Source of the DNA: a virus
Taxonomy: Duplodnaviria > Caudoviricetes
Length of the DNA stretch: 51,286 nt
Direction: 5' to 3' (one strand)
IMG/VR virus record: IMGVR_UViG_3300045919_000132
Span: 1-51,286 of that record
Positions 1 through 51,286 of this stretch are shown piece by piece. How positions within the stretch are numbered: position 1 is the first letter of the stretch; every line of letters starts with the position of its first letter. Under the pieces are notes generated by a model that was given only the letters and a program-made list of their open reading frames with translations, was not told the DNA's origin and made no database searches. A program made the translations under genes and the position numbers.

Positions 1-28
1 TTCTTGGGGATGGGCGGGTATAGAGGGG
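1..28. repeat. Terminal overlap with 51259..51286 (circular assembly junction)
   Basis: ttcttggggatgggcgggtatagagggg vs ttcttggggatgggggggtatagagggg: 27/28 identical. Joining the ends restores an intact 69-aa ORF and puts the two polymerase halves in order. Confidence 0.85.
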
Positions 29-56
29 GCGTGAACCCTAATTCCAATAAAGTCCA

Positions 57-1241
57 TTAATACCTCGTAATGAACACATCTTGAATCTCTCCTGCAAAGT
101 TTTGAAGGTTTGGATCAGAGCTAGACGCTCGGCCAGTCCTTGTGACTACTTGATTAAACTGTCCATGCAACATGCTAGGCTCCCAACCCTTTTCTTCAAC
201 GAGTTTGGGAAGCTTGACGTAATACTCAAGAATCTTAGTCCACTTGGCCCTCGCTTTAAGGATTTCAACAATACCGATCTTATCTTTTAACGTTGATAGA
301 ACTTCGTCGTTGGTGAAGTAGATGCGCCACTTACCTTCTTCCTGAAGCTCATAGGTTGGCTTGTCTTTAGTCTTTTTGACTTCCCATTCGTCTTGAGGTT
401 CAAACAGTCGAGGAAAATGAATCAGGTTCTCTACGGTGCGGTATTTGCGTTGCCCTGCCTTAGCGCCTGTCTTGTATATGCCAATCTGCTCCTGCTCGGT
501 GACAGGAACATAGCCACCAAACAACACAGCGGAAAGATGATCCCCGCTGTCCCAATTAACATCAATGCCTTGGTTGTAAACTCTAAGCTGCTCATGAAAA
601 TCTGCAAGCCTCGCACGAACCTCGACAGCCCTTGCGTGACATAGTTCGGTGTCAATCTTGATCCCATTGTACTCCATCTCCTCTAGAACTTTCAAATCTT
701 CGCACGACAGGCAGAACACCCGGAACATCAGGGGACTGCTCTGAAAGTCTTTCTGCTGCGCTAAGAATAACCATGTAGTTGATTCTACGTCTTGCTGTAG
801 ATACTCGGTGAGTTCGTTTCTTGGAATATCGCAGGTGTTTATTCCTTTGTCCCAGTATTCCAGCTTGATACGATCAATCTTGCGCGGCCCACCGCGTCGT
901 TCCATAGCGCCATCGAGCGACGGATAAACCCACCGCTGCCGTGAGAGAACATACTCCGCAAGCTGGCAGTCCCACAACCGCTTGGTTTGGAACACTTCGG
1001 CGAATCGATCACCCAAAACACGTATCCAATGTAAATCAAACTTAAGATTAAAACCGACAACATGGCTACACCCGACCAAATCATTGTAGAAGTCATCTTC
1101 GCTTTCTCCAGTGTAAAAATGCTTGAACCCTTCGTCTTTCCACAAACATCTCCAACCAGTAACAACTAGCCGGTTGTATTTGGAAAAGGGGGTTCCCTTC
1201 ATGTAGATAGTAGTTTCGGTGTCAAATACGAGTGCTTTCAC
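57..1241 (-). CDS. polA: Family A DNA polymerase, N-terminal part (3'-5' exonuclease + thumb)
   Basis: Exo I DTETT, Exo II GFNLKFD, Exo III YLQQD; ends with TRTGRASSSDPNLQN; lacks motifs A/B/C. Confidence 0.93.
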   Translation of the reverse strand: MKALVFDTETTIYMKGTPFSKYNRLVVTGWRCLWKDEGFKHFYTGESEDDFYNDLVGCSHVVGFNLKFDLHWIRVLGDRFAEVFQTKRLWDCQLAEYVLSRQRWVYPSLDGAMERRGGPRKIDRIKLEYWDKGINTCDIPRNELTEYLQQDVESTTWLFLAQQKDFQSSPLMFRVFCLSCEDLKVLEEMEYNGIKIDTELCHARAVEVRARLADFHEQLRVYNQGIDVNWDSGDHLSAVLFGGYVPVTEQEQIGIYKTGAKAGQRKYRTVENLIHFPRLFEPQDEWEVKKTKDKPTYELQEEGKWRIYFTNDEVLSTLKDKIGIVEILKARAKWTKILEYYVKLPKLVEEKGWEPSMLHGQFNQVVTRTGRASSSDPNLQNFAGEIQDVFITRY

Positions 1242-2501
1242 CTATTGAAGAATATCCCTATAACGAGCAATTTCAGGTTCAATCAGAATTTCGGTACGCC
1301 CATGACGAAGACGCGACACGGTATCATCGTCGCCGGAGAGTTTGTTTTTGGAAATGTTAAAGAATCGTACATCCTCAAGAGCGGGGTCATGGGTTTTCCC
1401 AATACCCAGAATCCAATCGGCTTCAGCTTGCTTTGACGTTTTCGCATTAGCTACGTTGTCCATAGTCAGCCATTTTTGTCCTTCTCCTGTTCCATCTGCT
1501 TGGCAGACTCCAATAACTGGGCAATATGCTTTTGCAAGTTCTCTAGCCCAGATATAAATGGCCCCAAGTCGTAGGTCTTCCCGATCCGAATCAAATCCTT
1601 TGACTTTATCAATCTGGTCAAAAAGGATGAGAGAAGGTTTGTACTCTCGAATAATGCGTTCAGCTTCACCTTTAAAGAGCGCAGCACGATCAACGATGCG
1701 AATTTTCGACTTTGTTCTTTCGTCAAACGCCCTAGACCATTTGGGAATATCTCCACATAAGTCACTTTGGGTAATTCCCAGACTAGCTTGATAGACACGT
1801 AGGTTTACCTTTTCACCTTGTTCTTCATTGTTGAACCACAGAATAGGGCCGTCTTCGTCCCGCAACTGCGAAGCCATGTACGTGACTTCCGATGCAAGGA
1901 ACGTAGTCTTTCCTGTCTCTGGCCTAGCAAACACAAACCCAAAGTCACCTTTGCGAAGTGACCCTAGGGACCAGTTAAGGAAATTGATGCGCCACCGTAG
2001 GCCTCGCTTGGCGACCTGTTTATCGACCAACTCTGCCAAATCGTTTGTTACGAACAACTGCTCGGAGGTTTCGGTTTCAATCGGAGTGTCAATCTCCGAG
2101 AGCAACGCAGACAGGTCCGTTAGAGGTTTGGACCCGTTCTGCACATCAAAGGCCGTCAGGCTGATCTGAGATAAGACCTGCTGACGCTTGTACGCTTTGA
2201 GTAGCTCCTGCGCGATCTCTCGATCACTTGGGTTTGAGCGCAGTGAATTGAAGATGTCGTTAAAAACGACGTATTTTTTTTCTGTAAGACCAAGGTTCTT
2301 TGATTTGAAAAAGATTTCAAAGTCATCAACAGTGAAAGATTCTTTTTCAGGAAAAGCTTCGTAAAGAAGCTTAATGAATTCTACAAGAGTAAGTAGTTCT
2401 TTGTTGTTTATTTTATAATTAATAATATACTTATAATATTTATTATATATATCTTTATATAATAATATATTAAGTATACCACATAAAACGTTATCTGTCA
2501 A
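1242..2501 (-). CDS. DnaB-like (SF4) replicative helicase
   Basis: Walker A FARPETGKTT, NNEE, ILFDQID, VCQA, QAEADWILGIG, KNK; follows primase. The TTG start is uncertain. Confidence 0.9.
   Translation of the reverse strand: MTDNVLCGILNILLYKDIYNKYYKYIINYKINNKELLTLVEFIKLLYEAFPEKESFTVDDFEIFFKSKNLGLTEKKYVVFNDIFNSLRSNPSDREIAQELLKAYKRQQVLSQISLTAFDVQNGSKPLTDLSALLSEIDTPIETETSEQLFVTNDLAELVDKQVAKRGLRWRINFLNWSLGSLRKGDFGFVFARPETGKTTFLASEVTYMASQLRDEDGPILWFNNEEQGEKVNLRVYQASLGITQSDLCGDIPKWSRAFDERTKSKIRIVDRAALFKGEAERIIREYKPSLILFDQIDKVKGFDSDREDLRLGAIYIWARELAKAYCPVIGVCQADGTGEGQKWLTMDNVANAKTSKQAEADWILGIGKTHDPALEDVRFFNISKNKLSGDDDTVSRLRHGRTEILIEPEIARYRDILQ
2473..2501 (-). promoter_or_regulatory. sigma70-like promoter overlapping the helicase start
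   Basis: TTGACA-17nt-TATACT with extended -10 TG on the minus strand. Confidence 0.7.
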
Positions 2502-2510
2502 TACCTAACC

Positions 2511-3281
2511 TCAATTATTTTCGAGTAGCATCTGTTTAATCCTAGCTGGTGGCTCTTCTTTTGGATCACAGTTCGTGTGAACTACAAGAGGTTTGAAGCC
2601 CAATTCCTTAGCCTGTGTCGCAAGCTGAGTAGACTTCCGTTGCATGTCCGGATCAAGCCAAAACACTAACTTGTCGGTCAAAATTAACAATCGTCGCATA
2701 CGTTCAGCGGACAAATCGTTCCCGAACAACGGCATCGCAGCCATGTAACGACTGCATTTGATGGCTGAAACCATATCCTCAACCAACACTATACCATTTC
2801 TTTCGTCATTTGTCAAGCCCAAAATGTGAACAATTTCGGCCACTTTGCCATAAGTGACCCATTTTGGACGTCTGGTAACGGCTGCTCCAAGCCCTTTAAA
2901 GTTGCGTGCTTGATACGCAATCAGGTTTTCGTCGTCGTAGATAGGGAACAACAACTGCTCTTCTTTCTGCGACCACTTGAGGTTGTGCTCTTCCGCTTCG
3001 GCACTGGTAATGCCGTAACTTAGGAGCCATTGTTGAGCTTTAAAACCCAAAGTATAGACGGCATCCTCGGGCATTCTGATTTTGGAGGGGAGCATCTCCT
3101 GTTTGGATACCCCTAGGACCGCTTTAGCGGCCTCTAGGACGACTTCTGTGGTTCGGCTAGGGGGTTCCCCATACCCACAGCCAAAACACCAAGCATGGCC
3201 GTCTTTCCAGCGCCCTAGATTATCCCTGCTACCACAAGAAGGGCAGGCTTCGTGACATTCAAATTCTGAACTGCTAAACAT
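2511..3281 (-). CDS. T7-like DNA primase (Zn-binding domain + TOPRIM)
   Basis: CPSCGSRDN...CFGC zinc ribbon, LLFPIYD, YQARNF, VLVED, WLDPD, DPKE. Start moved to the ATG at 3281 (upstream AAGG). Confidence 0.9.
   Translation of the reverse strand: MFSSSEFECHEACPSCGSRDNLGRWKDGHAWCFGCGYGEPPSRTTEVVLEAAKAVLGVSKQEMLPSKIRMPEDAVYTLGFKAQQWLLSYGITSAEAEEHNLKWSQKEEQLLFPIYDDENLIAYQARNFKGLGAAVTRRPKWVTYGKVAEIVHILGLTNDERNGIVLVEDMVSAIKCSRYMAAMPLFGNDLSAERMRRLLILTDKLVFWLDPDMQRKSTQLATQAKELGFKPLVVHTNCDPKEEPPARIKQMLLENN
2788..2816 (-). promoter_or_regulatory. sigma70-like promoter internal to primase
   Basis: TTGACA-17nt-TATAGT with extended -10 TG. Confidence 0.65.
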
Positions 3282-3459
3282 TTTCCTTCTTTCCACCGCG
3301 TTGAAGACAAACAGAAACGGCTTTTGTAGCCACTGTTGAAAAATGCGTACACCAATTTGCAAACTCACTCTGTCGTAACGCTGGAGTGTGATGGTTTCTA
3401 GTGTTTCCAGACCAAAACACACAGTTTTTACAATGTTTGGGTTGTTTTTGTCGGGGCAT
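3274..3459 (-). CDS. Small Cys-rich hypothetical protein
   Basis: 61-aa ORF with CKNC plus further Cys; AAGG upstream; overlaps the primase start. Confidence 0.6.
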   Translation of the reverse strand: MPRQKQPKHCKNCVFWSGNTRNHHTPALRQSEFANWCTHFSTVATKAVSVCLQRGGKKENV

Positions 3460-3484
3460 TATCTTTTAACCTTGTTATAAGTTA
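3460..3484. repeat. Palindrome B (TAACTTWTAAC-N3-GTTAWAAGTTA-like)
   Basis: tatcttttaac-ctt-gttataagtta; related full site at 15221..15245. Confidence 0.6.
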
Positions 3485-3485
3485 A

Positions 3486-3504
3486 TTATAGATGGTATCT
3501 ATAA
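3486..3504. repeat. Palindrome A copy
   Basis: ttatagatggtatctataa. Confidence 0.9.
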
Positions 3505-3520
3505 GTATCGGGACCACATG

Positions 3521-3871
3521 TCATAATGCCATATGCTCCGAGATAGGTGCATCATAAATGATGTAAACCTGATTTTCTGTCAAATCCTCCTCAACCTTGG
3601 GAGGAACTACAGCAGGGGGTTTGGGTTCAACCTTGGGTTTCTGTGGACGCAACAACGCTGCCTGTTGTCGTTCTTGTTTACGTACCATACGGCGCTCCTG
3701 CCGAGTCTGTGCTTGCTTGACAACAACAAGACGCTTTGGCCCCTCATCTTTATCAAACCCAAAAGAACAAGCAGCTTTCTTGCAGTTAGCCAAAGCAAAA
3801 TTACGTATGTAAGTCTCAGTCCCGCCCGTAAACTTGAATTTGCATTGCTTGCAAGTAAGTTTAATAGTCAT
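3521..3871 (-). CDS. Hypothetical protein with N-terminal Cys motifs
   Basis: MTIKLTCKQC...CKKAAC; GGAGG RBS before the ATG at 3871. Confidence 0.65.
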   Translation of the reverse strand: MTIKLTCKQCKFKFTGGTETYIRNFALANCKKAACSFGFDKDEGPKRLVVVKQAQTRQERRMVRKQERQQAALLRPQKPKVEPKPPAVVPPKVEEDLTENQVYIIYDAPISEHMAL

Positions 3872-4046
3872 CGAAGTCCACCTCCGAAAAATCATCAAGA
3901 GCAGTAATATCATCATCAGTAGGAAGAAGATCATCTTTTATTTCTTCGGAGCATCCGCCACAAAGTTCGAGGGGAACCTTAGTTCCATGATAGTTGCGGG
4001 ATTCCTCAAAGGGTGTGAGGATGACTTGACAAGCAAGGCATCGCAT
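3861..4046 (-). CDS. Small zinc-finger phage protein
   Basis: MRCLAC...LCGGC with acidic tail; coupled to the upstream stop (TAATG). Confidence 0.7.
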   Translation of the reverse strand: MRCLACQVILTPFEESRNYHGTKVPLELCGGCSEEIKDDLLPTDDDITALDDFSEVDFDDY

Positions 4047-4630
4047 TATGCCGGACCTCGGACAAGTCCGGGCCTGCGGCGAGGCGGTGCCGTAGCCAAA
4101 CGATTTGCATCCTGCATCTGTCGCAATGCCTCTATAGGATCATAATTCAATCCCTGTGCTTGATTGTTATTTGGCCGACCCACGACACCCTCCACTCGAA
4201 CCGCATTAGCAAGGCCCTGAAGAGGCTGCCGAATAACAGGTTGCTCAAGCCAATCAAAGTCAGCGGGGTTGATCCGGGGCGCATCCACTGCCACTTTAAC
4301 TGCGGGTTTCTTCTTGGTAGCTTTCTCCTCCTGTTCTTTATCCCAATCTTCCTTGCTCAAAGGCTGCAAACGAAATACTTCAATGTTCACGGCAAGTTTC
4401 TCGGGAAATGCTTCCAAATCCTTGTTGAACATGCGGAACACACCGCTGTGCTGTGATTTGAGCGACACCAGCTTGCGGCTGCTCTCAACCACACAGATGA
4501 TGTTTCCGGGAACAACATAGTCCTGAAGTTGGATCGGAAAATAGACTTGAACGGGTTGTCCTAAATCCGTAAAAAACTGAGGATCGAGACGGAAGGATAG
4601 GACTTTATCCTGTTCAACGGCGACTAGCAT
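4046..4630 (-). CDS. Hypothetical protein
   Basis: 194-aa ORF tightly packed in the operon. Confidence 0.65.
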   Translation of the reverse strand: MLVAVEQDKVLSFRLDPQFFTDLGQPVQVYFPIQLQDYVVPGNIICVVESSRKLVSLKSQHSGVFRMFNKDLEAFPEKLAVNIEVFRLQPLSKEDWDKEQEEKATKKKPAVKVAVDAPRINPADFDWLEQPVIRQPLQGLANAVRVEGVVGRPNNNQAQGLNYDPIEALRQMQDANRLATAPPRRRPGLVRGPA

Positions 4631-5411
4631 TCATTTCTCCCATGAGGTTGACAACTGCATTGGCGTAATTGTTTACCGTTTGGCCCGACAAGCCGGGAGC
4701 GGTGTTGACTTCGAGGACGTAGCACTTGTTTTCTTTTTCGTTGTAGATAACGTCAACGGCTCCGAAGTGGAGTCCAAGTGCCTGTACGGCGGAAACAGCA
4801 AGTTCGTCCAAGCCTGTCGGTTTCTGGATATTCTCTCGGCAAAAAACCCATCCGTTCTGATAGGATCGAACTTGGTAGTTGACTTGATCATTTGGGACCT
4901 CCTGACGTTTCTTTTTCTGTTGACAATCGATTACTTTTCTACCAAAGACATGGACTCGATACTCGTGCTTTTTTGGGATATATTTCGTATACAATGGTGC
5001 ATTTGTAAACTGCTCTCCCGAACACCTGACAATTCCGCGACCAGAGTGCCCGTTAAGCGTTGTGCGCGCAAAAATAGCTCTTTCCGCTGCCCATTGTCGG
5101 GCAACTCCCATATCGGTAGTGAATTCTGGGCACGGTACACCTCTCTCAGCAAATCGATTAAACGTTGCGAGTTTATTAGAAGCAATCGCAACCGCTGCTC
5201 GGGAGTTGACAAGATTGGGGGTGCTGAGTCCCGTTGATGCACTTGATCCCCAATTGATATAAAGCCGGGAGTTTTTGACACGATGCGTCTTCGATTGGTT
5301 ATCGACCTGAAAAACTTTGGATTTGAGTAGTTCAGTTAAGCGTGCTGCTAGAAGGCGCGAGGATGCGCTCCCCATCTTGTACGGCATCAATACGGGTTTC
5401 TTGAGTTTCAT
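4614..5411 (-). CDS. ATP-grasp peptide ligase (RimK/phiEco32-like)
   Basis: NKLATF, GHSGRGI, EYRVHV, FGAVDVI, VLEVNTAPG. Confidence 0.9.
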   Translation of the reverse strand: MKLKKPVLMPYKMGSASSRLLAARLTELLKSKVFQVDNQSKTHRVKNSRLYINWGSSASTGLSTPNLVNSRAAVAIASNKLATFNRFAERGVPCPEFTTDMGVARQWAAERAIFARTTLNGHSGRGIVRCSGEQFTNAPLYTKYIPKKHEYRVHVFGRKVIDCQQKKKRQEVPNDQVNYQVRSYQNGWVFCRENIQKPTGLDELAVSAVQALGLHFGAVDVIYNEKENKCYVLEVNTAPGLSGQTVNNYANAVVNLMGEMNASRR

Positions 5412-6801
5412 CTTTCTTCTCCGCTCTGTTGAAACGCTTCATAACACAATTAGCGCAAAACACACGCCCGATACCTTTGGTAGTACTCAATTCCACAGAT
5501 GTGAACTGCTGCTCCGCATCTTGAATCAATGCGGCACAATCGTTGCATTTGTGGTGACTTGCAACACGTTTCCAAATGGTTTGTGGAACCCGACGCCTAT
5601 TCCACAACTCAACCATCGTAGGCCCAACAACATCCTTGAGGCGTATCCACGGGCCGTTTACGGTTACCCCGGAAGATACAACTGTTCCGGACAACCAGTT
5701 GTCGCCGTTGCTGTCTTTTTCGGTTGAATCTGCAATGTCTGCTACCTCGCCCGTCCAATCGGCATCTCCGGTAATGTCAATTTGAACTCCCTCAAAAACA
5801 ACATTGCCTGTGGTGGCAACAAAAGGCTGGTTGGTGGCTGTGTTTAAAATACGCTGAAGGCGCGTTACTTTGAACTCAAGTTCTTTGCCAACAGCATATG
5901 GTGCAATGGCTCGTGTCCAAACTTGTCGAATGTCGGAAGTAGGTTCATTAGTTGCCCGCGTCTCTAGCGCCGGAGCAACGACCGCCTTGTCCTTGTCCGT
6001 AGACAAATTAGAGGGGCGGTCAACAAAAGGGTAACCATCTCCACACTCGGATTCACACATACCCGCATAGTTGTGTTGAACCGTAGTGCCCCACGCCTTG
6101 GGCCTGTACTCGGTGGCAGTAAATTCCTCGCCGGTTTGAAATTCCAACATTACGTGGGGATCGAGAGGAGAAGCTTTGCCGATCTTGATGGCACTGTGTC
6201 CGCGACGGGCAGGCCCGGCGGCACCCGCAAGCATCCACGGTTCGGATGCCACCATCCAAAGACGTTCCGTTTCAGCAATCCAGAGAGGACGTTCCGGGTT
6301 ACGTGCAATCCGCAACGTCTTGTCGCGCTTGTCGTACCACACAAGAGCATAGGCACCGACGATGCTTTCCAGCACTTCTTTGGCAGGCTTGTTGTTCAAT
6401 CCACGGGCGAGGGCTTGACTATCGACCGCCGCCTTCTGATCAAACATCTGGGCGTTTCCGATGTATCCATTGTGAATCAGAATAATGTTGTCTTCAAGAA
6501 ACGGATGGGAATTGGCCGATGAAATCTGCCCAACAGTTGCCTTGCGGTTATGCCCAAAAACCATGTTGAATGACCGAGTGATCTTGCTCTTGAATTTGTC
6601 GTACTCCATCAACTCGACAAAGTTGGAAGCATTGGTGCCTTGTTTGGTCAGATACGCCTGCTTGTTCTGATAGACACCAAAACATCCTGTGCCGTCCAAT
6701 CCACGGACTTGGTTCATGAGAAGCATGTCCGTAAATATGTCTGCTTCCGGCGCATAAAAACCGGAAGATTTCTTTGCGATCAAACCAACGATGCCACACA
6801 T
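5332..6801 (-). CDS. Class II (Ntn) glutamine amidotransferase with a long C-terminal extension
   Basis: MCGIVG, RGLDGTG, GHNRKAT, HPF, HNG, DSQ; C-terminal CNDC...CANC. Confidence 0.92.
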   Translation of the reverse strand: MCGIVGLIAKKSSGFYAPEADIFTDMLLMNQVRGLDGTGCFGVYQNKQAYLTKQGTNASNFVELMEYDKFKSKITRSFNMVFGHNRKATVGQISSANSHPFLEDNIILIHNGYIGNAQMFDQKAAVDSQALARGLNNKPAKEVLESIVGAYALVWYDKRDKTLRIARNPERPLWIAETERLWMVASEPWMLAGAAGPARRGHSAIKIGKASPLDPHVMLEFQTGEEFTATEYRPKAWGTTVQHNYAGMCESECGDGYPFVDRPSNLSTDKDKAVVAPALETRATNEPTSDIRQVWTRAIAPYAVGKELEFKVTRLQRILNTATNQPFVATTGNVVFEGVQIDITGDADWTGEVADIADSTEKDSNGDNWLSGTVVSSGVTVNGPWIRLKDVVGPTMVELWNRRRVPQTIWKRVASHHKCNDCAALIQDAEQQFTSVELSTTKGIGRVFCANCVMKRFNRAEKKDETQETRIDAVQDGERILAPSSSTLN

Positions 6802-6805
6802 AACT

Positions 6806-7702
6806 TTATTGCTTCCTCTTCAGAAAAACGTTGAACGGAGATTCCGTTGAAACACCGGAAAGAAGTTGATTTGTTACTGCCTTCCCGTGGAGAGCCGAGA
6901 ACACAGAATCAATTCCTTTTCGACACAGTTTGAAAATTTCTTTGTGGGCAATTACCTGCATAACATCAGAAGAAAACACATTCTCAAGAAATGCACGGGG
7001 GCCTGTGGACTCAAGAGTTTTATAGACAGTATCTATAGTTGTGCGGCGGGCAAACAGAAGTAGGTCATTGATGATCCGGAGCCACATAAAAACCTTCTCT
7101 TTGTCTCGGCACCCCGGCATGTGTCGGAATTCAACCGTTCCAAGATCAACCAACCGTGTAAGATTCAGCGCACTATATTTCTCCCATGAGCCAACAGCAC
7201 GATGCTGACTAGTGATCAGGTTTCCAATCAAAGTATCGGGATACGTCGTCTCCACAACCGGAACACAAAAGATACTACCTGCCCGGTCAGAGGAGGCGTA
7301 GTCAAATAAAATGCGTTCGACAACACAATAAGTTAACAGCAGAGTTTGTAACTGCTCCCATGAAAAATCGCGCACATTCACATGCACATGGATGGAAGTA
7401 CGCTGCGAAAATGACCAATCCGCAGGAAGCCCGTTCCACATCAAGTCCACAGCTTCGACGATAGCTCCACCGGAGCAGGGTACAGACACATACTCAACGC
7501 CGCCATTTCGAAGACTGCCATCAGTGTGGGAGTTCCACAACGTCCCAAACATCTCGTGCTTGAAGCTACCGTGACGGCTCCTCGCATTCTCAACTTCTAA
7601 CTCGATCCCGCAAACAAAATTGGGATCAAAGGGAGATTCTTTCTTGGACTGCACAACGTCCAATCGATTGGGCCATTGGTACGTCTTAGCGAGGGGCGTC
7701 AT
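6806..7702 (-). CDS. Putative amidoligase (COOH-NH2 ligase superfamily)
   Basis: GIELEVE, TDGSLR..GVEYVS, SIHVHVN, KYSALN, GTVEFRH; start set at ATG 7702. Confidence 0.88.
   Translation of the reverse strand: MTPLAKTYQWPNRLDVVQSKKESPFDPNFVCGIELEVENARSRHGSFKHEMFGTLWNSHTDGSLRNGGVEYVSVPCSGGAIVEAVDLMWNGLPADWSFSQRTSIHVHVNVRDFSWEQLQTLLLTYCVVERILFDYASSDRAGSIFCVPVVETTYPDTLIGNLITSQHRAVGSWEKYSALNLTRLVDLGTVEFRHMPGCRDKEKVFMWLRIINDLLLFARRTTIDTVYKTLESTGPRAFLENVFSSDVMQVIAHKEIFKLCRKGIDSVFSALHGKAVTNQLLSGVSTESPFNVFLKRKQ
7021..7037. repeat. Palindrome A copy inside the amidoligase CDS
   Basis: tatagacagtatctata. Confidence 0.85.
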
Positions 7703-8300
7703 ATACTTTCCTTTGAAATACAGGGTGAAGGGGCGTCCTAACCAACGTATCCTCGCTGACCGTCGCGATGGGAGTTTGATGGTGGAACAAAAGAAAATCC
7801 TTAGCTTTGGTAATGCTAAGTCCCACCATAAACTCCGAAGAGATTCCCACACAGTAGCTAGTCCCGTCCTTGAGCATTTGAATAGCCGTTGCAAAGTCTG
7901 GGTATGTGGGCCGGAACATGCTGTCTGCCATCCACAATTCCATGGATGGCATCAGAATCAACCGATTGGTCGTGTAGAAATTCCCACGAGTGGAAGTGCT
8001 GGCACACAAGGCCCGTTTATTTTGACGAATCGGTCGCCGAAAAAAGGAATAGCCGATGTTGTTAAAGTTGAATACCCCAGTTGCAGGAAACTCAAAATTA
8101 ATCTCGCCCTCACCGCCATAACGGACAATCTGCGTTCCCGCCAGTCCCTGCAAAGCAAACGTAGGGGCCGCATTTTCTCCGGGATAGATTGCCGCCAACG
8201 AAACAGTTTCAAACTCCTTGTTCGAGGTGGGTTTGTAGCGAATGTAAGTGTGGAGATAGCGAAGAACAAGGTCTTCGTATAACCGGCCAAAATCAATCAT
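7686..8300 (-). CDS. Hypothetical protein of the ligase cluster
   Basis: 204-aa ORF overlapping both neighbours (ATGA coupling at its start). Confidence 0.7.
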   Translation of the reverse strand: MIDFGRLYEDLVLRYLHTYIRYKPTSNKEFETVSLAAIYPGENAAPTFALQGLAGTQIVRYGGEGEINFEFPATGVFNFNNIGYSFFRRPIRQNKRALCASTSTRGNFYTTNRLILMPSMELWMADSMFRPTYPDFATAIQMLKDGTSYCVGISSEFMVGLSITKAKDFLLFHHQTPIATVSEDTLVRTPLHPVFQRKVYDAPR

Positions 8301-9094
8301 GCAAGACCCTGTTCAGCAAACGCACGAATCTCCGGCAAATAACGCTTGTCGGAATTGTTGATGGTGTGAACGATCTTGTAGGAAATGTTGTCACCTGCCA
8401 AACCATTCACATCCGGGAGCGTGGCTTTGCCTTTCTCGACAAAGGTAAGGGCTTTCTCTGTCTGCCGATACGCCCACTCCATCAGTTCCCTCGACTTGAT
8501 CCACGCATTACTCGCGGTGCGATACTCGATGCCATAAGGCTTGCGGCGGAACGCCCCTGCCTTGCCATAGAGTTTGCGTCGCTCGGTGTCTTCGTCAAAC
8601 TCCAACATCTCGCAGCCAACGAACACATCCATTGCACGGACAACTTGCTCAAAGTTGTACTTCTTCCAATCAAAGCCAACATGGATGTGACCACCTGCAC
8701 TGCGAAGATTGGCTGCTACATTGGTCGGCCTCGGATTCTGTTGACGAGTCCACGCATTGAAGTCCGGGTCACACCCAAACACACGGGATTCCGGGGTTTC
8801 AAGTTGCTCCCACGGAAACATGCCGGAAGGCTCGATAGCCAAGACCAAACCCAACTTTTCAGCCTCGGATTTCAAGTAGTCCATATTGTAGTCCAGCTTG
8901 GCAACAAACGACTCGATGCTGTCGCAGGGTGGAATGTTGAACTCGACAGCTACGTTGTCCTCTTGGACAGCACATCCCTCACCGATAGGTTTGGGTGCTT
9001 CCTTGGTTCCTCCGATCAATCCGATGGAAGAAACAAATTCGCCTGCTGCATTACGCAAAAACAATTCCGGATCAGCACCAATAGTGAAGTTCAT
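8297..9094 (-). CDS. phiEco32-like COOH.NH2 ligase type 2
   Basis: TIGADPELFL, QEDNVAVEFN, GCDPDFNAW, RSAGGHIHVG, RRKLYGKAGAFR, YGIEYRT. Confidence 0.93.
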   Translation of the reverse strand: MNFTIGADPELFLRNAAGEFVSSIGLIGGTKEAPKPIGEGCAVQEDNVAVEFNIPPCDSIESFVAKLDYNMDYLKSEAEKLGLVLAIEPSGMFPWEQLETPESRVFGCDPDFNAWTRQQNPRPTNVAANLRSAGGHIHVGFDWKKYNFEQVVRAMDVFVGCEMLEFDEDTERRKLYGKAGAFRRKPYGIEYRTASNAWIKSRELMEWAYRQTEKALTFVEKGKATLPDVNGLAGDNISYKIVHTINNSDKRYLPEIRAFAEQGLA

Positions 9095-9672
9095 TTGCAG
9101 AGTCCTTGATAGTTGGATTTACGGCCTTGAAGTGCATACAAATCGAGAACAAACAGAGTGGTCCGCTCATCATCGCCGGGGCGGCTAGAATAGTTCGGAT
9201 TGTAAAACTCACAGGCAATTTCATGCGGAATGGTCTTGATCCACTCTCGCATGGCTACTGACTGTGGGGCTGTTTGAAAAAAGGCGGGAGTTCCGATAAA
9301 TCGCATCGGGAAAACGTGTTTGATAATCAGGTTGAGAACATCCATCCACGCGGTAAATGTAAACGGAAGCGGCTTTTTCGGGGCAAGGAGAGAATTCCTC
9401 AGAACCTCACAAAAATCCCCCATTCCGTTAATAGAAATGGAACTGCACCCATTGAACGAGGTGCTCGTTAAATGCAACTTAAGGGTTTCCCCGTAATAAT
9501 TCTCCCCCCAAGGCAATTCGATCATGTTGGGTGTCGACACCATCTGCACGAGATTGGTTCCACTCACCGGATGAAACCTATTCAACCACTCTCCAAACGT
9601 CGGCAGTTCCGGGGCAGGTTTGACGGAATCAGGGGCTTTGAGAGTTTTAGTGGCGGCTTTAGCAATACTCAT
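9091..9672 (-). CDS. Hypothetical protein
   Basis: 193-aa ORF with AGGAG RBS, coupled to neighbours. Confidence 0.7.
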   Translation of the reverse strand: MSIAKAATKTLKAPDSVKPAPELPTFGEWLNRFHPVSGTNLVQMVSTPNMIELPWGENYYGETLKLHLTSTSFNGCSSISINGMGDFCEVLRNSLLAPKKPLPFTFTAWMDVLNLIIKHVFPMRFIGTPAFFQTAPQSVAMREWIKTIPHEIACEFYNPNYSSRPGDDERTTLFVLDLYALQGRKSNYQGLCK

Positions 9673-10312
9673 GGATCAACTCCTTAACGTAATGATTGAA
9701 CTCACAATCTTGGGGCATAAACTCAGGATGACCTTGGACGGCAAGGGACTTCGTTTTGGGAAACCACACAATCTCAGGCTCACCAAACTTGGCGACATTC
9801 TCCTCCTCTATCTCACTCAACCCCTCATAAACAGAAGAGAGATGCCGAGTAGACCAAGCAATGAGGCGATGATCAACATCAAAAGGATACATCATCTGAT
9901 GATGCACCGAGGAAGTGATGATTTGCCGTTTATCGTCCGTGGTAATCTCGTGGTCACCCCCGTGACGATCCACATGCTGCGCCAATTTACCCCCGGACAT
10001 AGCACATACAAGTTGAGCACCTCGACACACGCCGAGGATAGGCACTCCAAACGCTTGGGCGCACTTGACCAAATCTATTTCGGCTTGATCTTGACGGCTC
10101 GGCTTGTCATTGGCAAACGACGCCACGTTGGGCATACCGTAGATGGAAGGCGAAATGTCGGCCCCTCCCCAAATGATCAGCAGATCATCTTTGGTGGGTT
10201 GATGTGCTTCCATGTCCTTGGGCGTATACGCTTTGATGCCCTCAGTACAAATATCACCAAAGGGATAAATACGTCCGGCACCAGTGCCATAACCTGCGCT
10301 AAAAATCCTCAT
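9659..10312 (-). CDS. Class I glutamine amidotransferase / peptidase C26 (PuuD-like gamma-glutamyl hydrolase)
   Basis: GGADISP, GVCRGAQ (catalytic Cys), SVHHQ, QGHPE (His-Glu). Confidence 0.9.
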   Translation of the reverse strand: MRIFSAGYGTGAGRIYPFGDICTEGIKAYTPKDMEAHQPTKDDLLIIWGGADISPSIYGMPNVASFANDKPSRQDQAEIDLVKCAQAFGVPILGVCRGAQLVCAMSGGKLAQHVDRHGGDHEITTDDKRQIITSSVHHQMMYPFDVDHRLIAWSTRHLSSVYEGLSEIEEENVAKFGEPEIVWFPKTKSLAVQGHPEFMPQDCEFNHYVKELIHEYC

Positions 10313-10725
10313 TTCGTTTGCTTGTCCTTTTCGACAGTATAAGTCCACATTTCGATCATGTTGCCGGTATTGGGGTTCTTGAAAGCCTCCCCAATCAAAT
10401 TCCAACCCCCTTCAATCAAAGCATCTTGATATTGGTCAGCGTATTTCCATGAGGTTACCAGCCCCAAGAAAATCTGATTGACGGACCAATCCACCTCGGA
10501 ACTGCGTCGAAAAACTTCAAGAACGTTTTCAAGATTGTCCGTGTCGTATTCGGAACTTTCGGCATCTCCATCAAAGTCATATACATCATCTGGATACACT
10601 TGGAACCCACGAACTTCATGAATTCCACAGCAGCCTCCGTAATCTGTGTCGAAAACGAGAGTTTTCCCAATTTTTACGCTGTCATACTCCCGCGTAATTT
10701 TTCGAGGTTTCTCTACTTTAGGCAT
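10309..10725 (-). CDS. Hypothetical protein
   Basis: MPKVEK...YGGCCGIHEV...FKNPNTGN; overlaps both neighbours. Confidence 0.7.
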   Translation of the reverse strand: MPKVEKPRKITREYDSVKIGKTLVFDTDYGGCCGIHEVRGFQVYPDDVYDFDGDAESSEYDTDNLENVLEVFRRSSEVDWSVNQIFLGLVTSWKYADQYQDALIEGGWNLIGEAFKNPNTGNMIEMWTYTVEKDKQTK

Positions 10726-11026
10726 TGACCAATTCTCCCTGAGCATTGAAACGTTTCTGTTGAAGCGGAGCGCGAGGCACTTCAATTGCTGAACGAGCCT
10801 CATAAATGATGAAAACCACACCGGGATGTTCATTGGCGAGGGCAGTGGCCCATCGTTCAGCATCAGGTAGGGTGAAGAATCCTTCCTTAATGCCTTTAGC
10901 GATTTTCTCGGCACCCAGTTGATGGGCGTCCGGATCGGCCCGGAGAGTTGCTCGATCCACACCGGGAAGATTTAGCCTTTCGATGGTGGGGTTTGGATCA
11001 GAAGGTGCCACAACAAATTTAAACAC
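10718..11026 (-). CDS. Hypothetical protein
   Basis: 102 aa; GGGAG RBS, GTG start. Confidence 0.7.
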   Translation of the reverse strand: MFKFVVAPSDPNPTIERLNLPGVDRATLRADPDAHQLGAEKIAKGIKEGFFTLPDAERWATALANEHPGVVFIIYEARSAIEVPRAPLQQKRFNAQGELVNA

Positions 11027-11039
11027 TGTTTATAACTCC

Positions 11040-11333
11040 CTAGTCATCGGTTGACATGACATTAAAAAATCTATCCATATCCTCTTGGATGTTTTCACAA
11101 CGTTGATACCCATACATGTTTTTTAAGAAGTCCAGCTTTTCTTCACCACGAACTGAAAAGGTGTGGCATGAGGTGAACTGCGTTCCCTGAAGAATATCCA
11201 ACAGGATGAAGGCTTGGGCTGCCTCGGTTTGTTCCGAATAACCATCATCGTAAACCTGTTGGATACTGTAGTAAAAAAAGTAACGTTGTCCCCCACCAAA
11301 ATAAAAAATCCAACAACGCCACAACTCGTCCAT
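11040..11333 (-). CDS. Hypothetical protein
   Basis: 97 aa, coupled to the upstream stop. Confidence 0.6.
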   Translation of the reverse strand: MDELWRCWIFYFGGGQRYFFYYSIQQVYDDGYSEQTEAAQAFILLDILQGTQFTSCHTFSVRGEEKLDFLKNMYGYQRCENIQEDMDRFFNVMSTDD

Positions 11334-11929
11334 CAGACAACTCCTCGGATACGTTGAAATTCCTCATGACTAGGACATTTGGAAATTAGCGACAACTCCG
11401 CATAATCACACCATTGGAGTGGACGCTCTCCTGCTTGCCGGTTAAACCACGCCACACCAACGGGCTGGATTCGGTGAAGGATGGGGTTGTTGTTCACCAA
11501 TTGAGGAACAGGACTTGTTTGAATCACAACTCCCCACGACCAAGGATTTTCAACCATCAACAGTTTAAGGGTGCGACAAACAACCGCGCCCCTGACAAAC
11601 CCAAACCGTTGGGCAGCCTCTTCTGCTAACCGAGCCAATCGTTGCAGTTCGGGAGCAAAAGAAGTCTCCCCTATTTGTGGTGTTTTGGGTTGAAAAGGCA
11701 CTACCATGCCGCTACGGGGAAACGTCGAAGATTGACCAAGAAATTCTTGATCCACCGTGATCGCAGCACCAAATGAGTGCTTGATCTTACTTGATTCGGA
11801 GTTTAATTGCCGCATAATCTTCCGGGGAAAGAGCTTGACCACCAACCAACGCGAGGGTGCGACCTTTGACCTCAAACCGGGACCAGTTCTTCCAACCCAG
11901 TCCGGTAAAAACGTCGTAGGTGCGGCCAT
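11333..11929 (-). CDS. Hypothetical protein
   Basis: 198-aa ORF; true start may lie downstream. Confidence 0.55.
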   Translation of the reverse strand: MAAPTTFLPDWVGRTGPGLRSKVAPSRWLVVKLFPRKIMRQLNSESSKIKHSFGAAITVDQEFLGQSSTFPRSGMVVPFQPKTPQIGETSFAPELQRLARLAEEAAQRFGFVRGAVVCRTLKLLMVENPWSWGVVIQTSPVPQLVNNNPILHRIQPVGVAWFNRQAGERPLQWCDYAELSLISKCPSHEEFQRIRGVV

Positions 11930-11953
11930 TTACTTGCAGGATAATGGGCATGT

Positions 11954-12289
11954 TTACAGTTCTCCGTCGTTCTCGTAGTACATGTCATTCACAAATTCCC
12001 GCACCACTTGATGAGCCAGTTCATTCGGCTCTTTCTTGACGGTGTAGGGAATCTTCTTCATGCGGCCTTCCGCAATCTGGCGACCGGTTTTCTTGTTGAA
12101 TACATCATTGCCACCACAAGTAGCAACGCCGACCAGAATCGTCTCGTTATCGACCTCGGTGAACGCAGCAGTGTAGCCGTTGCGCATGTAGCCCTTACCG
12201 ACAGGCTCGAAATGCATGGTCTTGGTGGTGTTGTGGACGAACTTGGTAACAGCGGCTGCAACTGAGGCAACGGTAGTGCGAACTGGCAT
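11954..12289 (-). CDS. Phage hypothetical protein
   Basis: C..NDVFNKKTGRQIA motif typical of small phage proteins; AAGGA RBS. Confidence 0.8.
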   Translation of the reverse strand: MPVRTTVASVAAAVTKFVHNTTKTMHFEPVGKGYMRNGYTAAFTEVDNETILVGVATCGGNDVFNKKTGRQIAEGRMKKIPYTVKKEPNELAHQVVREFVNDMYYENDGEL

Positions 12290-12327
12290 TTTATATCCTT
12301 GTTAAAAGTTATAGACAGTATCTATAA
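12286..12327. repeat. 42-bp direct repeat copy 1 (palindrome A + half B + RBS + ATG)
   Basis: gcattttatatccttgttaaaagttatagacagtatctataa, identical to 13922..13963. Confidence 0.95.
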
Positions 12328-12516
12328 TTAAGCGGGAAAAACGTACTGCTCAAACTCGGCGAAAGCATCTTCGCCAGAGGCAACATTGATTTTGGTTACG
12401 GGTTGTTCAGGGGAAAAAAGCTCTCCAGAGGGGGGTGAATCGGCCGAATCGTAAAACAACTCGGTACAGGTGACACACAGTTCGGGCTTACCGCATTGCC
12501 CACAAAAATGGCTCAA
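12328..12516 (-). CDS. Small Cys-motif hypothetical protein
   Basis: CGQC...CVTC; TTG start. Confidence 0.5.
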   Translation of the reverse strand: MSHFCGQCGKPELCVTCTELFYDSADSPPSGELFSPEQPVTKINVASGEDAFAEFEQYVFPA

Positions 12517-12632
12517 GTTGCTTGAACTTTCTTCATGAGTGAAACATATTCTTTCGATGGGGTATTCATGTACGCGCGATATGACTTCAAGGCATTGCGC
12601 CCGATGCGCGAAAAGATGGGAGTAGAGATATG

Positions 12633-12656
12633 AAAAAGCTGCCCGAAGGCAGCTTT
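12633..12656 (-). terminator. Rho-independent terminator
   Basis: AAAGCTGCC-TTCG-GGCAGCTTTTT: C(UUCG)G loop followed by a U tract. Confidence 0.85.
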
Positions 12657-12673
12657 CTTGGTTGCGAGGGTGA

Positions 12674-13012
12674 TCACTTGGTTTCTTTCGGTGCGATCAG
12701 TTTGTCGAGTTCCTTGTCAATCAACTGCTTGACTTTCTGCCCAGTGCTGCTGTTGATGGCATCCTTGGCTACGGATGCCCCGGCCATAAGGTACATGGTT
12801 TGTCTGTTTGGCAACATGACCGACGTGATACTGAGGGTGGTGAACGTGGTCAGTACGATTGTCAGCACTTTATAGCGATTGTCAGTTTCTTCGCTGAAAG
12901 CGTGGATACAAAAAATTCCGCCGACCAAGAAGGTTACCAACGTAAAAACCAACATCAAACAGGAAAGGTTTTCTGAAACATTTGCCAAATAAATAAAAGT
13001 TTCGATGCTCAT
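12674..13012 (-). CDS. Membrane protein (2 TM)
   Basis: Two hydrophobic stretches; P....MYLMAG motif. Confidence 0.75.
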   Translation of the reverse strand: MSIETFIYLANVSENLSCLMLVFTLVTFLVGGIFCIHAFSEETDNRYKVLTIVLTTFTTLSITSVMLPNRQTMYLMAGASVAKDAINSSTGQKVKQLIDKELDKLIAPKETK

Positions 13013-13302
13013 GCTTTGACCTCGATTTGAACTTCATCGGAACAGGGGGTCCACGTGGATGGGATGTGTAGGCCATTGACTACAGTGGGAATGATCGTTC
13101 CCCCTTGGCGGCGATAGAGTCGCACCGATACGGACACAGGCTCGGGTTGGATGCGATATTCAAACCGAGAAAAATCCCACGACGCATCTTCTGCTTGGAT
13201 GTTTTCCCACGGACAGGTTGGGCATACACGAAACTGGACAATTTGGCCTTCGGCAGCAGCCAAAAGAATGGCGCTTGCGGCGCGAATTTGATCGACGTTC
13301 AT
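13009..13302 (-). CDS. Phage hypothetical protein
   Basis: WDFSRFEYRIQP motif; ATGA coupling. Confidence 0.75.
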   Translation of the reverse strand: MNVDQIRAASAILLAAAEGQIVQFRVCPTCPWENIQAEDASWDFSRFEYRIQPEPVSVSVRLYRRQGGTIIPTVVNGLHIPSTWTPCSDEVQIEVKA

Positions 13303-13601
13303 TTTCCAGCAAGCTCCATCAGGTTGACTTCCTTGGACAGATCTGCGAGACGGCGTTGATTATCGACCCGCGTTGCCGTACCTTGAATCACCACACCTTC
13401 ACGACCCGTGGCAAAACGTTGACGCCGACGAGCGGCACGGTTGATGTGCGTGGAACGTGCCGGAGGCGGCAATTGCGGCGGCGAGTTGTAGGTTTTGACC
13501 GGCGGCGGAGCCGAGAACAGATCATGCAGCATGACCAAGATCAAACCGCCGATAAGCAGGATGGGCACAACATACGACAACATCGACCAGATGAAGTTCA
13601 T
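13299..13601 (-). CDS. Single-TM basic hypothetical protein
   Basis: N-terminal hydrophobic helix, Pro/Arg-rich tail, GGAG RBS. Confidence 0.7.
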   Translation of the reverse strand: MNFIWSMLSYVVPILLIGGLILVMLHDLFSAPPPVKTYNSPPQLPPPARSTHINRAARRRQRFATGREGVVIQGTATRVDNQRRLADLSKEVNLMELAGK

Positions 13602-13639
13602 TGCGGAATCTCCAAAGGAAAGTGAATCAAGGTAACGAA

Positions 13640-13676
13640 ACAAACAACAACAAGGGCCACCACTAGCAGGTAGCCC
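13640..13676 (-). terminator. Possible weak terminator
   Basis: GGGCTACC-N7-GGTGGCCC followed by TTGTTGTTGTTTGT. Confidence 0.4.
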
Positions 13677-13682
13677 AGTACT

Positions 13683-13925
13683 TCAAACAAATGCCACATC
13701 GTCAAACGAGGGGCGATCTTCGGGAAAGACTTCCTCGACAATAGGGAAACGAGCCAAACCTCGTGCAGTACGGAATTCCTTCAGGTGTTTGGCCGATTGA
13801 ATGGCGTCGTGGGCGGTGAAGGCCTCGACGGTTCCGATGTTTTCGAGGTTGGATTCGAATTCATCCGGCTTGTTGGGGCGTTGAACACGGGTCACACGCT
13901 GTTGCTGGAACAGAGAGAAGAGCAT
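13683..13925 (-). CDS. Hypothetical protein
   Basis: 80 aa; starts within repeat copy 2, with an AAGGA RBS. Confidence 0.75.
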   Translation of the reverse strand: MLFSLFQQQRVTRVQRPNKPDEFESNLENIGTVEAFTAHDAIQSAKHLKEFRTARGLARFPIVEEVFPEDRPSFDDVAFV

Positions 13926-13963
13926 TTTATATCCTTGTTAAAAGTTATAGACAGTATCTATAA
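13922..13963. repeat. 42-bp direct repeat copy 2
   Basis: Identical to 12286..12327; palindrome A at 13945..13963. Confidence 0.95.
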
Positions 13964-13965
13964 AT

Positions 13966-14048
13966 TGGTGCCCGATATGGGAGTCGAACCCATATGCTTG
14001 CGCGAGGGATTTTAAGTCCCTTGTGTCTACCATTTTCACCAATCGGGC
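13966..14048 (-). tRNA. tRNA-Leu (TAA)
   Basis: GCCCGAT acceptor stem, AGGGA-CTTAAAA-TCCCT anticodon arm, long variable arm, GGTTCGACTCC, encoded CCA; 83 nt. Confidence 0.95.
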
Positions 14049-14055
14049 TTGTTGA

Positions 14056-14283
14056 TTAGCCGATGTTGTCCGCAGGATCGGGAACGTCAGCCCACGAATC
14101 CACGACGTACACACTGTTTCGTGTCTCGACGCAATTTTCATCGTGGTTCACCACATCGCTCGTGATGATGCTGCCCCCAATCGTGCAGTTGGGATTGTCA
14201 ACATTGGTGCCCATCAGGATTTTCCGACTACCCCAAAAACTGTCGTAAAGCCTTGCATGGGTAATGTGATACGTAGGTTTCAT
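14056..14283 (-). CDS. Phage hypothetical protein
   Basis: IITSDVV...VETRNSVY motif; leader shares the TAACTTTTAACAAGGAT repeat. Confidence 0.8.
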   Translation of the reverse strand: MKPTYHITHARLYDSFWGSRKILMGTNVDNPNCTIGGSIITSDVVNHDENCVETRNSVYVVDSWADVPDPADNIG

Positions 14284-14382
14284 TTTTTATCCTTGTTAAA
14301 AGTTACAGTTTGACAGACCAAGAACCATTTGGCAGTGTAACAACCTGCCATTTGGTTTGATCAACCCAACCTGCACCCATGA

Positions 14383-14598
14383 TTACAGGTACAGCCCTTT
14401 GGCGGAGAGTTGCGCGGCGATGCTTGAGGCACCGTAGCGTTTCACCGTAATGGCGTGCTTATCGACCGTGGATTTGTGAGTCTCAGCGATGACGCGAGCA
14501 GTTTTGTCGCGTTGCTGTTTCAGGGTCCGCGCCAGATTGCGTGCGGCCTGTTCGTCCGAGATACGGACAGTGCTAACGTTCGTTTGATTCGTGTTCAT
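14383..14598 (-). CDS. Early hypothetical protein
   Basis: 71 aa, GGGGG RBS. Confidence 0.65.
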   Translation of the reverse strand: MNTNQTNVSTVRISDEQAARNLARTLKQQRDKTARVIAETHKSTVDKHAITVKRYGASSIAAQLSAKGLYL

Positions 14599-14644
14599 GG
14601 CATTACCCCCGTAATGTGATGGAAAAGGTTGAAGCAATTGTTGC

Positions 14645-14839
14645 TTACAGCGGATTGCGGCGCAGGGATTGCAGACCCGGCGTGTGGATCACTTCGTGAT
14701 CCGTGAACGTGTGACGCTCGAAACCACGCGGCACATCTTCCACAGGCTTGCAACGCGGCACATACTTGGCCGCATTGGAAGGAGTCATCGACGCCAGAAT
14801 GGCCGACAACTTACCGGATTTGCTGGTGAGTTTGCTCAT
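14645..14839 (-). CDS. Early hypothetical protein
   Basis: 64 aa, TAAGGAG RBS. Confidence 0.7.
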   Translation of the reverse strand: MSKLTSKSGKLSAILASMTPSNAAKYVPRCKPVEDVPRGFERHTFTDHEVIHTPGLQSLRRNPL

Positions 14840-15046
14840 TTGAATCTCCTTAATCACGGCAAGACGCCGCGATGTGGTGTGTATCGACCGTGACGCACAC
14901 CACACGCGAGGCACCCTACAGAATGATGTCAGGTTGAGGTGGGAAGGGCCACGACTCGGTGCGTTGAGTGCGCCAGTGATCTCGGGCCATGTTGCAGACA
15001 ATCCGCAACAAAAAAGCGTATTGAGTGGGAATCAGAGGATAAGGCA

Positions 15047-15187
15047 TCATCCCACCTGTATGTCGCAACGGATTGGAATCATCCTGCCATGCCGAGCCAT
15101 GCACTCGAAACGATGCACATCCTTAGCGTTGTACCAATGACGATTGGCTTGGAGTTCAATCCAACGCCGGGTAATGGATTGGAACAT
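15047..15187 (-). CDS. Small early protein (46 aa, not in the ORF track)
   Basis: AAGGA RBS directly after palindrome A; MFQSITRRWIELQANRHW... Confidence 0.5.
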   Translation of the reverse strand: MFQSITRRWIELQANRHWYNAKDVHRFECMARHGRMIPIRCDIQVG

Positions 15188-15200
15188 GGTGAATCCTTTC

Positions 15201-15245
15201 TTATAGATGGTGTCTATAATTAAGTTATAACCCTGTTAAAAGTTA
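15201..15245. repeat. Palindrome A (15201..15219) + palindrome B (15221..15245)
   Basis: ttatagatggtgtctataa-t-taagttataac-cct-gttaaaagtta. Confidence 0.85.
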
Positions 15246-15367
15246 TTGATTGAACAGCAGGACGTTGCGAGCAAACCACAACGGATATCCCTGCAAGCGC
15301 AGGTAAGTGGCAGCCACTTGCGTGTTGCGATGGATTGCCAACCAACGGGCATTGCGAACGTCGCGCA

Positions 15368-15619
15368 TCATGATTTGGAGCCTTTCGCGGCGAGCGCGTG
15401 AATCACGATGCCCACCAAACGGGTCAACAAACGGGACGACACAAACGACATGCCGTTGGTTTTGGCTGCACGGTAGATCAGCACCTTGATCAATTCCTCG
15501 GTGCTGAGTTCCATGCATTTCTGGATTTCCAGACGTATGACGGGATGCACCGGCTTGAGAGGGCCTCGAACGCTGCCCAAAGACGGGCCGGAAAACATGG
15601 TTTCGATGATTTTTTTCAT
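15368..15619 (-). CDS. Early hypothetical protein
   Basis: 83 aa from MKKIIE; GGAG upstream. Confidence 0.6.
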   Translation of the reverse strand: MKKIIETMFSGPSLGSVRGPLKPVHPVIRLEIQKCMELSTEELIKVLIYRAAKTNGMSFVSSRLLTRLVGIVIHALAAKGSKS

Positions 15620-15620
15620 G

Positions 15621-15908
15621 TCAGTGCATCTCCATGACGACGTTGTTGCAGGAGCAGGAGAACCACGTCCAGTCACCCTTACGGACGCAAATCCACTTGC
15701 GGAGTTTCTTGCTGAACACCTCGACGCGACGGTGTTCCAAGATGAATTCCTGCATCTTGGCGTCGCTGCGAAAGGTGCGCTTGTAGGTACGGTTCGGCGC
15801 AGCGTTGCTGCGGAACTCGACCACATGCGATTCGGCAGTGGCAGGTTGCACCACGGTATTGCCACGCTGATAGTTTGCGTGACGTTCGAGCCAACGTGAA
15901 AGTTGCAT
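15621..15908 (-). CDS. Early hypothetical protein
   Basis: 95 aa from MQLSRW; GGGGG RBS. Confidence 0.6.
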   Translation of the reverse strand: MQLSRWLERHANYQRGNTVVQPATAESHVVEFRSNAAPNRTYKRTFRSDAKMQEFILEHRRVEVFSKKLRKWICVRKGDWTWFSCSCNNVVMEMH

Positions 15909-15983
15909 TTTGTTACCCCCGGTACACGGCAAGACGCCGCCGTTAGCCAATTGTATATCGACCCAAAAGGCTAACAGAGTGCC

Positions 15984-16259
15984 CTACCAGTTGGTAGCGA
16001 GAATCCACGCAACAACCATTTGCAACGTGAGGAAAGAAGTTATGGATGAGTGATGACCATTACGAGCAATGGCCCATTCACCGTCGCATTCCCCGAGGTT
16101 GTGCCCGTACAACGTGAAAAAGTGTCGGTCGCACATGGGTTGAGCCATTGCTTCACGCATTTCAGCCATCAATTCGATTGCGTCGGCGGCGCGGAGCAGG
16201 CAGTAGGCACGGGCGGCATCGTGGTTGAACAGATATTTTTCAGCGGAAGGGAACATCAT
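15984..16259 (-). CDS. Early hypothetical protein
   Basis: First ORF after the structured RNA; GGAG RBS. Confidence 0.6.
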   Translation of the reverse strand: MMFPSAEKYLFNHDAARAYCLLRAADAIELMAEMREAMAQPMCDRHFFTLYGHNLGECDGEWAIARNGHHSSITSFLTLQMVVAWILATNW

Positions 16260-16269
16260 ATACTCCAAG

Positions 16270-16821
16270 TAATTAACAGGGTTGTTGTACCCGCAATAGG
16301 CAGATACAACATACTGCTAACTAACCTAAGTGTCACCAGAGATTTTTACGGCATACAGAACCTAATCTCTGCCAAAGGCGTTAGAAATACGTGAAGCGTT
16401 TCGTTTTATAGTTAACGTCCGACTCTGTTTAAGGCTTGGCAATCTTCACTGTGCTTAACGGGTTGAGCACTCCAAGCGGGCAGTCGTATAGGGTTCACCG
16501 GACGTGTGGCCCACCGAACTTATAGACAGTATCTATAAGTTATCGATTTGCCACCACTGTGTGTCGCATGGTTCAGTGGGTTCATTCACCCACCGTGCAG
16601 GGAGATAGTCGGGTTCCATAGGCGTTTCACAACGTACCCATGCGCTCCCTAATACCTATACACGTTTTAGCCATGCGCGGCGTACTTCACACAATGCATT
16701 ACTTAATCAAAGGGGAAAAGAACGAGAACTTATAGACAGTATCTATAAGTATGGGTTGGTTAAGATCGGCGATACCCGAACAACACTGGTTGGCGGGCAC
16801 TGCACTACTAGGACTTCCCCA
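16270..16821 (-). ncRNA. Putative large structured non-coding RNA / 5' leader of unknown family
   Basis: No credible ORF. Starts ~7 nt downstream of a sigma70 -10 box. Nested and abutting complementary segments, G-U pairs and a GNRA loop on the minus strand (see findings). Confidence 0.6.
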
Positions 16822-17134
16822 TGACATATTATACCACACCCCTAGAAATAAGCAAGCAAATCCCGGCACCCAATGCGATAGCTAGAAGAGCCTCTCCTAA
16901 TCCGGTGACACCCCACTCTCTAATTATAGATAGTGTCTATAATTGCCCGTAGTTTAAACACGGTGCCCCACCTACTGGAAACTGTTGTGCCACAACGATC
17001 TCCACACGCAACTGTATATCGACCTTATCTTATAGCCTAAGCCCGTATGATAACAACGGGTGCATTGCACACCCATAGGCGCAGACAGTGCTGTTTGATT
17101 GTGTGGGTACACATAGATATAGATGGTATCTATA
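16520..17134. repeat. Four regularly spaced palindrome A copies
   Basis: 16520..16538, 16730..16748, 16924..16942, 17118..17134. Confidence 0.9.
16828..16855 (-). promoter_or_regulatory. sigma70-like early promoter
   Basis: TTGCTT-16nt-TATAAT with extended -10 TG. Confidence 0.75.
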
Positions 17135-17238
17135 AGTATCCCGTGCATTTTTGTTTATCGTCCCCTGTTTATCGACCCATGCACCGGAACGGTGCACTCG
17201 CTCGCGCAGCGGTGCCGGTGGCGCACAAAATCAGGGCG

Positions 17239-17265
17239 AAAAAAAACCGCGCCTTTCGGCGCGGC
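17239..17265 (-). terminator. Rho-independent terminator
   Basis: CCGCGCC-GAAA-GGCGCGG-TTTTTTTT. Confidence 0.9.
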
Positions 17266-17289
17266 TCAAGTGCTACGGTGTGGGGCGCG

Positions 17290-18111
17290 TTACGCTTTCG
17301 CGGTACGCTTGCCTTTCGGCGCGTCAGACTTGATGCCTTTCCGCGCCTTGTGCATTGCGCCTTGTATCACAGTCACGGCTGCGACATGCGCCGCTTCTTT
17401 GCCTTGTTGTTCGCGCCACGCCTGCATTGCGGAGGCGCTTTCCTTCGCATCGACAAGGGTCAGGATCGCAAGCAAGTCAAGCAAACACTGGGGGGCCGCG
17501 CCTTGGATTTTCGGCGCAACCGCCTTGCTCTTGACGGTCTCAACCTTACCCGCTAGTGCCGTGTGCGCCGATGCGGCCCATGCTGCGAGGGTAGGCAATT
17601 TGCGCGGGGCCTGTTCGACGGCATTGGCACGAGCAAAGTACTTTCCCATTTCGTTAATGTAATGCGAAGCGGAGCCGCGCACCTTGAGCAGGTTTTCCCG
17701 AATTTCCGCATCGCGTGCCGTAGGAATTTCACCCTTGGCAAGACGCTTGACTTCTGGAAAGGCTTGCTTGTATGCCTTGAAGTACAAGGCATGTTCCAGA
17801 GTACCCTTTAGGGCCAGATAGTCCGGCGACCAGCCGTTTTCGTCTTTTGACTTGTCAAAGCATGACGGCCCGAACACGTTCGGCGCAACCATGCTCATTT
17901 CAAGCCACTGGCATTCCCGTTCGGCATCGTTACCGAAAAGCTCGAGGAATTTCGTTTCAAAGCCTTTAGCTGTTTTGATGCCCATGATCGCATCGCGTTC
18001 CTGCGCCTCCTTGAGCGCCAACAATTCGGCCTGCGATGCGGCCGGCAGGGTTTTGGAAACAGCCGCGACACTGGCCTTGACTACGGGTTTTGCTGCTTTG
18101 GCGTTAGCCAT
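17290..18111 (-). CDS. Ala/Lys-rich early protein, function unknown
   Basis: 273 aa, AAGG RBS, has its own terminator. Confidence 0.85.
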   Translation of the reverse strand: MANAKAAKPVVKASVAAVSKTLPAASQAELLALKEAQERDAIMGIKTAKGFETKFLELFGNDAERECQWLEMSMVAPNVFGPSCFDKSKDENGWSPDYLALKGTLEHALYFKAYKQAFPEVKRLAKGEIPTARDAEIRENLLKVRGSASHYINEMGKYFARANAVEQAPRKLPTLAAWAASAHTALAGKVETVKSKAVAPKIQGAAPQCLLDLLAILTLVDAKESASAMQAWREQQGKEAAHVAAVTVIQGAMHKARKGIKSDAPKGKRTAKA

Positions 18112-18192
18112 GGTGTTACCTTTCGCGCCGATAACGCGGCGCATCGTTGGGACTAAATGCCCCGATATGCCCCTAACGGCATATCGTGGAAT

Positions 18193-18390
18193 TCAGAAAG
18201 GCCAGTTTTTTTCCCGTTCGGCAAGTTTTGCCTTAACCCGTTCGGGGGCCTTGTAATCGTAGGCACTCCAATTCATACGGTGCGCCGCGACATACCGGTA
18301 ACGCACATGGCGCGAATTGAATCCCGCACATTGCACATGCGGGTAGTTCCGAAGCAGATACCAGACATAGAACCTAGTCATTTCATACAC
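18193..18390 (-). CDS. Small early protein
   Basis: Follows the promoter at 18414..18442; GGGAG RBS (true start probably a slightly downstream ATG). Confidence 0.65.
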   Translation of the reverse strand: MYEMTRFYVWYLLRNYPHVQCAGFNSRHVRYRYVAAHRMNWSAYDYKAPERVKAKLAEREKNWPF

Positions 18391-18413
18391 TCCCTGTTAA
18401 CCATCGAAACCCT

Positions 18414-18442
18414 AGTCTATACCCTTTCGAGGGAATGTGCAA
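18414..18442 (-). promoter_or_regulatory. sigma70-like early promoter
   Basis: TTGCAC-17nt-TAGACT. Confidence 0.6.
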
Positions 18443-18469
18443 GTACCCCAGAGGGTCCGATGCGATAAA

Positions 18470-18486
18470 TATAGAGGGTGTCTATA
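18470..18486. repeat. Palindrome A copy
   Basis: tatagagggtgtctata. Confidence 0.8.
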
Positions 18487-18753
18487 AGTACCGCATACAG
18501 TGGTTTTCACTGTATAAACCTCAAGTAAATTCGCAATGCTGTGGTTTTGTACAGTGCCCTAGGAATCGCGTAGGGGCGCACCACGCCACGCGAGGCGGTG
18601 CCGATGCCGTGCTATGTCCGACGCTCTGACTTCGCCCATGGCCCTTCTAGATGCCTTGCCGGGGAATGACATTGGCATAAGTTGCCTCTTTTTTGAGCGT
18701 TGTTCGCAATCCGAACATTCGGCTCTGCGCCCCGCGCACATGCCATTGTCATT

Positions 18754-18770
18754 TATAGACACCATCTATA
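18754..18770. repeat. Palindrome A copy, inverted orientation
   Basis: tatagacaccatctata = reverse complement of tatagatggtgtctata. Confidence 0.85.
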
Positions 18771-19138
18771 GTTGTAACGGTTTAAACGGTATAAACGGTT
18801 TAAATCCTTACTGGGTTCATGGGTATTGTCGGGGAGGGAGATCGATCGTATCCCATTGAATTGTATGCAATGCAATTGGACGCAATAGAACGGCCTACAA
18901 CGAACGAACGAGGCTTCAAGCTACCTACCCCTCAACCTGTACTACAAATCGATTCTAGATGCCTCCTGATCGATTCTAGAGGCATTATATGAAGGGGGTG
19001 GGGGGGAAAACATGCTGGCTTGATATTTGGGGAGAGAGGCAATGATATATTGCTATAATTTTATGGGGGGATGACGTTTTAATTATAAAGGCGAAGCTCG
19101 GCGATAAAGCCAGCCTCGCGTTGAAGTTCTATGGGGAG

Positions 19139-19237
19139 TATATATAATATAATATATAATAATAAATAAAAAGAATAATATAATATATAAATATAATAAT
19201 ATATAATATAAATACATATATATATTAATATATATTA
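19139..19237. other. Extreme AT tract (candidate unwinding element / origin) in the divergent intergenic region
   Basis: 99 nt with only 2 G/C. Confidence 0.5.
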
Positions 19238-19265
19238 GGGTAACATATAAATCGTCTTAAGTCAA
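19237..19265 (-). promoter_or_regulatory. Possible leftward sigma70 promoter
   Basis: TTGACT-17nt-TACCCT with extended TG. Confidence 0.45.
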
Positions 19266-19323
19266 TACAATTCGTCTTAAATTAAAAAAATAGGATCTTT
19301 TTTTATAATTATAAAAATATTTC

Positions 19324-19352
19324 TTGACTTTTAAGATATTTTAGTGTATAAT
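19324..19352 (+). promoter_or_regulatory. sigma70-like promoter of the rightward (late) arm
   Basis: TTGACT-17nt-TATAAT with an AT-rich UP region. Confidence 0.8.
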
Positions 19353-19385
19353 GTGCGTTATGTTGTAAAAACTTACAAGGACTCT

Positions 19386-19718
19386 ATGACCAAACTAATT
19401 GCAACCCTCGTCTTACTTATTTCTACTTCGTCTTACGCGCAGTCGTTTAACCAAGCGGGTTGCCAACTTTTTGGTTCGGTCGCTGCTGGCTCCGCCGCAG
19501 AACGCCTCGGTAAGGTTCCCAAAGGCCAGACTTTTAAAGCTCTGGAAGAAATGCTTCCCCGTGATTCTGATCCGGGCAACGCCTATGAGGCGTTTGATTC
19601 TGTATTTAATAAATACAAGTTTAAAAAGACCACTCCTGAAAAAGCATTCGAAATCGAATTCAAACACTGTCTGGAAACAGGTGGTGATATTTCTAAACTC
19701 ACAACTCCTAAAATTTAA
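19386..19718 (+). CDS. Predicted exported protein
   Basis: Signal peptide MTKLIATLVLLISTSSYA/Q; two Cys; AAGGA RBS. Confidence 0.75.
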   Translation: MTKLIATLVLLISTSSYAQSFNQAGCQLFGSVAAGSAAERLGKVPKGQTFKALEEMLPRDSDPGNAYEAFDSVFNKYKFKKTTPEKAFEIEFKHCLETGGDISKLTTPKI

Positions 19719-19720
19719 AC

Positions 19721-20275
19721 ATGTCTAAAACAGTTCGTCGCGCCCAGAGCGCGGAAGGCAAACACTGGTCTGATTCCCAGAAGGTAGATGCTGTCAAAAC
19801 CTTTGTGGTCTTTGGCAACGTCCCTGCGGTCGAGTCTGCTCTTGGTGTTCCCCGCAAGACAGTTCATTATTGGAAAACCCAGCAGTGGTGGAAAGACCTT
19901 GAATCTGAGATTCGTGCTGGTGACGACATTGAGTTGTCGGCCAAATTAAAGAAAGTAATTGACAAAAGCGTTGAGGTTCTTGGTGATCGGCTGGACAAAG
20001 GTGACTTTGTTTATGATCAGAAGTCCGGAGAATTAAAACGCAGGCCCGTGTCTATGCGTGATGCGCATGTGGTGGCAAAAGATTTGATTGACAAAAAAAG
20101 GGTGCTTGATAACAAGCCTACCCAAATTACAGAAACCCGTATTGAGGATCGTTTGGCAATGCTGGCTCAGAAGTTTGAGGACTTTGCTCTTTCGTTTAAA
20201 CGGGATGAAAAAGTTATTGATGGTACTTTAATTTACGAAGAGATAGAGGCGGACCCCAATGCCGTTCATGACTAA
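19721..20275 (+). CDS. terS: Terminase small subunit
   Basis: N-terminal HTH (VESALGVPRKTVHYWK), helical middle, upstream of TerL. Confidence 0.75.
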   Translation: MSKTVRRAQSAEGKHWSDSQKVDAVKTFVVFGNVPAVESALGVPRKTVHYWKTQQWWKDLESEIRAGDDIELSAKLKKVIDKSVEVLGDRLDKGDFVYDQKSGELKRRPVSMRDAHVVAKDLIDKKRVLDNKPTQITETRIEDRLAMLAQKFEDFALSFKRDEKVIDGTLIYEEIEADPNAVHD

Positions 20276-20555
20276 TGGAAAACGAGATTATGCAAAAGAA
20301 TACGCATGGATCAAGCGAACTGGTGGCCTTAAAAAGATCGCTGCAAGAGTCCAAGCCCGGCGAAACGTCATTAAAAAAGTCGGAGCTGCTGCCGTCCGAG
20401 GTAAAGATGTGGATCACAAACAAGCTCTTTCTCATGGCGGAACTAACGCAGCGGGTAACCTTCGAATCCTGTCTCGCTCCCGTAATCGGAGCTTCAGCCG
20501 TAATGCTGACGGTTCGATGAAATCAGAAACTTCCAAAAAAGAACGGAAAAAATAA
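20259..20555 (+). CDS. Small HNH endonuclease
   Basis: DVDHKQALSHGGTN...NLRILS...NR. Confidence 0.85.
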   Translation: MPFMTNGKRDYAKEYAWIKRTGGLKKIAARVQARRNVIKKVGAAAVRGKDVDHKQALSHGGTNAAGNLRILSRSRNRSFSRNADGSMKSETSKKERKK

Positions 20556-22088
20556 ATGCTTAATGCCAACACAATTCACGGTTTTGTCGGGAGTATGTTG
20601 GCTAAGAAGTTTGATGGTGCAACTAAATCTCCCGGCTGTCATATGGAATGGTGGGATATTTGTTGCAGTCCTTCCCGGTATGTTGCCTTAGCTGCCCCAC
20701 GCGGACATGCTAAATCAACGGCGGTGACTCTCTGCTATGGTTTAGCAACGCTTCTCTTTAGAGAACGAAAGTTCATGTTAATGGTGTCTGACACCGAGGC
20801 CCAAGCCTCCATGTTCCTCGGCTCTTTAAAGCAGGAATTGCAGGACAACGATGAGTTGATTGATCTGTTTGGTCTTAAACGAGATGAGAAAGGTTTAGTC
20901 AAGTTTATCAAAGACAGTGAAACAGACATCATTGTTGAATTTGAAGACGGCCACAAGTTTCGAGTAATAGCTAAGGGCGCGGAGCAGAAACTCCGGGGCC
21001 TGAACTGGAATGGAACACGACCCGATTTGATTATCGGTGACGATATTGAGAACGATGAACTTGTTATGAACAAGGATCGTAGGGAGAAAATGCGTCGTTG
21101 GTTCTATTCGGCGCTATTACCCGCACTCTCTCCTCATGGATTAGTTAGAATTGTAGGTACTATCCTACACATGGACTCACTTCTTGAGCGGCTAATGCCT
21201 GAAAATCAACTTCTGACCAAAGATAAGAAGGCTTATCTGGTTGAAGAACCTCTTCGGACCTATACAACACGTCGGTTGCCATGGAAATCCATGCGCTATC
21301 GCGCCCATAGTGCTGATTTTACCAGTATTTTGTGGAAAGAAAGGTTTGATGCTCAATTTTTTAAAGATAAATACCTAGATTACTCTGCTCAGGGATTACC
21401 TGATGCGTATTCACAGGAATATTTGAATATTCCTATTGATGAATCCACAGCTTATTTTAAAAAGACAGATTTTTTAGCATTAAATGATGAAGAACGTAAA
21501 GCCAGGTTAAATTATTACATTACGGTTGACTTGGCTATTTCTGGCAGCGAGCGTGCAGACTATTCTGTATTCCTCGTGGCCGGAATTGATGAAAACAAAC
21601 GCATTCAGGTGCGGAACGTAATACGGGATAGGCTGGATGGCCGTGAGATTGTTGACACAATCCTTGCGCTTCAGACCACCTATGATCCGATTGCGATTGG
21701 AATTGAAGACATGCAGGTTAGCAAATCGATTGGTCCTTTTCTTTATGAAGAGATGATAAATCGAAACGTGTATCCTACCATCGTTAACATGAAGCATATG
21801 GGGCAGGATAAACTAACCCGTGCAAGGTCCATTCAAGCGCGTATGCGCGCAGGAGGTGTTAAATTTGACAAAGATTCAGATTGGTATCAAACCTTTGAAG
21901 ATGAATGTTCCCGGTTTCCACGCGACAAAAATGATGACCAAGTAGACGCTTTTGCGTACCTTGGACTTCTACTAGATAAATTAATTGAAGCTCCCACTGA
22001 CTTAGAGGTAGCTAAAGAAGAATATGAGGACGAACTAAATGACTCCGGACTTTCCTTCTCAGGACGCAATTCCACAACCGGATATTAA
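20556..22088 (+). CDS. terL: Terminase large subunit
   Basis: APRGHAKST Walker A, IIGDDIE Walker B, VGT, TVDLA, DDQVDA nuclease motif. Confidence 0.95.
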   Translation: MLNANTIHGFVGSMLAKKFDGATKSPGCHMEWWDICCSPSRYVALAAPRGHAKSTAVTLCYGLATLLFRERKFMLMVSDTEAQASMFLGSLKQELQDNDELIDLFGLKRDEKGLVKFIKDSETDIIVEFEDGHKFRVIAKGAEQKLRGLNWNGTRPDLIIGDDIENDELVMNKDRREKMRRWFYSALLPALSPHGLVRIVGTILHMDSLLERLMPENQLLTKDKKAYLVEEPLRTYTTRRLPWKSMRYRAHSADFTSILWKERFDAQFFKDKYLDYSAQGLPDAYSQEYLNIPIDESTAYFKKTDFLALNDEERKARLNYYITVDLAISGSERADYSVFLVAGIDENKRIQVRNVIRDRLDGREIVDTILALQTTYDPIAIGIEDMQVSKSIGPFLYEEMINRNVYPTIVNMKHMGQDKLTRARSIQARMRAGGVKFDKDSDWYQTFEDECSRFPRDKNDDQVDAFAYLGLLLDKLIEAPTDLEVAKEEYEDELNDSGLSFSGRNSTTGY

Positions 22089-24126
22089 TCCGGAAGAGCA
22101 ACAAGCCCAGCAGGACAGTCAGATTGAGCGTTTTCTTGATTCGACTAATATTGCTTTAGATATTGATGATGATGTCCTTAAAACCATCGGTATGCAAGTA
22201 CACGAAGGTTACATTAACGACAAAGAATCCCGCCTTGAATGGGAGAAGCAATACGATGAGTGGCTAAATTTAGCCGTGCAGGTCAAGGAAGAAAAGTCGT
22301 GGCCTTGGCCGAATGCCTCGAACGTAAAGTTTCCCTTGGTGTCCACGGCTGCTATGCAGTTTGCAGCTCGTGCATATCCCACACTAATCCCTTCGGATGG
22401 TCGGATTGTAAAGGCTCAGGTTATTGGTTCTGACCCGCAAATGGAAAAGCAGAAACGTGCTGATCGCGTTTCCAAGTTTATGTCTTTTCAAGTTCTTCAC
22501 GAAATGGACAATTGGGAAGAAGACATGGACAAGCTTCTCTTTATGCTTCCTATTGCCGGTACAGTTTTTAAGAAAACGTTTCACGATCAATCGTCCGATA
22601 AAAACAGTTCAGTGTTAGTTGATCCCAAGAATTTGGTGGTTAATTACTGGACCAAGGATTTGGACAACTCTGAACGAATTACAGAAGTAGTCTGGAAATC
22701 TAAGCGAGCGGTTACTGAAAACCAGCGTTTGGAAATCTATCGGGAAGTTGATCTTCCCAGCCCTAAGAAATATGATGACAAGGCAGATCAAACAGGAATG
22801 GTTAAACCGGGTAATTTGGATGACACCACGCCATACATGTTGCTTGAACAGCACATGTTTTATGATCTAGATGAAGATGGGTATGCCGAACCTTACGTTA
22901 TTCTGATTGAAGAGCAATCTAAGGAAGTTCTTCGGATTACTCCGCGGTTTGCTAAAGATTCAATCAAAGCCAAAGAAGGTAAAATCCAAAAGATTGAGCC
23001 TTTAAATTTTTACACAAAGTATGAGTTTATTCCTAACCCTGATGGTGGATTTTATGGAATTGGGTTCGGTTATTTGCTTGGACCTTTGAATGACTCCGCC
23101 AACACGTTGATCAACCAACTGATTGATGCAGGTACGTTGAACAACCTTCAATCCGGATTCATCGGTAAAGGATTGCGTATTAAGATGGGCGACTCCCAGT
23201 TTAAACCGGGAGAATGGAAGCCCGTTAATGCAACTGGTCAAGACATTAAACAACAAATTTTCCCGCTGCCTACCAAGGAACCGTCACCGGTTCTTTTTAA
23301 GCTGTTGGAACTGATTATCCAGTCTACTAAAGAGCTGGCATCTGTTGCAGAAATCTTTACAGGTAAGATGCCGGGGCAAAACACTCCCGCAACTACCACA
23401 ATGGCAACTGTAGAGCAGGGCATGAAAGTGTTTACTGCAATTTACAAGCGGATTTACCGTTCGTTGTCCAAAGAATTTAAAAAGCTGTATCGGTTAAATT
23501 ATTTGTACGTTGACCCTAATACAGAAACAATGGTTTTGGATGAACCTATCGGTCCTGAAGATTTCAGTCAAAAGGGTTACGATATTTGTCCGGCTGCCGA
23601 TCCGAATGCTTCTTCGCAGCAAGAAAAACTGCAAAAAGCGCAAGGATTGATGGAATTGATGCCTCTTGGCACAATTGATCCTATGAAGGTTACTGAGCGT
23701 ATTCTTATTGCTCAGGAACAACCCCAGTGGGAGCAACTGATTCGTCAAGGTCCTCCTCCGCCTGATCCGAAAACGCAAGAAATGCAAATGAAGATGCAGA
23801 TGGAACAACAGAGTGCTGCGGTTAAATCCCAAGCCCTCCAACAAAAGATGGAACTGGACGGACGTGATAAACAACAGCAAATGGCAATGAAGGCACAAGA
23901 ACATGCCGTTGCTATTCAAGCCAAAGCTAAAACAGCTCAACTTGACGCTGCTGCTAAAGAGCATAATCAAAAGATTTTCATGGCTGATGCCTTGGGTAAG
24001 TTACAAACTAACCAAGCATTGAATCAGCAAAAAGTTGTTCATACACAGGAGATGAATAAATTACAAAGGAACAATACGAAGAGTGGCGGCAACACCCCGG
24101 CACGAAAGAGTTCTTCGAACAAGTAA
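22039..24126 (+). CDS. Portal protein
   Basis: 695 aa after TerL; PWPNASN, FYGIGFG, NQLIDAG, Q-rich C-terminal barrel. Confidence 0.9.
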   Translation: MTPDFPSQDAIPQPDINPEEQQAQQDSQIERFLDSTNIALDIDDDVLKTIGMQVHEGYINDKESRLEWEKQYDEWLNLAVQVKEEKSWPWPNASNVKFPLVSTAAMQFAARAYPTLIPSDGRIVKAQVIGSDPQMEKQKRADRVSKFMSFQVLHEMDNWEEDMDKLLFMLPIAGTVFKKTFHDQSSDKNSSVLVDPKNLVVNYWTKDLDNSERITEVVWKSKRAVTENQRLEIYREVDLPSPKKYDDKADQTGMVKPGNLDDTTPYMLLEQHMFYDLDEDGYAEPYVILIEEQSKEVLRITPRFAKDSIKAKEGKIQKIEPLNFYTKYEFIPNPDGGFYGIGFGYLLGPLNDSANTLINQLIDAGTLNNLQSGFIGKGLRIKMGDSQFKPGEWKPVNATGQDIKQQIFPLPTKEPSPVLFKLLELIIQSTKELASVAEIFTGKMPGQNTPATTTMATVEQGMKVFTAIYKRIYRSLSKEFKKLYRLNYLYVDPNTETMVLDEPIGPEDFSQKGYDICPAADPNASSQQEKLQKAQGLMELMPLGTIDPMKVTERILIAQEQPQWEQLIRQGPPPPDPKTQEMQMKMQMEQQSAAVKSQALQQKMELDGRDKQQQMAMKAQEHAVAIQAKAKTAQLDAAAKEHNQKIFMADALGKLQTNQALNQQKVVHTQEMNKLQRNNTKSGGNTPARKSSSNK

Positions 24127-24254
24127 ATGGGAGACGCCTTGATATTATTGAGGCGCTTTCCCTATCCGCTGGGCTAGATTCCAGCAATGATCGGTTTCAC
24201 GCAGGAGTTATTTTTGCCCTACGTGAGATTCAAGATGTAGACTTTATTCAATAG
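24060..24254 (+). CDS. Hypothetical 64-aa protein with a probable ATT start
   Basis: (M)TKEQYEEWRQHPGTKEFF...VDFIQ fills the portal-GroES gap; AGGAG 8 nt upstream of the ATT. Confidence 0.6.
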   Translation: MTKEQYEEWRQHPGTKEFFEQVNGRRLDIIEALSLSAGLDSSNDRFHAGVIFALREIQDVDFIQ

Positions 24255-24262
24255 GAGAATAT

Positions 24263-24595
24263 ATGGCACTAACCCCTTGTGGACACCGAATTCTAATTCG
24301 TCATGATAAGCTTGAAGATGTAGATGACACTTTCAAAGCCGCTAAACGAGCCGGAATTGAAATCCCCAAAGAATTTAAAGAAATTCGTTTGGAACAAAAT
24401 GCAGTTGATAAAGGAATTGTTATTGCGATTGGACATACTGCATGGAAGGATTTTGGTGGTGATCCGTGGTGTGCTGTTGGCGATTACATTGCGTTTGCGC
24501 GACACGCTGGCAAGTACATTGAAGACCCTGAGACTAAAGAAGAATTCGTTCTTCTGAATGATGAAGACATTGTTTGTGTTATTAAAGGAATGTAA
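24263..24595 (+). CDS. groES: GroES-like co-chaperonin
   Basis: PCGHRILI, AGIEIP, GIVIAIG, VGDYIAFARHAG, LLNDEDI. Confidence 0.88.
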   Translation: MALTPCGHRILIRHDKLEDVDDTFKAAKRAGIEIPKEFKEIRLEQNAVDKGIVIAIGHTAWKDFGGDPWCAVGDYIAFARHAGKYIEDPETKEEFVLLNDEDIVCVIKGM

Positions 24596-25354
24596 ATGAG
24601 CGACGAAATTAACGACGCACCGGATATTGATCCGATTGAAAGCCAAGCCCGTGATCAGGGCTGGACATCTAAAGAAGAATTTGAAGCCAACCCTGCCAAT
24701 GAAGGCAAGAAGTGGCGCTCTGCTGAAGAGTTTGTTGATCGTGGGGAGTTGTTCTCCAAGATTGACGAATTGGCCCGTAAAGCCAAAAGCACTCAAAAAG
24801 CTTTAGATCAACTTTCCGAACATCACAAGCGAGTCAAAGAAACAGAGTTTAAACGTGCTCTAGATTCTCTGAAAGATCAGAAGCGAACGGCCCTTGAAGA
24901 AGGTGACGCGGATGCTTTGATTGCAATCGACGACCAAATTATGGAAGTCAAACAGGCACAAAAAGTTGCGGTTACACAAACCCAAAACGAATTGCCTGAA
25001 GAACTTAATCAATGGATTAGTAAAAATAAGTGGTATGAGTCGGATAAAGACATGGCAGAGGATGCCGATGCTCTTGGAGTTGGATATAAATCCAAGAATC
25101 CGGGTAAATCTCCGACAGAAGTTCTTGACTATGTTGAACGACAAATCAAGAAACTTTATCCCGAAAAGTTTACTAACGTGAATCGGCCAAAGACCGCCGT
25201 AGAATCGCCGTCCAATAGGGGAACGGTAAAGACCTCGGGTTATTCCCTGAGTGAAGATGAAGAACGTGTTGCTCGGAACTTTGAACGTAGCGGAATCATG
25301 ACCCGCGCGGAATACATCAAAGAACTTCGTGCAATTGATGCGAAAGGACGCTAA
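24596..25354 (+). CDS. Capsid scaffolding protein
   Basis: Acidic coiled coil; GW..KEEF, W...NKWY motifs; lies between portal and capsid. Confidence 0.7.
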   Translation: MSDEINDAPDIDPIESQARDQGWTSKEEFEANPANEGKKWRSAEEFVDRGELFSKIDELARKAKSTQKALDQLSEHHKRVKETEFKRALDSLKDQKRTALEEGDADALIAIDDQIMEVKQAQKVAVTQTQNELPEELNQWISKNKWYESDKDMAEDADALGVGYKSKNPGKSPTEVLDYVERQIKKLYPEKFTNVNRPKTAVESPSNRGTVKTSGYSLSEDEERVARNFERSGIMTRAEYIKELRAIDAKGR

Positions 25355-25356
25355 AA

Positions 25357-25743
25357 ATGGCAGTTACTAGTCGGGTTCGTAGAAGCCCAATTAACGGTGT
25401 GCGAAACAAACTTACCCTTCCTAAAGAATATCAGGATGACAAGGATCATAAGTACCGTTTTGCATATGACACTGACACACGTATCGACGATCTCCGCGAA
25501 CAGGGATACGAAGTAGTCACTACAACTAAACAGGTGCAAATTGGTGATAAACGTGCGGCTGACCCAACTCCAGTTGGTTCTGTTGTTACTACTCCTTCAG
25601 GCCCAAATAAACTTGTCTTGATGCGAATCAAGAAAGAGTATTGGGATGAGGATCGGGCAACAGAACAAACAGAAGTTGATAAAAGCGAACAAACACTAAA
25701 AGCGCCTTCAGGTCTTACTGGAACGATTACTATCGAAAAGTAA
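25357..25743 (+). CDS. Head-region hypothetical protein
   Basis: YRF...RI....QGYEVV...LMRI motif. Confidence 0.7.
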   Translation: MAVTSRVRRSPINGVRNKLTLPKEYQDDKDHKYRFAYDTDTRIDDLREQGYEVVTTTKQVQIGDKRAADPTPVGSVVTTPSGPNKLVLMRIKKEYWDEDRATEQTEVDKSEQTLKAPSGLTGTITIEK

Positions 25744-25768
25744 GACCATTAATATTGAAGGATATTAA

Positions 25769-26380
25769 ATGGCAAATGTATCGAAACCGACTGGATTCCG
25801 GCCGGTGAAACATACTACAGGTGCCCCCTATAACGGTCAAGCGAATTTGTATTATGTTTCGTCTGCTTCGTCCATTATTCTTGCGGGTGATCCTGTAAAA
25901 TACGGCGGCACTGCTGACGCCAACGGTATTGCTACCGTTGATCGCGCTGCTGCTGGCGACACTCCCGTTGGGATTGTTGTTGGAATTCTTAACTCTAAGT
26001 TTGACCCGGTTGGTAAACTGACCACAGGTTCGACTGCGCTGGATATTCCTGCGCTGACTCAGGTTAACACGGGTGCTGCTGCCTATGTTCTGGTTGCTGA
26101 CGCTCCTGATCTGGTCATGGAAGTTGAAACTTCAGGCACGACAGCTCTTGTTGACGTCGGCCTTAATGCTAACCTTGCTCTGGGTTCCCGTACTACTTCG
26201 ACTACTGTCTCTCCGGCGGTTCTCGACATGTCGACCAAAGCCACTACTGCAACTCTTATTTTCAACCTGATCGGCTATGCCCAGCGTGTTGATAATGATC
26301 CTACCTCTACCGGTGCTAAAGCTCTTGTGACGTTTAACGTCCATCAGTTCAAGTCTGTCGGTACGGCTGGTATTGCTTAA
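25769..26380 (+). CDS. Capsid decoration / minor head protein
   Basis: MAN...GFRPV, GDPV; immediately upstream of the MCP. Confidence 0.65.
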   Translation: MANVSKPTGFRPVKHTTGAPYNGQANLYYVSSASSIILAGDPVKYGGTADANGIATVDRAAAGDTPVGIVVGILNSKFDPVGKLTTGSTALDIPALTQVNTGAAAYVLVADAPDLVMEVETSGTTALVDVGLNANLALGSRTTSTTVSPAVLDMSTKATTATLIFNLIGYAQRVDNDPTSTGAKALVTFNVHQFKSVGTAGIA

Positions 26381-26395
26381 TAAAGGAGCTAGAAT

Positions 26396-27331
26396 ATGTC
26401 TGGTATTATTTCTACTGGCTCGTTTGCTAAAGCACTCTGGCCCGGTGTAAAAACTTGGTACGGTCAAACCTATGACCAATACCCGGTTGAATGGTCGCAA
26501 ATCTTTTCGCAAAACACTTCCAAACGTCAGTTTGAAGAAGAAGTGGGTGTGTCTGGTTTCGGTCTTGCAGTTGTTAAATCTGAAGGCGCTCCGGTGCAAT
26601 ACGATGTGGCCCGTCAAGGGTTCACGGTCCGTTACCAACACGTTGTGTATGGTCTGGGCTTTATCGTTACGCGCGAGGCGTTTGATGACGACCAATATGA
26701 TGTGGTTGGTAAACAGAAGGCTACTTCGTTGGCTTTCTCGATGCGTCAAACCAAGGAAATCGTTGGCGCTAACATTCTGAACCGTGCTTTTAACACTTCG
26801 TATGTTGGTGGTGACGGTGCCTCGCTGATCGGCTCTGCTGGCGGGGGTGGTTCGGCAAGTCATCCTAACGTGTCCGGCGGTACTTACACCAATGGTGTGG
26901 CTACTGCGGTTGACCTTTCGGAAGCGGCTCTTGAGCAAGCTTCGGTTGATATTCAAGCCTTTACTAATGATCGCGGCCTTAAAATCGCGGTGATGCCTAA
27001 AGCCCTGATTATCCCTCCGGCGCTTGAGTTTGAAGCGGCGCGTATTCTGAAGTCGGATGGTCGCGTTGGCACTGACAACAACGACATGAACGTTCTGAAA
27101 ACTCTGGGCACGATTCCCAAGGTTATCAAGAACCACTTTCTTACTCTTGGTAACGGCGTTTGGTTTGTTCAAACTAATGTTGCGGACGGGCTGAAGTATT
27201 TTGAACGTCGGGCTGATTCGTTTGACATGGACAATGATTGGGACACTGAGAACGCTAAGTTCAAGGCTACTGGTCGTTACTCGTTTGGTTGGACTGATCC
27301 GCGCTGCATTTACGGTTCGCCGGGAGCTTAA
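26396..27331 (+). CDS. Major capsid protein (HK97 fold, Mu gpT-like)
   Basis: LWPGV, EEVGVSGFG.A..KSEG, LIIPPALE, RYSFGWTDPR; followed by a terminator. Confidence 0.88.
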   Translation: MSGIISTGSFAKALWPGVKTWYGQTYDQYPVEWSQIFSQNTSKRQFEEEVGVSGFGLAVVKSEGAPVQYDVARQGFTVRYQHVVYGLGFIVTREAFDDDQYDVVGKQKATSLAFSMRQTKEIVGANILNRAFNTSYVGGDGASLIGSAGGGGSASHPNVSGGTYTNGVATAVDLSEAALEQASVDIQAFTNDRGLKIAVMPKALIIPPALEFEAARILKSDGRVGTDNNDMNVLKTLGTIPKVIKNHFLTLGNGVWFVQTNVADGLKYFERRADSFDMDNDWDTENAKFKATGRYSFGWTDPRCIYGSPGA

Positions 27332-27340
27332 TAGTAACTT

Positions 27341-27366
27341 GATGGGGGATTAAGTTCCCCCATTTC
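27341..27366 (+). terminator. Terminator-like hairpin after the MCP
   Basis: ATGGGGGA-N6-TCCCCCAT-TTC. Confidence 0.6.
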
Positions 27367-27381
27367 TGTGAAGGAAAAATT

Positions 27382-27816
27382 ATGGCTCTTATTTTTACTG
27401 ATCCTAATACAGCAGGACCGTTTGATTCGTTTCAGGTAAAAGATGTAATTACCAAAGTAGTTAAGTTGACGAACACCAACTTTAGTACAACTGGTGTTAA
27501 TACTCTTGTGGCTACGCTTCCTGCGGATGCCTCGATTGTTGAAATTTCGTATTGGAATAAAACCCAGCTTGCTGGTGGTTCGATTTCAGCAGCGACTATG
27601 AGCATTGGTGCTACATCTGGCGCAACAACTTATGCAAGCGCGTTTAACGTGTTTACTGCTTCAGGTACGTATGGTTTTGTATCTCCGGTAACGGGGATTC
27701 TGCAACCGTATAACCCTCCGATGCTTGCCACCTATCCCTTGTGGATTAATGGTACGTCGACCACGGGTAATCCGACAAGCGGTGAAATTTACGTGATCAT
27801 CAAGTACGTTCGTTAA
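27382..27816 (+). CDS. Virion structural protein
   Basis: Thr/Gly/Ser-rich beta protein after the MCP. Confidence 0.65.
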   Translation: MALIFTDPNTAGPFDSFQVKDVITKVVKLTNTNFSTTGVNTLVATLPADASIVEISYWNKTQLAGGSISAATMSIGATSGATTYASAFNVFTASGTYGFVSPVTGILQPYNPPMLATYPLWINGTSTTGNPTSGEIYVIIKYVR

Positions 27817-27829
27817 TAGTTAAAAATCT

Positions 27830-27868
27830 AAAGGGAGGTTCTGGGGATTCTCGGAGTCTCCCTTTTTT
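27830..27868 (+). terminator. Rho-independent terminator
   Basis: AAAGGGAGG...TCTCCCTTTTTT. Confidence 0.75.
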
Positions 27869-27884
27869 CATTTAAAGGATTCAC

Positions 27885-28211
27885 ATGCAAGTTTATATTC
27901 GTCCGTTTAATCCTAAACCACTTCAAGGTGTGAATACCCTTAATCTGGCGGTTACAGGTACTACAGGAACAATTGCTCTTGGTGCATTTAAAAACCAAGG
28001 GCGACAATCAATTCGAATTGTCAACTCAGGAACACAGGTTGTGTTTCTTAATTTTTCAGTTGGAACAGGTACAGCTACTACAACAACTGATATGCCCATG
28101 CTTCCCAATACGTCGGAAGTGTTTTGGCTTGGTGAAAAAACTACAAACATTAATGCAATTGCTGCTGCTACAGGTAGCACTCTCTATGTGACTATCGGCG
28201 AAGGAGTTTAA
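27885..28211 (+). CDS. Virion structural protein
   Basis: 108 aa, beta-rich, AAGGA RBS. Confidence 0.65.
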   Translation: MQVYIRPFNPKPLQGVNTLNLAVTGTTGTIALGAFKNQGRQSIRIVNSGTQVVFLNFSVGTGTATTTTDMPMLPNTSEVFWLGEKTTNINAIAAATGSTLYVTIGEGV

Positions 28212-28213
28212 CC

Positions 28214-28834
28214 ATGCTTAGAGCAGTTGCTGGTGGCGGAGGAGGAGTAAAAGGCTCTAGTACCTTTGCTGCTCTTTCTCCAACAGGTAATACTATTGGG
28301 GATACTTATATGGTTACGGATGCCAATAATTCGTTGTGGTATTGGACCGGCAGTATTTGGCGACCCGTGAATGGAAGGTGCGTGCTGTACGCCGATGCAA
28401 CTTACACCCTGTCCCCCACCGATACCAATCTAAACACGATGTGGTCATACACGCTTCCTGCCGGGATCATGGGCACGAAGGGTACGGTGCGCGCCAACCT
28501 CAACTACTACCTTTCAAATTCAGTCAACAACAAAACCGTTTCCTTTACTTTCGGCGGCACGGTTTTGTGGCAGTACCCATTTTCCAGCGGGACGGGTGGC
28601 TACCAACTACTGAACACAGTTCACTACGTTCAGAACAGGGGCGTGACTAACTCGCAGATAGCGAACATCCCCGGCAACATGGTTGCCCCTTATGGAGGGC
28701 AATCCGCCAGCAGTGGTACAACCTCCGCCATCGACACAACGGCCCCTGTCACCGTTGCCATGACCGTACAGAAAGTTGTTGGCGCGGAAATTTTGCAGCT
28801 AGAGCGCGTCCTTTTGGAGTTGATCTACCCATGA
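28214..28834 (+). CDS. Fibre/spike-like virion protein
   Basis: GDTYMVTD...WYWTGSIW repeat-type motif plus a C-terminal beta domain. Confidence 0.55.
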   Translation: MLRAVAGGGGGVKGSSTFAALSPTGNTIGDTYMVTDANNSLWYWTGSIWRPVNGRCVLYADATYTLSPTDTNLNTMWSYTLPAGIMGTKGTVRANLNYYLSNSVNNKTVSFTFGGTVLWQYPFSSGTGGYQLLNTVHYVQNRGVTNSQIANIPGNMVAPYGGQSASSGTTSAIDTTAPVTVAMTVQKVVGAEILQLERVLLELIYP

Positions 28835-29307
28835 TAGAAGTTCCTACCCTCGCAGAGGCATACCGCATTCCCAACGTGATCGGCATGGTTGCGCCCTCAC
28901 AAACGCACGGCGCGTTGGTTTACGTTGTTGGCGATGAGGCAGCGTGGGCAGCGTTGCTGCCGCCCCCCTCACTCCTCATTCCGGCCGTAACCCCTTGGCA
29001 AATCCGCAAGGCGCTCAACGCGCTAGGACTGCGTGCTGCTGTTGAAGCTGCTGTAAAAGCATCAGACCAGAACACACAAGATGCTTGGCAATACGCCACA
29101 GAATTTCGTAGAGACAATCCTTTAGTAACAAATATTGGCCTTGCTTTAGGCAAAACATCTGAGGAAGTTGACGCTCTGTTTGAATTAGCATTAAATGATG
29201 GGGTGCCTACAGACAATCCATTGACTACTGCAAATGAAGCAACTTTGTCTTTCTGGCAAACACATTTTCCAACCTTTACTGCAATGTTTGCAACTTTATT
29301 TAAATGA
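28831..29307 (+). CDS. Fibre-associated (chaperone-like) protein
   Basis: VTPWQIRKAL...WQYATEFRRDNPL...VDALF motif. Confidence 0.6.
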   Translation: MIEVPTLAEAYRIPNVIGMVAPSQTHGALVYVVGDEAAWAALLPPPSLLIPAVTPWQIRKALNALGLRAAVEAAVKASDQNTQDAWQYATEFRRDNPLVTNIGLALGKTSEEVDALFELALNDGVPTDNPLTTANEATLSFWQTHFPTFTAMFATLFK

Positions 29308-29636
29308 AACTCTACTTTAAATCCGGAGCATGGAATGTAATCTGTGATGTATGTGGCAACAAGTTCAAAAACACCGATGTTAAAAAACGTTGGGACGGAT
29401 TTATTGTTTGTAAAGATGATTTTGAACATCGCCACGTTGCAGATTTTATTAAAATTCCTGCCGAACATAATAACGTAACTGATCCTAGGCACGAGCCTGA
29501 TGATCAATTTATTTCAGTAACATACATTGATACAGGCGACAGACCTGTTTGCACCCCACTAGGAAAATCTTCCATTAGCGGAGAAGCTGTGGCAGGGTGT
29601 ATGGTTGCTGGTAATGTCTACTTAGGATATTTATAA
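29304..29636 (+). CDS. Cys-motif phage late protein
   Basis: ICDVCG...WDGFIVC..DFE.RH. Confidence 0.75.
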   Translation: MKLYFKSGAWNVICDVCGNKFKNTDVKKRWDGFIVCKDDFEHRHVADFIKIPAEHNNVTDPRHEPDDQFISVTYIDTGDRPVCTPLGKSSISGEAVAGCMVAGNVYLGYL

Positions 29637-30055
29637 TGGCTCTTACAAATTTTATTGATGGCTCGACAAAAGTTATTTCTACGTGGTTAAACGGTGTTGA
29701 TGTCCTATGGCAAACAGTTTTTGGCGGGGCTACAACAGCAGCCCAAGCACGCACGGCTCTAGGTGTATCCGCTACGGGCGCGGACACCTCCTACCCGTTA
29801 AAAAGTAACAATCTTTCTGATGTTACTGCCGCAACGGCTAGAACTAATTTAGGGGTGGCTGCTAGTGGAGCAAACACGGACATTACCTCGCTTAACGCTC
29901 CCGCATTGGGGGCAGCAACCGCAACTACAGCAACCCCCAGTTCTGACAATACAACTAAAGTCGCAACCACGGCTTTTGTTCAATCCGCAATTGCCGCTTC
30001 AAGTGGCGCAGGAACGGACATTAATTTTTTTCTTGCCGCACGCGGCGTTATCTAA
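29636..30055 (+). CDS. Tail-fibre-like protein
   Basis: ARTALG/ARTNLG repeats, GANTDITSL, TTKVATTAFV. Confidence 0.7.
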   Translation: MALTNFIDGSTKVISTWLNGVDVLWQTVFGGATTAAQARTALGVSATGADTSYPLKSNNLSDVTAATARTNLGVAASGANTDITSLNAPALGAATATTATPSSDNTTKVATTAFVQSAIAASSGAGTDINFFLAARGVI

Positions 30056-30064
30056 AGGATTATC

Positions 30065-30478
30065 ATGGCAACATCTGCAATTTATTTTACTACTCCGGGA
30101 CAGGCACAAACGCAAGTAACAACATTAAATGCGGCGGTGGACGGAACCGGAACAATCGGCACAAACATGATTCAGGTTTTGGCTGGTAGCACAAACGGTC
30201 GCCGCATTTCACGCGTTCGCTGTATTCATGCCCTTGCCACCGCAGCTTCAGCCAATAAAATCAGTTTTTTTGTATCTTACGACAACGGAACGACAAAACG
30301 TTTTCTTTGCGACGTAGCTTTGGCAGCAATTGGTGCCCTGTCGGCAACGCAGCGTGGGGGCTATGCCGAAGTACCCGAATTAGTTGGTAAGGTTTTGATT
30401 GGTACAACAGCAATTCTGTACGCCGCCTGCTGGATTTCGCAGGCCGCGAACATTGACGTTGAATATAACGACGCTTAA
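30065..30478 (+). CDS. Virion structural protein
   Basis: 137 aa, AAGGA RBS. Confidence 0.65.
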   Translation: MATSAIYFTTPGQAQTQVTTLNAAVDGTGTIGTNMIQVLAGSTNGRRISRVRCIHALATAASANKISFFVSYDNGTTKRFLCDVALAAIGALSATQRGGYAEVPELVGKVLIGTTAILYAACWISQAANIDVEYNDA

Positions 30479-30480
30479 TC

Positions 30481-31131
30481 ATGTCTAATAAAGCAGCTTA
30501 TGGTCCGGGTGGAGGGCCTATCGGATTCGAGCGTGTCGGCCCTTGGCGCACAGACCCAACGGACCCCATTCAGATGGGTGCCCCATTTATCTTCCCCGTC
30601 ACCTCGGGCACTTTCAAATCCGAGTATGGTGTACTCTACAAGATTACCTTGCAGGGCGGCGGGTCGAACAACGGCGGCGCAGGTGGGTGGATCATAGCGT
30701 GGTGGGTTGGGACAGGCGGGATCGTCACCATCGCGGGTGGGGGTCTAGGCGTGAGCAGTACTTTCACGGTTGACGGGAAGACACTCCTCACCGCGACAGG
30801 GAGCGTGGCCCTTACTGGCGGCAGTCCTTCAGTGGACGCCTCGTTTACAGGCAAAGTGATCAGTGGGCAAGGTGGGGCAGGGAAGTACGACAACTTTTCG
30901 GATGGCAATCTAAACACGGTTTTCGTGTCTTTTGGCGGAAACTCCTTACTAGGTCAAGGGGCGCAATCCGACAAAAATGGAACCCTCATTCAAAGCTCCA
31001 CTGGATATGGAGCCGGTGGCAATCCATTTACTACCAATGGCGGTGGAGGTTCTTGCGCTATCATTGAGAAGGTTCTTCCCGCTCTGAACTCTCAAGCGGC
31101 CCCGTGGCAACCGGGACCGCCTCTAATATAA
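30481..31131 (+). CDS. Glycine-rich fibre-type protein
   Basis: GGG/GGAGG/GYGAGG motifs. Confidence 0.65.
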   Translation: MSNKAAYGPGGGPIGFERVGPWRTDPTDPIQMGAPFIFPVTSGTFKSEYGVLYKITLQGGGSNNGGAGGWIIAWWVGTGGIVTIAGGGLGVSSTFTVDGKTLLTATGSVALTGGSPSVDASFTGKVISGQGGAGKYDNFSDGNLNTVFVSFGGNSLLGQGAQSDKNGTLIQSSTGYGAGGNPFTTNGGGGSCAIIEKVLPALNSQAAPWQPGPPLI

Positions 31132-31137
31132 TTTGTC

Positions 31138-31446
31138 ATGAAAACTTTAATCATAATTCTCGTTGCTATTTTTGTATTATGGTTACCCTTTTCGTTGGCC
31201 TCAATTTCAAGTGTTTTTATTGCCTTTTGGGCTGTGTTTAGTGATCAAAACTACGCAAAAGACATTCTTCGTACACAAGACAAATTGATGTCAGCTTTAT
31301 TTGGGTGGGGTGGTGAATATACCGTTTCGGCCGAATGTGGTTCTCGTCGCCGAAATTGTGTGTTCTGTAAATCCATATGCAAAATATTAAATTTTATACA
31401 ACCCGGCCATTGCGAAGGGGCCGCTAAAAACGAAGGATTAATCTAA
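31138..31446 (+). CDS. Membrane-associated hypothetical protein
   Basis: Hydrophobic N-terminus; TVSAECG, C..C, HC motif. Confidence 0.65.
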   Translation: MKTLIIILVAIFVLWLPFSLASISSVFIAFWAVFSDQNYAKDILRTQDKLMSALFGWGGEYTVSAECGSRRRNCVFCKSICKILNFIQPGHCEGAAKNEGLI

Positions 31447-32165
31447 TGGCAACATCAGGCACTTATGTTTGGGAAATGACCCGTGATCAAATAATCACGG
31501 ATGCTTTGGGTATGGTGGGTGCCATTGATGAATCGGATACTCCAAATACAGCACAAATCACCAAAGCCGCTCGTTTCCTAAATGGAATTATTAAAACTCT
31601 TCCGGGGCAAATTGGTTTGCCTCTTTGGGCAACCAAGCAACAAGCAGTAACACTGACAGCTACTGCGCAGTACACTTGTGGTATTGGACAAACAGTTAAC
31701 ATTGCCAAACCTTTGAAAATTGTTCAAGCGTGGCGGCATGACAATGTGACTGGTGCTGATACTCCTCTGGAAATCGTTTCTATTGACACGTATAACCGAT
31801 TGGGCAAAAAGGATGTAACCGGTCCTCCGGTTCAAGTAGCATACGTTCCCGACAACCCCAGTGGTGTGCTTTACATGTACCCCACTCCGGATACATATGC
31901 TATTGCTAACTGTCAAGTATACATTCGGTATCATCGGCCTTTTCAAGACTTCAATGCTGCTTTGGACACACCGGATTTCCCTACTGAATGGGATTTGCCA
32001 GTTACGTTTCTTTTAGCTCACGCGCTTGGACCTAGCTTTGGTTTACCCAAACAAGACCAAGATGCATTAAAAGAAAAAGCAACCATGTATGCTGAAATGG
32101 CACAAGAACTTGGATACGAAAACGCCTCCTTGTTTATACAACCAGCATACAACCAAAGAAAGTAA
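31446..32165 (+). CDS. Head-tail adaptor (P22 gp4 / tail tubular A-like)
   Basis: MATSGT...QIITDAL, YPTPD, DFPTEW; podoviral gene order. Confidence 0.75.
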   Translation: MATSGTYVWEMTRDQIITDALGMVGAIDESDTPNTAQITKAARFLNGIIKTLPGQIGLPLWATKQQAVTLTATAQYTCGIGQTVNIAKPLKIVQAWRHDNVTGADTPLEIVSIDTYNRLGKKDVTGPPVQVAYVPDNPSGVLYMYPTPDTYAIANCQVYIRYHRPFQDFNAALDTPDFPTEWDLPVTFLLAHALGPSFGLPKQDQDALKEKATMYAEMAQELGYENASLFIQPAYNQRK

Positions 32166-32167
32166 TT

Positions 32168-33784
32168 ATGGCATTTACCAAGAATCCTGTCGAATCTACA
32201 TACAAGACACAAAGGCTTCCTTTTGTAGGCTCCCATAATTCTCGGGATGCTACTGGTTCTAAGGACCAACGCTACATTAATTGCTTTCCGGAGGCAGTTA
32301 AAAATCCATTAAACAATGGTAAACGAATCTATTTGATTAAACGTCCGGGGTTAAGTACTCAGGTTAATCCCGGCAACACGGCCAACGGCCGTGGTATTTT
32401 TTATTGGCAGGGTAGGATATACAGTGTGTTTGGAAACAAACTTTACTCCGGTACAACTCTTATCCTAACTCTCAACACTTCTACAGGTGCAGTAGGATTT
32501 GTGGCTATTAATGGTCCTACCAGTTATTTGTTTGCTTGTGATGGAACAGACGGTTATTTGATTACTACTGCCGATGCAGTGACTCAAGTTAATCCCACCT
32601 ATTCTGCATGGACTGCGGTAACGGCATTGACGTTAGGGACTAAACGGCGACCTACGGTTGCTAATTCGTTGTACTATGAGGTCACTACAGCGGGAACAAC
32701 GGCCCTTGGCGAGCCTTTATGGCTCACTACTGTAGGTAATACGGTGGTAGATGGAACTGTGACTTGGACTTGCCGAGGATATTACGGTGGATTTCCTAGC
32801 CCCCACCAACCGACTCCTGTGTTCTTGGATGGTTATGTATTCTTGTCACAGACCTCGACAGATAAGATTTTTAACTGTGATGTAGATTTACCTACTTCAT
32901 GGAATCCGATTATGTCTTTGTCTGCTGAAATGTACCCTGATAATATCGTGGCGCTTGGGCGACAAAACAATCAACTTGTGGCCTTTGGTGAAAACTCCAT
33001 TGAGTTCTTTTTTGATGCAGCAAACGTTAATCAATCTCCCCTTGCACGCAATGATGGCGCAAGTCAGCAAGTAGGTTGTGCAGGATTTAACTCCACCACT
33101 TCTTTTGAACAAAACATTTTGTTTGTGGGTGAATCTGAGTTAGGTGGGCGTGCTGTGTGGCAGATTGAAGCTTTCCAACCAAAGAAGGTTAGCATTGAAT
33201 GGGTTGACCGTTTAATCGATGCCGAAGGCACCAACATTATTAATTGCAGTGCTTTTACCATTCGACAAGGCGGACACCAGTTTTATGTTCTAAATCTTAC
33301 ATCCAGAACTGTGGTGTACGATTTGGAAGAAAAGATGTGGCATGAATGGTCGTCTAACAATGCTGGATCACATGGTCCGTTTAGTTGTCAGTTTAGTTGT
33401 GACTTCTCCGGGGCTGCTCTTATGCAACACACAAGCAACGGCAAGGTTTACAAATTTGATCCGCTGACATATCAAGATGACGGCACGGCAATTCTCGTAG
33501 AAGCAACCACAAGTCTAATTGATTTTGATGATAATGACCGTAAAGTTTGCCACAGTTTTGTAATAATTTGTGACCGTACAAGTGTTTCCTCAAACGCATT
33601 CATTAGTTACAGTGACAACGATTACGTTAGTTTTTCAACTCCGCGATCTGTAGACATTTCAAATCGTCCCTTTTTAATGCGACTTGGAATGTTTCGACGC
33701 CGAGCATTTAAAGTAACATACACAGATAATTTTCCATTTAGGGTCGAAGCAATTGAACTTTACATTAACAAACATCAAACATAA
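32168..33784 (+). CDS. Tail hub / packaged-DNA stabilisation protein (P22 gp10-like)
   Basis: INCFPE, KRPG, FLDGY, FGENSIEFF, GHQFYVL, YD.....WHE, RLG..R.R.F. Confidence 0.85.
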   Translation: MAFTKNPVESTYKTQRLPFVGSHNSRDATGSKDQRYINCFPEAVKNPLNNGKRIYLIKRPGLSTQVNPGNTANGRGIFYWQGRIYSVFGNKLYSGTTLILTLNTSTGAVGFVAINGPTSYLFACDGTDGYLITTADAVTQVNPTYSAWTAVTALTLGTKRRPTVANSLYYEVTTAGTTALGEPLWLTTVGNTVVDGTVTWTCRGYYGGFPSPHQPTPVFLDGYVFLSQTSTDKIFNCDVDLPTSWNPIMSLSAEMYPDNIVALGRQNNQLVAFGENSIEFFFDAANVNQSPLARNDGASQQVGCAGFNSTTSFEQNILFVGESELGGRAVWQIEAFQPKKVSIEWVDRLIDAEGTNIINCSAFTIRQGGHQFYVLNLTSRTVVYDLEEKMWHEWSSNNAGSHGPFSCQFSCDFSGAALMQHTSNGKVYKFDPLTYQDDGTAILVEATTSLIDFDDNDRKVCHSFVIICDRTSVSSNAFISYSDNDYVSFSTPRSVDISNRPFLMRLGMFRRRAFKVTYTDNFPFRVEAIELYINKHQT

Positions 33785-34254
33785 TGGCACTTCCACCCGC
33801 ACCAATTAATGTAACTGACAATAACTCATTTGTTTGGCTTGAGTGGTATCGCCAGCTTAGAACGTATTTGCAGACCTCTGGCAGCGTTCCTTGGGCCATT
33901 GTAGGTAAGGCAGGTAGTAATCTTTCGGACCTCGCCTTGCGTGCACATAGCTCGCTACAATCGGTTTTACCTGCAGGGGCTGTTTATCACTTAACAAGGT
34001 CCTTGGCTGGGAGTAAAGTATTTGACTTTCCCAGCATTGCAACGCTAACCAACTCAACAACAACTTTAACTGTTACAGGAGCACAGGTTGGCGATAGTGT
34101 TATTGTCAACCCCAGTGGAACAATGGAAGCAGGTCTAATTCTATATGCTTATGTTTCCGCAGCCGACACGGTAACTATTGTAGCAAGCAACCCTACGGCG
34201 GGGGCAATTGATCCTGCTAGTCGCACTTATTATGTTTCTGTTATAAAGGTCTAA
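33784..34254 (+). CDS. Tail protein
   Basis: W.EWYRQL N-terminus; VTGAQVGD...AYVSAADTV domain. Confidence 0.65.
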   Translation: MALPPAPINVTDNNSFVWLEWYRQLRTYLQTSGSVPWAIVGKAGSNLSDLALRAHSSLQSVLPAGAVYHLTRSLAGSKVFDFPSIATLTNSTTTLTVTGAQVGDSVIVNPSGTMEAGLILYAYVSAADTVTIVASNPTAGAIDPASRTYYVSVIKV

Positions 34255-34255
34255 C

Positions 34256-35938
34256 ATGGCACAACAATTTGTAAATGGTGAGTTAGTTGACGATAGCCAA
34301 AATGACCAATCGAGTCCAATGGCAGGACTGGCTTCCACATCAACCCCTACAGGAAAGCCGCAAGGCAATCCGTGGCAGTCAGTTGATTACTCCCCTGAGT
34401 TAATTAAATCCTCCAATTACGGAGGGTCTTGGGGCGGCATTGGTAAAGATTTGCAGGGTCTGGGTGACCAATATCAACTGGGTCAAGGAACGTGGGGTAA
34501 GGCGATGGATGCCTACCTCCAACACACAGGCAACACATCCAATGATCAGCAATGGTGGGGTCCTGAAGCTGCTAAACGAGCCTACATCCAAGGTCTTGGG
34601 TACATGGACCCGGATAAATACGGTAATGCTTGGAATGATTATCAAAACTCAGGTAAATACAATCAAGCGGCTGAAACTGCTCAACAGGGACAATCGGCCG
34701 CAACAGGTATGGCTGATCAAAAGAAAAATGGCGGGAGTGACTGGTTTAGTTCATTCCTCCCTATGCTGGCTCTTGGTGGAATTGGTCTTGCTACAGGTGG
34801 TTTTGGATTTGGTCTTGGAGGTTTAGGTGGGGCCGGTTCCGCGATTAACGCGGGAATTACCGGTGATGCAATGGCAGGATTCTTTGGTGGTGGCGAGGCA
34901 TTGGGTGGAGCAGGTGCAGCCGCCGCTGCCGGTGGAGCCGGGGCTGGTGAACTAGGCTATGGGTTAGATAACATCATTAACTCCACTGCCGGGGACGTTG
35001 CTGGTTGGGCTGGAAGTCAGGCCGGTGATCCTCTCTCGGGACTGTTTAGTGGGATGCCCAGTGGATTTGATCCGGGACTTGCCCAAACATTTATGGGCAA
35101 TGACCCTGCCGCAGCAACCAACATTGAACAGGCTTTAAATAGCCCGACACCCGCCTCAACATCAAATGTGCCTTATGCTGATGGTCAACCAATGCAGAAC
35201 ATTGGTAATATTCCTGATCAGGTTGGTCCCATTGATCCCCAAGCTCCCCAAGGACTGGATCAAGCCGTTCGTGGTGGACTGGATTCCCAAGGCGCTAATA
35301 TGCGCATGGGTGGTCCCGGACTTAACAACCTTTATGGTTCACCCGGCTCTGCCGGATCAATTAATGGACTCAATCCCGGAGCATCTAGTTTTCTAGGTAA
35401 CACTCCGGTTAACGTATCGCAGGCGGCTATGAACCCTTCTTCGTTTGGTCTTAACGACATCTTTAAAGCATTTCAAAGTCCGGAAGGCACTATTGGCCGG
35501 AAGCTCTTTGATTTGTACAATCAAAATCAAAAAGTTGGAGCTTATAAAGACTTGATGAGTAAGTTTCAGTCGCAAGGCGATCCGGGAGCACCTTTCCGGC
35601 AACGGCTGCAAGCTTCATATGATGATCCCAATTTCTTCAAGAATATGCCGGAGTATCAGGCTGGGATGGATAACTTCAATCAACAGTACGGTGCTACAGC
35701 AGCTAAAAATGGACTCCGTTCCCAGATGGGTGGTACTGCCCAGAACATTGCCGTTAACCGTGCATCTGCCGGTTTAGCTGATACGTTCCGCAGCCGTCTT
35801 GCTCAAATGGCAGGTCAACAACCCAATATGTCTGGTCAAATTGGCCTAGCCAACAGTTTAGTTTCAGCTCAGGGTAATCAATTCAATACGTTGTTTGATC
35901 CTAGCCTGTGGGCGGCCATTTCTAAGTTGAGTGCATAA
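34256..35938 (+). CDS. Internal virion / DNA ejection protein
   Basis: Gly/Ala/Gln-rich with a hydrophobic segment; first of three genes after the tail hub. Confidence 0.65.
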   Translation: MAQQFVNGELVDDSQNDQSSPMAGLASTSTPTGKPQGNPWQSVDYSPELIKSSNYGGSWGGIGKDLQGLGDQYQLGQGTWGKAMDAYLQHTGNTSNDQQWWGPEAAKRAYIQGLGYMDPDKYGNAWNDYQNSGKYNQAAETAQQGQSAATGMADQKKNGGSDWFSSFLPMLALGGIGLATGGFGFGLGGLGGAGSAINAGITGDAMAGFFGGGEALGGAGAAAAAGGAGAGELGYGLDNIINSTAGDVAGWAGSQAGDPLSGLFSGMPSGFDPGLAQTFMGNDPAAATNIEQALNSPTPASTSNVPYADGQPMQNIGNIPDQVGPIDPQAPQGLDQAVRGGLDSQGANMRMGGPGLNNLYGSPGSAGSINGLNPGASSFLGNTPVNVSQAAMNPSSFGLNDIFKAFQSPEGTIGRKLFDLYNQNQKVGAYKDLMSKFQSQGDPGAPFRQRLQASYDDPNFFKNMPEYQAGMDNFNQQYGATAAKNGLRSQMGGTAQNIAVNRASAGLADTFRSRLAQMAGQQPNMSGQIGLANSLVSAQGNQFNTLFDPSLWAAISKLSA

Positions 35939-36975
35939 TGCCAATGTTTGATCCTCAGATCAATCCGCAGCAGGCGCAGTCCCTTGCAGACCTTATGGGG
36001 GGCGGCTCTGCCGGTGCCTATATGGGTATGCAGGGGGCTTTTCAACAAGATGCCAATATGAACAATCGGGCATTGACGTTGGCGGATTTGACAAAAATCA
36101 ATCAAGAAAACGAGCTGTACAAAGCTAAGATGCCTAACGAAATGGCTGTCAGTGACGCTGCTGGCCGTAATGCAAATACGCTAACTACAGATCATTATAA
36201 CACCATTCGTGCGGGTGAACGTGGTCAATCCCGAACTCTTCAAGCTCAGGGTGACTACGATCAACGAACTCTGGACTCCCGAGTTGATGAAACCCTTGGA
36301 GGTAATAAATCAAAAGCCCTGAAGCGCATGGGTGAAGACATGACCCAAGTAGCGGCTTACATTGGGGGTCTTCCTCCGGAAGCACAGGGTCCAGCAATGA
36401 AAGAAATTATTGCTAGCCGTCCGTGGGGTGCTCACGAAAGCATGGCACCTGCTTGGGAAGCGTTTGGAAAATTGCCTCCGGATCAGATGCGCGCTCAACT
36501 AGAGCGTGCAGGCACATTCATGATGAACGTTACTCCTGCTCACATTGCGACATTAACGGCTGAACGTGAAAAAGCCAAATCCAATGAAAAAATTGCGGCT
36601 GGACATGATGCAGCTACCCGTTATTCTGCGGATCAGCGTGCTAATGCAGCTAAAAAAGAAGCGGATGCCGCATGGAAAAAGGCAAACCCAGTCCAGAAAC
36701 TTGAATGGATGAGTCAACTGGTTTCTCAGGCGGATGAAAACACTGATCCTTACATTGAGTTACCTGATGGAACTACAATGTCTTTGCCTAACGCCAAACA
36801 AGCGGTTAAAGACATGCAAACTCGAATTGTTTCTCAACGAGCCGCGTCCGCTCAAGTTGGAGATAACCGTTTCCGCGAATTAACTAATATGAATCCGGTT
36901 CCTAATGGTAATGGAACGAATGGAGCTGTACCTAGACCCCGCACATGGAATAGTGCTACGGGACAATGGGAATAA
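35938..36975 (+). CDS. Internal virion / DNA ejection protein
   Basis: Helical, Ala/Gln/Met-rich; position in the operon. Confidence 0.6.
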   Translation: MPMFDPQINPQQAQSLADLMGGGSAGAYMGMQGAFQQDANMNNRALTLADLTKINQENELYKAKMPNEMAVSDAAGRNANTLTTDHYNTIRAGERGQSRTLQAQGDYDQRTLDSRVDETLGGNKSKALKRMGEDMTQVAAYIGGLPPEAQGPAMKEIIASRPWGAHESMAPAWEAFGKLPPDQMRAQLERAGTFMMNVTPAHIATLTAEREKAKSNEKIAAGHDAATRYSADQRANAAKKEADAAWKKANPVQKLEWMSQLVSQADENTDPYIELPDGTTMSLPNAKQAVKDMQTRIVSQRAASAQVGDNRFRELTNMNPVPNGNGTNGAVPRPRTWNSATGQWE

Positions 36976-36989
36976 CTAAAGGAATATAA

Positions 36990-39900
36990 ATGCCACAGTA
37001 TACAATGCCTGATGGAAATGCCTATGAGTTTCAGAATGATTTCGAAGCTACTCGGGCAATGAAAGCTTGGCACAAACAATTTAGTGCTGCTCCGTCTGAT
37101 GATGGTCCTGCTATGCAGACTATTAAAGAGCTTCCTGAGCGGTTTGGAAGTGCTGTGTCGGCTGTTGGTCGTACAGCAGGTTCGTTGGTTGGCTTAGTTC
37201 CTCAATTGGGGTATGGTCTTGGCAATGCTCTCGTTAGTCCGATGACTGGCGAAAACATTGATCAAATTATGGCTAATTCGGAAGAAGCTAATCCGATGAC
37301 CCATATTAACAAGGCACTTCCTCCCAATGAGTTTACTCGTCAATCGATGGACACAATTGGACAAGGGTTTGACAAGGCTGAAGAAGTTGGGGGCAATCTA
37401 GTCCGGATACCGTTGAATGCTCTCGGTATTGCTGGTGTCAGTGAAGACGAAGCCAAACGCCTAGGCATTGCTGACTCTAAAGCACAGGCAGCGGAACGTT
37501 CTATTGCTGGGTATCTGGGTAACTTTATTCCTGCCGGTGGCAAACTTAACGGAAAGCCTTTCTTCAAGAAGGGCGAGAAAGCTCCAGAACTCACCAAATC
37601 TAAGTTGGATGCTGTTGATGCTGAGATGGGTAAAGCTGGTGATCAAGCCGATGCATGGAAAGAGATCAATGCTCTAGATGCTCAACTGAATAAAGGCACT
37701 ACAACTCCGTACAATGCTTCGGGTAAGGGCAAATCAGGGCAAGGTCGTTGGACTCTTGACGAAAACGGTATGCCTGTTAAAGAAGAGTTGGCTGCTCCTC
37801 CGGTTGAAGCTGCTGTTCCCGTTTCGCGGGAGCGTGGTGTAACTAATGGGCGTCCGATTAACGAAACTCCGGAAGAGTTAGCTTTCTGGCGTGAGCGTGC
37901 AAATCAAATGACAGAGGATGCTAGGAATACTCCTATTCCTCTTGAGGGTGGTTTGAAAGGTACTGACCCGTTCTTGGTTGAACAAGCCAAACGCAAACAG
38001 CAAGAAGCCATTGCTGAATTTAATGCCAAACGGGCGCGGGAAAGTCAAATCCCAATTCCTTTGCGTGAAGGTGAGCAGGCGATGGGGCCGTATAGTCAAC
38101 TGTCACCAAAGCTCACGGAGCCGGTGCCACCGACTCTTCCTGAGCAACCGGGACGGACCCCTTTTCCCGAAACGTTTGATCCTAATGCTATTCGAGACGG
38201 ACTCCAAAGGCCGGGTCCGGAACCAGTTCCTTTGGTACAAGGTGGAATTCAAAAAACCTTTGACGGCCGTAATCAGCCTCCTGTTCGTGGTGATGGCCGG
38301 TTGTCAAGTCTACCGGACACTGACACAGGGTTTGGTTTTGAACCCAACCGTGCTGCCCCATCTGTAGGTGCTGGGTTAGTTGAAGCCCTTAAACGTCAGC
38401 GTGAAGAGGGTGCTGGTGGGTTTCCTTTCAAGGATCGTATTAGTCATCTGACGGATGACCCCGCAGCACAGATGCTGCTTCGTGAACTGGATCAAAGGTT
38501 GTCTGAAGCTCGTCGTGGTGAAGCGGGCGCGGCTTGGCGTGCCCGTGAGTTGGAAGCACAATTGGCTAATCACGGATTTGATGCTAACCATCCATGGACT
38601 ACTGGGGAAAAGAATGCTCCTCCCGTACAACATTCAACTGCTCGTAATGGATTGAGTGTGTTTGATAAAAGTAACAAAGCTCTTCCTATTGAACGTTCGG
38701 GTACTCGTAATACACGTTTGACCCCTAGTGCTGGCAGACCGTTTGATCCGAATCGTAATTCGATTGGGAGATTCATGGGAAAAAAGCAGGGCGGGATGAT
38801 TCATCCCGAACTCCAAACATTCGGCGTAATCGGTTTGCTGGACAAAGTAAAAGGAATGTCGGACGGCGCAAGTAGAGTTCTTTCGCGGTTTATTGGGACG
38901 TTTGGCAAAGAGCAACTAGTTGCCGCTAAAAGAAAATCACTTGATCCTCGGGGCACTGAGCGGTTAGTTTGGATGCGGCCTGCTACGTTCCACTCGTTAG
39001 CTATGGCGCGAGATTTTTCTCGAAAACAGTTCCAAGGAATGTCAGAACTAAAGCGTGAGGAAATTCGCAAAGGACTACAAACTGAGGAGGGTTTAAATGA
39101 TCGGGACTCCATCCCCCAACTGGGAATCCGCATTGACGAGCGGGGAGTCGCCAAAGTAGAAGAACATGAAGGTCGCCATCGAATGGACGTGTTTGCGGAA
39201 AAGAAACTAGATCGAATTCCTGTCCTTATTAAATCAATCGACAAAAAATTAAGGAATGCTGATCCGTTACCCGCCCTTGAACAAGAGTATGGTAATACCC
39301 AGTATCAAGCGGGGTACATCAAAGATGTATTTCCTCAAGACCCTGCAAATGCTGCTCAACGGTATCCGGGCAGTGAAAACGGACCAATCATGATGGGTAA
39401 CGGGGTTCCGTTGCCGGACTTTCTTCAAAAAGGTTTGGATCGTGTGGGTAAAGCGGCTTCTTCGGTATTTGAGAAGAACGCCTCGTTGCAAAGCGCCGTT
39501 AAGGGTTTGCCTGCGGCAATCAACTCTGTCTATGACGGCATCACGCAGCAAGGCACTAACGCTGCGGAAGTGTTGGCTAAGAATGCGGATTTCAACAAAG
39601 ACATCACAAACAAAGCAAAGATTGCGGGTAAGACTGTAGTCAGTGGTGCGAACATAATGGCTAAAGTTGAGAAGAATCCTTTCATTCGTTCTGCTTACGA
39701 AATGTTTGACCAAAGTAACAAGCTGGCCCTTAAAGCTATTGATGCTCTGGTTCACCCTGCAATGACTATTGCCAAAGAAATGTCTAAGCAAGAGCGCATG
39801 GACGTTGTTGCCCTGATGATGAAGTACGAGGGGAAGCAACGAGTTACTCCTGAAGTTATGCAGAAGGCCGGGTATGGTGAAAAGGAAATTGCGTTTTACA

Positions 39901-42053
39901 ATGCACTGACCAAAGCTCAGGATGCTGCCCTTGTTAAGATCAATGAGGCTCGTGTGGCTATTGGTAAAGAGCCGTTGAGTGCTCGTGAGGGTTTCATGGC
40001 TTCCACATTCCGCGGTGCATTTAAGACCATTGTACGGGATAAAAACGACAAGCCGGTGTATGTTCTTTCTGAGAATACTCGTTGGGGTCATGACTCCTTG
40101 GTTAAAGAGTTTCAAGCTAAGTTCGGTAAGGACTTTAAGTTTGAGACGTTTGATCCTAAGAACTACGAGAAGTTCCGTAGTCAAGAGAACCAAGCTGACT
40201 TCTTCTACAAGCGGTTTATGCAGGACGTCCTTAAAGACGATCCTCGTGCTATGGCGATGGATGAACTGTTTAAGGAATGGAAAACCAAGCAAGCTGAGTT
40301 TGAACTAGGACACAATCAACATGCTAAAGCTAAGTCGGAAACGGCTGTGGGTGGTGCAGAGGGTTTGAGGTTTGAGAAGGATGTGTGGCAGAATGCGCAG
40401 GACTACATAGAAGCTCAATTGCGTTACATTGAGAATTCGTTTGTGTGGTCTGAACATCAGAAGGCGTATAAGAGTGCTGGTGAACTGATTGAAGGCATTA
40501 AGAAACGTTTGCCTAATACGGCAGACTATATGGATGCTTATCGGGATCAGGCTATTGGTGCTCGACGCAATGCTATAGGTCGATTAGCAGACAACATCGC
40601 TAATGAGACCAATCCATACATGGTACAACAAGCCTCTTCGTGGGCTAAGGCTACTCTAAATGGTTTGCTGTTGGGTGGTCCCACTAACATGGCGTTTATG
40701 GCAACTCAGTTGCTCCAGACGATTAATGCCTTGCCTGAAATGATGTCAGTGTCTAGTCGGCTTAACAAAAGCCAGATCAAGGCACTTGCGTTTGATGCTC
40801 CTATGGCGTACACCAAAGTTGTTGCTAACCTTGCCCGAAACACATTTACTGCCGGGGATCCTGCAGTTCAATGGGCAAAACAAAATCATGTGATCAAAGC
40901 TGCTCGTTGGGAAGGTATTGATGAACTGCACCAAGGCAAGGCCAGTGCTGCTTTTGGAAAGGTTTGGAACGGTGGTGTAAAAGCTACTGACTTGGGTGGA
41001 CGTGGGATTACTTACCTTGCATTTGTGAATCTGTTCAAGAAACATTTTAAAGGTGAGGAACTCTACCGCATGGCTGCGGATGCTACCGAGCGTACCATGA
41101 CGGACTACCGTGGATTTGAAACTCCTATGGGGTTTGAATCAGGTGGTTTCATTGGTCAAACGTCGGGCTTCTTGCATAAGTATCCTGCTAACTGGGTTAA
41201 CCAGCTTGTTGGGTTTGCAAAGACTAAGGAGTTTGCTCCAATGGTTGCTCTACTTGGCACCAGTTTCTTTACTGCCGGTGTTAGTGGTATGATTGGAATC
41301 AATACTTACGAAGCTATGGCGCACATCTTTGGGTGGCCGTCTGTCAAAGAGTACCTGTTTAAATCAGGTGCTCCTACGTGGGTAACGATGGGTCCTTTGA
41401 GTACCGTTAAGATTCCCGGAACTAATGTGGCTTTGGATTTCCAAGCTAAAACTAGCATGGCCGATATTATTCCGGACAATGCGCTTGATGTGATTCTCCC
41501 CGGTGCTGGTTTTGTTACCAACATTGTTGGAAAAATCAAGGATGAAAAAGCAACTAAAACAGCGGTGGCTCATGCGGCAACTCCAGCGTCATTAAAGGGT
41601 GTGTTTGAAAATGCTTTCCTGTCGCAAAAACGGCCGGACGGCAACATCAATACAATCAATCCGGGTGATCGTGATGCTGAATATGTCCGAACTCCAGACG
41701 AAGCGATGTTACGAAACTTTGGGTTTAGGTCCACAAAAGAAAGTTTGTGGAAACAACAGAAGTTTGCGTACAACCAAAGTGCTCAACGGGAATTTAAACA
41801 AGAGGTTGCTTTGCTTGTCCGTCTGAAAGAAGACGTTCAAAATGGCACCGCCAATCCTTTTGCTTTGCGTAAAGCTAGTGATGAACTCGTAGCTAAATGG
41901 AGAGCTAAAGGACTTGATTGGCAAGGACTTGATGGCAAGATTACTAAGTCACTTGAAGAAGCCTTTGTTCCCGAAGATATTCGTAACCTCAAGAAAGCGG
42001 AAACCGCTCCTGAGAAATTTATTAAACAGCAAAGGATTCGTCATGGAGAATAA
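36990..42053 (+). CDS. Large internal virion (ejection) protein with a ParB/Srx-like insert
   Basis: 1687 aa, last structural gene; HEGRHR motif encoded near 39165..39182. Confidence 0.7.
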   Translation: MPQYTMPDGNAYEFQNDFEATRAMKAWHKQFSAAPSDDGPAMQTIKELPERFGSAVSAVGRTAGSLVGLVPQLGYGLGNALVSPMTGENIDQIMANSEEANPMTHINKALPPNEFTRQSMDTIGQGFDKAEEVGGNLVRIPLNALGIAGVSEDEAKRLGIADSKAQAAERSIAGYLGNFIPAGGKLNGKPFFKKGEKAPELTKSKLDAVDAEMGKAGDQADAWKEINALDAQLNKGTTTPYNASGKGKSGQGRWTLDENGMPVKEELAAPPVEAAVPVSRERGVTNGRPINETPEELAFWRERANQMTEDARNTPIPLEGGLKGTDPFLVEQAKRKQQEAIAEFNAKRARESQIPIPLREGEQAMGPYSQLSPKLTEPVPPTLPEQPGRTPFPETFDPNAIRDGLQRPGPEPVPLVQGGIQKTFDGRNQPPVRGDGRLSSLPDTDTGFGFEPNRAAPSVGAGLVEALKRQREEGAGGFPFKDRISHLTDDPAAQMLLRELDQRLSEARRGEAGAAWRARELEAQLANHGFDANHPWTTGEKNAPPVQHSTARNGLSVFDKSNKALPIERSGTRNTRLTPSAGRPFDPNRNSIGRFMGKKQGGMIHPELQTFGVIGLLDKVKGMSDGASRVLSRFIGTFGKEQLVAAKRKSLDPRGTERLVWMRPATFHSLAMARDFSRKQFQGMSELKREEIRKGLQTEEGLNDRDSIPQLGIRIDERGVAKVEEHEGRHRMDVFAEKKLDRIPVLIKSIDKKLRNADPLPALEQEYGNTQYQAGYIKDVFPQDPANAAQRYPGSENGPIMMGNGVPLPDFLQKGLDRVGKAASSVFEKNASLQSAVKGLPAAINSVYDGITQQGTNAAEVLAKNADFNKDITNKAKIAGKTVVSGANIMAKVEKNPFIRSAYEMFDQSNKLALKAIDALVHPAMTIAKEMSKQERMDVVALMMKYEGKQRVTPEVMQKAGYGEKEIAFYNALTKAQDAALVKINEARVAIGKEPLSAREGFMASTFRGAFKTIVRDKNDKPVYVLSENTRWGHDSLVKEFQAKFGKDFKFETFDPKNYEKFRSQENQADFFYKRFMQDVLKDDPRAMAMDELFKEWKTKQAEFELGHNQHAKAKSETAVGGAEGLRFEKDVWQNAQDYIEAQLRYIENSFVWSEHQKAYKSAGELIEGIKKRLPNTADYMDAYRDQAIGARRNAIGRLADNIANETNPYMVQQASSWAKATLNGLLLGGPTNMAFMATQLLQTINALPEMMSVSSRLNKSQIKALAFDAPMAYTKVVANLARNTFTAGDPAVQWAKQNHVIKAARWEGIDELHQGKASAAFGKVWNGGVKATDLGGRGITYLAFVNLFKKHFKGEELYRMAADATERTMTDYRGFETPMGFESGGFIGQTSGFLHKYPANWVNQLVGFAKTKEFAPMVALLGTSFFTAGVSGMIGINTYEAMAHIFGWPSVKEYLFKSGAPTWVTMGPLSTVKIPGTNVALDFQAKTSMADIIPDNALDVILPGAGFVTNIVGKIKDEKATKTAVAHAATPASLKGVFENAFLSQKRPDGNINTINPGDRDAEYVRTPDEAMLRNFGFRSTKESLWKQQKFAYNQSAQREFKQEVALLVRLKEDVQNGTANPFALRKASDELVAKWRAKGLDWQGLDGKITKSLEEAFVPEDIRNLKKAETAPEKFIKQQRIRHGE

Positions 42054-42303
42054 ACCTCTGGACGAACGTGTTGAAGCATTGGAAGACAATGTTGAAAAGC
42101 TAAACTCCGCCTTTCCGGGCGGAGACTTTTCAGGACATGCTCGTTATCATGAAATGATTATTGAAGAACTAAAAAGCAAGAAAGACCTACGTAAAGCCAT
42201 TATCGAGAAGGTTGTTACCGGCTCTGTGTGGGCACTTGCGTTTGGTTTGTTTACAGCCGTGGTCAGTTATCTTAAGGACCACGTTTTTACGGTCTTTAAG
42301 TAA
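42043..42303 (+). CDS. Putative holin/antiholin (1 TM)
   Basis: 86 aa, C-terminal TM, coupled to the lysin start. Confidence 0.5.
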   Translation: MENKPLDERVEALEDNVEKLNSAFPGGDFSGHARYHEMIIEELKSKKDLRKAIIEKVVTGSVWALAFGLFTAVVSYLKDHVFTVFK

Positions 42304-42725
42304 TGGACCCGGTGTTGGATTTCATCCTGAAGTCCGAAGGAGGGTACGTTAATCATCCAAGTGATCCGGGTGGAGAAACCAACTACGGAATCTCCAAACG
42401 GGCGTATCCTAACGAAGACATCAAGAACCTAACGCTTGAACGAGCCTGTGAGTTGTATAAACGGGATTACATGGACAAGGTGGTTACTGAGGACATGTCC
42501 TTTGGACAGAAGTTGTTCTTGGTAGACACTGCGGTTAACATGGGTGTTGGTCGTGCTAAAGAGTTTTTGAAGGTGTCAAACGGAGATTTGGATCAGTTGT
42601 TCGCATTGCGCGAAGCCCGTTACGCTAAGATTATCTCAGCCAATCCTAAACTTGAAACATTTAGGAAAGGCTGGGCTAACCGTTTAAAACATTTGAAGGA
42701 AGTTATTGCGGCTCACCGGGAGTAA
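42303..42725 (+). CDS. Endolysin, glycoside hydrolase family 108
   Basis: EGGYVNHPSDPGGETNYGIS, DTAVNMG, F.KGW.NR. Confidence 0.92.
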   Translation: MDPVLDFILKSEGGYVNHPSDPGGETNYGISKRAYPNEDIKNLTLERACELYKRDYMDKVVTEDMSFGQKLFLVDTAVNMGVGRAKEFLKVSNGDLDQLFALREARYAKIISANPKLETFRKGWANRLKHLKEVIAAHRE

Positions 42726-42924
42726 TCTCGGTGGGCTTTTTTATTACCTTTGTATAAGTAAATCCGACTGCCACAGGAATAAGTGGAGTTTCAAATCCAC
42801 AGGTGTGGCAAGTAAACCCAACATACGCCCCGTCCCCACAATCAGGATCAAAAGTGCGAGTTGTGTTTGGACTTAAACAGACAGGGCAAGCTATCCTACC
42901 TGTTTGAACTAATCGGACTCCCAT
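42703..42924 (-). CDS. Small zinc-ribbon protein
   Basis: CPVC...CHTC. Confidence 0.55.
   Translation of the reverse strand: MGVRLVQTGRIACPVCLSPNTTRTFDPDCGDGAYVGFTCHTCGFETPLIPVAVGFTYTKVIKKPTEITPGEPQ
42711..42742 (+). terminator. Terminator where the two arms converge
   Basis: GCTCACCGGGA-GTAA-TCTCGGTGGGC-TTTTTT. Confidence 0.85.
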
Positions 42925-43066
42925 TACGGTTTTTGTTTGGACAAGAAGATTCGTAGAACACCTAGATGAAGAACAATACACCATTCATCACCGGCTTCCT
43001 CTACGAGTTCGTCGGATAGATGCTCGATACCTACGACTAACCCAGTGTACCACTGATACCATAGTG

Positions 43067-43306
43067 TCATGCTCGGACTTTCTTGAGTGATTTGACCATT
43101 CCTTTCGGAATTTTCGTTCGTGCATTCGTGTGATCAGCAGAGAGCGTAGAAGCAACAACGTAGTACTTTTCTGTCTCTTTGACAAGGAAACCCAGCGTCT
43201 CCACAAGTGCTTCCTCCAGAGGGGTGCCTTCCACTTGAATTTCCCAGTCATTGCTTACCTCCGCATCATCCCATGTGATAAGTACCGCCTCATACTTTCG
43301 TTTCAT
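43067..43306 (-). CDS. Phage hypothetical protein
   Basis: ITWDDA...TLGFLVKE...IPKGMV; AAGGA RBS. Confidence 0.8.
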   Translation of the reverse strand: MKRKYEAVLITWDDAEVSNDWEIQVEGTPLEEALVETLGFLVKETEKYYVVASTLSADHTNARTKIPKGMVKSLKKVRA

Positions 43307-43428
43307 TTGGGTTCCTTTGGTGGCGGATTCGGACGTGGCCTTGTTCGTTTGTGTCGATGATCAAGCCTTGTGGTGTTAGCCATCGAGTAGTCCCGTCGTA
43401 GTTAAGCAAAGGAATATCCAACGAGTGG

Positions 43429-45102
43429 TTAGGAACCGCACGATCCTCCCTTACCGGTAATGTCGCAAATGTCGGATTCTTCAAACTCTACTCCTTTGTG
43501 GTTAAGTGCGTCGGTGTATTCAACTTTGGTGATGGGTTGACCTCCTCGACTTCCATCCGGATAGCACGTAAACCCACGAAGTCTTGGAGCGTATCTTGCA
43601 AGTGTGGCAGTAAATCGGTCAACACCGTCAGGACTGTTCCCCTTGCTTCCCCAAGACGGGAGATTAATTGTGGAGGAAATTGACATGTCAACGTAATCCT
43701 GTATGTCTGCTTGGAATTTGATTCGTCGTTCTGGGTCATTGGCTAGGTCTGTGGCTGTTTCAATCGAGTCTGGATCGAGTCCAAAATCATTGATAAGACG
43801 TTGCGCTGTTCCGTCGATAACATATTGATATTTCCATCGAGTGCCGTCAGTAAGGTAGCGGCGTTTGTAAGCAACCGCGTAAAGGGGTTCAATACCAGTA
43901 GTTGTGGAAGCCATGATTCCGATGGTGCCTGTTGGAGCGATGGCGCGATATGCCACTGGCCGGGATATGAAGAGCCGGTCACAGTGTTCGTTTGCGCTTG
44001 ATTCGCTGCTGTTTTTGTAGACATCTAACCAGCTCCTGAGTTCGTTGTTGATTTCATATTTGTATTTTCGTTGGAGGAGCCATTCATGAATTCCCATGAG
44101 TCCCAATCCAAGACGCCGATTCTTTTCCCTGACTTTGTATACTTTGTCGTAAGGCAAGTCTGCTCGAAGAGTGCCGCAGACAAGAAACTTGGAAGCGAGG
44201 GCCACAACATCTTTGAATTCCTCGATGGTTTCAATGTTACCAAGATTAATACTCCCTAGATTACAAACATCCGAATCATCTTCGGAGGTAACTTCAGTAC
44301 AAGCATTTCGTAAGGTTTCATTCCATTTATCTCCAAAGTTGAAGCTAAAACCCGGCTCACCTGTACTCAACGCTTGATAGACGTTTTGCTTGAACACTTG
44401 ATTATCGACCAAACCGTTGTAAATTTCAACACCACTTCCTGTGGGTCCATTGATAACACTGTCATCATAATTAACACTAATGTTAGTCATGTCCAACGGA
44501 GCAGGGAAGTTAAAGTCGTTAGCTTTCTGCTCTTTAACTAACTCTGTCCAATTTTTGCTTCCAAGGAAGAGAGGCATGTCCTCATGCTGCCAATTAAGTG
44601 ACGCATATATGGCGGATCGTCGGGAGCCTCCTTGCATGACATTTCGACCAATTTCGTTGATTGCAAACATAAGTGGTAAAGGTCCAGACGCTTTTCCTCC
44701 GGTACGTGTGAGAGCGCGGCCAGAAGCTCGGAGTCGTGAATAATCAATGCCAATGCCGCCTCCAGTCATCAGGCAAGACATAGCTCGCCAAGTTACGTTG
44801 CTCCATTCTTCCCGCGTGTCTTCCTCGGCTCGGAGGAGGTAGCAGTTGTTGTACGCTTTGTAGGGCCGCCCAGCATAGTACAGGTAGCGACCGCCGGGAA
44901 TAAACTTGTGTTCTTTAATGAGATTTGCCAGCGTGTCGCAATCTCCTTTTCCCAGTAGGCGATTAGTCGTGCCATTTCGGGTTCCACAGACATCCTCCAC
45001 GATTCGTTCAGCTAGGTTGTCCCAAGTGTCGTTAGGACCCTGAGCATATTTATTACGGAAAATAGACTCAGCAAAGCTGGTCTTAAATCGTTGTAGTTCC
45101 AT
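43429..45102 (-). CDS. nrdJ: Ribonucleotide reductase, probably class II (B12-dependent)
   Basis: PGGRYL, NNC, GG.RRSA, GEPG, NACTE, CNLGS, RRLGLG, APTGT, GIEP, C-terminal Cys pair; no NrdB gene seen. Confidence 0.88.
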   Translation of the reverse strand: MELQRFKTSFAESIFRNKYAQGPNDTWDNLAERIVEDVCGTRNGTTNRLLGKGDCDTLANLIKEHKFIPGGRYLYYAGRPYKAYNNCYLLRAEEDTREEWSNVTWRAMSCLMTGGGIGIDYSRLRASGRALTRTGGKASGPLPLMFAINEIGRNVMQGGSRRSAIYASLNWQHEDMPLFLGSKNWTELVKEQKANDFNFPAPLDMTNISVNYDDSVINGPTGSGVEIYNGLVDNQVFKQNVYQALSTGEPGFSFNFGDKWNETLRNACTEVTSEDDSDVCNLGSINLGNIETIEEFKDVVALASKFLVCGTLRADLPYDKVYKVREKNRRLGLGLMGIHEWLLQRKYKYEINNELRSWLDVYKNSSESSANEHCDRLFISRPVAYRAIAPTGTIGIMASTTTGIEPLYAVAYKRRYLTDGTRWKYQYVIDGTAQRLINDFGLDPDSIETATDLANDPERRIKFQADIQDYVDMSISSTINLPSWGSKGNSPDGVDRFTATLARYAPRLRGFTCYPDGSRGGQPITKVEYTDALNHKGVEFEESDICDITGKGGSCGS

Positions 45103-45237
45103 TAGTCCTCTTCAAATGCATGACCCACACAAGGCGGAATCTTATATTTCTTAATTTCGGCCTCTGCCTCATATTCTTCCAGAACCCTTCGTTGGTATTG
45201 AAGGGTGCCCTTCCTATCTTCCGACTCTCGTTGGCGA

Positions 45238-45408
45238 TTAGTCTTCGTCGTCTTGTTCAAAGTCTTCCTCAAGCTCGTCATGTTTCCGCTCTATTAAATC
45301 CCAAAACCGTTCAACCAGCATTTCCGAATCAATGTCTAATACCTCAAGTAAAGAAATTTCGTCAATCCTAGTCAGTCGAGATTTAAGCTCCTCCAGTGTC
45401 AGTGCCAT
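45238..45408 (-). CDS. Small acidic phage protein (56 aa, not in the ORF track)
   Basis: MALTLEELKSRLTRIDEISLLEVLDIDSEMLVERF... Confidence 0.7.
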   Translation of the reverse strand: MALTLEELKSRLTRIDEISLLEVLDIDSEMLVERFWDLIERKHDELEEDFEQDDED

Positions 45409-45556
45409 ATTGTTCCCTATACATTTTCATCCGCTCGTCATACATGTCGTATGAATACCCAAACAAAATAAAATCCTTAATTGTTTCCGGAATATTCCGT
45501 CGTTGAAGTTCTTTGAGCAAATTTTCAGTCGTTACAGTCTCGATTGTAAACATTAA

Positions 45557-45967
45557 TTAGACCCCATTCTTTTTGTCATAGGAACGTGCGCCAACATAAC
45601 CCAGATACCCAACACCAAACAAAGTCCACATAGAGTCAGGAATAGCCTTAAGCCATAATCCAAATCCTGCAGCAATACGTGCAGCAACGTCAGGCTCAAA
45701 GGCAGAAAGAACACCCATAGGCAAACCAAACAGAATACAAATGTAGACGACATAGAGAAAGCTGGGTCGCGCTCGGCTCGTCCACGGATCAGTGCTGTTA
45801 GCTTCTGCCATGATTGCACTAAGTTGGACTTTAACTTCATCAAGGTTTCCAGCACGCTCTGCCTCCATGACAGCAAGTTTTGCTTTGTTTTTTTCTTCTT
45901 CTGACGGAAAGTATTTCCCGATCAGGTCAAATAAGGGGCCAACAATAACCCCGGCCAAATTACCCAT
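45557..45967 (-). CDS. Holin-like protein (GTA 3TM holin family)
   Basis: AEANS.DPWTSRARP...GYLGYVGARSYDK; GGAGG RBS. Confidence 0.8.
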   Translation of the reverse strand: MGNLAGVIVGPLFDLIGKYFPSEEEKNKAKLAVMEAERAGNLDEVKVQLSAIMAEANSTDPWTSRARPSFLYVVYICILFGLPMGVLSAFEPDVAARIAAGFGLWLKAIPDSMWTLFGVGYLGYVGARSYDKKNGV

Positions 45968-46320
45968 TAAACCTCCGAAAATTCAATTGGGATGCCATTG
46001 CGAGATGCAAACTCAATCTCTTTCTTGACACCATAACTCTCGCCCCAACCGGGCATCATATAAACAATCATTTTGTCGCAGTGCTTGAGCAACGCAAAGT
46101 CTTGTAGCAGCCACCAATCACCAGATTTAACGTCCGGCATTCCGATAGTTTCAATTGGATGACTGTGGGCAATCGGACAAAAAACAAGGTAGCCCTCGGC
46201 CATCAACTTAGCTGCTTTGATACATACTTCTTCGTATCGCTTTTGCTTTACATCCGGATCAGGGTGGCTGTAAGGACTAGCCAGATAAACCAACTCAGGG
46301 GTATCAGACACGGTACACAT
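45967..46320 (-). CDS. DUF1937-like (nucleoside deoxyribosyltransferase-fold) protein
   Basis: YLASPYSH, PIAHSH, W...D...L..CD, GWGESYGV..E. Confidence 0.8.
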   Translation of the reverse strand: MCTVSDTPELVYLASPYSHPDPDVKQKRYEEVCIKAAKLMAEGYLVFCPIAHSHPIETIGMPDVKSGDWWLLQDFALLKHCDKMIVYMMPGWGESYGVKKEIEFASRNGIPIEFSEV

Positions 46321-46549
46321 CTCCATTCTCTTTGATTTTTTGTTCTTCGTAAACTCGACCAACACGAGCATAAAACTCTAGTTTAGCGCCTTCAAGTGCT
46401 CCAATAATATCGTTAATAGTCTGGTAATTTTTGCGTGAATCCCAATATTGGATTGCGAGACAAGTAAATGCAAAGTTAAGTTCTCCGGGAGTTTCAGGAG
46501 CACCTGTCAATTCTAAACGGTTTCGATCTTCTTGTTTAATGTAAGGCAT
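46304..46549 (-). CDS. Conserved phage protein (DUF6899-like)
   Basis: MPYIK...PGELNF...GALEGAKLEFY....YE..K..ENGDVY. Confidence 0.75.
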   Translation of the reverse strand: MPYIKQEDRNRLELTGAPETPGELNFAFTCLAIQYWDSRKNYQTINDIIGALEGAKLEFYARVGRVYEEQKIKENGDVYRV

Positions 46550-46959
46550 TACACATTCTCCTGATACACTCGTTCACGGTCCATTTGATCTGGTTTCCAG
46601 CGATCATCTAGATCGGGCCGATGTTTCGTAAAATAACTGAGAAACATCCAGCAACAACCAAGGTGATCAACATGAAGTAAACCGCTTTCGGGATCAATGT
46701 CTTCTCCGCGTTGAATAGAAGCAAGATGGCGATGAATTGCAGCAATAAGACGAGAGTAGCTGATACCACCTCGCCAGTTATGTTCAGCATATTTTTTTGC
46801 TCCAAAGGTCAGGACTTGTGCCAGTCCTTCAAGTGCATCAGGGTCAAGCAAATCCATACGAGGTTTGTCTTGATCAAACTTCATTCCCGTCGGAGGGCTA
46901 CCCCCAGTATCAAAATCACTACGTAGAACCCAAGTATCATTCCCAGCATCTTTAGCCAT
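46549..46959 (-). CDS. dATP/dGTP diphosphohydrolase-domain protein (DUF5664-like)
   Basis: KFDQDKPRMDLL, GAKKY...NW..G, RH, GEDIDPESGL.H..H. Confidence 0.85.
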   Translation of the reverse strand: MAKDAGNDTWVLRSDFDTGGSPPTGMKFDQDKPRMDLLDPDALEGLAQVLTFGAKKYAEHNWRGGISYSRLIAAIHRHLASIQRGEDIDPESGLLHVDHLGCCWMFLSYFTKHRPDLDDRWKPDQMDRERVYQENV

Positions 46960-47713
46960 ACTTCCTCTCAAGGTAACCCAACGACACATACATGGGCATA
47001 AAGTGCCCTTCATTGACCTCATGAAACATCCACAATCCTCGGTCATACGTATTGCCTTGCGGACCAAGATAATCCTCATTGTGCGTGTAACACGAGCCTG
47101 CAAACAGCGTAATGATTGGCTTACCATCCCCGCGAACATCTCGATTCATATCCCAATTCTGCACATGGCCCATAACGCAGGACATGTGTTTCTTGACTGC
47201 TAGTTGCCTAGCATTCGGCACAGGACGCCCCATAACCCCTGAAGTGAAATAGTGAGAGTAAGCGATGCCGTCAATAACAACAATTTCAAGAAAAGGATAA
47301 ACTTTCCATCCTGCTTCCGCATACCCTAAGTCTTGGGTGGAGAGGACTCCCTCAAGTTTAGCGTCGTTCTCGACAGCCTTGACAATACGATTTTCATGGT
47401 TGCCAAGAGTGAGGTGGAGTTCCGGAGTATACTGCTTTGACTTATTTTTTCGGCGCTGGTCGTTGTATCGATTAAGTGGCCCAAGCAGAGTAGCCATAGC
47501 TCGCTTTGTTGCAGCAACGTCATCGATGTACCGCCTACCCTCGAATGATTTTTTTCCCACATCATAAGACGAAAGGCTAGGCATATCAGCGAAATCTCCC
47601 AAGCAGATGATTTTTTCAGGCTGCTTTTCAACAATGTACTTACCAATTCGTTCGAGATACTCAATATCTACTCCCGGTTTTACTTGACAATCAGGTACGA
47701 CCAAATGTTTCAT
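46952..47713 (-). CDS. Calcineurin-like metallophosphoesterase
   Basis: PDCQ, LGDFAD, GNHE, SH, GHVQ. Confidence 0.9.
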   Translation of the reverse strand: MKHLVVPDCQVKPGVDIEYLERIGKYIVEKQPEKIICLGDFADMPSLSSYDVGKKSFEGRRYIDDVAATKRAMATLLGPLNRYNDQRRKNKSKQYTPELHLTLGNHENRIVKAVENDAKLEGVLSTQDLGYAEAGWKVYPFLEIVVIDGIAYSHYFTSGVMGRPVPNARQLAVKKHMSCVMGHVQNWDMNRDVRGDGKPIITLFAGSCYTHNEDYLGPQGNTYDRGLWMFHEVNEGHFMPMYVSLGYLERKYG

Positions 47714-47721
47714 AAGACTCC

Positions 47722-47898
47722 TTATTGTACTGTGTCTGGACCTTCAACAATTTGATTGTCCTCAATATACTTAACTGCGCCATTTCGAACCATTGTGGTA
47801 ATAAACCATTTCACCATTGCCGAGACTTGTTTTTGATCGAGTTCCGTCTTAAATGTAATAGTACCTTCTGGGGTTTCAACAACTTCACTGATTTGCAT
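47722..47898 (-). CDS. Small hypothetical protein (58 aa)
   Basis: MQISEVVETPEGTITFKTEL...; AAGG RBS. Confidence 0.6.
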   Translation of the reverse strand: MQISEVVETPEGTITFKTELDQKQVSAMVKWFITTMVRNGAVKYIEDNQIVEGPDTVQ

Positions 47899-48229
47899 TA
47901 CTTACCTTTTTAAAGAACCATTCTGCGTCCACTAGGACCAATGGTTTTGACCTGTTCTGTTTAATCACTACGAGTGGCTCTAAATCTCCTGCGTTAGCTT
48001 GAGCTTGTTCATAGAATTTGTATACGGCAATTGCCTTGAGGTTCTTACATTCAATGGCAAAGGGGTGTTGGAGTTTGGCGGCTTGCGATAGTTGAATATC
48101 GACCCCGGTCTGGCCCATGCCAGTTGATCTTACATCATCAGAAGTTAGGGTCGGCGAGTGCATCAAGATCAGGTCGCGCACTGTCTGCTGCAAGCTCCGC
48201 CCTTTCGCTTTCGCGGAAGAAGTCTTCAA
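47885..48229 (-). CDS. Holliday junction resolvase-like PD-(D/E)xK nuclease
   Basis: AKAKGR.LQ, GVDIQLS, IECKN, EPLVVIKQNR. Confidence 0.85.
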   Translation of the reverse strand: MKTSSAKAKGRSLQQTVRDLILMHSPTLTSDDVRSTGMGQTGVDIQLSQAAKLQHPFAIECKNLKAIAVYKFYEQAQANAGDLEPLVVIKQNRSKPLVLVDAEWFFKKVSNANQ

Positions 48230-48461
48230 GTTCTTTCCTATATGGTTCATTTAAATCATCAAGTGTTTGTGCGATGGCGTAAAGAACTTCGGCGGGCAAA
48301 TACCCACCTTTTTTATCCGGCCACCAATCATAAAACCCATCCTCTTTGACAAAAACCTCACCCATGTCTACACTATTTTCATAATGTAGTGTGTAGCCGG
48401 CCGGTGATCGTGCTCGAAGATAGACCAATTTACGATAATTAGTCACCCATTTTCTCCACAA
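48138..48461 (-). CDS. Phage hypothetical protein
   Basis: EDGFYDWWP...IAQTLDDLN motif. Confidence 0.65.
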   Translation of the reverse strand: MWRKWVTNYRKLVYLRARSPAGYTLHYENSVDMGEVFVKEDGFYDWWPDKKGGYLPAEVLYAIAQTLDDLNEPYRKELEDFFRESERAELAADSARPDLDALADPNF

Positions 48462-48572
48462 TTTTATAATTTAATAGATGGTCGCCATCAGTAAGAACAA
48501 AATGTATTAAATCTTCCCTTGTGTTAAACTTTTGATATTTAACACCTGTAGTGTACGTCAATTTGGCAAGAA

Positions 48573-49298
48573 TCATGCGTGTACTAACTCCAGTTGCTCT
48601 TGCAAAAACGGCCATTCAATCTCAGGGGTACGGAGAATCCAGAGCAGCTTGTAGTTTAGATTGAAAGCATCTTTGTCGTGGTACAAGTTGTAAGTATAGC
48701 GGAACGCCTCTTCTGGTTCGAGGGCTGATAAATCTTGGAGAGTTCCAAGAAGAAACTGAGGCACTGTGGTTCGGGCACGCCCGTCATATCCCATGACATT
48801 ATCGGATCGGTCACCAAGAACCATTTGCGTCCAAAAGTTTTTCCATCCTTCTTGTTCTGTGACATTCGTAAACTCCTTTTTTACAAAGTTGTAATGACGC
48901 CCCGGTACTTGGAGCAAGTCTTTATCAATAGAGCAGATTACTGTGTCGGTTCCTGTTGTTTGATCAATCCCAAGCTGGTCATCGGTTTCAATCCCGTCAA
49001 CAAAAAAGGCGTCCCAATGATCAACAAGGTAGGCTTGAACGGCACCGAGGTAAGTTGGCGGAGGAGTTGTTCGGTTTGCTTTATATTGTTGGCTAATCTT
49101 TTTGCGGAAGTTTCCTGAGCCGCCAAGAGGGAGGCGATACACAGTTGCTTCGACATCGTGAATAAGGTCTTGTAACAAACCTTCTGTCCGATGTACTGCA
49201 TCGTCCAACGTTTCCAAATAAGGCTTGGATTTCGTGGGTTCGCATGAAGCTGCGCAACGAAATGCAACGATGTCACCATCGATTAAGGCAGTTGTCAT
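48573..49298 (-). CDS. 5'-3' exonuclease (T7 gp6 / FEN-like)
   Basis: LIDGD, NFR, YKANR, ETDD, SIDKDL, GDRSDN. Confidence 0.92.
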   Translation of the reverse strand: MTTALIDGDIVAFRCAASCEPTKSKPYLETLDDAVHRTEGLLQDLIHDVEATVYRLPLGGSGNFRKKISQQYKANRTTPPPTYLGAVQAYLVDHWDAFFVDGIETDDQLGIDQTTGTDTVICSIDKDLLQVPGRHYNFVKKEFTNVTEQEGWKNFWTQMVLGDRSDNVMGYDGRARTTVPQFLLGTLQDLSALEPEEAFRYTYNLYHDKDAFNLNYKLLWILRTPEIEWPFLQEQLELVHA

Positions 49299-49447
49299 TA
49301 GTAAGGGCGGTCCTCAATGATATGGCTTTCTAGTTTGAATTTATGCACATGTTCAATCAACTCGTTATACAACGGAATCAACACTTCTGGAGGAGCATGT
49401 TTTGCTAATACAGCACTGTAGTACATGATTTTTTCTTGCAAAGTCAT
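49298..49447 (-). CDS. Small hypothetical protein (49 aa)
   Basis: MTLQEKIMYY...; TAATG coupling to the exonuclease. Confidence 0.5.
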   Translation of the reverse strand: MTLQEKIMYYSAVLAKHAPPEVLIPLYNELIEHVHKFKLESHIIEDRPY

Positions 49448-49503
49448 TTTTATTCTTATTCTCCATTACATTGCGTAACGGTCAAATCCTCTCCCGAGGA
49501 TAT

Positions 49504-49526
49504 AGTTATAGATAGTATCTATAACT
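49504..49526. repeat. Palindrome A copy (extended, perfect 11-1-11)
   Basis: agttatagata-g-tatctataact. Confidence 0.9.
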
Positions 49527-49585
49527 GAGTGGGGAGCCTCACACTCCCTTGGAGGTTCTGACCAAGCGTTTACCTCTAAAACTTC

Positions 49586-49661
49586 TGGTGCCACCTGAAG
49601 GAGTCGAACCCTCGACCAACGGATTACAAAACCGCTGCTCTACCAACTGAGCTAAGGTGGC
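49586..49661 (-). tRNA. tRNA-Thr (TGT)
   Basis: GCCACCT acceptor, GCTC/GAGC D-stem, TTTGTAA loop, GGTTCGACTCC, CCA; 76 nt. Confidence 0.93.
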
Positions 49662-49668
49662 AAATTAC

Positions 49669-50220
49669 TTAGTAAGGAATGTCGTTCTCCATATCAGCGA
49701 TGGATTGAACCTCATTCTTAGCAGGCACAACATCACGCTTGAACACATATCCTACAAATTTGTCTGCTAGGTTAGTAACGTCCTCCAACGAAGGAGGAGA
49801 TTTTGCACCAACCGAAAGTACAGCAACAGCGTTAGAAAGAGAACTTTGTCGGACAATGTATTCTTGTCGAGCGGCACGCTCTTCAGGCGTCTCAAAGTTG
49901 CTTCGGGGAGCAGTAGTAGTTTTAGCAGCAGCTACTTGTACATCCGTAACAGTCGGGCTTGCCATAGACTCTGGCGCAAGTTTCTCCACTTTGACGACCT
50001 CGGGATATCCCTTAGCGTTCGTAATCTCAGTAACTTCAAATACGTCATCTCGCTGCGCGGCAGAAAGTGCAGCGTAGACATCCTTGTTTGTAAATGAAAG
50101 GACATTCCGCCCATCAACTTTTCCTGTAGCTTCATTGTGAAACACCACGTTGAGTTTGGTCCATTTGGCTTTACCTTTTTCTTGTACTTCCTGTGTGGTC
50201 TTAATTACCTTGATTTTCAA
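49669..50220 (-). CDS. Putative single-stranded DNA-binding protein
   Basis: Beta-rich N-terminus, IVRQSSL motif, acidic-aromatic tail DMENDIPY; replication context. Confidence 0.6.
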   Translation of the reverse strand: MKIKVIKTTQEVQEKGKAKWTKLNVVFHNEATGKVDGRNVLSFTNKDVYAALSAAQRDDVFEVTEITNAKGYPEVVKVEKLAPESMASPTVTDVQVAAAKTTTAPRSNFETPEERAARQEYIVRQSSLSNAVAVLSVGAKSPPSLEDVTNLADKFVGYVFKRDVVPAKNEVQSIADMENDIPY

Positions 50221-50365
50221 CTTGTTGTTCCTTTCGAATTTCGTTCACGATTTGCGAGATGCGTCCGGGGGTGCATTGGAAATCAATCGCAATTTGCTTC
50301 AAAGTCTGTTTCTCAACAGTATACCGGCGGAAGATTTCGCCGTAAGTATCTTTCTTAATTTTCAT
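50201..50365 (-). CDS. Small helix-turn-helix protein (54 aa, not in the ORF track)
   Basis: MKIKKDTYGEIFRRYTVEKQTLKQIAIDFQCTPGRISQIVNEIRKEQQVENQGN. Confidence 0.7.
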   Translation of the reverse strand: MKIKKDTYGEIFRRYTVEKQTLKQIAIDFQCTPGRISQIVNEIRKEQQVENQGN

Positions 50366-50381
50366 ATTTCACCATATACGT

Positions 50382-50410
50382 AGTGTACCACATTATTTGA
50401 CTTCTGTCAA
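50382..50410 (-). promoter_or_regulatory. sigma70-like promoter
   Basis: TTGACA-17nt-TACACT with extended -10 TG. Confidence 0.75.
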
Positions 50411-50417
50411 GAACTAT

Positions 50418-51137
50418 TTATTTAACTTCTACTAAATCTTTCAGATTCATTCCGGTAAAAATCTCGCAGCGAAGAGGCAGGTTGAAGTCTACTTTAAACC
50501 ATTCTTTGAACCTCGCAGGAGCGTCATCAAAACAGGATTGAACAATCTTTACAACATGATCAACCATATCACTAGGACAATCAATGTCAATTGAATCATG
50601 AACTGTTGATATGAGTCGGACCCCAGACACGAATAAGTATCGCAGACGAGCAAACAAAAGAGTCCTAACAATAGCCATGAGGTCATGTCCGAGTCCTTGT
50701 ACTGGATAATTCAAGATTTGGGTACGGGGCCATTTCATTTCACCCCGAGGGCTACTAACAGGAGCAAACTCATACTCCCGGCCAGTAGGCACAACCAAGC
50801 GCCCACGATTGCGGATGACGGTTTGAACCCAGTTTGTGTGCGTTTCTTGGAGAACCTTGTATTTTGCGTAAGCTTCATCGATTACTTTCTGCCAATATTT
50901 AGGGGACGTAGATACGTGTGTAAAGTCAGGATCATAAGCATATGCGTAGGCAGTGCCGCCGTAAATGAGGCGAAAAAGAAAAAACTTAGCGATTCGTCTC
51001 TCAGGCAAACTAAATCGAGAGCGGTTGATTTCATGCATATCAACATTGTCCATTATCTCCTGCATACCTACGGGGTCTTGTGAGAGGTAACATGCTCCTA
51101 TCCACTCAAGTTGTCTGGCGTCTACGTGAACGATCAA
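50418..51137 (-). CDS. polA: Family A DNA polymerase, C-terminal catalytic part
   Basis: Motif A DARQLE, motif B RRIAKFFLFRLIYGG, NYPVQG, motif C VHDSI; GAGGA RBS with TTG start. Confidence 0.93.
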   Translation of the reverse strand: MIVHVDARQLEWIGACYLSQDPVGMQEIMDNVDMHEINRSRFSLPERRIAKFFLFRLIYGGTAYAYAYDPDFTHVSTSPKYWQKVIDEAYAKYKVLQETHTNWVQTVIRNRGRLVVPTGREYEFAPVSSPRGEMKWPRTQILNYPVQGLGHDLMAIVRTLLFARLRYLFVSGVRLISTVHDSIDIDCPSDMVDHVVKIVQSCFDDAPARFKEWFKVDFNLPLRCEIFTGMNLKDLVEVK

Positions 51138-51286
51138 ATTCTTTCCTCGCTTTACATAAATGTAGGCTTTGGTTTGGCGTTTCCAATCTCCATTTGTTGT
51201 TTCGATTTACCCACACCAATCCGTAATAATGACAATGCTTACATGTAGCAGTTTGAAGTTCTTGGGGATGGGGGGGTATAGAGGGG
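51106..51286 (-). CDS. 3' part of a 69-aa Cys/His protein spanning the junction (starts at ATG 57)
   Basis: MDFIGIRVHAPSIPAHPQELQTATCKHCHYYGLVW...HLC...; the frame stays open when the ends are joined. Confidence 0.6.
   Translation of the reverse strand, partial: PSIPPHPQELQTATCKHCHYYGLVWVNRNNKWRLETPNQSLHLCKARKEFDRSRRRQTT

Follow-up and report, generated by a model that had tools for sequence, protein, structure and literature searches.

The window analysed here, a stretch of 51,286 nucleotides, is the complete record of an uncultured phage related to Alcaligenes phage QDWS535 and to MEP401-type phages. It contains 12 exact copies of the palindrome TATAGA-N5-TCTATA, all located in the minus-strand early and replication (non-structural) arm, which makes up 53% of the record. 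The twelve positions listed in an earlier note on this DNA all proved to be exact matches. The sites and the features around them are as follows (centres are read on the strand given):

3487–3503, minus strand: palindrome, centre TACCA; between the stop codon of the ORF 3521–3934 and an ATG at 3459
7021–7037, minus strand: palindrome, centre TACTG; within the amidoligase ORF 6806–7894 (Amidoligase_2 match)
12310–12326, minus strand: palindrome, centre TACTG; the ATG of ORF 11954–12289 is 21 nt downstream
13946–13962, minus strand: palindrome, centre TACTG; 21 nt upstream of the ATG of ORF 13683–13925
13966–14048, minus strand: tRNA-Leu
15202–15218, minus strand: palindrome, centre CACCA; the ATG of a 46-aa ORF (15047–15187) is 14 nt downstream
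16521–16537, minus strand: palindrome, centre TACTG; array site 4, in ORF-poor DNA
16731–16747, minus strand: palindrome, centre TACTG; array site 3, about 75 nt downstream of the promoter-like sequence 16855–16828
16828–16855, minus strand: sigma70-like promoter, TTGCTT-16-TATAAT, its −10 perfect and TG-extended; lies within the array of four sites
16925–16941, minus strand: palindrome, centre CACTA; array site 2, upstream of the promoter-like sequence
17118–17134, minus strand: palindrome, centre TACCA; array site 1, past the terminator
17244–17267, minus strand: terminator-like hairpin of 10 pairs (7 GC) with a T run; 3' of the 284-aa early ORF
17290–18144, minus strand: 284-aa ORF (273 aa from the second ATG), the first sizeable early ORF, with palindromes on both flanks
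18470–18486, minus strand: palindrome, centre CACCC; part of the leader that precedes ORF 18193–18390 and the 284-aa ORF
18754–18770, plus strand: palindrome, the sole copy with inverted centre (plus-strand CACCA); in a control region, adjoining three short direct repeats
49507–49523, minus strand: palindrome, centre TACTA
49586–49661, minus strand: tRNA-Thr
50201–50365, minus strand: 54-aa ORF resembling a helix–turn–helix (HTH) protein
50382–50410, minus strand: sigma70-like promoter, TTGACA-17-TACACT, with TG before the −10; directly 5' of the HTH-like ORF

No copy of the palindrome is expected by chance, and none occurred in 100 dinucleotide-preserving shuffles of the record. Copies with one or two mismatches are absent from the record: a scan allowing up to two mismatches returned the 12 sites, against 0.92 expected. 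At three mismatches, 23 matches (11 extra) were obtained against 12.65 expected. This is about chance level, and the palindrome thus has no halo of degenerate copies. When spacers of 0–15 bp were tested over the whole record, the arms were found 5 bp apart only, and their everted arrangement gave 0 copies. Exact scans and scans with up to two mismatches also bear out that the region 19.3–42.7 kb is devoid of the element, as had been seen by eye. By our own arithmetic, confinement of 12 out of 12 copies to an arm of this size has a chance probability of about 5e-4.

Alignment of the sites confirmed that the arms are invariant and that eleven copies share one orientation, 18754 being inverted. 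The centre had been given as (Y)RGTR, which is correct in form; the exact plus-strand version in the eleven copies is (Y/G)RGTR. On the sense strand, the central base is C in 11 of 12 palindromes, and the centre TACTG is common to five. The 17-bp core described earlier is exact, but the conserved unit is wider, a 23-bp dyad of the form A-n-T-TATAGA-YACYR-TCTATA-A-n-T. The A at −11 is present in all 12 copies, and T at −9, A at +9 and T at +11 in 10 each, while positions ±10 are unconserved and complementary in only 4 of 12. Not a single G-U-type, wobble or compensatory variant occurs in the arms. Tested as a dyad, the element has invariant half-sites, a fixed spacing, a tolerant centre and mirror conservation as far as ±11. 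Site 49507 is a perfect 19-bp palindrome around one central base; in the other copies the centre is the only asymmetry.

The flanks of the palindromes are mostly unrelated, with the exception of three pairs that share 42, 25 and 23 nt. Unrelated flanks around a shared core indicate that selection maintains the core and that no larger repeat includes it. The 42-nt identity is that of sites 12310 and 13946. A plus-strand promoter match (12299–12328) overlaps site 12310 because the palindrome contributes its second hexamer.

The shared flanks bear on the idea that the palindromes are boundary repeats, spread by duplication and serving recombination or gene shuffling as PeSLs do, with no trans-acting reader. 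Sites at gene boundaries of a plastic early region, whose genes are not conserved among relatives, would fit such repeats. However, all 12 cores are perfect even though most flanks are unrelated, and one copy is maintained within a conserved enzyme gene. The unit is only 23 bp long and has neither promoter nor terminator, unlike PeSLs as described (Arbiol et al., 2010; PMC2839356). We regard this explanation as highly improbable.

With respect to genes, 11 of 12 palindromes lie outside family-supported ORFs. As the earlier note had stated, four copies (3487, 12310, 13946 and 15202) are found just ahead of a ribosome-binding site, 14–28 nt 5' of an ATG with a Shine–Dalgarno-like sequence; a fifth, 18754, is one base before an ATG of doubtful coding status. 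The two copies reported to follow tRNA 3' ends do so at distances of 3 nt (13946, tRNA-Leu) and 62 nt (49507, tRNA-Thr). The copy inside the amidoligase gene indeed uses an ATA codon: site 7021 is read acT ATA GAT ACT GTC TAT Aaa, encoding TIDTVYK. This stretch of the protein is poorly conserved and contains no insertion relative to seven homologues.

Four sites had been placed behind a terminator, in DNA taken to be untranscribed. The terminator-like hairpin (17267–17244, minus strand) does precede the four-site array (17118–16521), and site 17118 is preceded by GGTCGATAA (17177) and GGACGATAA (17163). The argument from untranscribed DNA fails, however, because a sigma70-like promoter (16855–16828) is located inside the array, and the sites are probably transcribed. 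The palindromes themselves are not intrinsic terminators, as their stems are AT-rich with no T run and 0 of 12 were returned by terminator scans. Nor does any sense-strand match of the scan for sigma70 promoters, whose −35 and −10 hexamers are separated by 16–18 bp, coincide with a palindrome. No −10-like hexamer was found at a fixed offset beyond the core.

The last point argues against the palindromes being promoters, or promoter cores, for a phage-specific transcription machinery that reads the 23-bp element. The element is comparable in size to promoters of single-subunit RNA polymerases. Its sequence is lineage-specific, the tandem array heads the arm after the terminator, and copies are positioned 14–28 nt ahead of start codons; eleven are co-oriented, and the inverted one points to the plus-strand arm. 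All this would suit a promoter. On the other hand, a six-frame search with PF00940 for a single-subunit RNA polymerase was empty, although the control genomes were likewise silent. For a 1687-aa virion-type protein, Pfam, PHROG and PDB gave no match; it is similar to polyvalent proteins. The minus arm is already supplied with sigma70-like promoters (50590, 50410, 2816, 2501 and 16855), in which the −35 is perfect and the −10 TG-extended. Finally, perfectly symmetric copies such as 49507, and 4 of the 10 in QDWS535, cannot set a direction. A promoter function therefore seems improbable to us.

The palindrome is lineage-specific. Outside the window, the exact sequence was not found in multiple copies. 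The sequence is not conserved in relatives, but functionally analogous palindromes exist in some of them: 4 of 12 whole records examined contain a multi-copy palindrome of their own. Alcaligenes phage QDWS535 has 10 copies of TCCTAA-N2-TTAGGA, and two further records, G001 and G009, have 13 copies of TTAACA-N1/2-TGTTAA and 14 copies of TTACA-N3/4-TGTAA (0.135 expected), respectively. Among the 49 palindromes of the four lineages, 47 are in the non-structural arm, often at gene boundaries. In QDWS535 and G001, where a consensus leftward promoter is present, all palindromes are downstream of it and inside the leftward unit; in the window, all 12 are in the minus-strand arm and no leftward early promoter was identified. 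None overlaps this early promoter, so that the palindromes are not classical promoter operators. In QDWS535 the promoter is followed by palindrome(s), the first early gene and a terminator, after which more palindromes come; G001 follows this order in part, no palindrome being seen between promoter and first gene. In both phages a palindrome lies 5–6 nt 5' of a terminator. The right arm of the QDWS535 palindrome contains AGGA, which serves as ribosome site.

Different palindromes in relatives would also result from different hosts if the phage made use of a regulator or nucleoid protein of its host and the element were the box of that protein. In line with this idea, three of the four lineages with palindromes yielded no convincing DNA-binding protein of phage origin. 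Yet the sites are not at promoters and no box was matched; we know of no regulator with a box like TATAGA-N5-TCTATA. The chance that a host protein is the reader appears small.

The main rival of a DNA site is an RNA hairpin on the leftward transcripts, an alternative that the earlier note had kept open. Its role could be protein-bound, nut-like read-through of terminators with reloading sites, translational repression of the next cistron, or processing. The distribution of the copies (one arm for 12 of 12, the same polarity for 11 of 12) is what an RNA signal predicts and, together with the 47 of 49 across lineages, it counts against a duplex operator; the polarity could stem from the copying history if we assume that the five copies sharing TACTG were derived in this way. 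Further support for RNA comes from the promoter–palindrome–gene–terminator layout recurring in QDWS535 and partly in G001, from the palindromes close to terminators in these two phages, and from the many copies that abut a Shine–Dalgarno sequence or start codon, including the AGGA-containing arm of QDWS535. The spacer length varies like a loop in G001 (N1, N2) and G009 (N3, N4), which argues against a rigid dimer and is better tolerated by a hairpin. By our reading, a seventh pair (U-A or U-G) can be closed in 9 of 12 copies on the sense strand versus 5 of 12 on the antisense strand, and the stretch 16270–17245 folds better than its shuffled versions (z −4.0, 20 shuffles).

Against an RNA hairpin, the predicted structures have weak, AU-rich stems, with −3.4 to −9.8 kcal/mol in the window, about −4.3 in QDWS535 and −0.5 to −3.6 in G001. 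The 12 copies are free of compensatory or wobble changes, and the bases at ±11 are conserved beyond the non-pairing ±10. The stem is fixed while the loop varies; in familiar RNA hairpin–protein pairs the loop is what the protein reads, which is the opposite pattern. Polarity is not required in QDWS535, where 4 of 10 centres are symmetric and the other six are split 3:3 by orientation, and it is mixed in G001 (8 C, 3 G). Family scans of the early ORFs recognized neither an arginine-rich protein like N nor an RNA-binding family. An RNA signal is thus possible, though on the whole we consider it unlikely.

A second, separate motif accompanies the palindrome. It is the asymmetric GGTCGATA, which is family-wide and strand-specific, all 12 copies of the window being on the minus strand; in G001 it occurs on both strands. 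GGTCGATA resembles the localized nick sites known from Pseudomonas phage tf and from LUZ24-like phages: each is a 9-nt motif with 9–14 copies on one strand only, clustered in the early half, and in each the main variant differs between related phages (Glukhov et al., 2012; PMC3517423). This comparison covers the second motif and not the palindrome; nicks have been demonstrated experimentally in tf (PMC3517423), and for GGTCGATA the resemblance is one of sequence statistics.

The palindrome itself might play a part in replication, priming or nicking by forming a cruciform or a hairpin of single-stranded DNA. It has dyad symmetry with a tolerated loop, it is accompanied by the strand-specific motif beginning GGTC, and the phage has a primase that is T7-like by PHROG. 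In 6 of 12 copies the centre reads TACTGT or TACTAT, the first six bases of the tf nick consensus, which then continues differently (PMC3517423). The stems are short and AT-rich, and confinement to one arm has no clear reason for a replication signal. Such a role is very improbable in our view. A doubtful but broader proposal is that the palindrome and the GGTC-type motif belong together, each forming one half of a so far undescribed cis-acting code that marks the non-structural arm in this group of environmental podophages. The lineage-specific hairpin or palindrome would be read by a fast-evolving phage protein and the family-wide linear word by a conserved factor. Acting together as repeated reloading sites, the two might keep the host RNA polymerase resistant to terminators; alternatively, the linear word might provide programmed nick sites.

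The reading that we prefer, tentatively and with a probability of roughly 0.4, is that the palindrome is a 23-bp duplex-DNA site for a phage-specific dimeric protein acting within the leftward transcription unit. The earlier note had also favoured a dimeric DNA-binding protein; arms, symmetry and spacing speak for it, while the support it drew from untranscribed DNA is lost. For a parS-like loading site or a DNA-entry mark, which the note had added as variants, we found nothing in favour. That the arms never vary while the centre does, and that the flanks are conserved although they do not pair, favours recognition of duplex DNA by its sequence; a fixed stem around a changing centre is what would be expected of a dimer that contacts two half-sites separated by roughly one turn of the helix. 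The fixed 5-bp spacing and the all-or-none nature of the copies point in the same direction, as does the copy that fits into a variable part of the amidoligase with no insertion. Different palindromes in relatives are expected of fast-evolving protein/site pairs. We also count for a DNA site the position of 16925 and 16731, which flank the promoter-like sequence 16855–16828.

The search for a DNA-binding protein produced a single candidate, the 54-aa HTH-like ORF, to which the earlier note had drawn attention. It yields weak profile matches to Sigma70_r4 (E 2.6e-4), Mor (0.004) and KorA (0.05); the HTH match of 20.9 bits is below the curated Pfam cut-off of 24.1. Its AlphaFold model is of moderate quality (pLDDT 70.5) and matched no solved fold. 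A counterpart is absent from four related records tested. A window-specific ORF with weak HTH matches and its own perfect −35 promoter is nevertheless in favour of a DNA site, and the ORF may, as a weak candidate, encode the palindrome reader. The 284-aa first early protein, for which family searches found no family, is the alternative. HTH_3, RHH_1 and Arc matches are lacking in the window, and six-frame searches for Sigma70_r4, HTH_3, RHH_1, Arc and Mor were empty in the three other palindrome-bearing records, which leaves the idea of an own protein with no candidate there.

If a dimer does bind, the sites would constitute a multi-site operator spread over the leftward early and replication unit, mostly at gene boundaries and overlapping no scored sigma70-like promoter, with four sites bracketing a promoter in the ORF-poor kilobase right after the first terminator. 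The bound protein would modulate how host RNA polymerase passes along the arm or re-initiates there, in a manner akin to cluster A stoperators or to loops between flanking operators. The early/replication arm could thereby be switched down or up, the structural arm being left untouched. Ligand, dimeric state, identity of the protein and regulatory outcome are what we infer from the pattern of the sites.

The stoperators of cluster A mycobacteriophages such as L5 are dispersed short sites in transcription units, found in intergenic gaps and oriented with transcription, and they are thought to stop elongating polymerase when a single phage protein binds. The window is similar in that its numerous copies are dispersed within a transcription unit, at the borders of genes, and are oriented with transcription. 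However, stoperators are asymmetric 13-bp sites of the immunity repressor of temperate phages and occur in both arms, whereas the window has a dyad site in one arm, and no integrase match was found in the record. Phage lambda has two nut sites, each a boxB hairpin plus boxA, and a protein reads the boxB loop. The window shares with it a lineage-specific hairpin and a more conserved linear element, past an early promoter and before terminators; it differs by its 12 sites, a fixed stem with varying loop, and no N-like protein being found. The Arc operator of phage P22 consists of two inverted TAGA boxes, a layout also present in the core TAGA-N5-TCTA, while an Arc/RHH_1 family match was not found in the record.

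PeSLs, the promoter-early stem-loop cassettes of T4-type phages, combine a strong sigma70-like promoter with a terminator hairpin (Arbiol et al., 2010; PMC2839356). Like the repeats in the window, they are short repeated elements that bound small early genes in plastic regions; as the 23-bp repeat has neither of the two components described for PeSLs, an assignment as PeSL cassette was discarded (PMC2839356).

A close parallel in placement is provided by the SAS/ESAS elements of cluster K mycobacteriophages, in which a short repeat without symmetry is joined by an inverted repeat, with 11–19 copies per genome; they were described as of unknown function (Pope et al., 2011; PMC3203893) and as still unverified in 2025 (PMC12699233). 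The phages and hosts are unrelated to those of the window. ESAS consists of imperfect 17-bp repeats with a 4–13 bp spacer and is tied to the start-codon SAS, GGGATAGGAGCCC, while the palindrome of the window has perfect arms, a fixed 5-bp spacer and only a loose link to the second motif, and thus differs in form from ESAS as described (PMC3203893). The SAS sequence has 0 matches in the window at up to two mismatches. Both systems keep their elements to the non-structural half, nearly all in one orientation and placed where some of the genes start; the consensus varies, between sublineages in the case of SAS/ESAS (PMC3203893). Placement in the window agrees with that of ESAS, as 12 of 12 palindromes are in the non-structural arm and upstream of a subset of start codons. 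The pairing of a palindrome (12 copies) with the separate asymmetric GGTCGATA (12 copies) in this arm likewise parallels the SAS/ESAS composition (PMC3203893). If the palindrome and the GGTC-type motif do form a combined code, this widespread environmental podophage group would possess a Gram-negative counterpart of the unexplained SAS/ESAS system.

The palindrome TATAGA-N5-TCTATA is present in the window in exactly the 12 copies claimed by an earlier note drawn from the sequence alone; all of them are exact, and none is expected by chance. Copies with one or two mismatches do not occur, those with three are found in chance number only, and no spacing other than N5 was found. Alignment of the 12 copies revealed a 23-bp unit, which reads A-n-T-TATAGA-YACYR-TCTATA-A-n-T on the gene-sense (minus) strand. 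The flanks are conserved at -11 (A in 12/12), at +11 (T in 10/12) and at -9 and +9 (T and A, respectively, each in 10/12); positions +-10 are unconserved and are complementary in 4/12 copies only. The central base on the sense strand is C in 11 copies and G at 18754 (sites are named by their plus-strand start), the copy already described as inverted relative to eleven co-oriented ones. Copy 49507 is a perfect palindrome around one central base. Outside the core, the copies are unrelated apart from three pairs sharing 23-42 nt of flank.

The window is a whole IMG/VR virus record (51,286 bp, completeness estimate 100%) and carries a 28-bp repeat at its ends (1-28 and 51259-51286, 96% identity), indicating a circular assembly. 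Its genes are divided between two arms, of which that on the plus strand (19.3-42.7 kb) contains the terminase, portal, capsid and tail genes and encodes a 1687-aa protein. The minus-strand arm (1-18.8 kb and 42.7-51.3 kb, 53% of the record) contains numerous small ORFs to which family scans assigned no family, and the following genes:

57-1241 and 50418-51137, minus arm: family A DNA polymerase, split into two ORFs, a split likewise annotated in Alcaligenes phage QDWS535 and Methylophilales phage MEP401
minus arm: DnaB-like helicase and primase (family/profile matches)
minus arm: ATP-grasp / GATase / amidoligase / phiEco32-type ligase cluster
minus arm: ribonucleotide reductase, 5'-3' exonuclease, MazZ-like domain and metallophosphoesterase
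46549-47139, minus strand: ORF with the N-terminal domain of dATP/dGTP diphosphohydrolase (PF18909, E 1.3e-31), adjoining the amidoligase/GATase/ATP-grasp cluster

The position of the diphosphohydrolase-type ORF beside the amidoligase cluster hints at nucleotide-pool or base modification. After palindrome 3487, the ATG at 3459 has a good leader and opens a 61-aa ORF, and the primase ORF starts at GTG 3422 in another frame (2511-3459, minus strand); this arrangement may represent a frameshift or a separate small gene. An Rfam scan of the window returned two tRNAs and nothing else. The phage looks lytic, and no tyrosine integrase was found in the window. A T7-like RNA polymerase was not found there either, but the control for this search was silent as well. 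The 1687-aa protein was rejected as a virion RNA polymerase, since it has no family match in the scans and resembles 'polyvalent' virion proteins in the ESM Atlas.

Among cultured phages, Alcaligenes phage vB_Af_QDWS535 comes closest (63% identity in the terminase, 53% in the helicase); it shares gene order and the split polymerase. Other relatives are MEP401 (recorded under Zobellviridae) and two records from spring water. A related helicase is encoded by 463 viral contigs, and the phage group is large, mostly uncultured and environmental.

All 12 palindromes are located in the non-structural minus arm, which bears out their reported absence from the late arm. Eleven lie outside family-supported ORFs; the twelfth falls in a variable part of the amidoligase ORF, where it entails no insertion. 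Two copies come after tRNA genes, and four, previously placed before ribosome-binding sites, are 14-28 nt upstream of a start codon. Neighbouring copies are about 0.2-1.6 kb apart within the early region, widening to 3.5-5.3 kb across the replication module, and the longest gap is filled by the lone copy inside an ORF, a pattern suggesting that it is important for the arm to be covered at regular intervals. Four copies, 193-210 bp apart, form an array in an ORF-poor kilobase directly after a strong terminator-like hairpin. The earlier note was therefore right to place these sites after a terminator. Its view of this DNA as untranscribed does not hold, as the kilobase is probably transcribed from a TG-extended promoter, the first of five sigma70-like promoters of the minus arm:

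16855-16828, minus strand: TTGCTT-16-TATAAT with TG extension, within the ORF-poor kilobase of the four-site array
50590-50563, minus strand: perfect -35 (TTGACA), TG-extended -10
50410-50382, minus strand: perfect -35 (TTGACA), TG-extended -10
2816-2788, minus strand: perfect -35 (TTGACA), TG-extended -10
2501-2473, minus strand: perfect -35 (TTGACA), TG-extended -10

None of the five coincides with a palindrome, and a search of the window for a -10-like hexamer at a fixed offset from the palindromes found none. Given that ordinary promoters are present in the arm and some copies are perfectly symmetric, it is highly improbable that the palindromes are promoters themselves.

The region 14.3-18.8 kb has a G+C content of 0.515-0.523 versus 0.467 overall and few convincing ORFs besides the gene for a 284-aa early protein. 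Its segment 16270-17245 folds better than shuffled sequences (z -4.0), and non-coding RNAs in the region are possible. A conserved translation-initiation leader (AU-rich tract, AAGGA, AU-rich spacer, ATG) is also present five times in the window and looks similar to that of T7 gene 10, a strong one. A palindrome immediately precedes three of the copies, one is ahead of a palindrome and one comes after GGTCTGTCA:

3464-3492, plus-strand coordinates: leader
12291-12319, plus-strand coordinates: leader
13927-13955, plus-strand coordinates: leader
14285-14313, plus-strand coordinates: leader
15225-15253, plus-strand coordinates: leader

Three short direct repeats (accgttta-like, 18775-18800) abut the inverted palindrome at 18754. 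Further upstream of it are two 15-nt direct repeats with TCTAGA and ATCGAT (about 18945-18990), and the divergent control region at 19.1-19.3 kb is filled by AT-rich simple repeats. These repeats could act as an origin or as additional regulator sites.

A motif search in relatives, as suggested earlier, gave a divided answer: the exact motif was not found in multiple copies in the viral and metagenome collections, from which near-identical records may be missing, and three relatives carry different palindromes. In viral_contigs, a 17-nt degenerate pattern gave single chance matches among the matches listed, and a 19-nt pattern matched once in each of 15 loci, with no multi-copy locus; in metagenome_contigs, the matches listed were single ones only. 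Among 12 whole or nearly whole records, window included, multi-copy palindromes were found in four and were absent from eight (MEP401, the two spring records and the related virus records G003, G005, G006, G007 and G010). Besides that of the window, they are:

25208-48092, QDWS535 (L189, OK172329.1): TCCTAA-N2-TTAGGA, 10 copies
11.5-27.8 kb, related record G001: TTAACA-N1-TGTTAA, 11 copies, plus two N2 copies
1.8-50.8 kb, related record G009: TTACA-N3/4-TGTAA, 14 copies, 0.135 expected

Within +-10 kb of 80 helicase loci, a multi-copy palindrome was detected at two, L160 (G001) and L168 (G009). AAGAA-N7-TTCTT, four copies, was flagged at loci L156 and L158. The preference for the non-structural arm is common to all four genomes (window 12/12, QDWS535 10/10, G001 13/13, G009 12/14). 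In QDWS535 and G001 most palindromes come after a stop codon and ahead of the following ribosome site, the AGGA of which is often supplied by the right arm of the palindrome in QDWS535. Both genomes have a consensus sigma70 promoter (12/12) for the leftward arm, downstream of which come a first early gene (211-237 aa) and then terminators; the promoter is overlapped by no palindrome, and one copy lies 5-6 nt upstream of the terminator after the first early gene. The best candidate for a leftward early promoter in the control region of the window, TTGACT-17-TACCCT at 19265 (8/12), is much weaker. No similarity was detected among the first early proteins of the window, QDWS535 and G001. When window ORFs were screened by BLASTP presence/absence for those shared solely with QDWS535 and G001 (a set without G009), the holin was the only match and was dismissed as irrelevant.

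We give a probability of about 40% to the reading of the palindrome as a duplex-DNA site of a dimeric protein. It is favoured by the conservation of identity rather than of pairing, as no wobble or compensatory variants occur in the 12 copies, and by conserved bases on the far side of a position that does not pair. Further points in its favour are the constant stem with its free centre and, in the window, the invariant 5-bp spacing. An RNA hairpin signal would explain the restriction of the element to one transcription arm in four lineages, the 11 to 1 polarity in the window, the copies near ribosome sites and, in two relatives, near a terminator, and the variable spacer length in G001 and G009. 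However, the predicted RNA hairpins are weak, above all in G001, the part held constant is the stem and not the centre, and polarity is absent in QDWS535, where the centres are TG, CA and TA three times each and CG once; we thus regard this alternative as rather unlikely. There is very little chance that the palindrome is a host-factor box, and we likewise give scant credence to a recombination boundary or a single-strand hairpin.

For a dimeric protein at duplex DNA, family scans of the small window ORFs yielded one DNA-binding candidate, a 54-aa ORF (50201-50365) with its own promoter, TTGACA-17-TACACT. Its match to Sigma70_r4 (E 2.6e-4, 20.9 bits) is below the cut-off of 24.1, matches to Mor and KorA are also sub-threshold, and a six-frame search agrees. 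In the predicted model (pLDDT 70.5), two long helices are separated by a break where the turn is predicted, and a fold search with this model matched no solved fold. The ORF is missing from QDWS535, G001, G009 and G003 and has no relative in viral_contigs; its sole relative is an 82%-identical protein on a 1.2-kb contig. The pairing of a window-specific HTH-like ORF with a window-specific palindrome as putative reader and site is suggestive and no more. QDWS535, G001 and G009 gave no match to five DNA-binding families, and a crude HTH regular expression applied to small ORFs of the relatives returned spurious frames only. For the 284-aa early protein, neither viral_contigs nor metagenome_contigs yielded a relative, and one 44%-identical protein was found on a 2.2-kb contig.

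A dimer might occupy about a dozen sites within the leftward unit, four of which would bracket the first promoter after the terminator. Once bound, it could hinder or organise the host polymerase on the minus arm only, and the outcome would be a timing switch between early/replication genes and structural genes. Should it prove to be a multi-site operator or a reloading signal, the element would reveal by what means phages that lack an RNA polymerase of their own time a 25-kb early/replication arm apart from the structural arm. As the cultured phage QDWS535 has its own version, the question is bench-testable.

A second, strand-specific motif of GGTC type was detected in the same arm. The 12 copies of GGTCGATA in the window (0.99 expected) are all on the minus strand, and two extra copies raise the total to 14 sites, 10 within ORFs and 4 in ORF-poor DNA:

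first bases 2028, 5307, 6427, 12155, 13368, 14467, 14889, 15963, 17024, 17177, 44410 and 48104, minus strand: GGTCGATA
9938 and 17163, minus strand: GGACGATAA

Relatives have variants (GGTCGATCA, GGTCTATCA, GGTCGGTCA/C, GGACTATCAAC) on the gene-sense strand of this arm. Counts by strand are:

QDWS535: GGTC(G/T)ATCA, 16/16 on one strand
G003: GGTCTATC, 9/9 on one strand
G007: GGTCGGTC, 8/8 on one strand
G001: both strands, 7 and 6

The motif has no constant reading frame across relatives: an in-frame bias of GGTCGATAA in the window (9/10 in-ORF copies) was not seen in them, their frames being mixed. Derivation of the palindrome arm TCTATAA as a doubled copy of GGTCGATAA was rejected as a general explanation, the palindromes of QDWS535 and G001 being unlike their GGTC motifs. 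Twice on the minus strand, at 15963 and 14889, GGTCGATAY has the same 15-nt segment, cggcgtcttgccgtg, 13-15 nt further on; this segment can form a small hairpin. The nick sites of phage tf have a 9-nt consensus and number 14 on one strand, with 11 in the left half, and the main variant differs between relatives (PMC3517423). The motif described here resembles them in these statistics.

We found no paper on QDWS535, the text of the MEP401 paper does not mention promoter, palindrom- or RNA polymerase, and the literature outside supplementary motif tables yielded no description of such elements in this phage group. To our knowledge, dispersed, perfectly conserved sites within one transcription arm are rare. 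Those known, stoperators and SAS/ESAS, either represent a special mode of gene silencing or are unexplained after more than 10 years. Functionally, the palindrome may be likened to stoperators, nut sites and the Arc operator, and it would belong to an already known kind, dispersed intra-operon regulatory repeats, with a putative function. PeSL cassettes are unlike it in content (PMC2839356). The closest described phenomenon that we found is SAS/ESAS of the cluster K mycobacteriophages (PMC3203893, PMC12699233). SAS/ESAS and the palindrome differ in sequence and anatomy, and SAS is not present in the window; the two have in common their copy number, arm restriction, near-uniform orientation and (sub)cluster-specific consensus.

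Follow-up and report, generated by a model that had tools for sequence, protein, structure and literature searches.

A candidate hairpin-rich early leader and an oriented palindrome repeat in the ORF-free kilobase of a 51-kb phage genome

Among coliphages, early leaders with RNase III hairpins lie upstream of gene 0.3 in T7 and before N in lambda, and the lambda nut site, with its boxA and boxB hairpin, and the HK022 put sites, with their twin hairpins, likewise stand just downstream of an early promoter. GOLLD, one of the large non-coding RNAs found in phage settings, is known for its adjacency to tRNA genes.

Multi-copy dyad repeats have been described in mycobacteriophages. As outlined in the sources cited here, Cluster O genomes carry more than 30 copies of a 17-bp repeat, TGTTCGG-N3-CCGAACA, with a centre biased with transcription (PMC4351075), while the account of Cluster K phages describes start-associated sequences with inverted repeats (SAS/ESAS) and mentions the L5 stoperators (PMC3203893).

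Here we document the anatomy, non-coding status and folding statistics of a stretch in the early region of a complete, 51-kb, lytic-type phage genome, together with the orientation and spread of its motifs; the window, by which we mean the whole of the DNA analysed (51,286 bp), is one complete IMG/VR virus record. Like the leaders of T7 and lambda as commonly described, the locus has a host-type early promoter (here a candidate), then several hundred untranslated nucleotides, and long imperfect hairpins just before the ribosome-binding site of the first gene, at the head of an early operon. Unlike them, it has no sequence or Rfam relation to those leaders, its RNase III-type hairpins are putative, and its phage-wide palindrome copies and branched 142-nt domain (D2) have no counterpart that we know of in T7 or lambda. 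The reading we favour, which we hold to be plausible rather than probable, is that of a cis-acting, hairpin-rich 5′ leader and early-operon regulatory region linked to a phage-wide system of oriented palindromes. The phage comes from a wetland.

The ORF-free kilobase and its borders

The minus strand of the genome encodes a DnaB-like helicase, a primase and a DNA polymerase, as well as a cluster of amidoligase, glutamine-amidotransferase and COOH-NH2-ligase genes; on the plus strand, 19.3 to 43 kb is taken up by the structural genes and terminase (the 24-kb late block), and between 43 and 51 kb the minus strand carries holin, RusA-like, exonuclease and ribonucleotide-reductase genes. Among the phage proteins we recognised neither an integrase nor a repressor nor an RNA polymerase, and Pfam and PHROGs did not reveal a candidate binding protein, RNase or regulator either. 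Among named phages, the closest by terminase is Alcaligenes phage vB_Af_QDWS535 (63% over 76% of the query), for which a literature search found no paper, followed by the uncultured record MW202796 (50%), and IMG/VR contains 73 related loci at 53-86% identity. The annotation of the related Alcaligenes phage shows dense coding in its early region, and what looked like a 1.2-kb ORF gap in another relative (L113) turned out to be a 497-aa ORF.

The ORF-free stretch, about 1 kb long (16260-17243), exceeds the 16270-16821 first noted by the initial annotation and lies in an early block of orphan genes with deviant G+C content. It reads, in order, as a terminator, three oriented 12-mers and two palindromes, an extended -10 promoter and a leader of about 560 nt that contains two further palindromes. 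The features up to and including the first ORF are:

17244..17267, minus strand: intrinsic terminator, 10-bp stem with 7 G-C pairs, then a T run
17152..17177, minus strand: two tandem 12-mers, GGTCGATAWACA, 14 nt apart, within a GTGCAT/ATGCAC stem
17117..17135, minus strand: palindrome copy, TTATAGA-N5-TCTATAT (1 mismatch), whose flanks extend the minus-strand hairpin (p = 0.017)
17013..17024, minus strand: third 12-mer copy, GGTCGATATACA, from the motif scan
16924..16942, minus strand: palindrome copy, 69 nt upstream of the -35 hexamer
16828..16855, minus strand: candidate sigma-70 promoter, TTGCTT at 16855-16850, 16-nt spacer, extended -10 TGGTATAAT at 16836-16828
16730..16748, minus strand: palindrome copy within domain D1 (flank extension p = 0.023)
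16260..16821, minus strand: about 560 nt read as an untranslated leader, lying between the predicted start and the ATG of ORF 15984-16259
15984..16259, minus strand: 91-aa ORF that comes first after the leader, an orphan whose codon usage is gene-like, with a GGAG site

The terminator ends the 284-aa gene at 17290-18144 and forms the upstream edge of the stretch. None was found by the terminator scan inside the leader or before ORF 15984-16259, so the stretch reads as a 5′ leader and not as a free RNA gene. It would make up the transcribed half of an early regulatory region that is free of ORFs and follows the terminator of the first early unit, and would run without a terminator into the 91-aa ORF. 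The 284-aa protein has one relative, at 44% identity on a 2.2-kb contig, and no relative of the 91-aa protein was found; in the Atlas, the former leads to unnamed viral clusters only and the flanking protein of about 90 aa to nothing.

The absence of a credible ORF, already remarked in the initial annotation, was upheld when the stretch was read under table 11, TAG=Q and TGA=W. Seven short ORFs wholly within 16270-17240 scored between -0.05 and -0.34 per codon by codon-usage log-odds trained on 18 long genes, similar to spurious frames (-0.20 ± 0.15, n = 162); chunks of true frames scored +0.32 ± 0.15 (n = 158), and the ORFs flanking the stretch 0.19 and 0.26. Recoding was rejected: neither TAG=Q nor TGA=W opens a long frame, the two tRNA genes in the window are Leu(taa) and Thr(tgt), and no suppressor tRNA was found there.

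One might instead suppose that small early genes have decayed here, their ORFs lost, leaving palindromes and chance hairpins that have no function of their own. Palindromes elsewhere in the genome do lie 10-25 nt before the ribosome-binding sites of small ORFs, the 193-210-bp spacing of those in the stretch would suit ORFs of 45-55 codons, and the neighbouring block is made up of the orphans of deviant composition mentioned above. However, pseudogene remnants were sought by tblastn with 11,491 ORF translations of relatives and rejected (best E = 4e-5 per query, which is chance level), no frame has gene-like codon usage, strand-biased hairpins and a near-consensus extended -10 would be unexpected in decaying DNA, and phage genomes are under packaging size pressure. 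We regard decay as quite improbable.

The initial annotation had called the element promoter-driven, and a plausible extended -10 with TTGCTT 16 nt upstream is indeed present, on the strand of the surrounding genes, with a predicted transcription start near 16822-16820. The -35 hexamer is weak, agreeing with TTGACA at 3/6 positions, which is why the promoter is absent from the promoter-scan list. Given this weak -35, and given that TGNTATAAT occurs at 3 sites in the window against 1.3 expected, the promoter is plausible and not proven.

Three copies of the 12-mer (17166, 17152 and 17013) lie between the terminator and the promoter. Across the genome GGTCGATAWACA has 11 copies at ≤1 mismatch where 0.34 would be expected. 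Every copy is on the minus strand; both minus-strand arms carry them, 5/11 fall in genes and the late block has none. Their occurrence both in tandem and dispersed raises the possibility of a replication origin in or at the stretch, with the 12-mers as iterons, the palindromes as auxiliary sites and activation by transcription from the adjacent promoter. An origin would be suited by ORF-free DNA beside a promoter in a phage that has its own helicase, primase and polymerase, and the plus-strand sequence TGTWTATCGACC contains TTATCGAC, which matches 7/8 letters of what we take to be the DnaA-box consensus. Set against this, the 12-mers all point in one direction, extend across both arms and fall in genes nearly half the time (5/11), the most AT-rich repeat block, at 19139-19237, is more origin-like, and the turning points of the cumulative GC skew, near 12 kb and 43 kb, lie away from the stretch. 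An origin here thus has only a slim chance of being correct.

Folding of the predicted leader

Positions 16270-16821 had been annotated as a single structured RNA of several domains. Every complementary string quoted for it is present on the minus strand at the coordinates given, and D2, D3 and D4 do abut without linkers, their borders falling at 16555/16554 and 16506/16505. The z-scores of the domains are from folds of 200 shuffles; folds of 100 shuffles gave like values and also covered the plus strand. The elements are:

16712..16821, minus strand: D1, two hairpins, one of them the palindrome 16730-16748, and a weak closing helix GGGGAA/UUCCCC; z -3.3
16555..16696, minus strand: D2, a 142-nt branched fold with a minimum free energy (MFE) of -55.2 kcal/mol; z -3.95
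16506..16554, minus strand: D3, palindrome 16520-16538 lengthened by flanking pairs to an imperfect ~20-bp hairpin; -23.8 kcal/mol
16415..16505, minus strand: D4 as claimed; z +0.17, 113/200 shuffles as good
16265..16329, minus strand: 3′ hairpin, imperfect, 27 bp; z -4.26, 1/200 shuffles as good

Over the full 552 nt the minus strand gives z -3.68, with 0/100 shuffles as good, and the plus strand z -2.40. This part of the claim stands, and it is supported that D2, D3 and the 3′ hairpin fold beyond shuffles with a clear minus-strand bias; D4 does not. One hairpin of D4, GTGCTCAAC/GTTAAGCAC, would need a 2-nt loop, forbidden by the energy model. In a 100-nt scan, minus against plus strand, z was -4.9 and +0.6 at 16225-16324, -5.7 and -4.3 at 16500-16599, and -3.8 and -1.9 at 16575-16674; it was -3.3 at 16700-16824, and no excess structure appeared in 16325-16500, about 175 nt of the leader, where z ranged from -1.0 to +1.6. 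A single four-domain architecture of 550 nt is accordingly not sustained, since both D4 and 16325-16500 are at chance level. Positions 16270-16414 gave z -3.2 on the minus and -0.5 on the plus strand, and 16822-17240, the half upstream of the promoter, z -0.9 (100 shuffles).

For D2, 1/200 shuffles folded as well on the minus strand, and the plus strand gave z -2.4. Its MFE structure is also the centroid and makes up 0.146 of the ensemble; of 150 shuffles, 1.3% attain such a frequency and 2.7% the ensemble diversity of D2, 10.6. The domain as a whole is thus borne out, but not its inner part as first drawn: that nest has -44.4 kcal/mol, 10.8 kcal/mol worse than the MFE, which pairs the inner part otherwise. 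D3 has z -7.4 on the minus strand (200 shuffles), and its signal is the palindrome itself; palindromes add to folding energy on both strands.

These values are in the tail of the genome's distribution and not beyond it. Random 142-nt tiles of the genome reached z ≤ -3.9 in 2/197 cases and z ≤ -3.0 in 7/197, and the z of D2 is matched or beaten by 2/197 tiles (~1%), a comparison in which the domain borders, having been picked by eye in the initial annotation, favour low energies. Among 4092 windows of 150 nt scanned with regression on composition, 16501-16650 on the minus strand ranked third, and the top-scoring windows also included some within tail and other protein-coding genes.

Half of the GGAG ribosome-binding site (16266-16263), namely its first two G, would pair with the 3′ arm of the 3′ hairpin, and the 27-bp hairpin would thereby partly occlude the site. 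Two long imperfect duplexes are predicted in the leader (27 bp at 16265-16329 and about 20 bp at 16506-16554), which is the hallmark by which we recognise an RNase III-type leader. In a leader of this kind, processing, stability or translation would be controlled at the long hairpins, much as at RNase III sites.

The palindrome system

The palindrome TTATAGA-N5-TCTATAA, 19 bp long, has 12 sites at ≤2 mismatches, against 0.00 expected; the arms transcribed from the minus strand contain them all, and the 24-kb late block is free of them. Its arms are invariant 7-bp half-sites around a variable 5-bp centre, with no compensatory change, a pattern that fits sequence-specific protein binding of DNA as well as of RNA. 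On the minus strand the centre reads N-A-C-N-N at 11/12 sites, being reversed only at 18753. At five of the 12 sites a ribosome-binding site and ATG follow directly; two of these five share an identical 42-mer, and two sites come after tRNA genes.

The four palindromes of the ORF-free kilobase are spaced 210, 194 and 193 bp apart. This even spacing has no obvious RNA-level meaning. A degenerate tandem repeat of about 195 bp was rejected, the palindrome being the only thing that the units have in common, as was a CRISPR array or a set of RNA anti-CRISPR units, which would show repeats of 24-40 nt with spacers of ~25-70 nt, or share sequence with the CRISPR repeat of the host; the spacing is instead 193-210 bp and the inter-repeat DNA is unrelated. 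Inspection of the palindrome as a possible sigma-70 promoter showed no consistent -35 at the right distance. It does not qualify as an intrinsic terminator, its stems being AT-rich and mostly without a T run, and none was called in the terminator scan. What we presume to be a boxA-like sequence, CTTTTAACAA, stands beside the palindromes at 12309 and 13945 and also at 14280 and 15225; in those places it overlaps ribosome-binding sites, and it is absent from the leader.

A functional link between the structured region and the palindromes had been proposed in the initial annotation, and the data do tie the two together. When the 19-mer was kept and the 15-nt flanks on each side were shuffled, the minus-strand hairpin proved to be extended past chance at 16520 (0/300 flank shuffles as good) and 18469 (p = 0.003), in addition to the two flank-extended copies listed above; at both 16520 and 18469 the plus-strand hairpin is much weaker, the former with its flanks having -21.6 kcal/mol on the minus strand and -15.0 on the plus. 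The flank-extended sites make up 4/12 (p = 0.000 to 0.023), and all four are in ORF-free DNA; the remaining eight, including those adjoining ribosome-binding sites, have no such extension (p = 0.09-0.99). This is the best argument that the palindromes in ORF-free DNA act at least partly as RNA.

Repeated palindromes are also found among the relatives. Of 21 relative loci screened, three have their own, different ones, mostly from a few to ~45 nt upstream of early gene starts, namely GTTAGAA-N2-TTCTAAC x6 (L117), GTTACAT-N2-ATGTAAC x5 (L129) and, in the Alcaligenes phage, TCCTAATATTAGGA x3; none was found in the other 18. Two of the palindromes in L117 overlap promoter-like TTGACA/TTAACA-N17-GAAAAT sequences.

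Several of these observations would suit an array that works at the level of DNA, in which a dimeric phage protein occupies 19-bp duplex operators, four of them bracketing the early promoter so as to repress it or set its timing through looping or road-blocking, and the RNA folds are by-products. Invariant half-sites without compensatory changes, the even spacing, the placement of the promoter between the palindromes at 16924 and 16730 and the overlap with promoter-like sequences in L117 are all as such an array would have them; different palindromes at like positions in 3/21 relative loci resemble co-evolving protein-operator pairs, and multi-copy dyad repeats are known in other phages, as outlined for Cluster O (PMC4351075). 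It is less easily reconciled with a centre oriented with transcription at 11/12 sites, with a flank extension that is strand-biased through G-U pairs, or with D2 and the 3′ hairpin, which contain no palindrome and are the most strand-specific folds, and no DNA-binding protein was recognised with Pfam or PHROGs. We consider a DNA-level array possible, if unlikely.

Under the leader reading, the two palindromes in the leader sit within longer, minus-strand-specific hairpins, to which D2 and the 3′ hairpin are added, and a phage factor would bind the palindrome hairpins, or their DNA form, and so time early and middle expression. From the sequence features described here we infer promoter activity, transcription, processing and the binding factor itself. 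A more specific version, which seems to us distinctly unlikely, would make the palindrome an RNA operator whose stem is invariant and whose YACYN loop is oriented; a phage protein would bind it in early and middle transcripts, at 12 sites in all, and the ORF-free kilobase would be the hub of the regulon. There, two operators in extended hairpins, D2 and the hairpin at the ribosome-binding site would set the early-to-middle switch or titrate the factor, and related phages would use the same logic with palindromes of their own.

The palindrome shares with the mycobacteriophage repeats, as these are outlined in the cited accounts, its invariant arms and variable centre, its many copies, its location at gene boundaries or starts and its orientation bias, and those repeats are likewise described there as of regulatory or unassigned function. 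It thus has the properties of a multi-copy dyad repeat, a likeness of kind and not homology: the sequence, the number of sites (12 here) and the hosts differ. Within the limits of the same accounts, the present system also departs from the mycobacteriophage ones in having four evenly spaced copies in an ORF-free kilobase, extended hairpins on the transcribed strand, and 3/21 relative loci with non-identical palindromes of their own.

If the leader and the palindrome hairpins are functional, they would form, in this uncultured lineage, a compact phage-specific regulatory code of palindrome, oriented 12-mer and long leader, and the palindromes of the vB_Af_QDWS535 relatives would allow the timing of early and middle expression to be dissected in phages with no recognisable regulator or RNA polymerase. 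The present value of the locus is that of a lead, not a discovery.

Relatives and comparison with large structured RNAs

The RNA had been put forward as belonging to an unrecognised family, and a covariance-model scan with all families of Rfam 15 agrees in finding no match in the leader; only the two tRNAs in the window pass the gathering score, and at E ≤ 10 the only matches in 16200-17300 were two chance ones at the terminator hairpin (17163-17271). The 574-position ROOL model (RF03087) had no match at E ≤ 1 in the record, and none in 14 control genomes either.

No homologue of the leader came from blastn searches of 50,697 phage records and 72,556 plasmids; against 75 loci of relatives there were 0 matches at E ≤ 1, and a DNA search of related phage records found the leader in 0/10. 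When 907,724 bases of relatives were searched with a covariance model of D2, only D2 itself was recovered. Scans anchored on two flanking proteins in viral, metagenome and genome collections, and a search of metagenome and genome contigs for the two-palindrome pattern, likewise yielded no homologue, and the single palindrome occurred in 93 stretches of IMG/VR, with one match each among the 80 listed. The element is an orphan in one metagenomic genome. The stretch is real as anatomy; as an RNA machine, known from this single orphan sequence, it is unproven.

The proposal of a free-standing large structured RNA from a family not yet described, which would act as ribozyme, scaffold, decoy or RNA polymerase-binding element and be released by processing of the leader, has to be weighed against these results. 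A z of -3.68 over the whole stretch, a well-defined, branched D2 and the lack of any matching Rfam family speak for such an RNA, as does an ORF-free stretch of about 1 kb, unusual beside the dense early region of the Alcaligenes phage and the coding gap of L113, and large ornate RNAs are known from phages, as outlined in a recent account (10.1101/2024.12.08.627333). The chance-level folding of D4 and 16325-16500, the missing 3′ terminator, the failure to find a homologue by sequence or structure, the lack of a ROOL match and the comparable z-scores within genes all point the other way, and we find a large RNA of this kind improbable. Nothing specifically indicates the ribozyme, RNA polymerase-binding antiterminator or decoy that the initial annotation had suggested. 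The locus resembles ROOL and GOLLD in length (~550-600 nt), phage setting and non-coding nature and differs from them in that no homologues were found and only parts of it fold beyond chance. With regard to the tRNA-gene adjacency of GOLLD, the tRNA gene nearest the leader is at 13966-14048, 2.2 kb off.

Among the sequencing runs listed as containing the leader stretch, three DNA runs have 0.91, 0.66 and 0.30 of the sampled words and none is an RNA run; four DNA runs, from wetland and freshwater metagenomes, contain it or near variants of it.

An oriented 12-mer and associated short repeats

The 12-mer GGTCGATAWACA occurs 11 times in the window against 0.34 copies expected, and all 11 copies lie on the minus strand, with none found in the plus-strand late block of structural and terminase genes within the window. 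Several copies lie in or next to a hairpin loop, and the 12-mer may be a phage-specific promoter or RNA signal. At two of the sites it is followed by an identical 16-mer, GCGGCGTCTTGCCGTG, which forms a small hairpin. Two small ORFs have this 16-mer ahead of their ribosome-binding sites.

Short repeats of the minus-strand arms
2017, 5296, 13357, 14456, 14878, 15952, 17013, 17152, 17166, 44399, 48093; minus strand; 12-mer GGTCGATAWACA
14855-14870 and 15925-15940; minus strand; 16-mer GCGGCGTCTTGCCGTG
12286-12327 and 13922-13963; exact 42-nt duplicate
14280-14321; third copy of the duplicate, without the palindrome

Both exact copies of the 42-nt duplicate consist of the phage's 19-bp palindrome, the ribosome-binding region CTTTTAACAAGGA and an ATG; they include CTTTTAACAA, which resembles boxA. 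The early block at 13000-19000 has a G+C content of 0.51-0.55, compared with 0.38-0.49 in most adjacent DNA, and GC skew is positive at 12-16 kb despite the minus-strand orientation of the early-block genes. Because its proteins are orphans, this block may be an acquired module.

A second ORF-free stretch and the divergent control region

Another ORF-free stretch, of ~0.9 kb (18400-19340), carries two more palindromes. One of these, at 18469, is enclosed by a minus-strand three-hairpin fold (18425-18524) with a z-score of -4.64 for folding energy against shuffled sequences, none of 200 shuffles folding as well, and the fold sits ~35 nt upstream of a 65-aa ORF (18193-18390). The region at 19121-19352 is a divergent control region and is possibly also an origin; the best of its promoters reads TTGACT-17-TATAAT (19324-19352).

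Features of the divergent control region
19139-19237; extremely AT-rich repeat block
19121-19352; plus strand; three sigma-70-like promoters beside the AT-rich block

Related phages and the record ends

In the related phages L117, L129 and L006, a repeated palindrome peculiar to each phage lies upstream of the starts of early genes, and two of the L117 copies overlap promoter-like TTGACA/TTAACA-N17-GAAAAT sequences.

Palindrome copies in related phages
L117; 2836, 4509, 5642, 6124, 7866, 15763
L129; 1150, 4382, 6772, 6934, 7950
L006; 8009, 10231, 11630

The closest terminase relative, at locus L101 (86% identity), matches the 510-aa query over 2217 bases (1631-3847), a span which suggests that this gene carries an insertion, for example an intein, an intron or an endonuclease. 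Both ends of our record match DNA polymerase (50418-51137 and 57-1241), a gene that may be divided by the record ends or by an insert separating its two parts.
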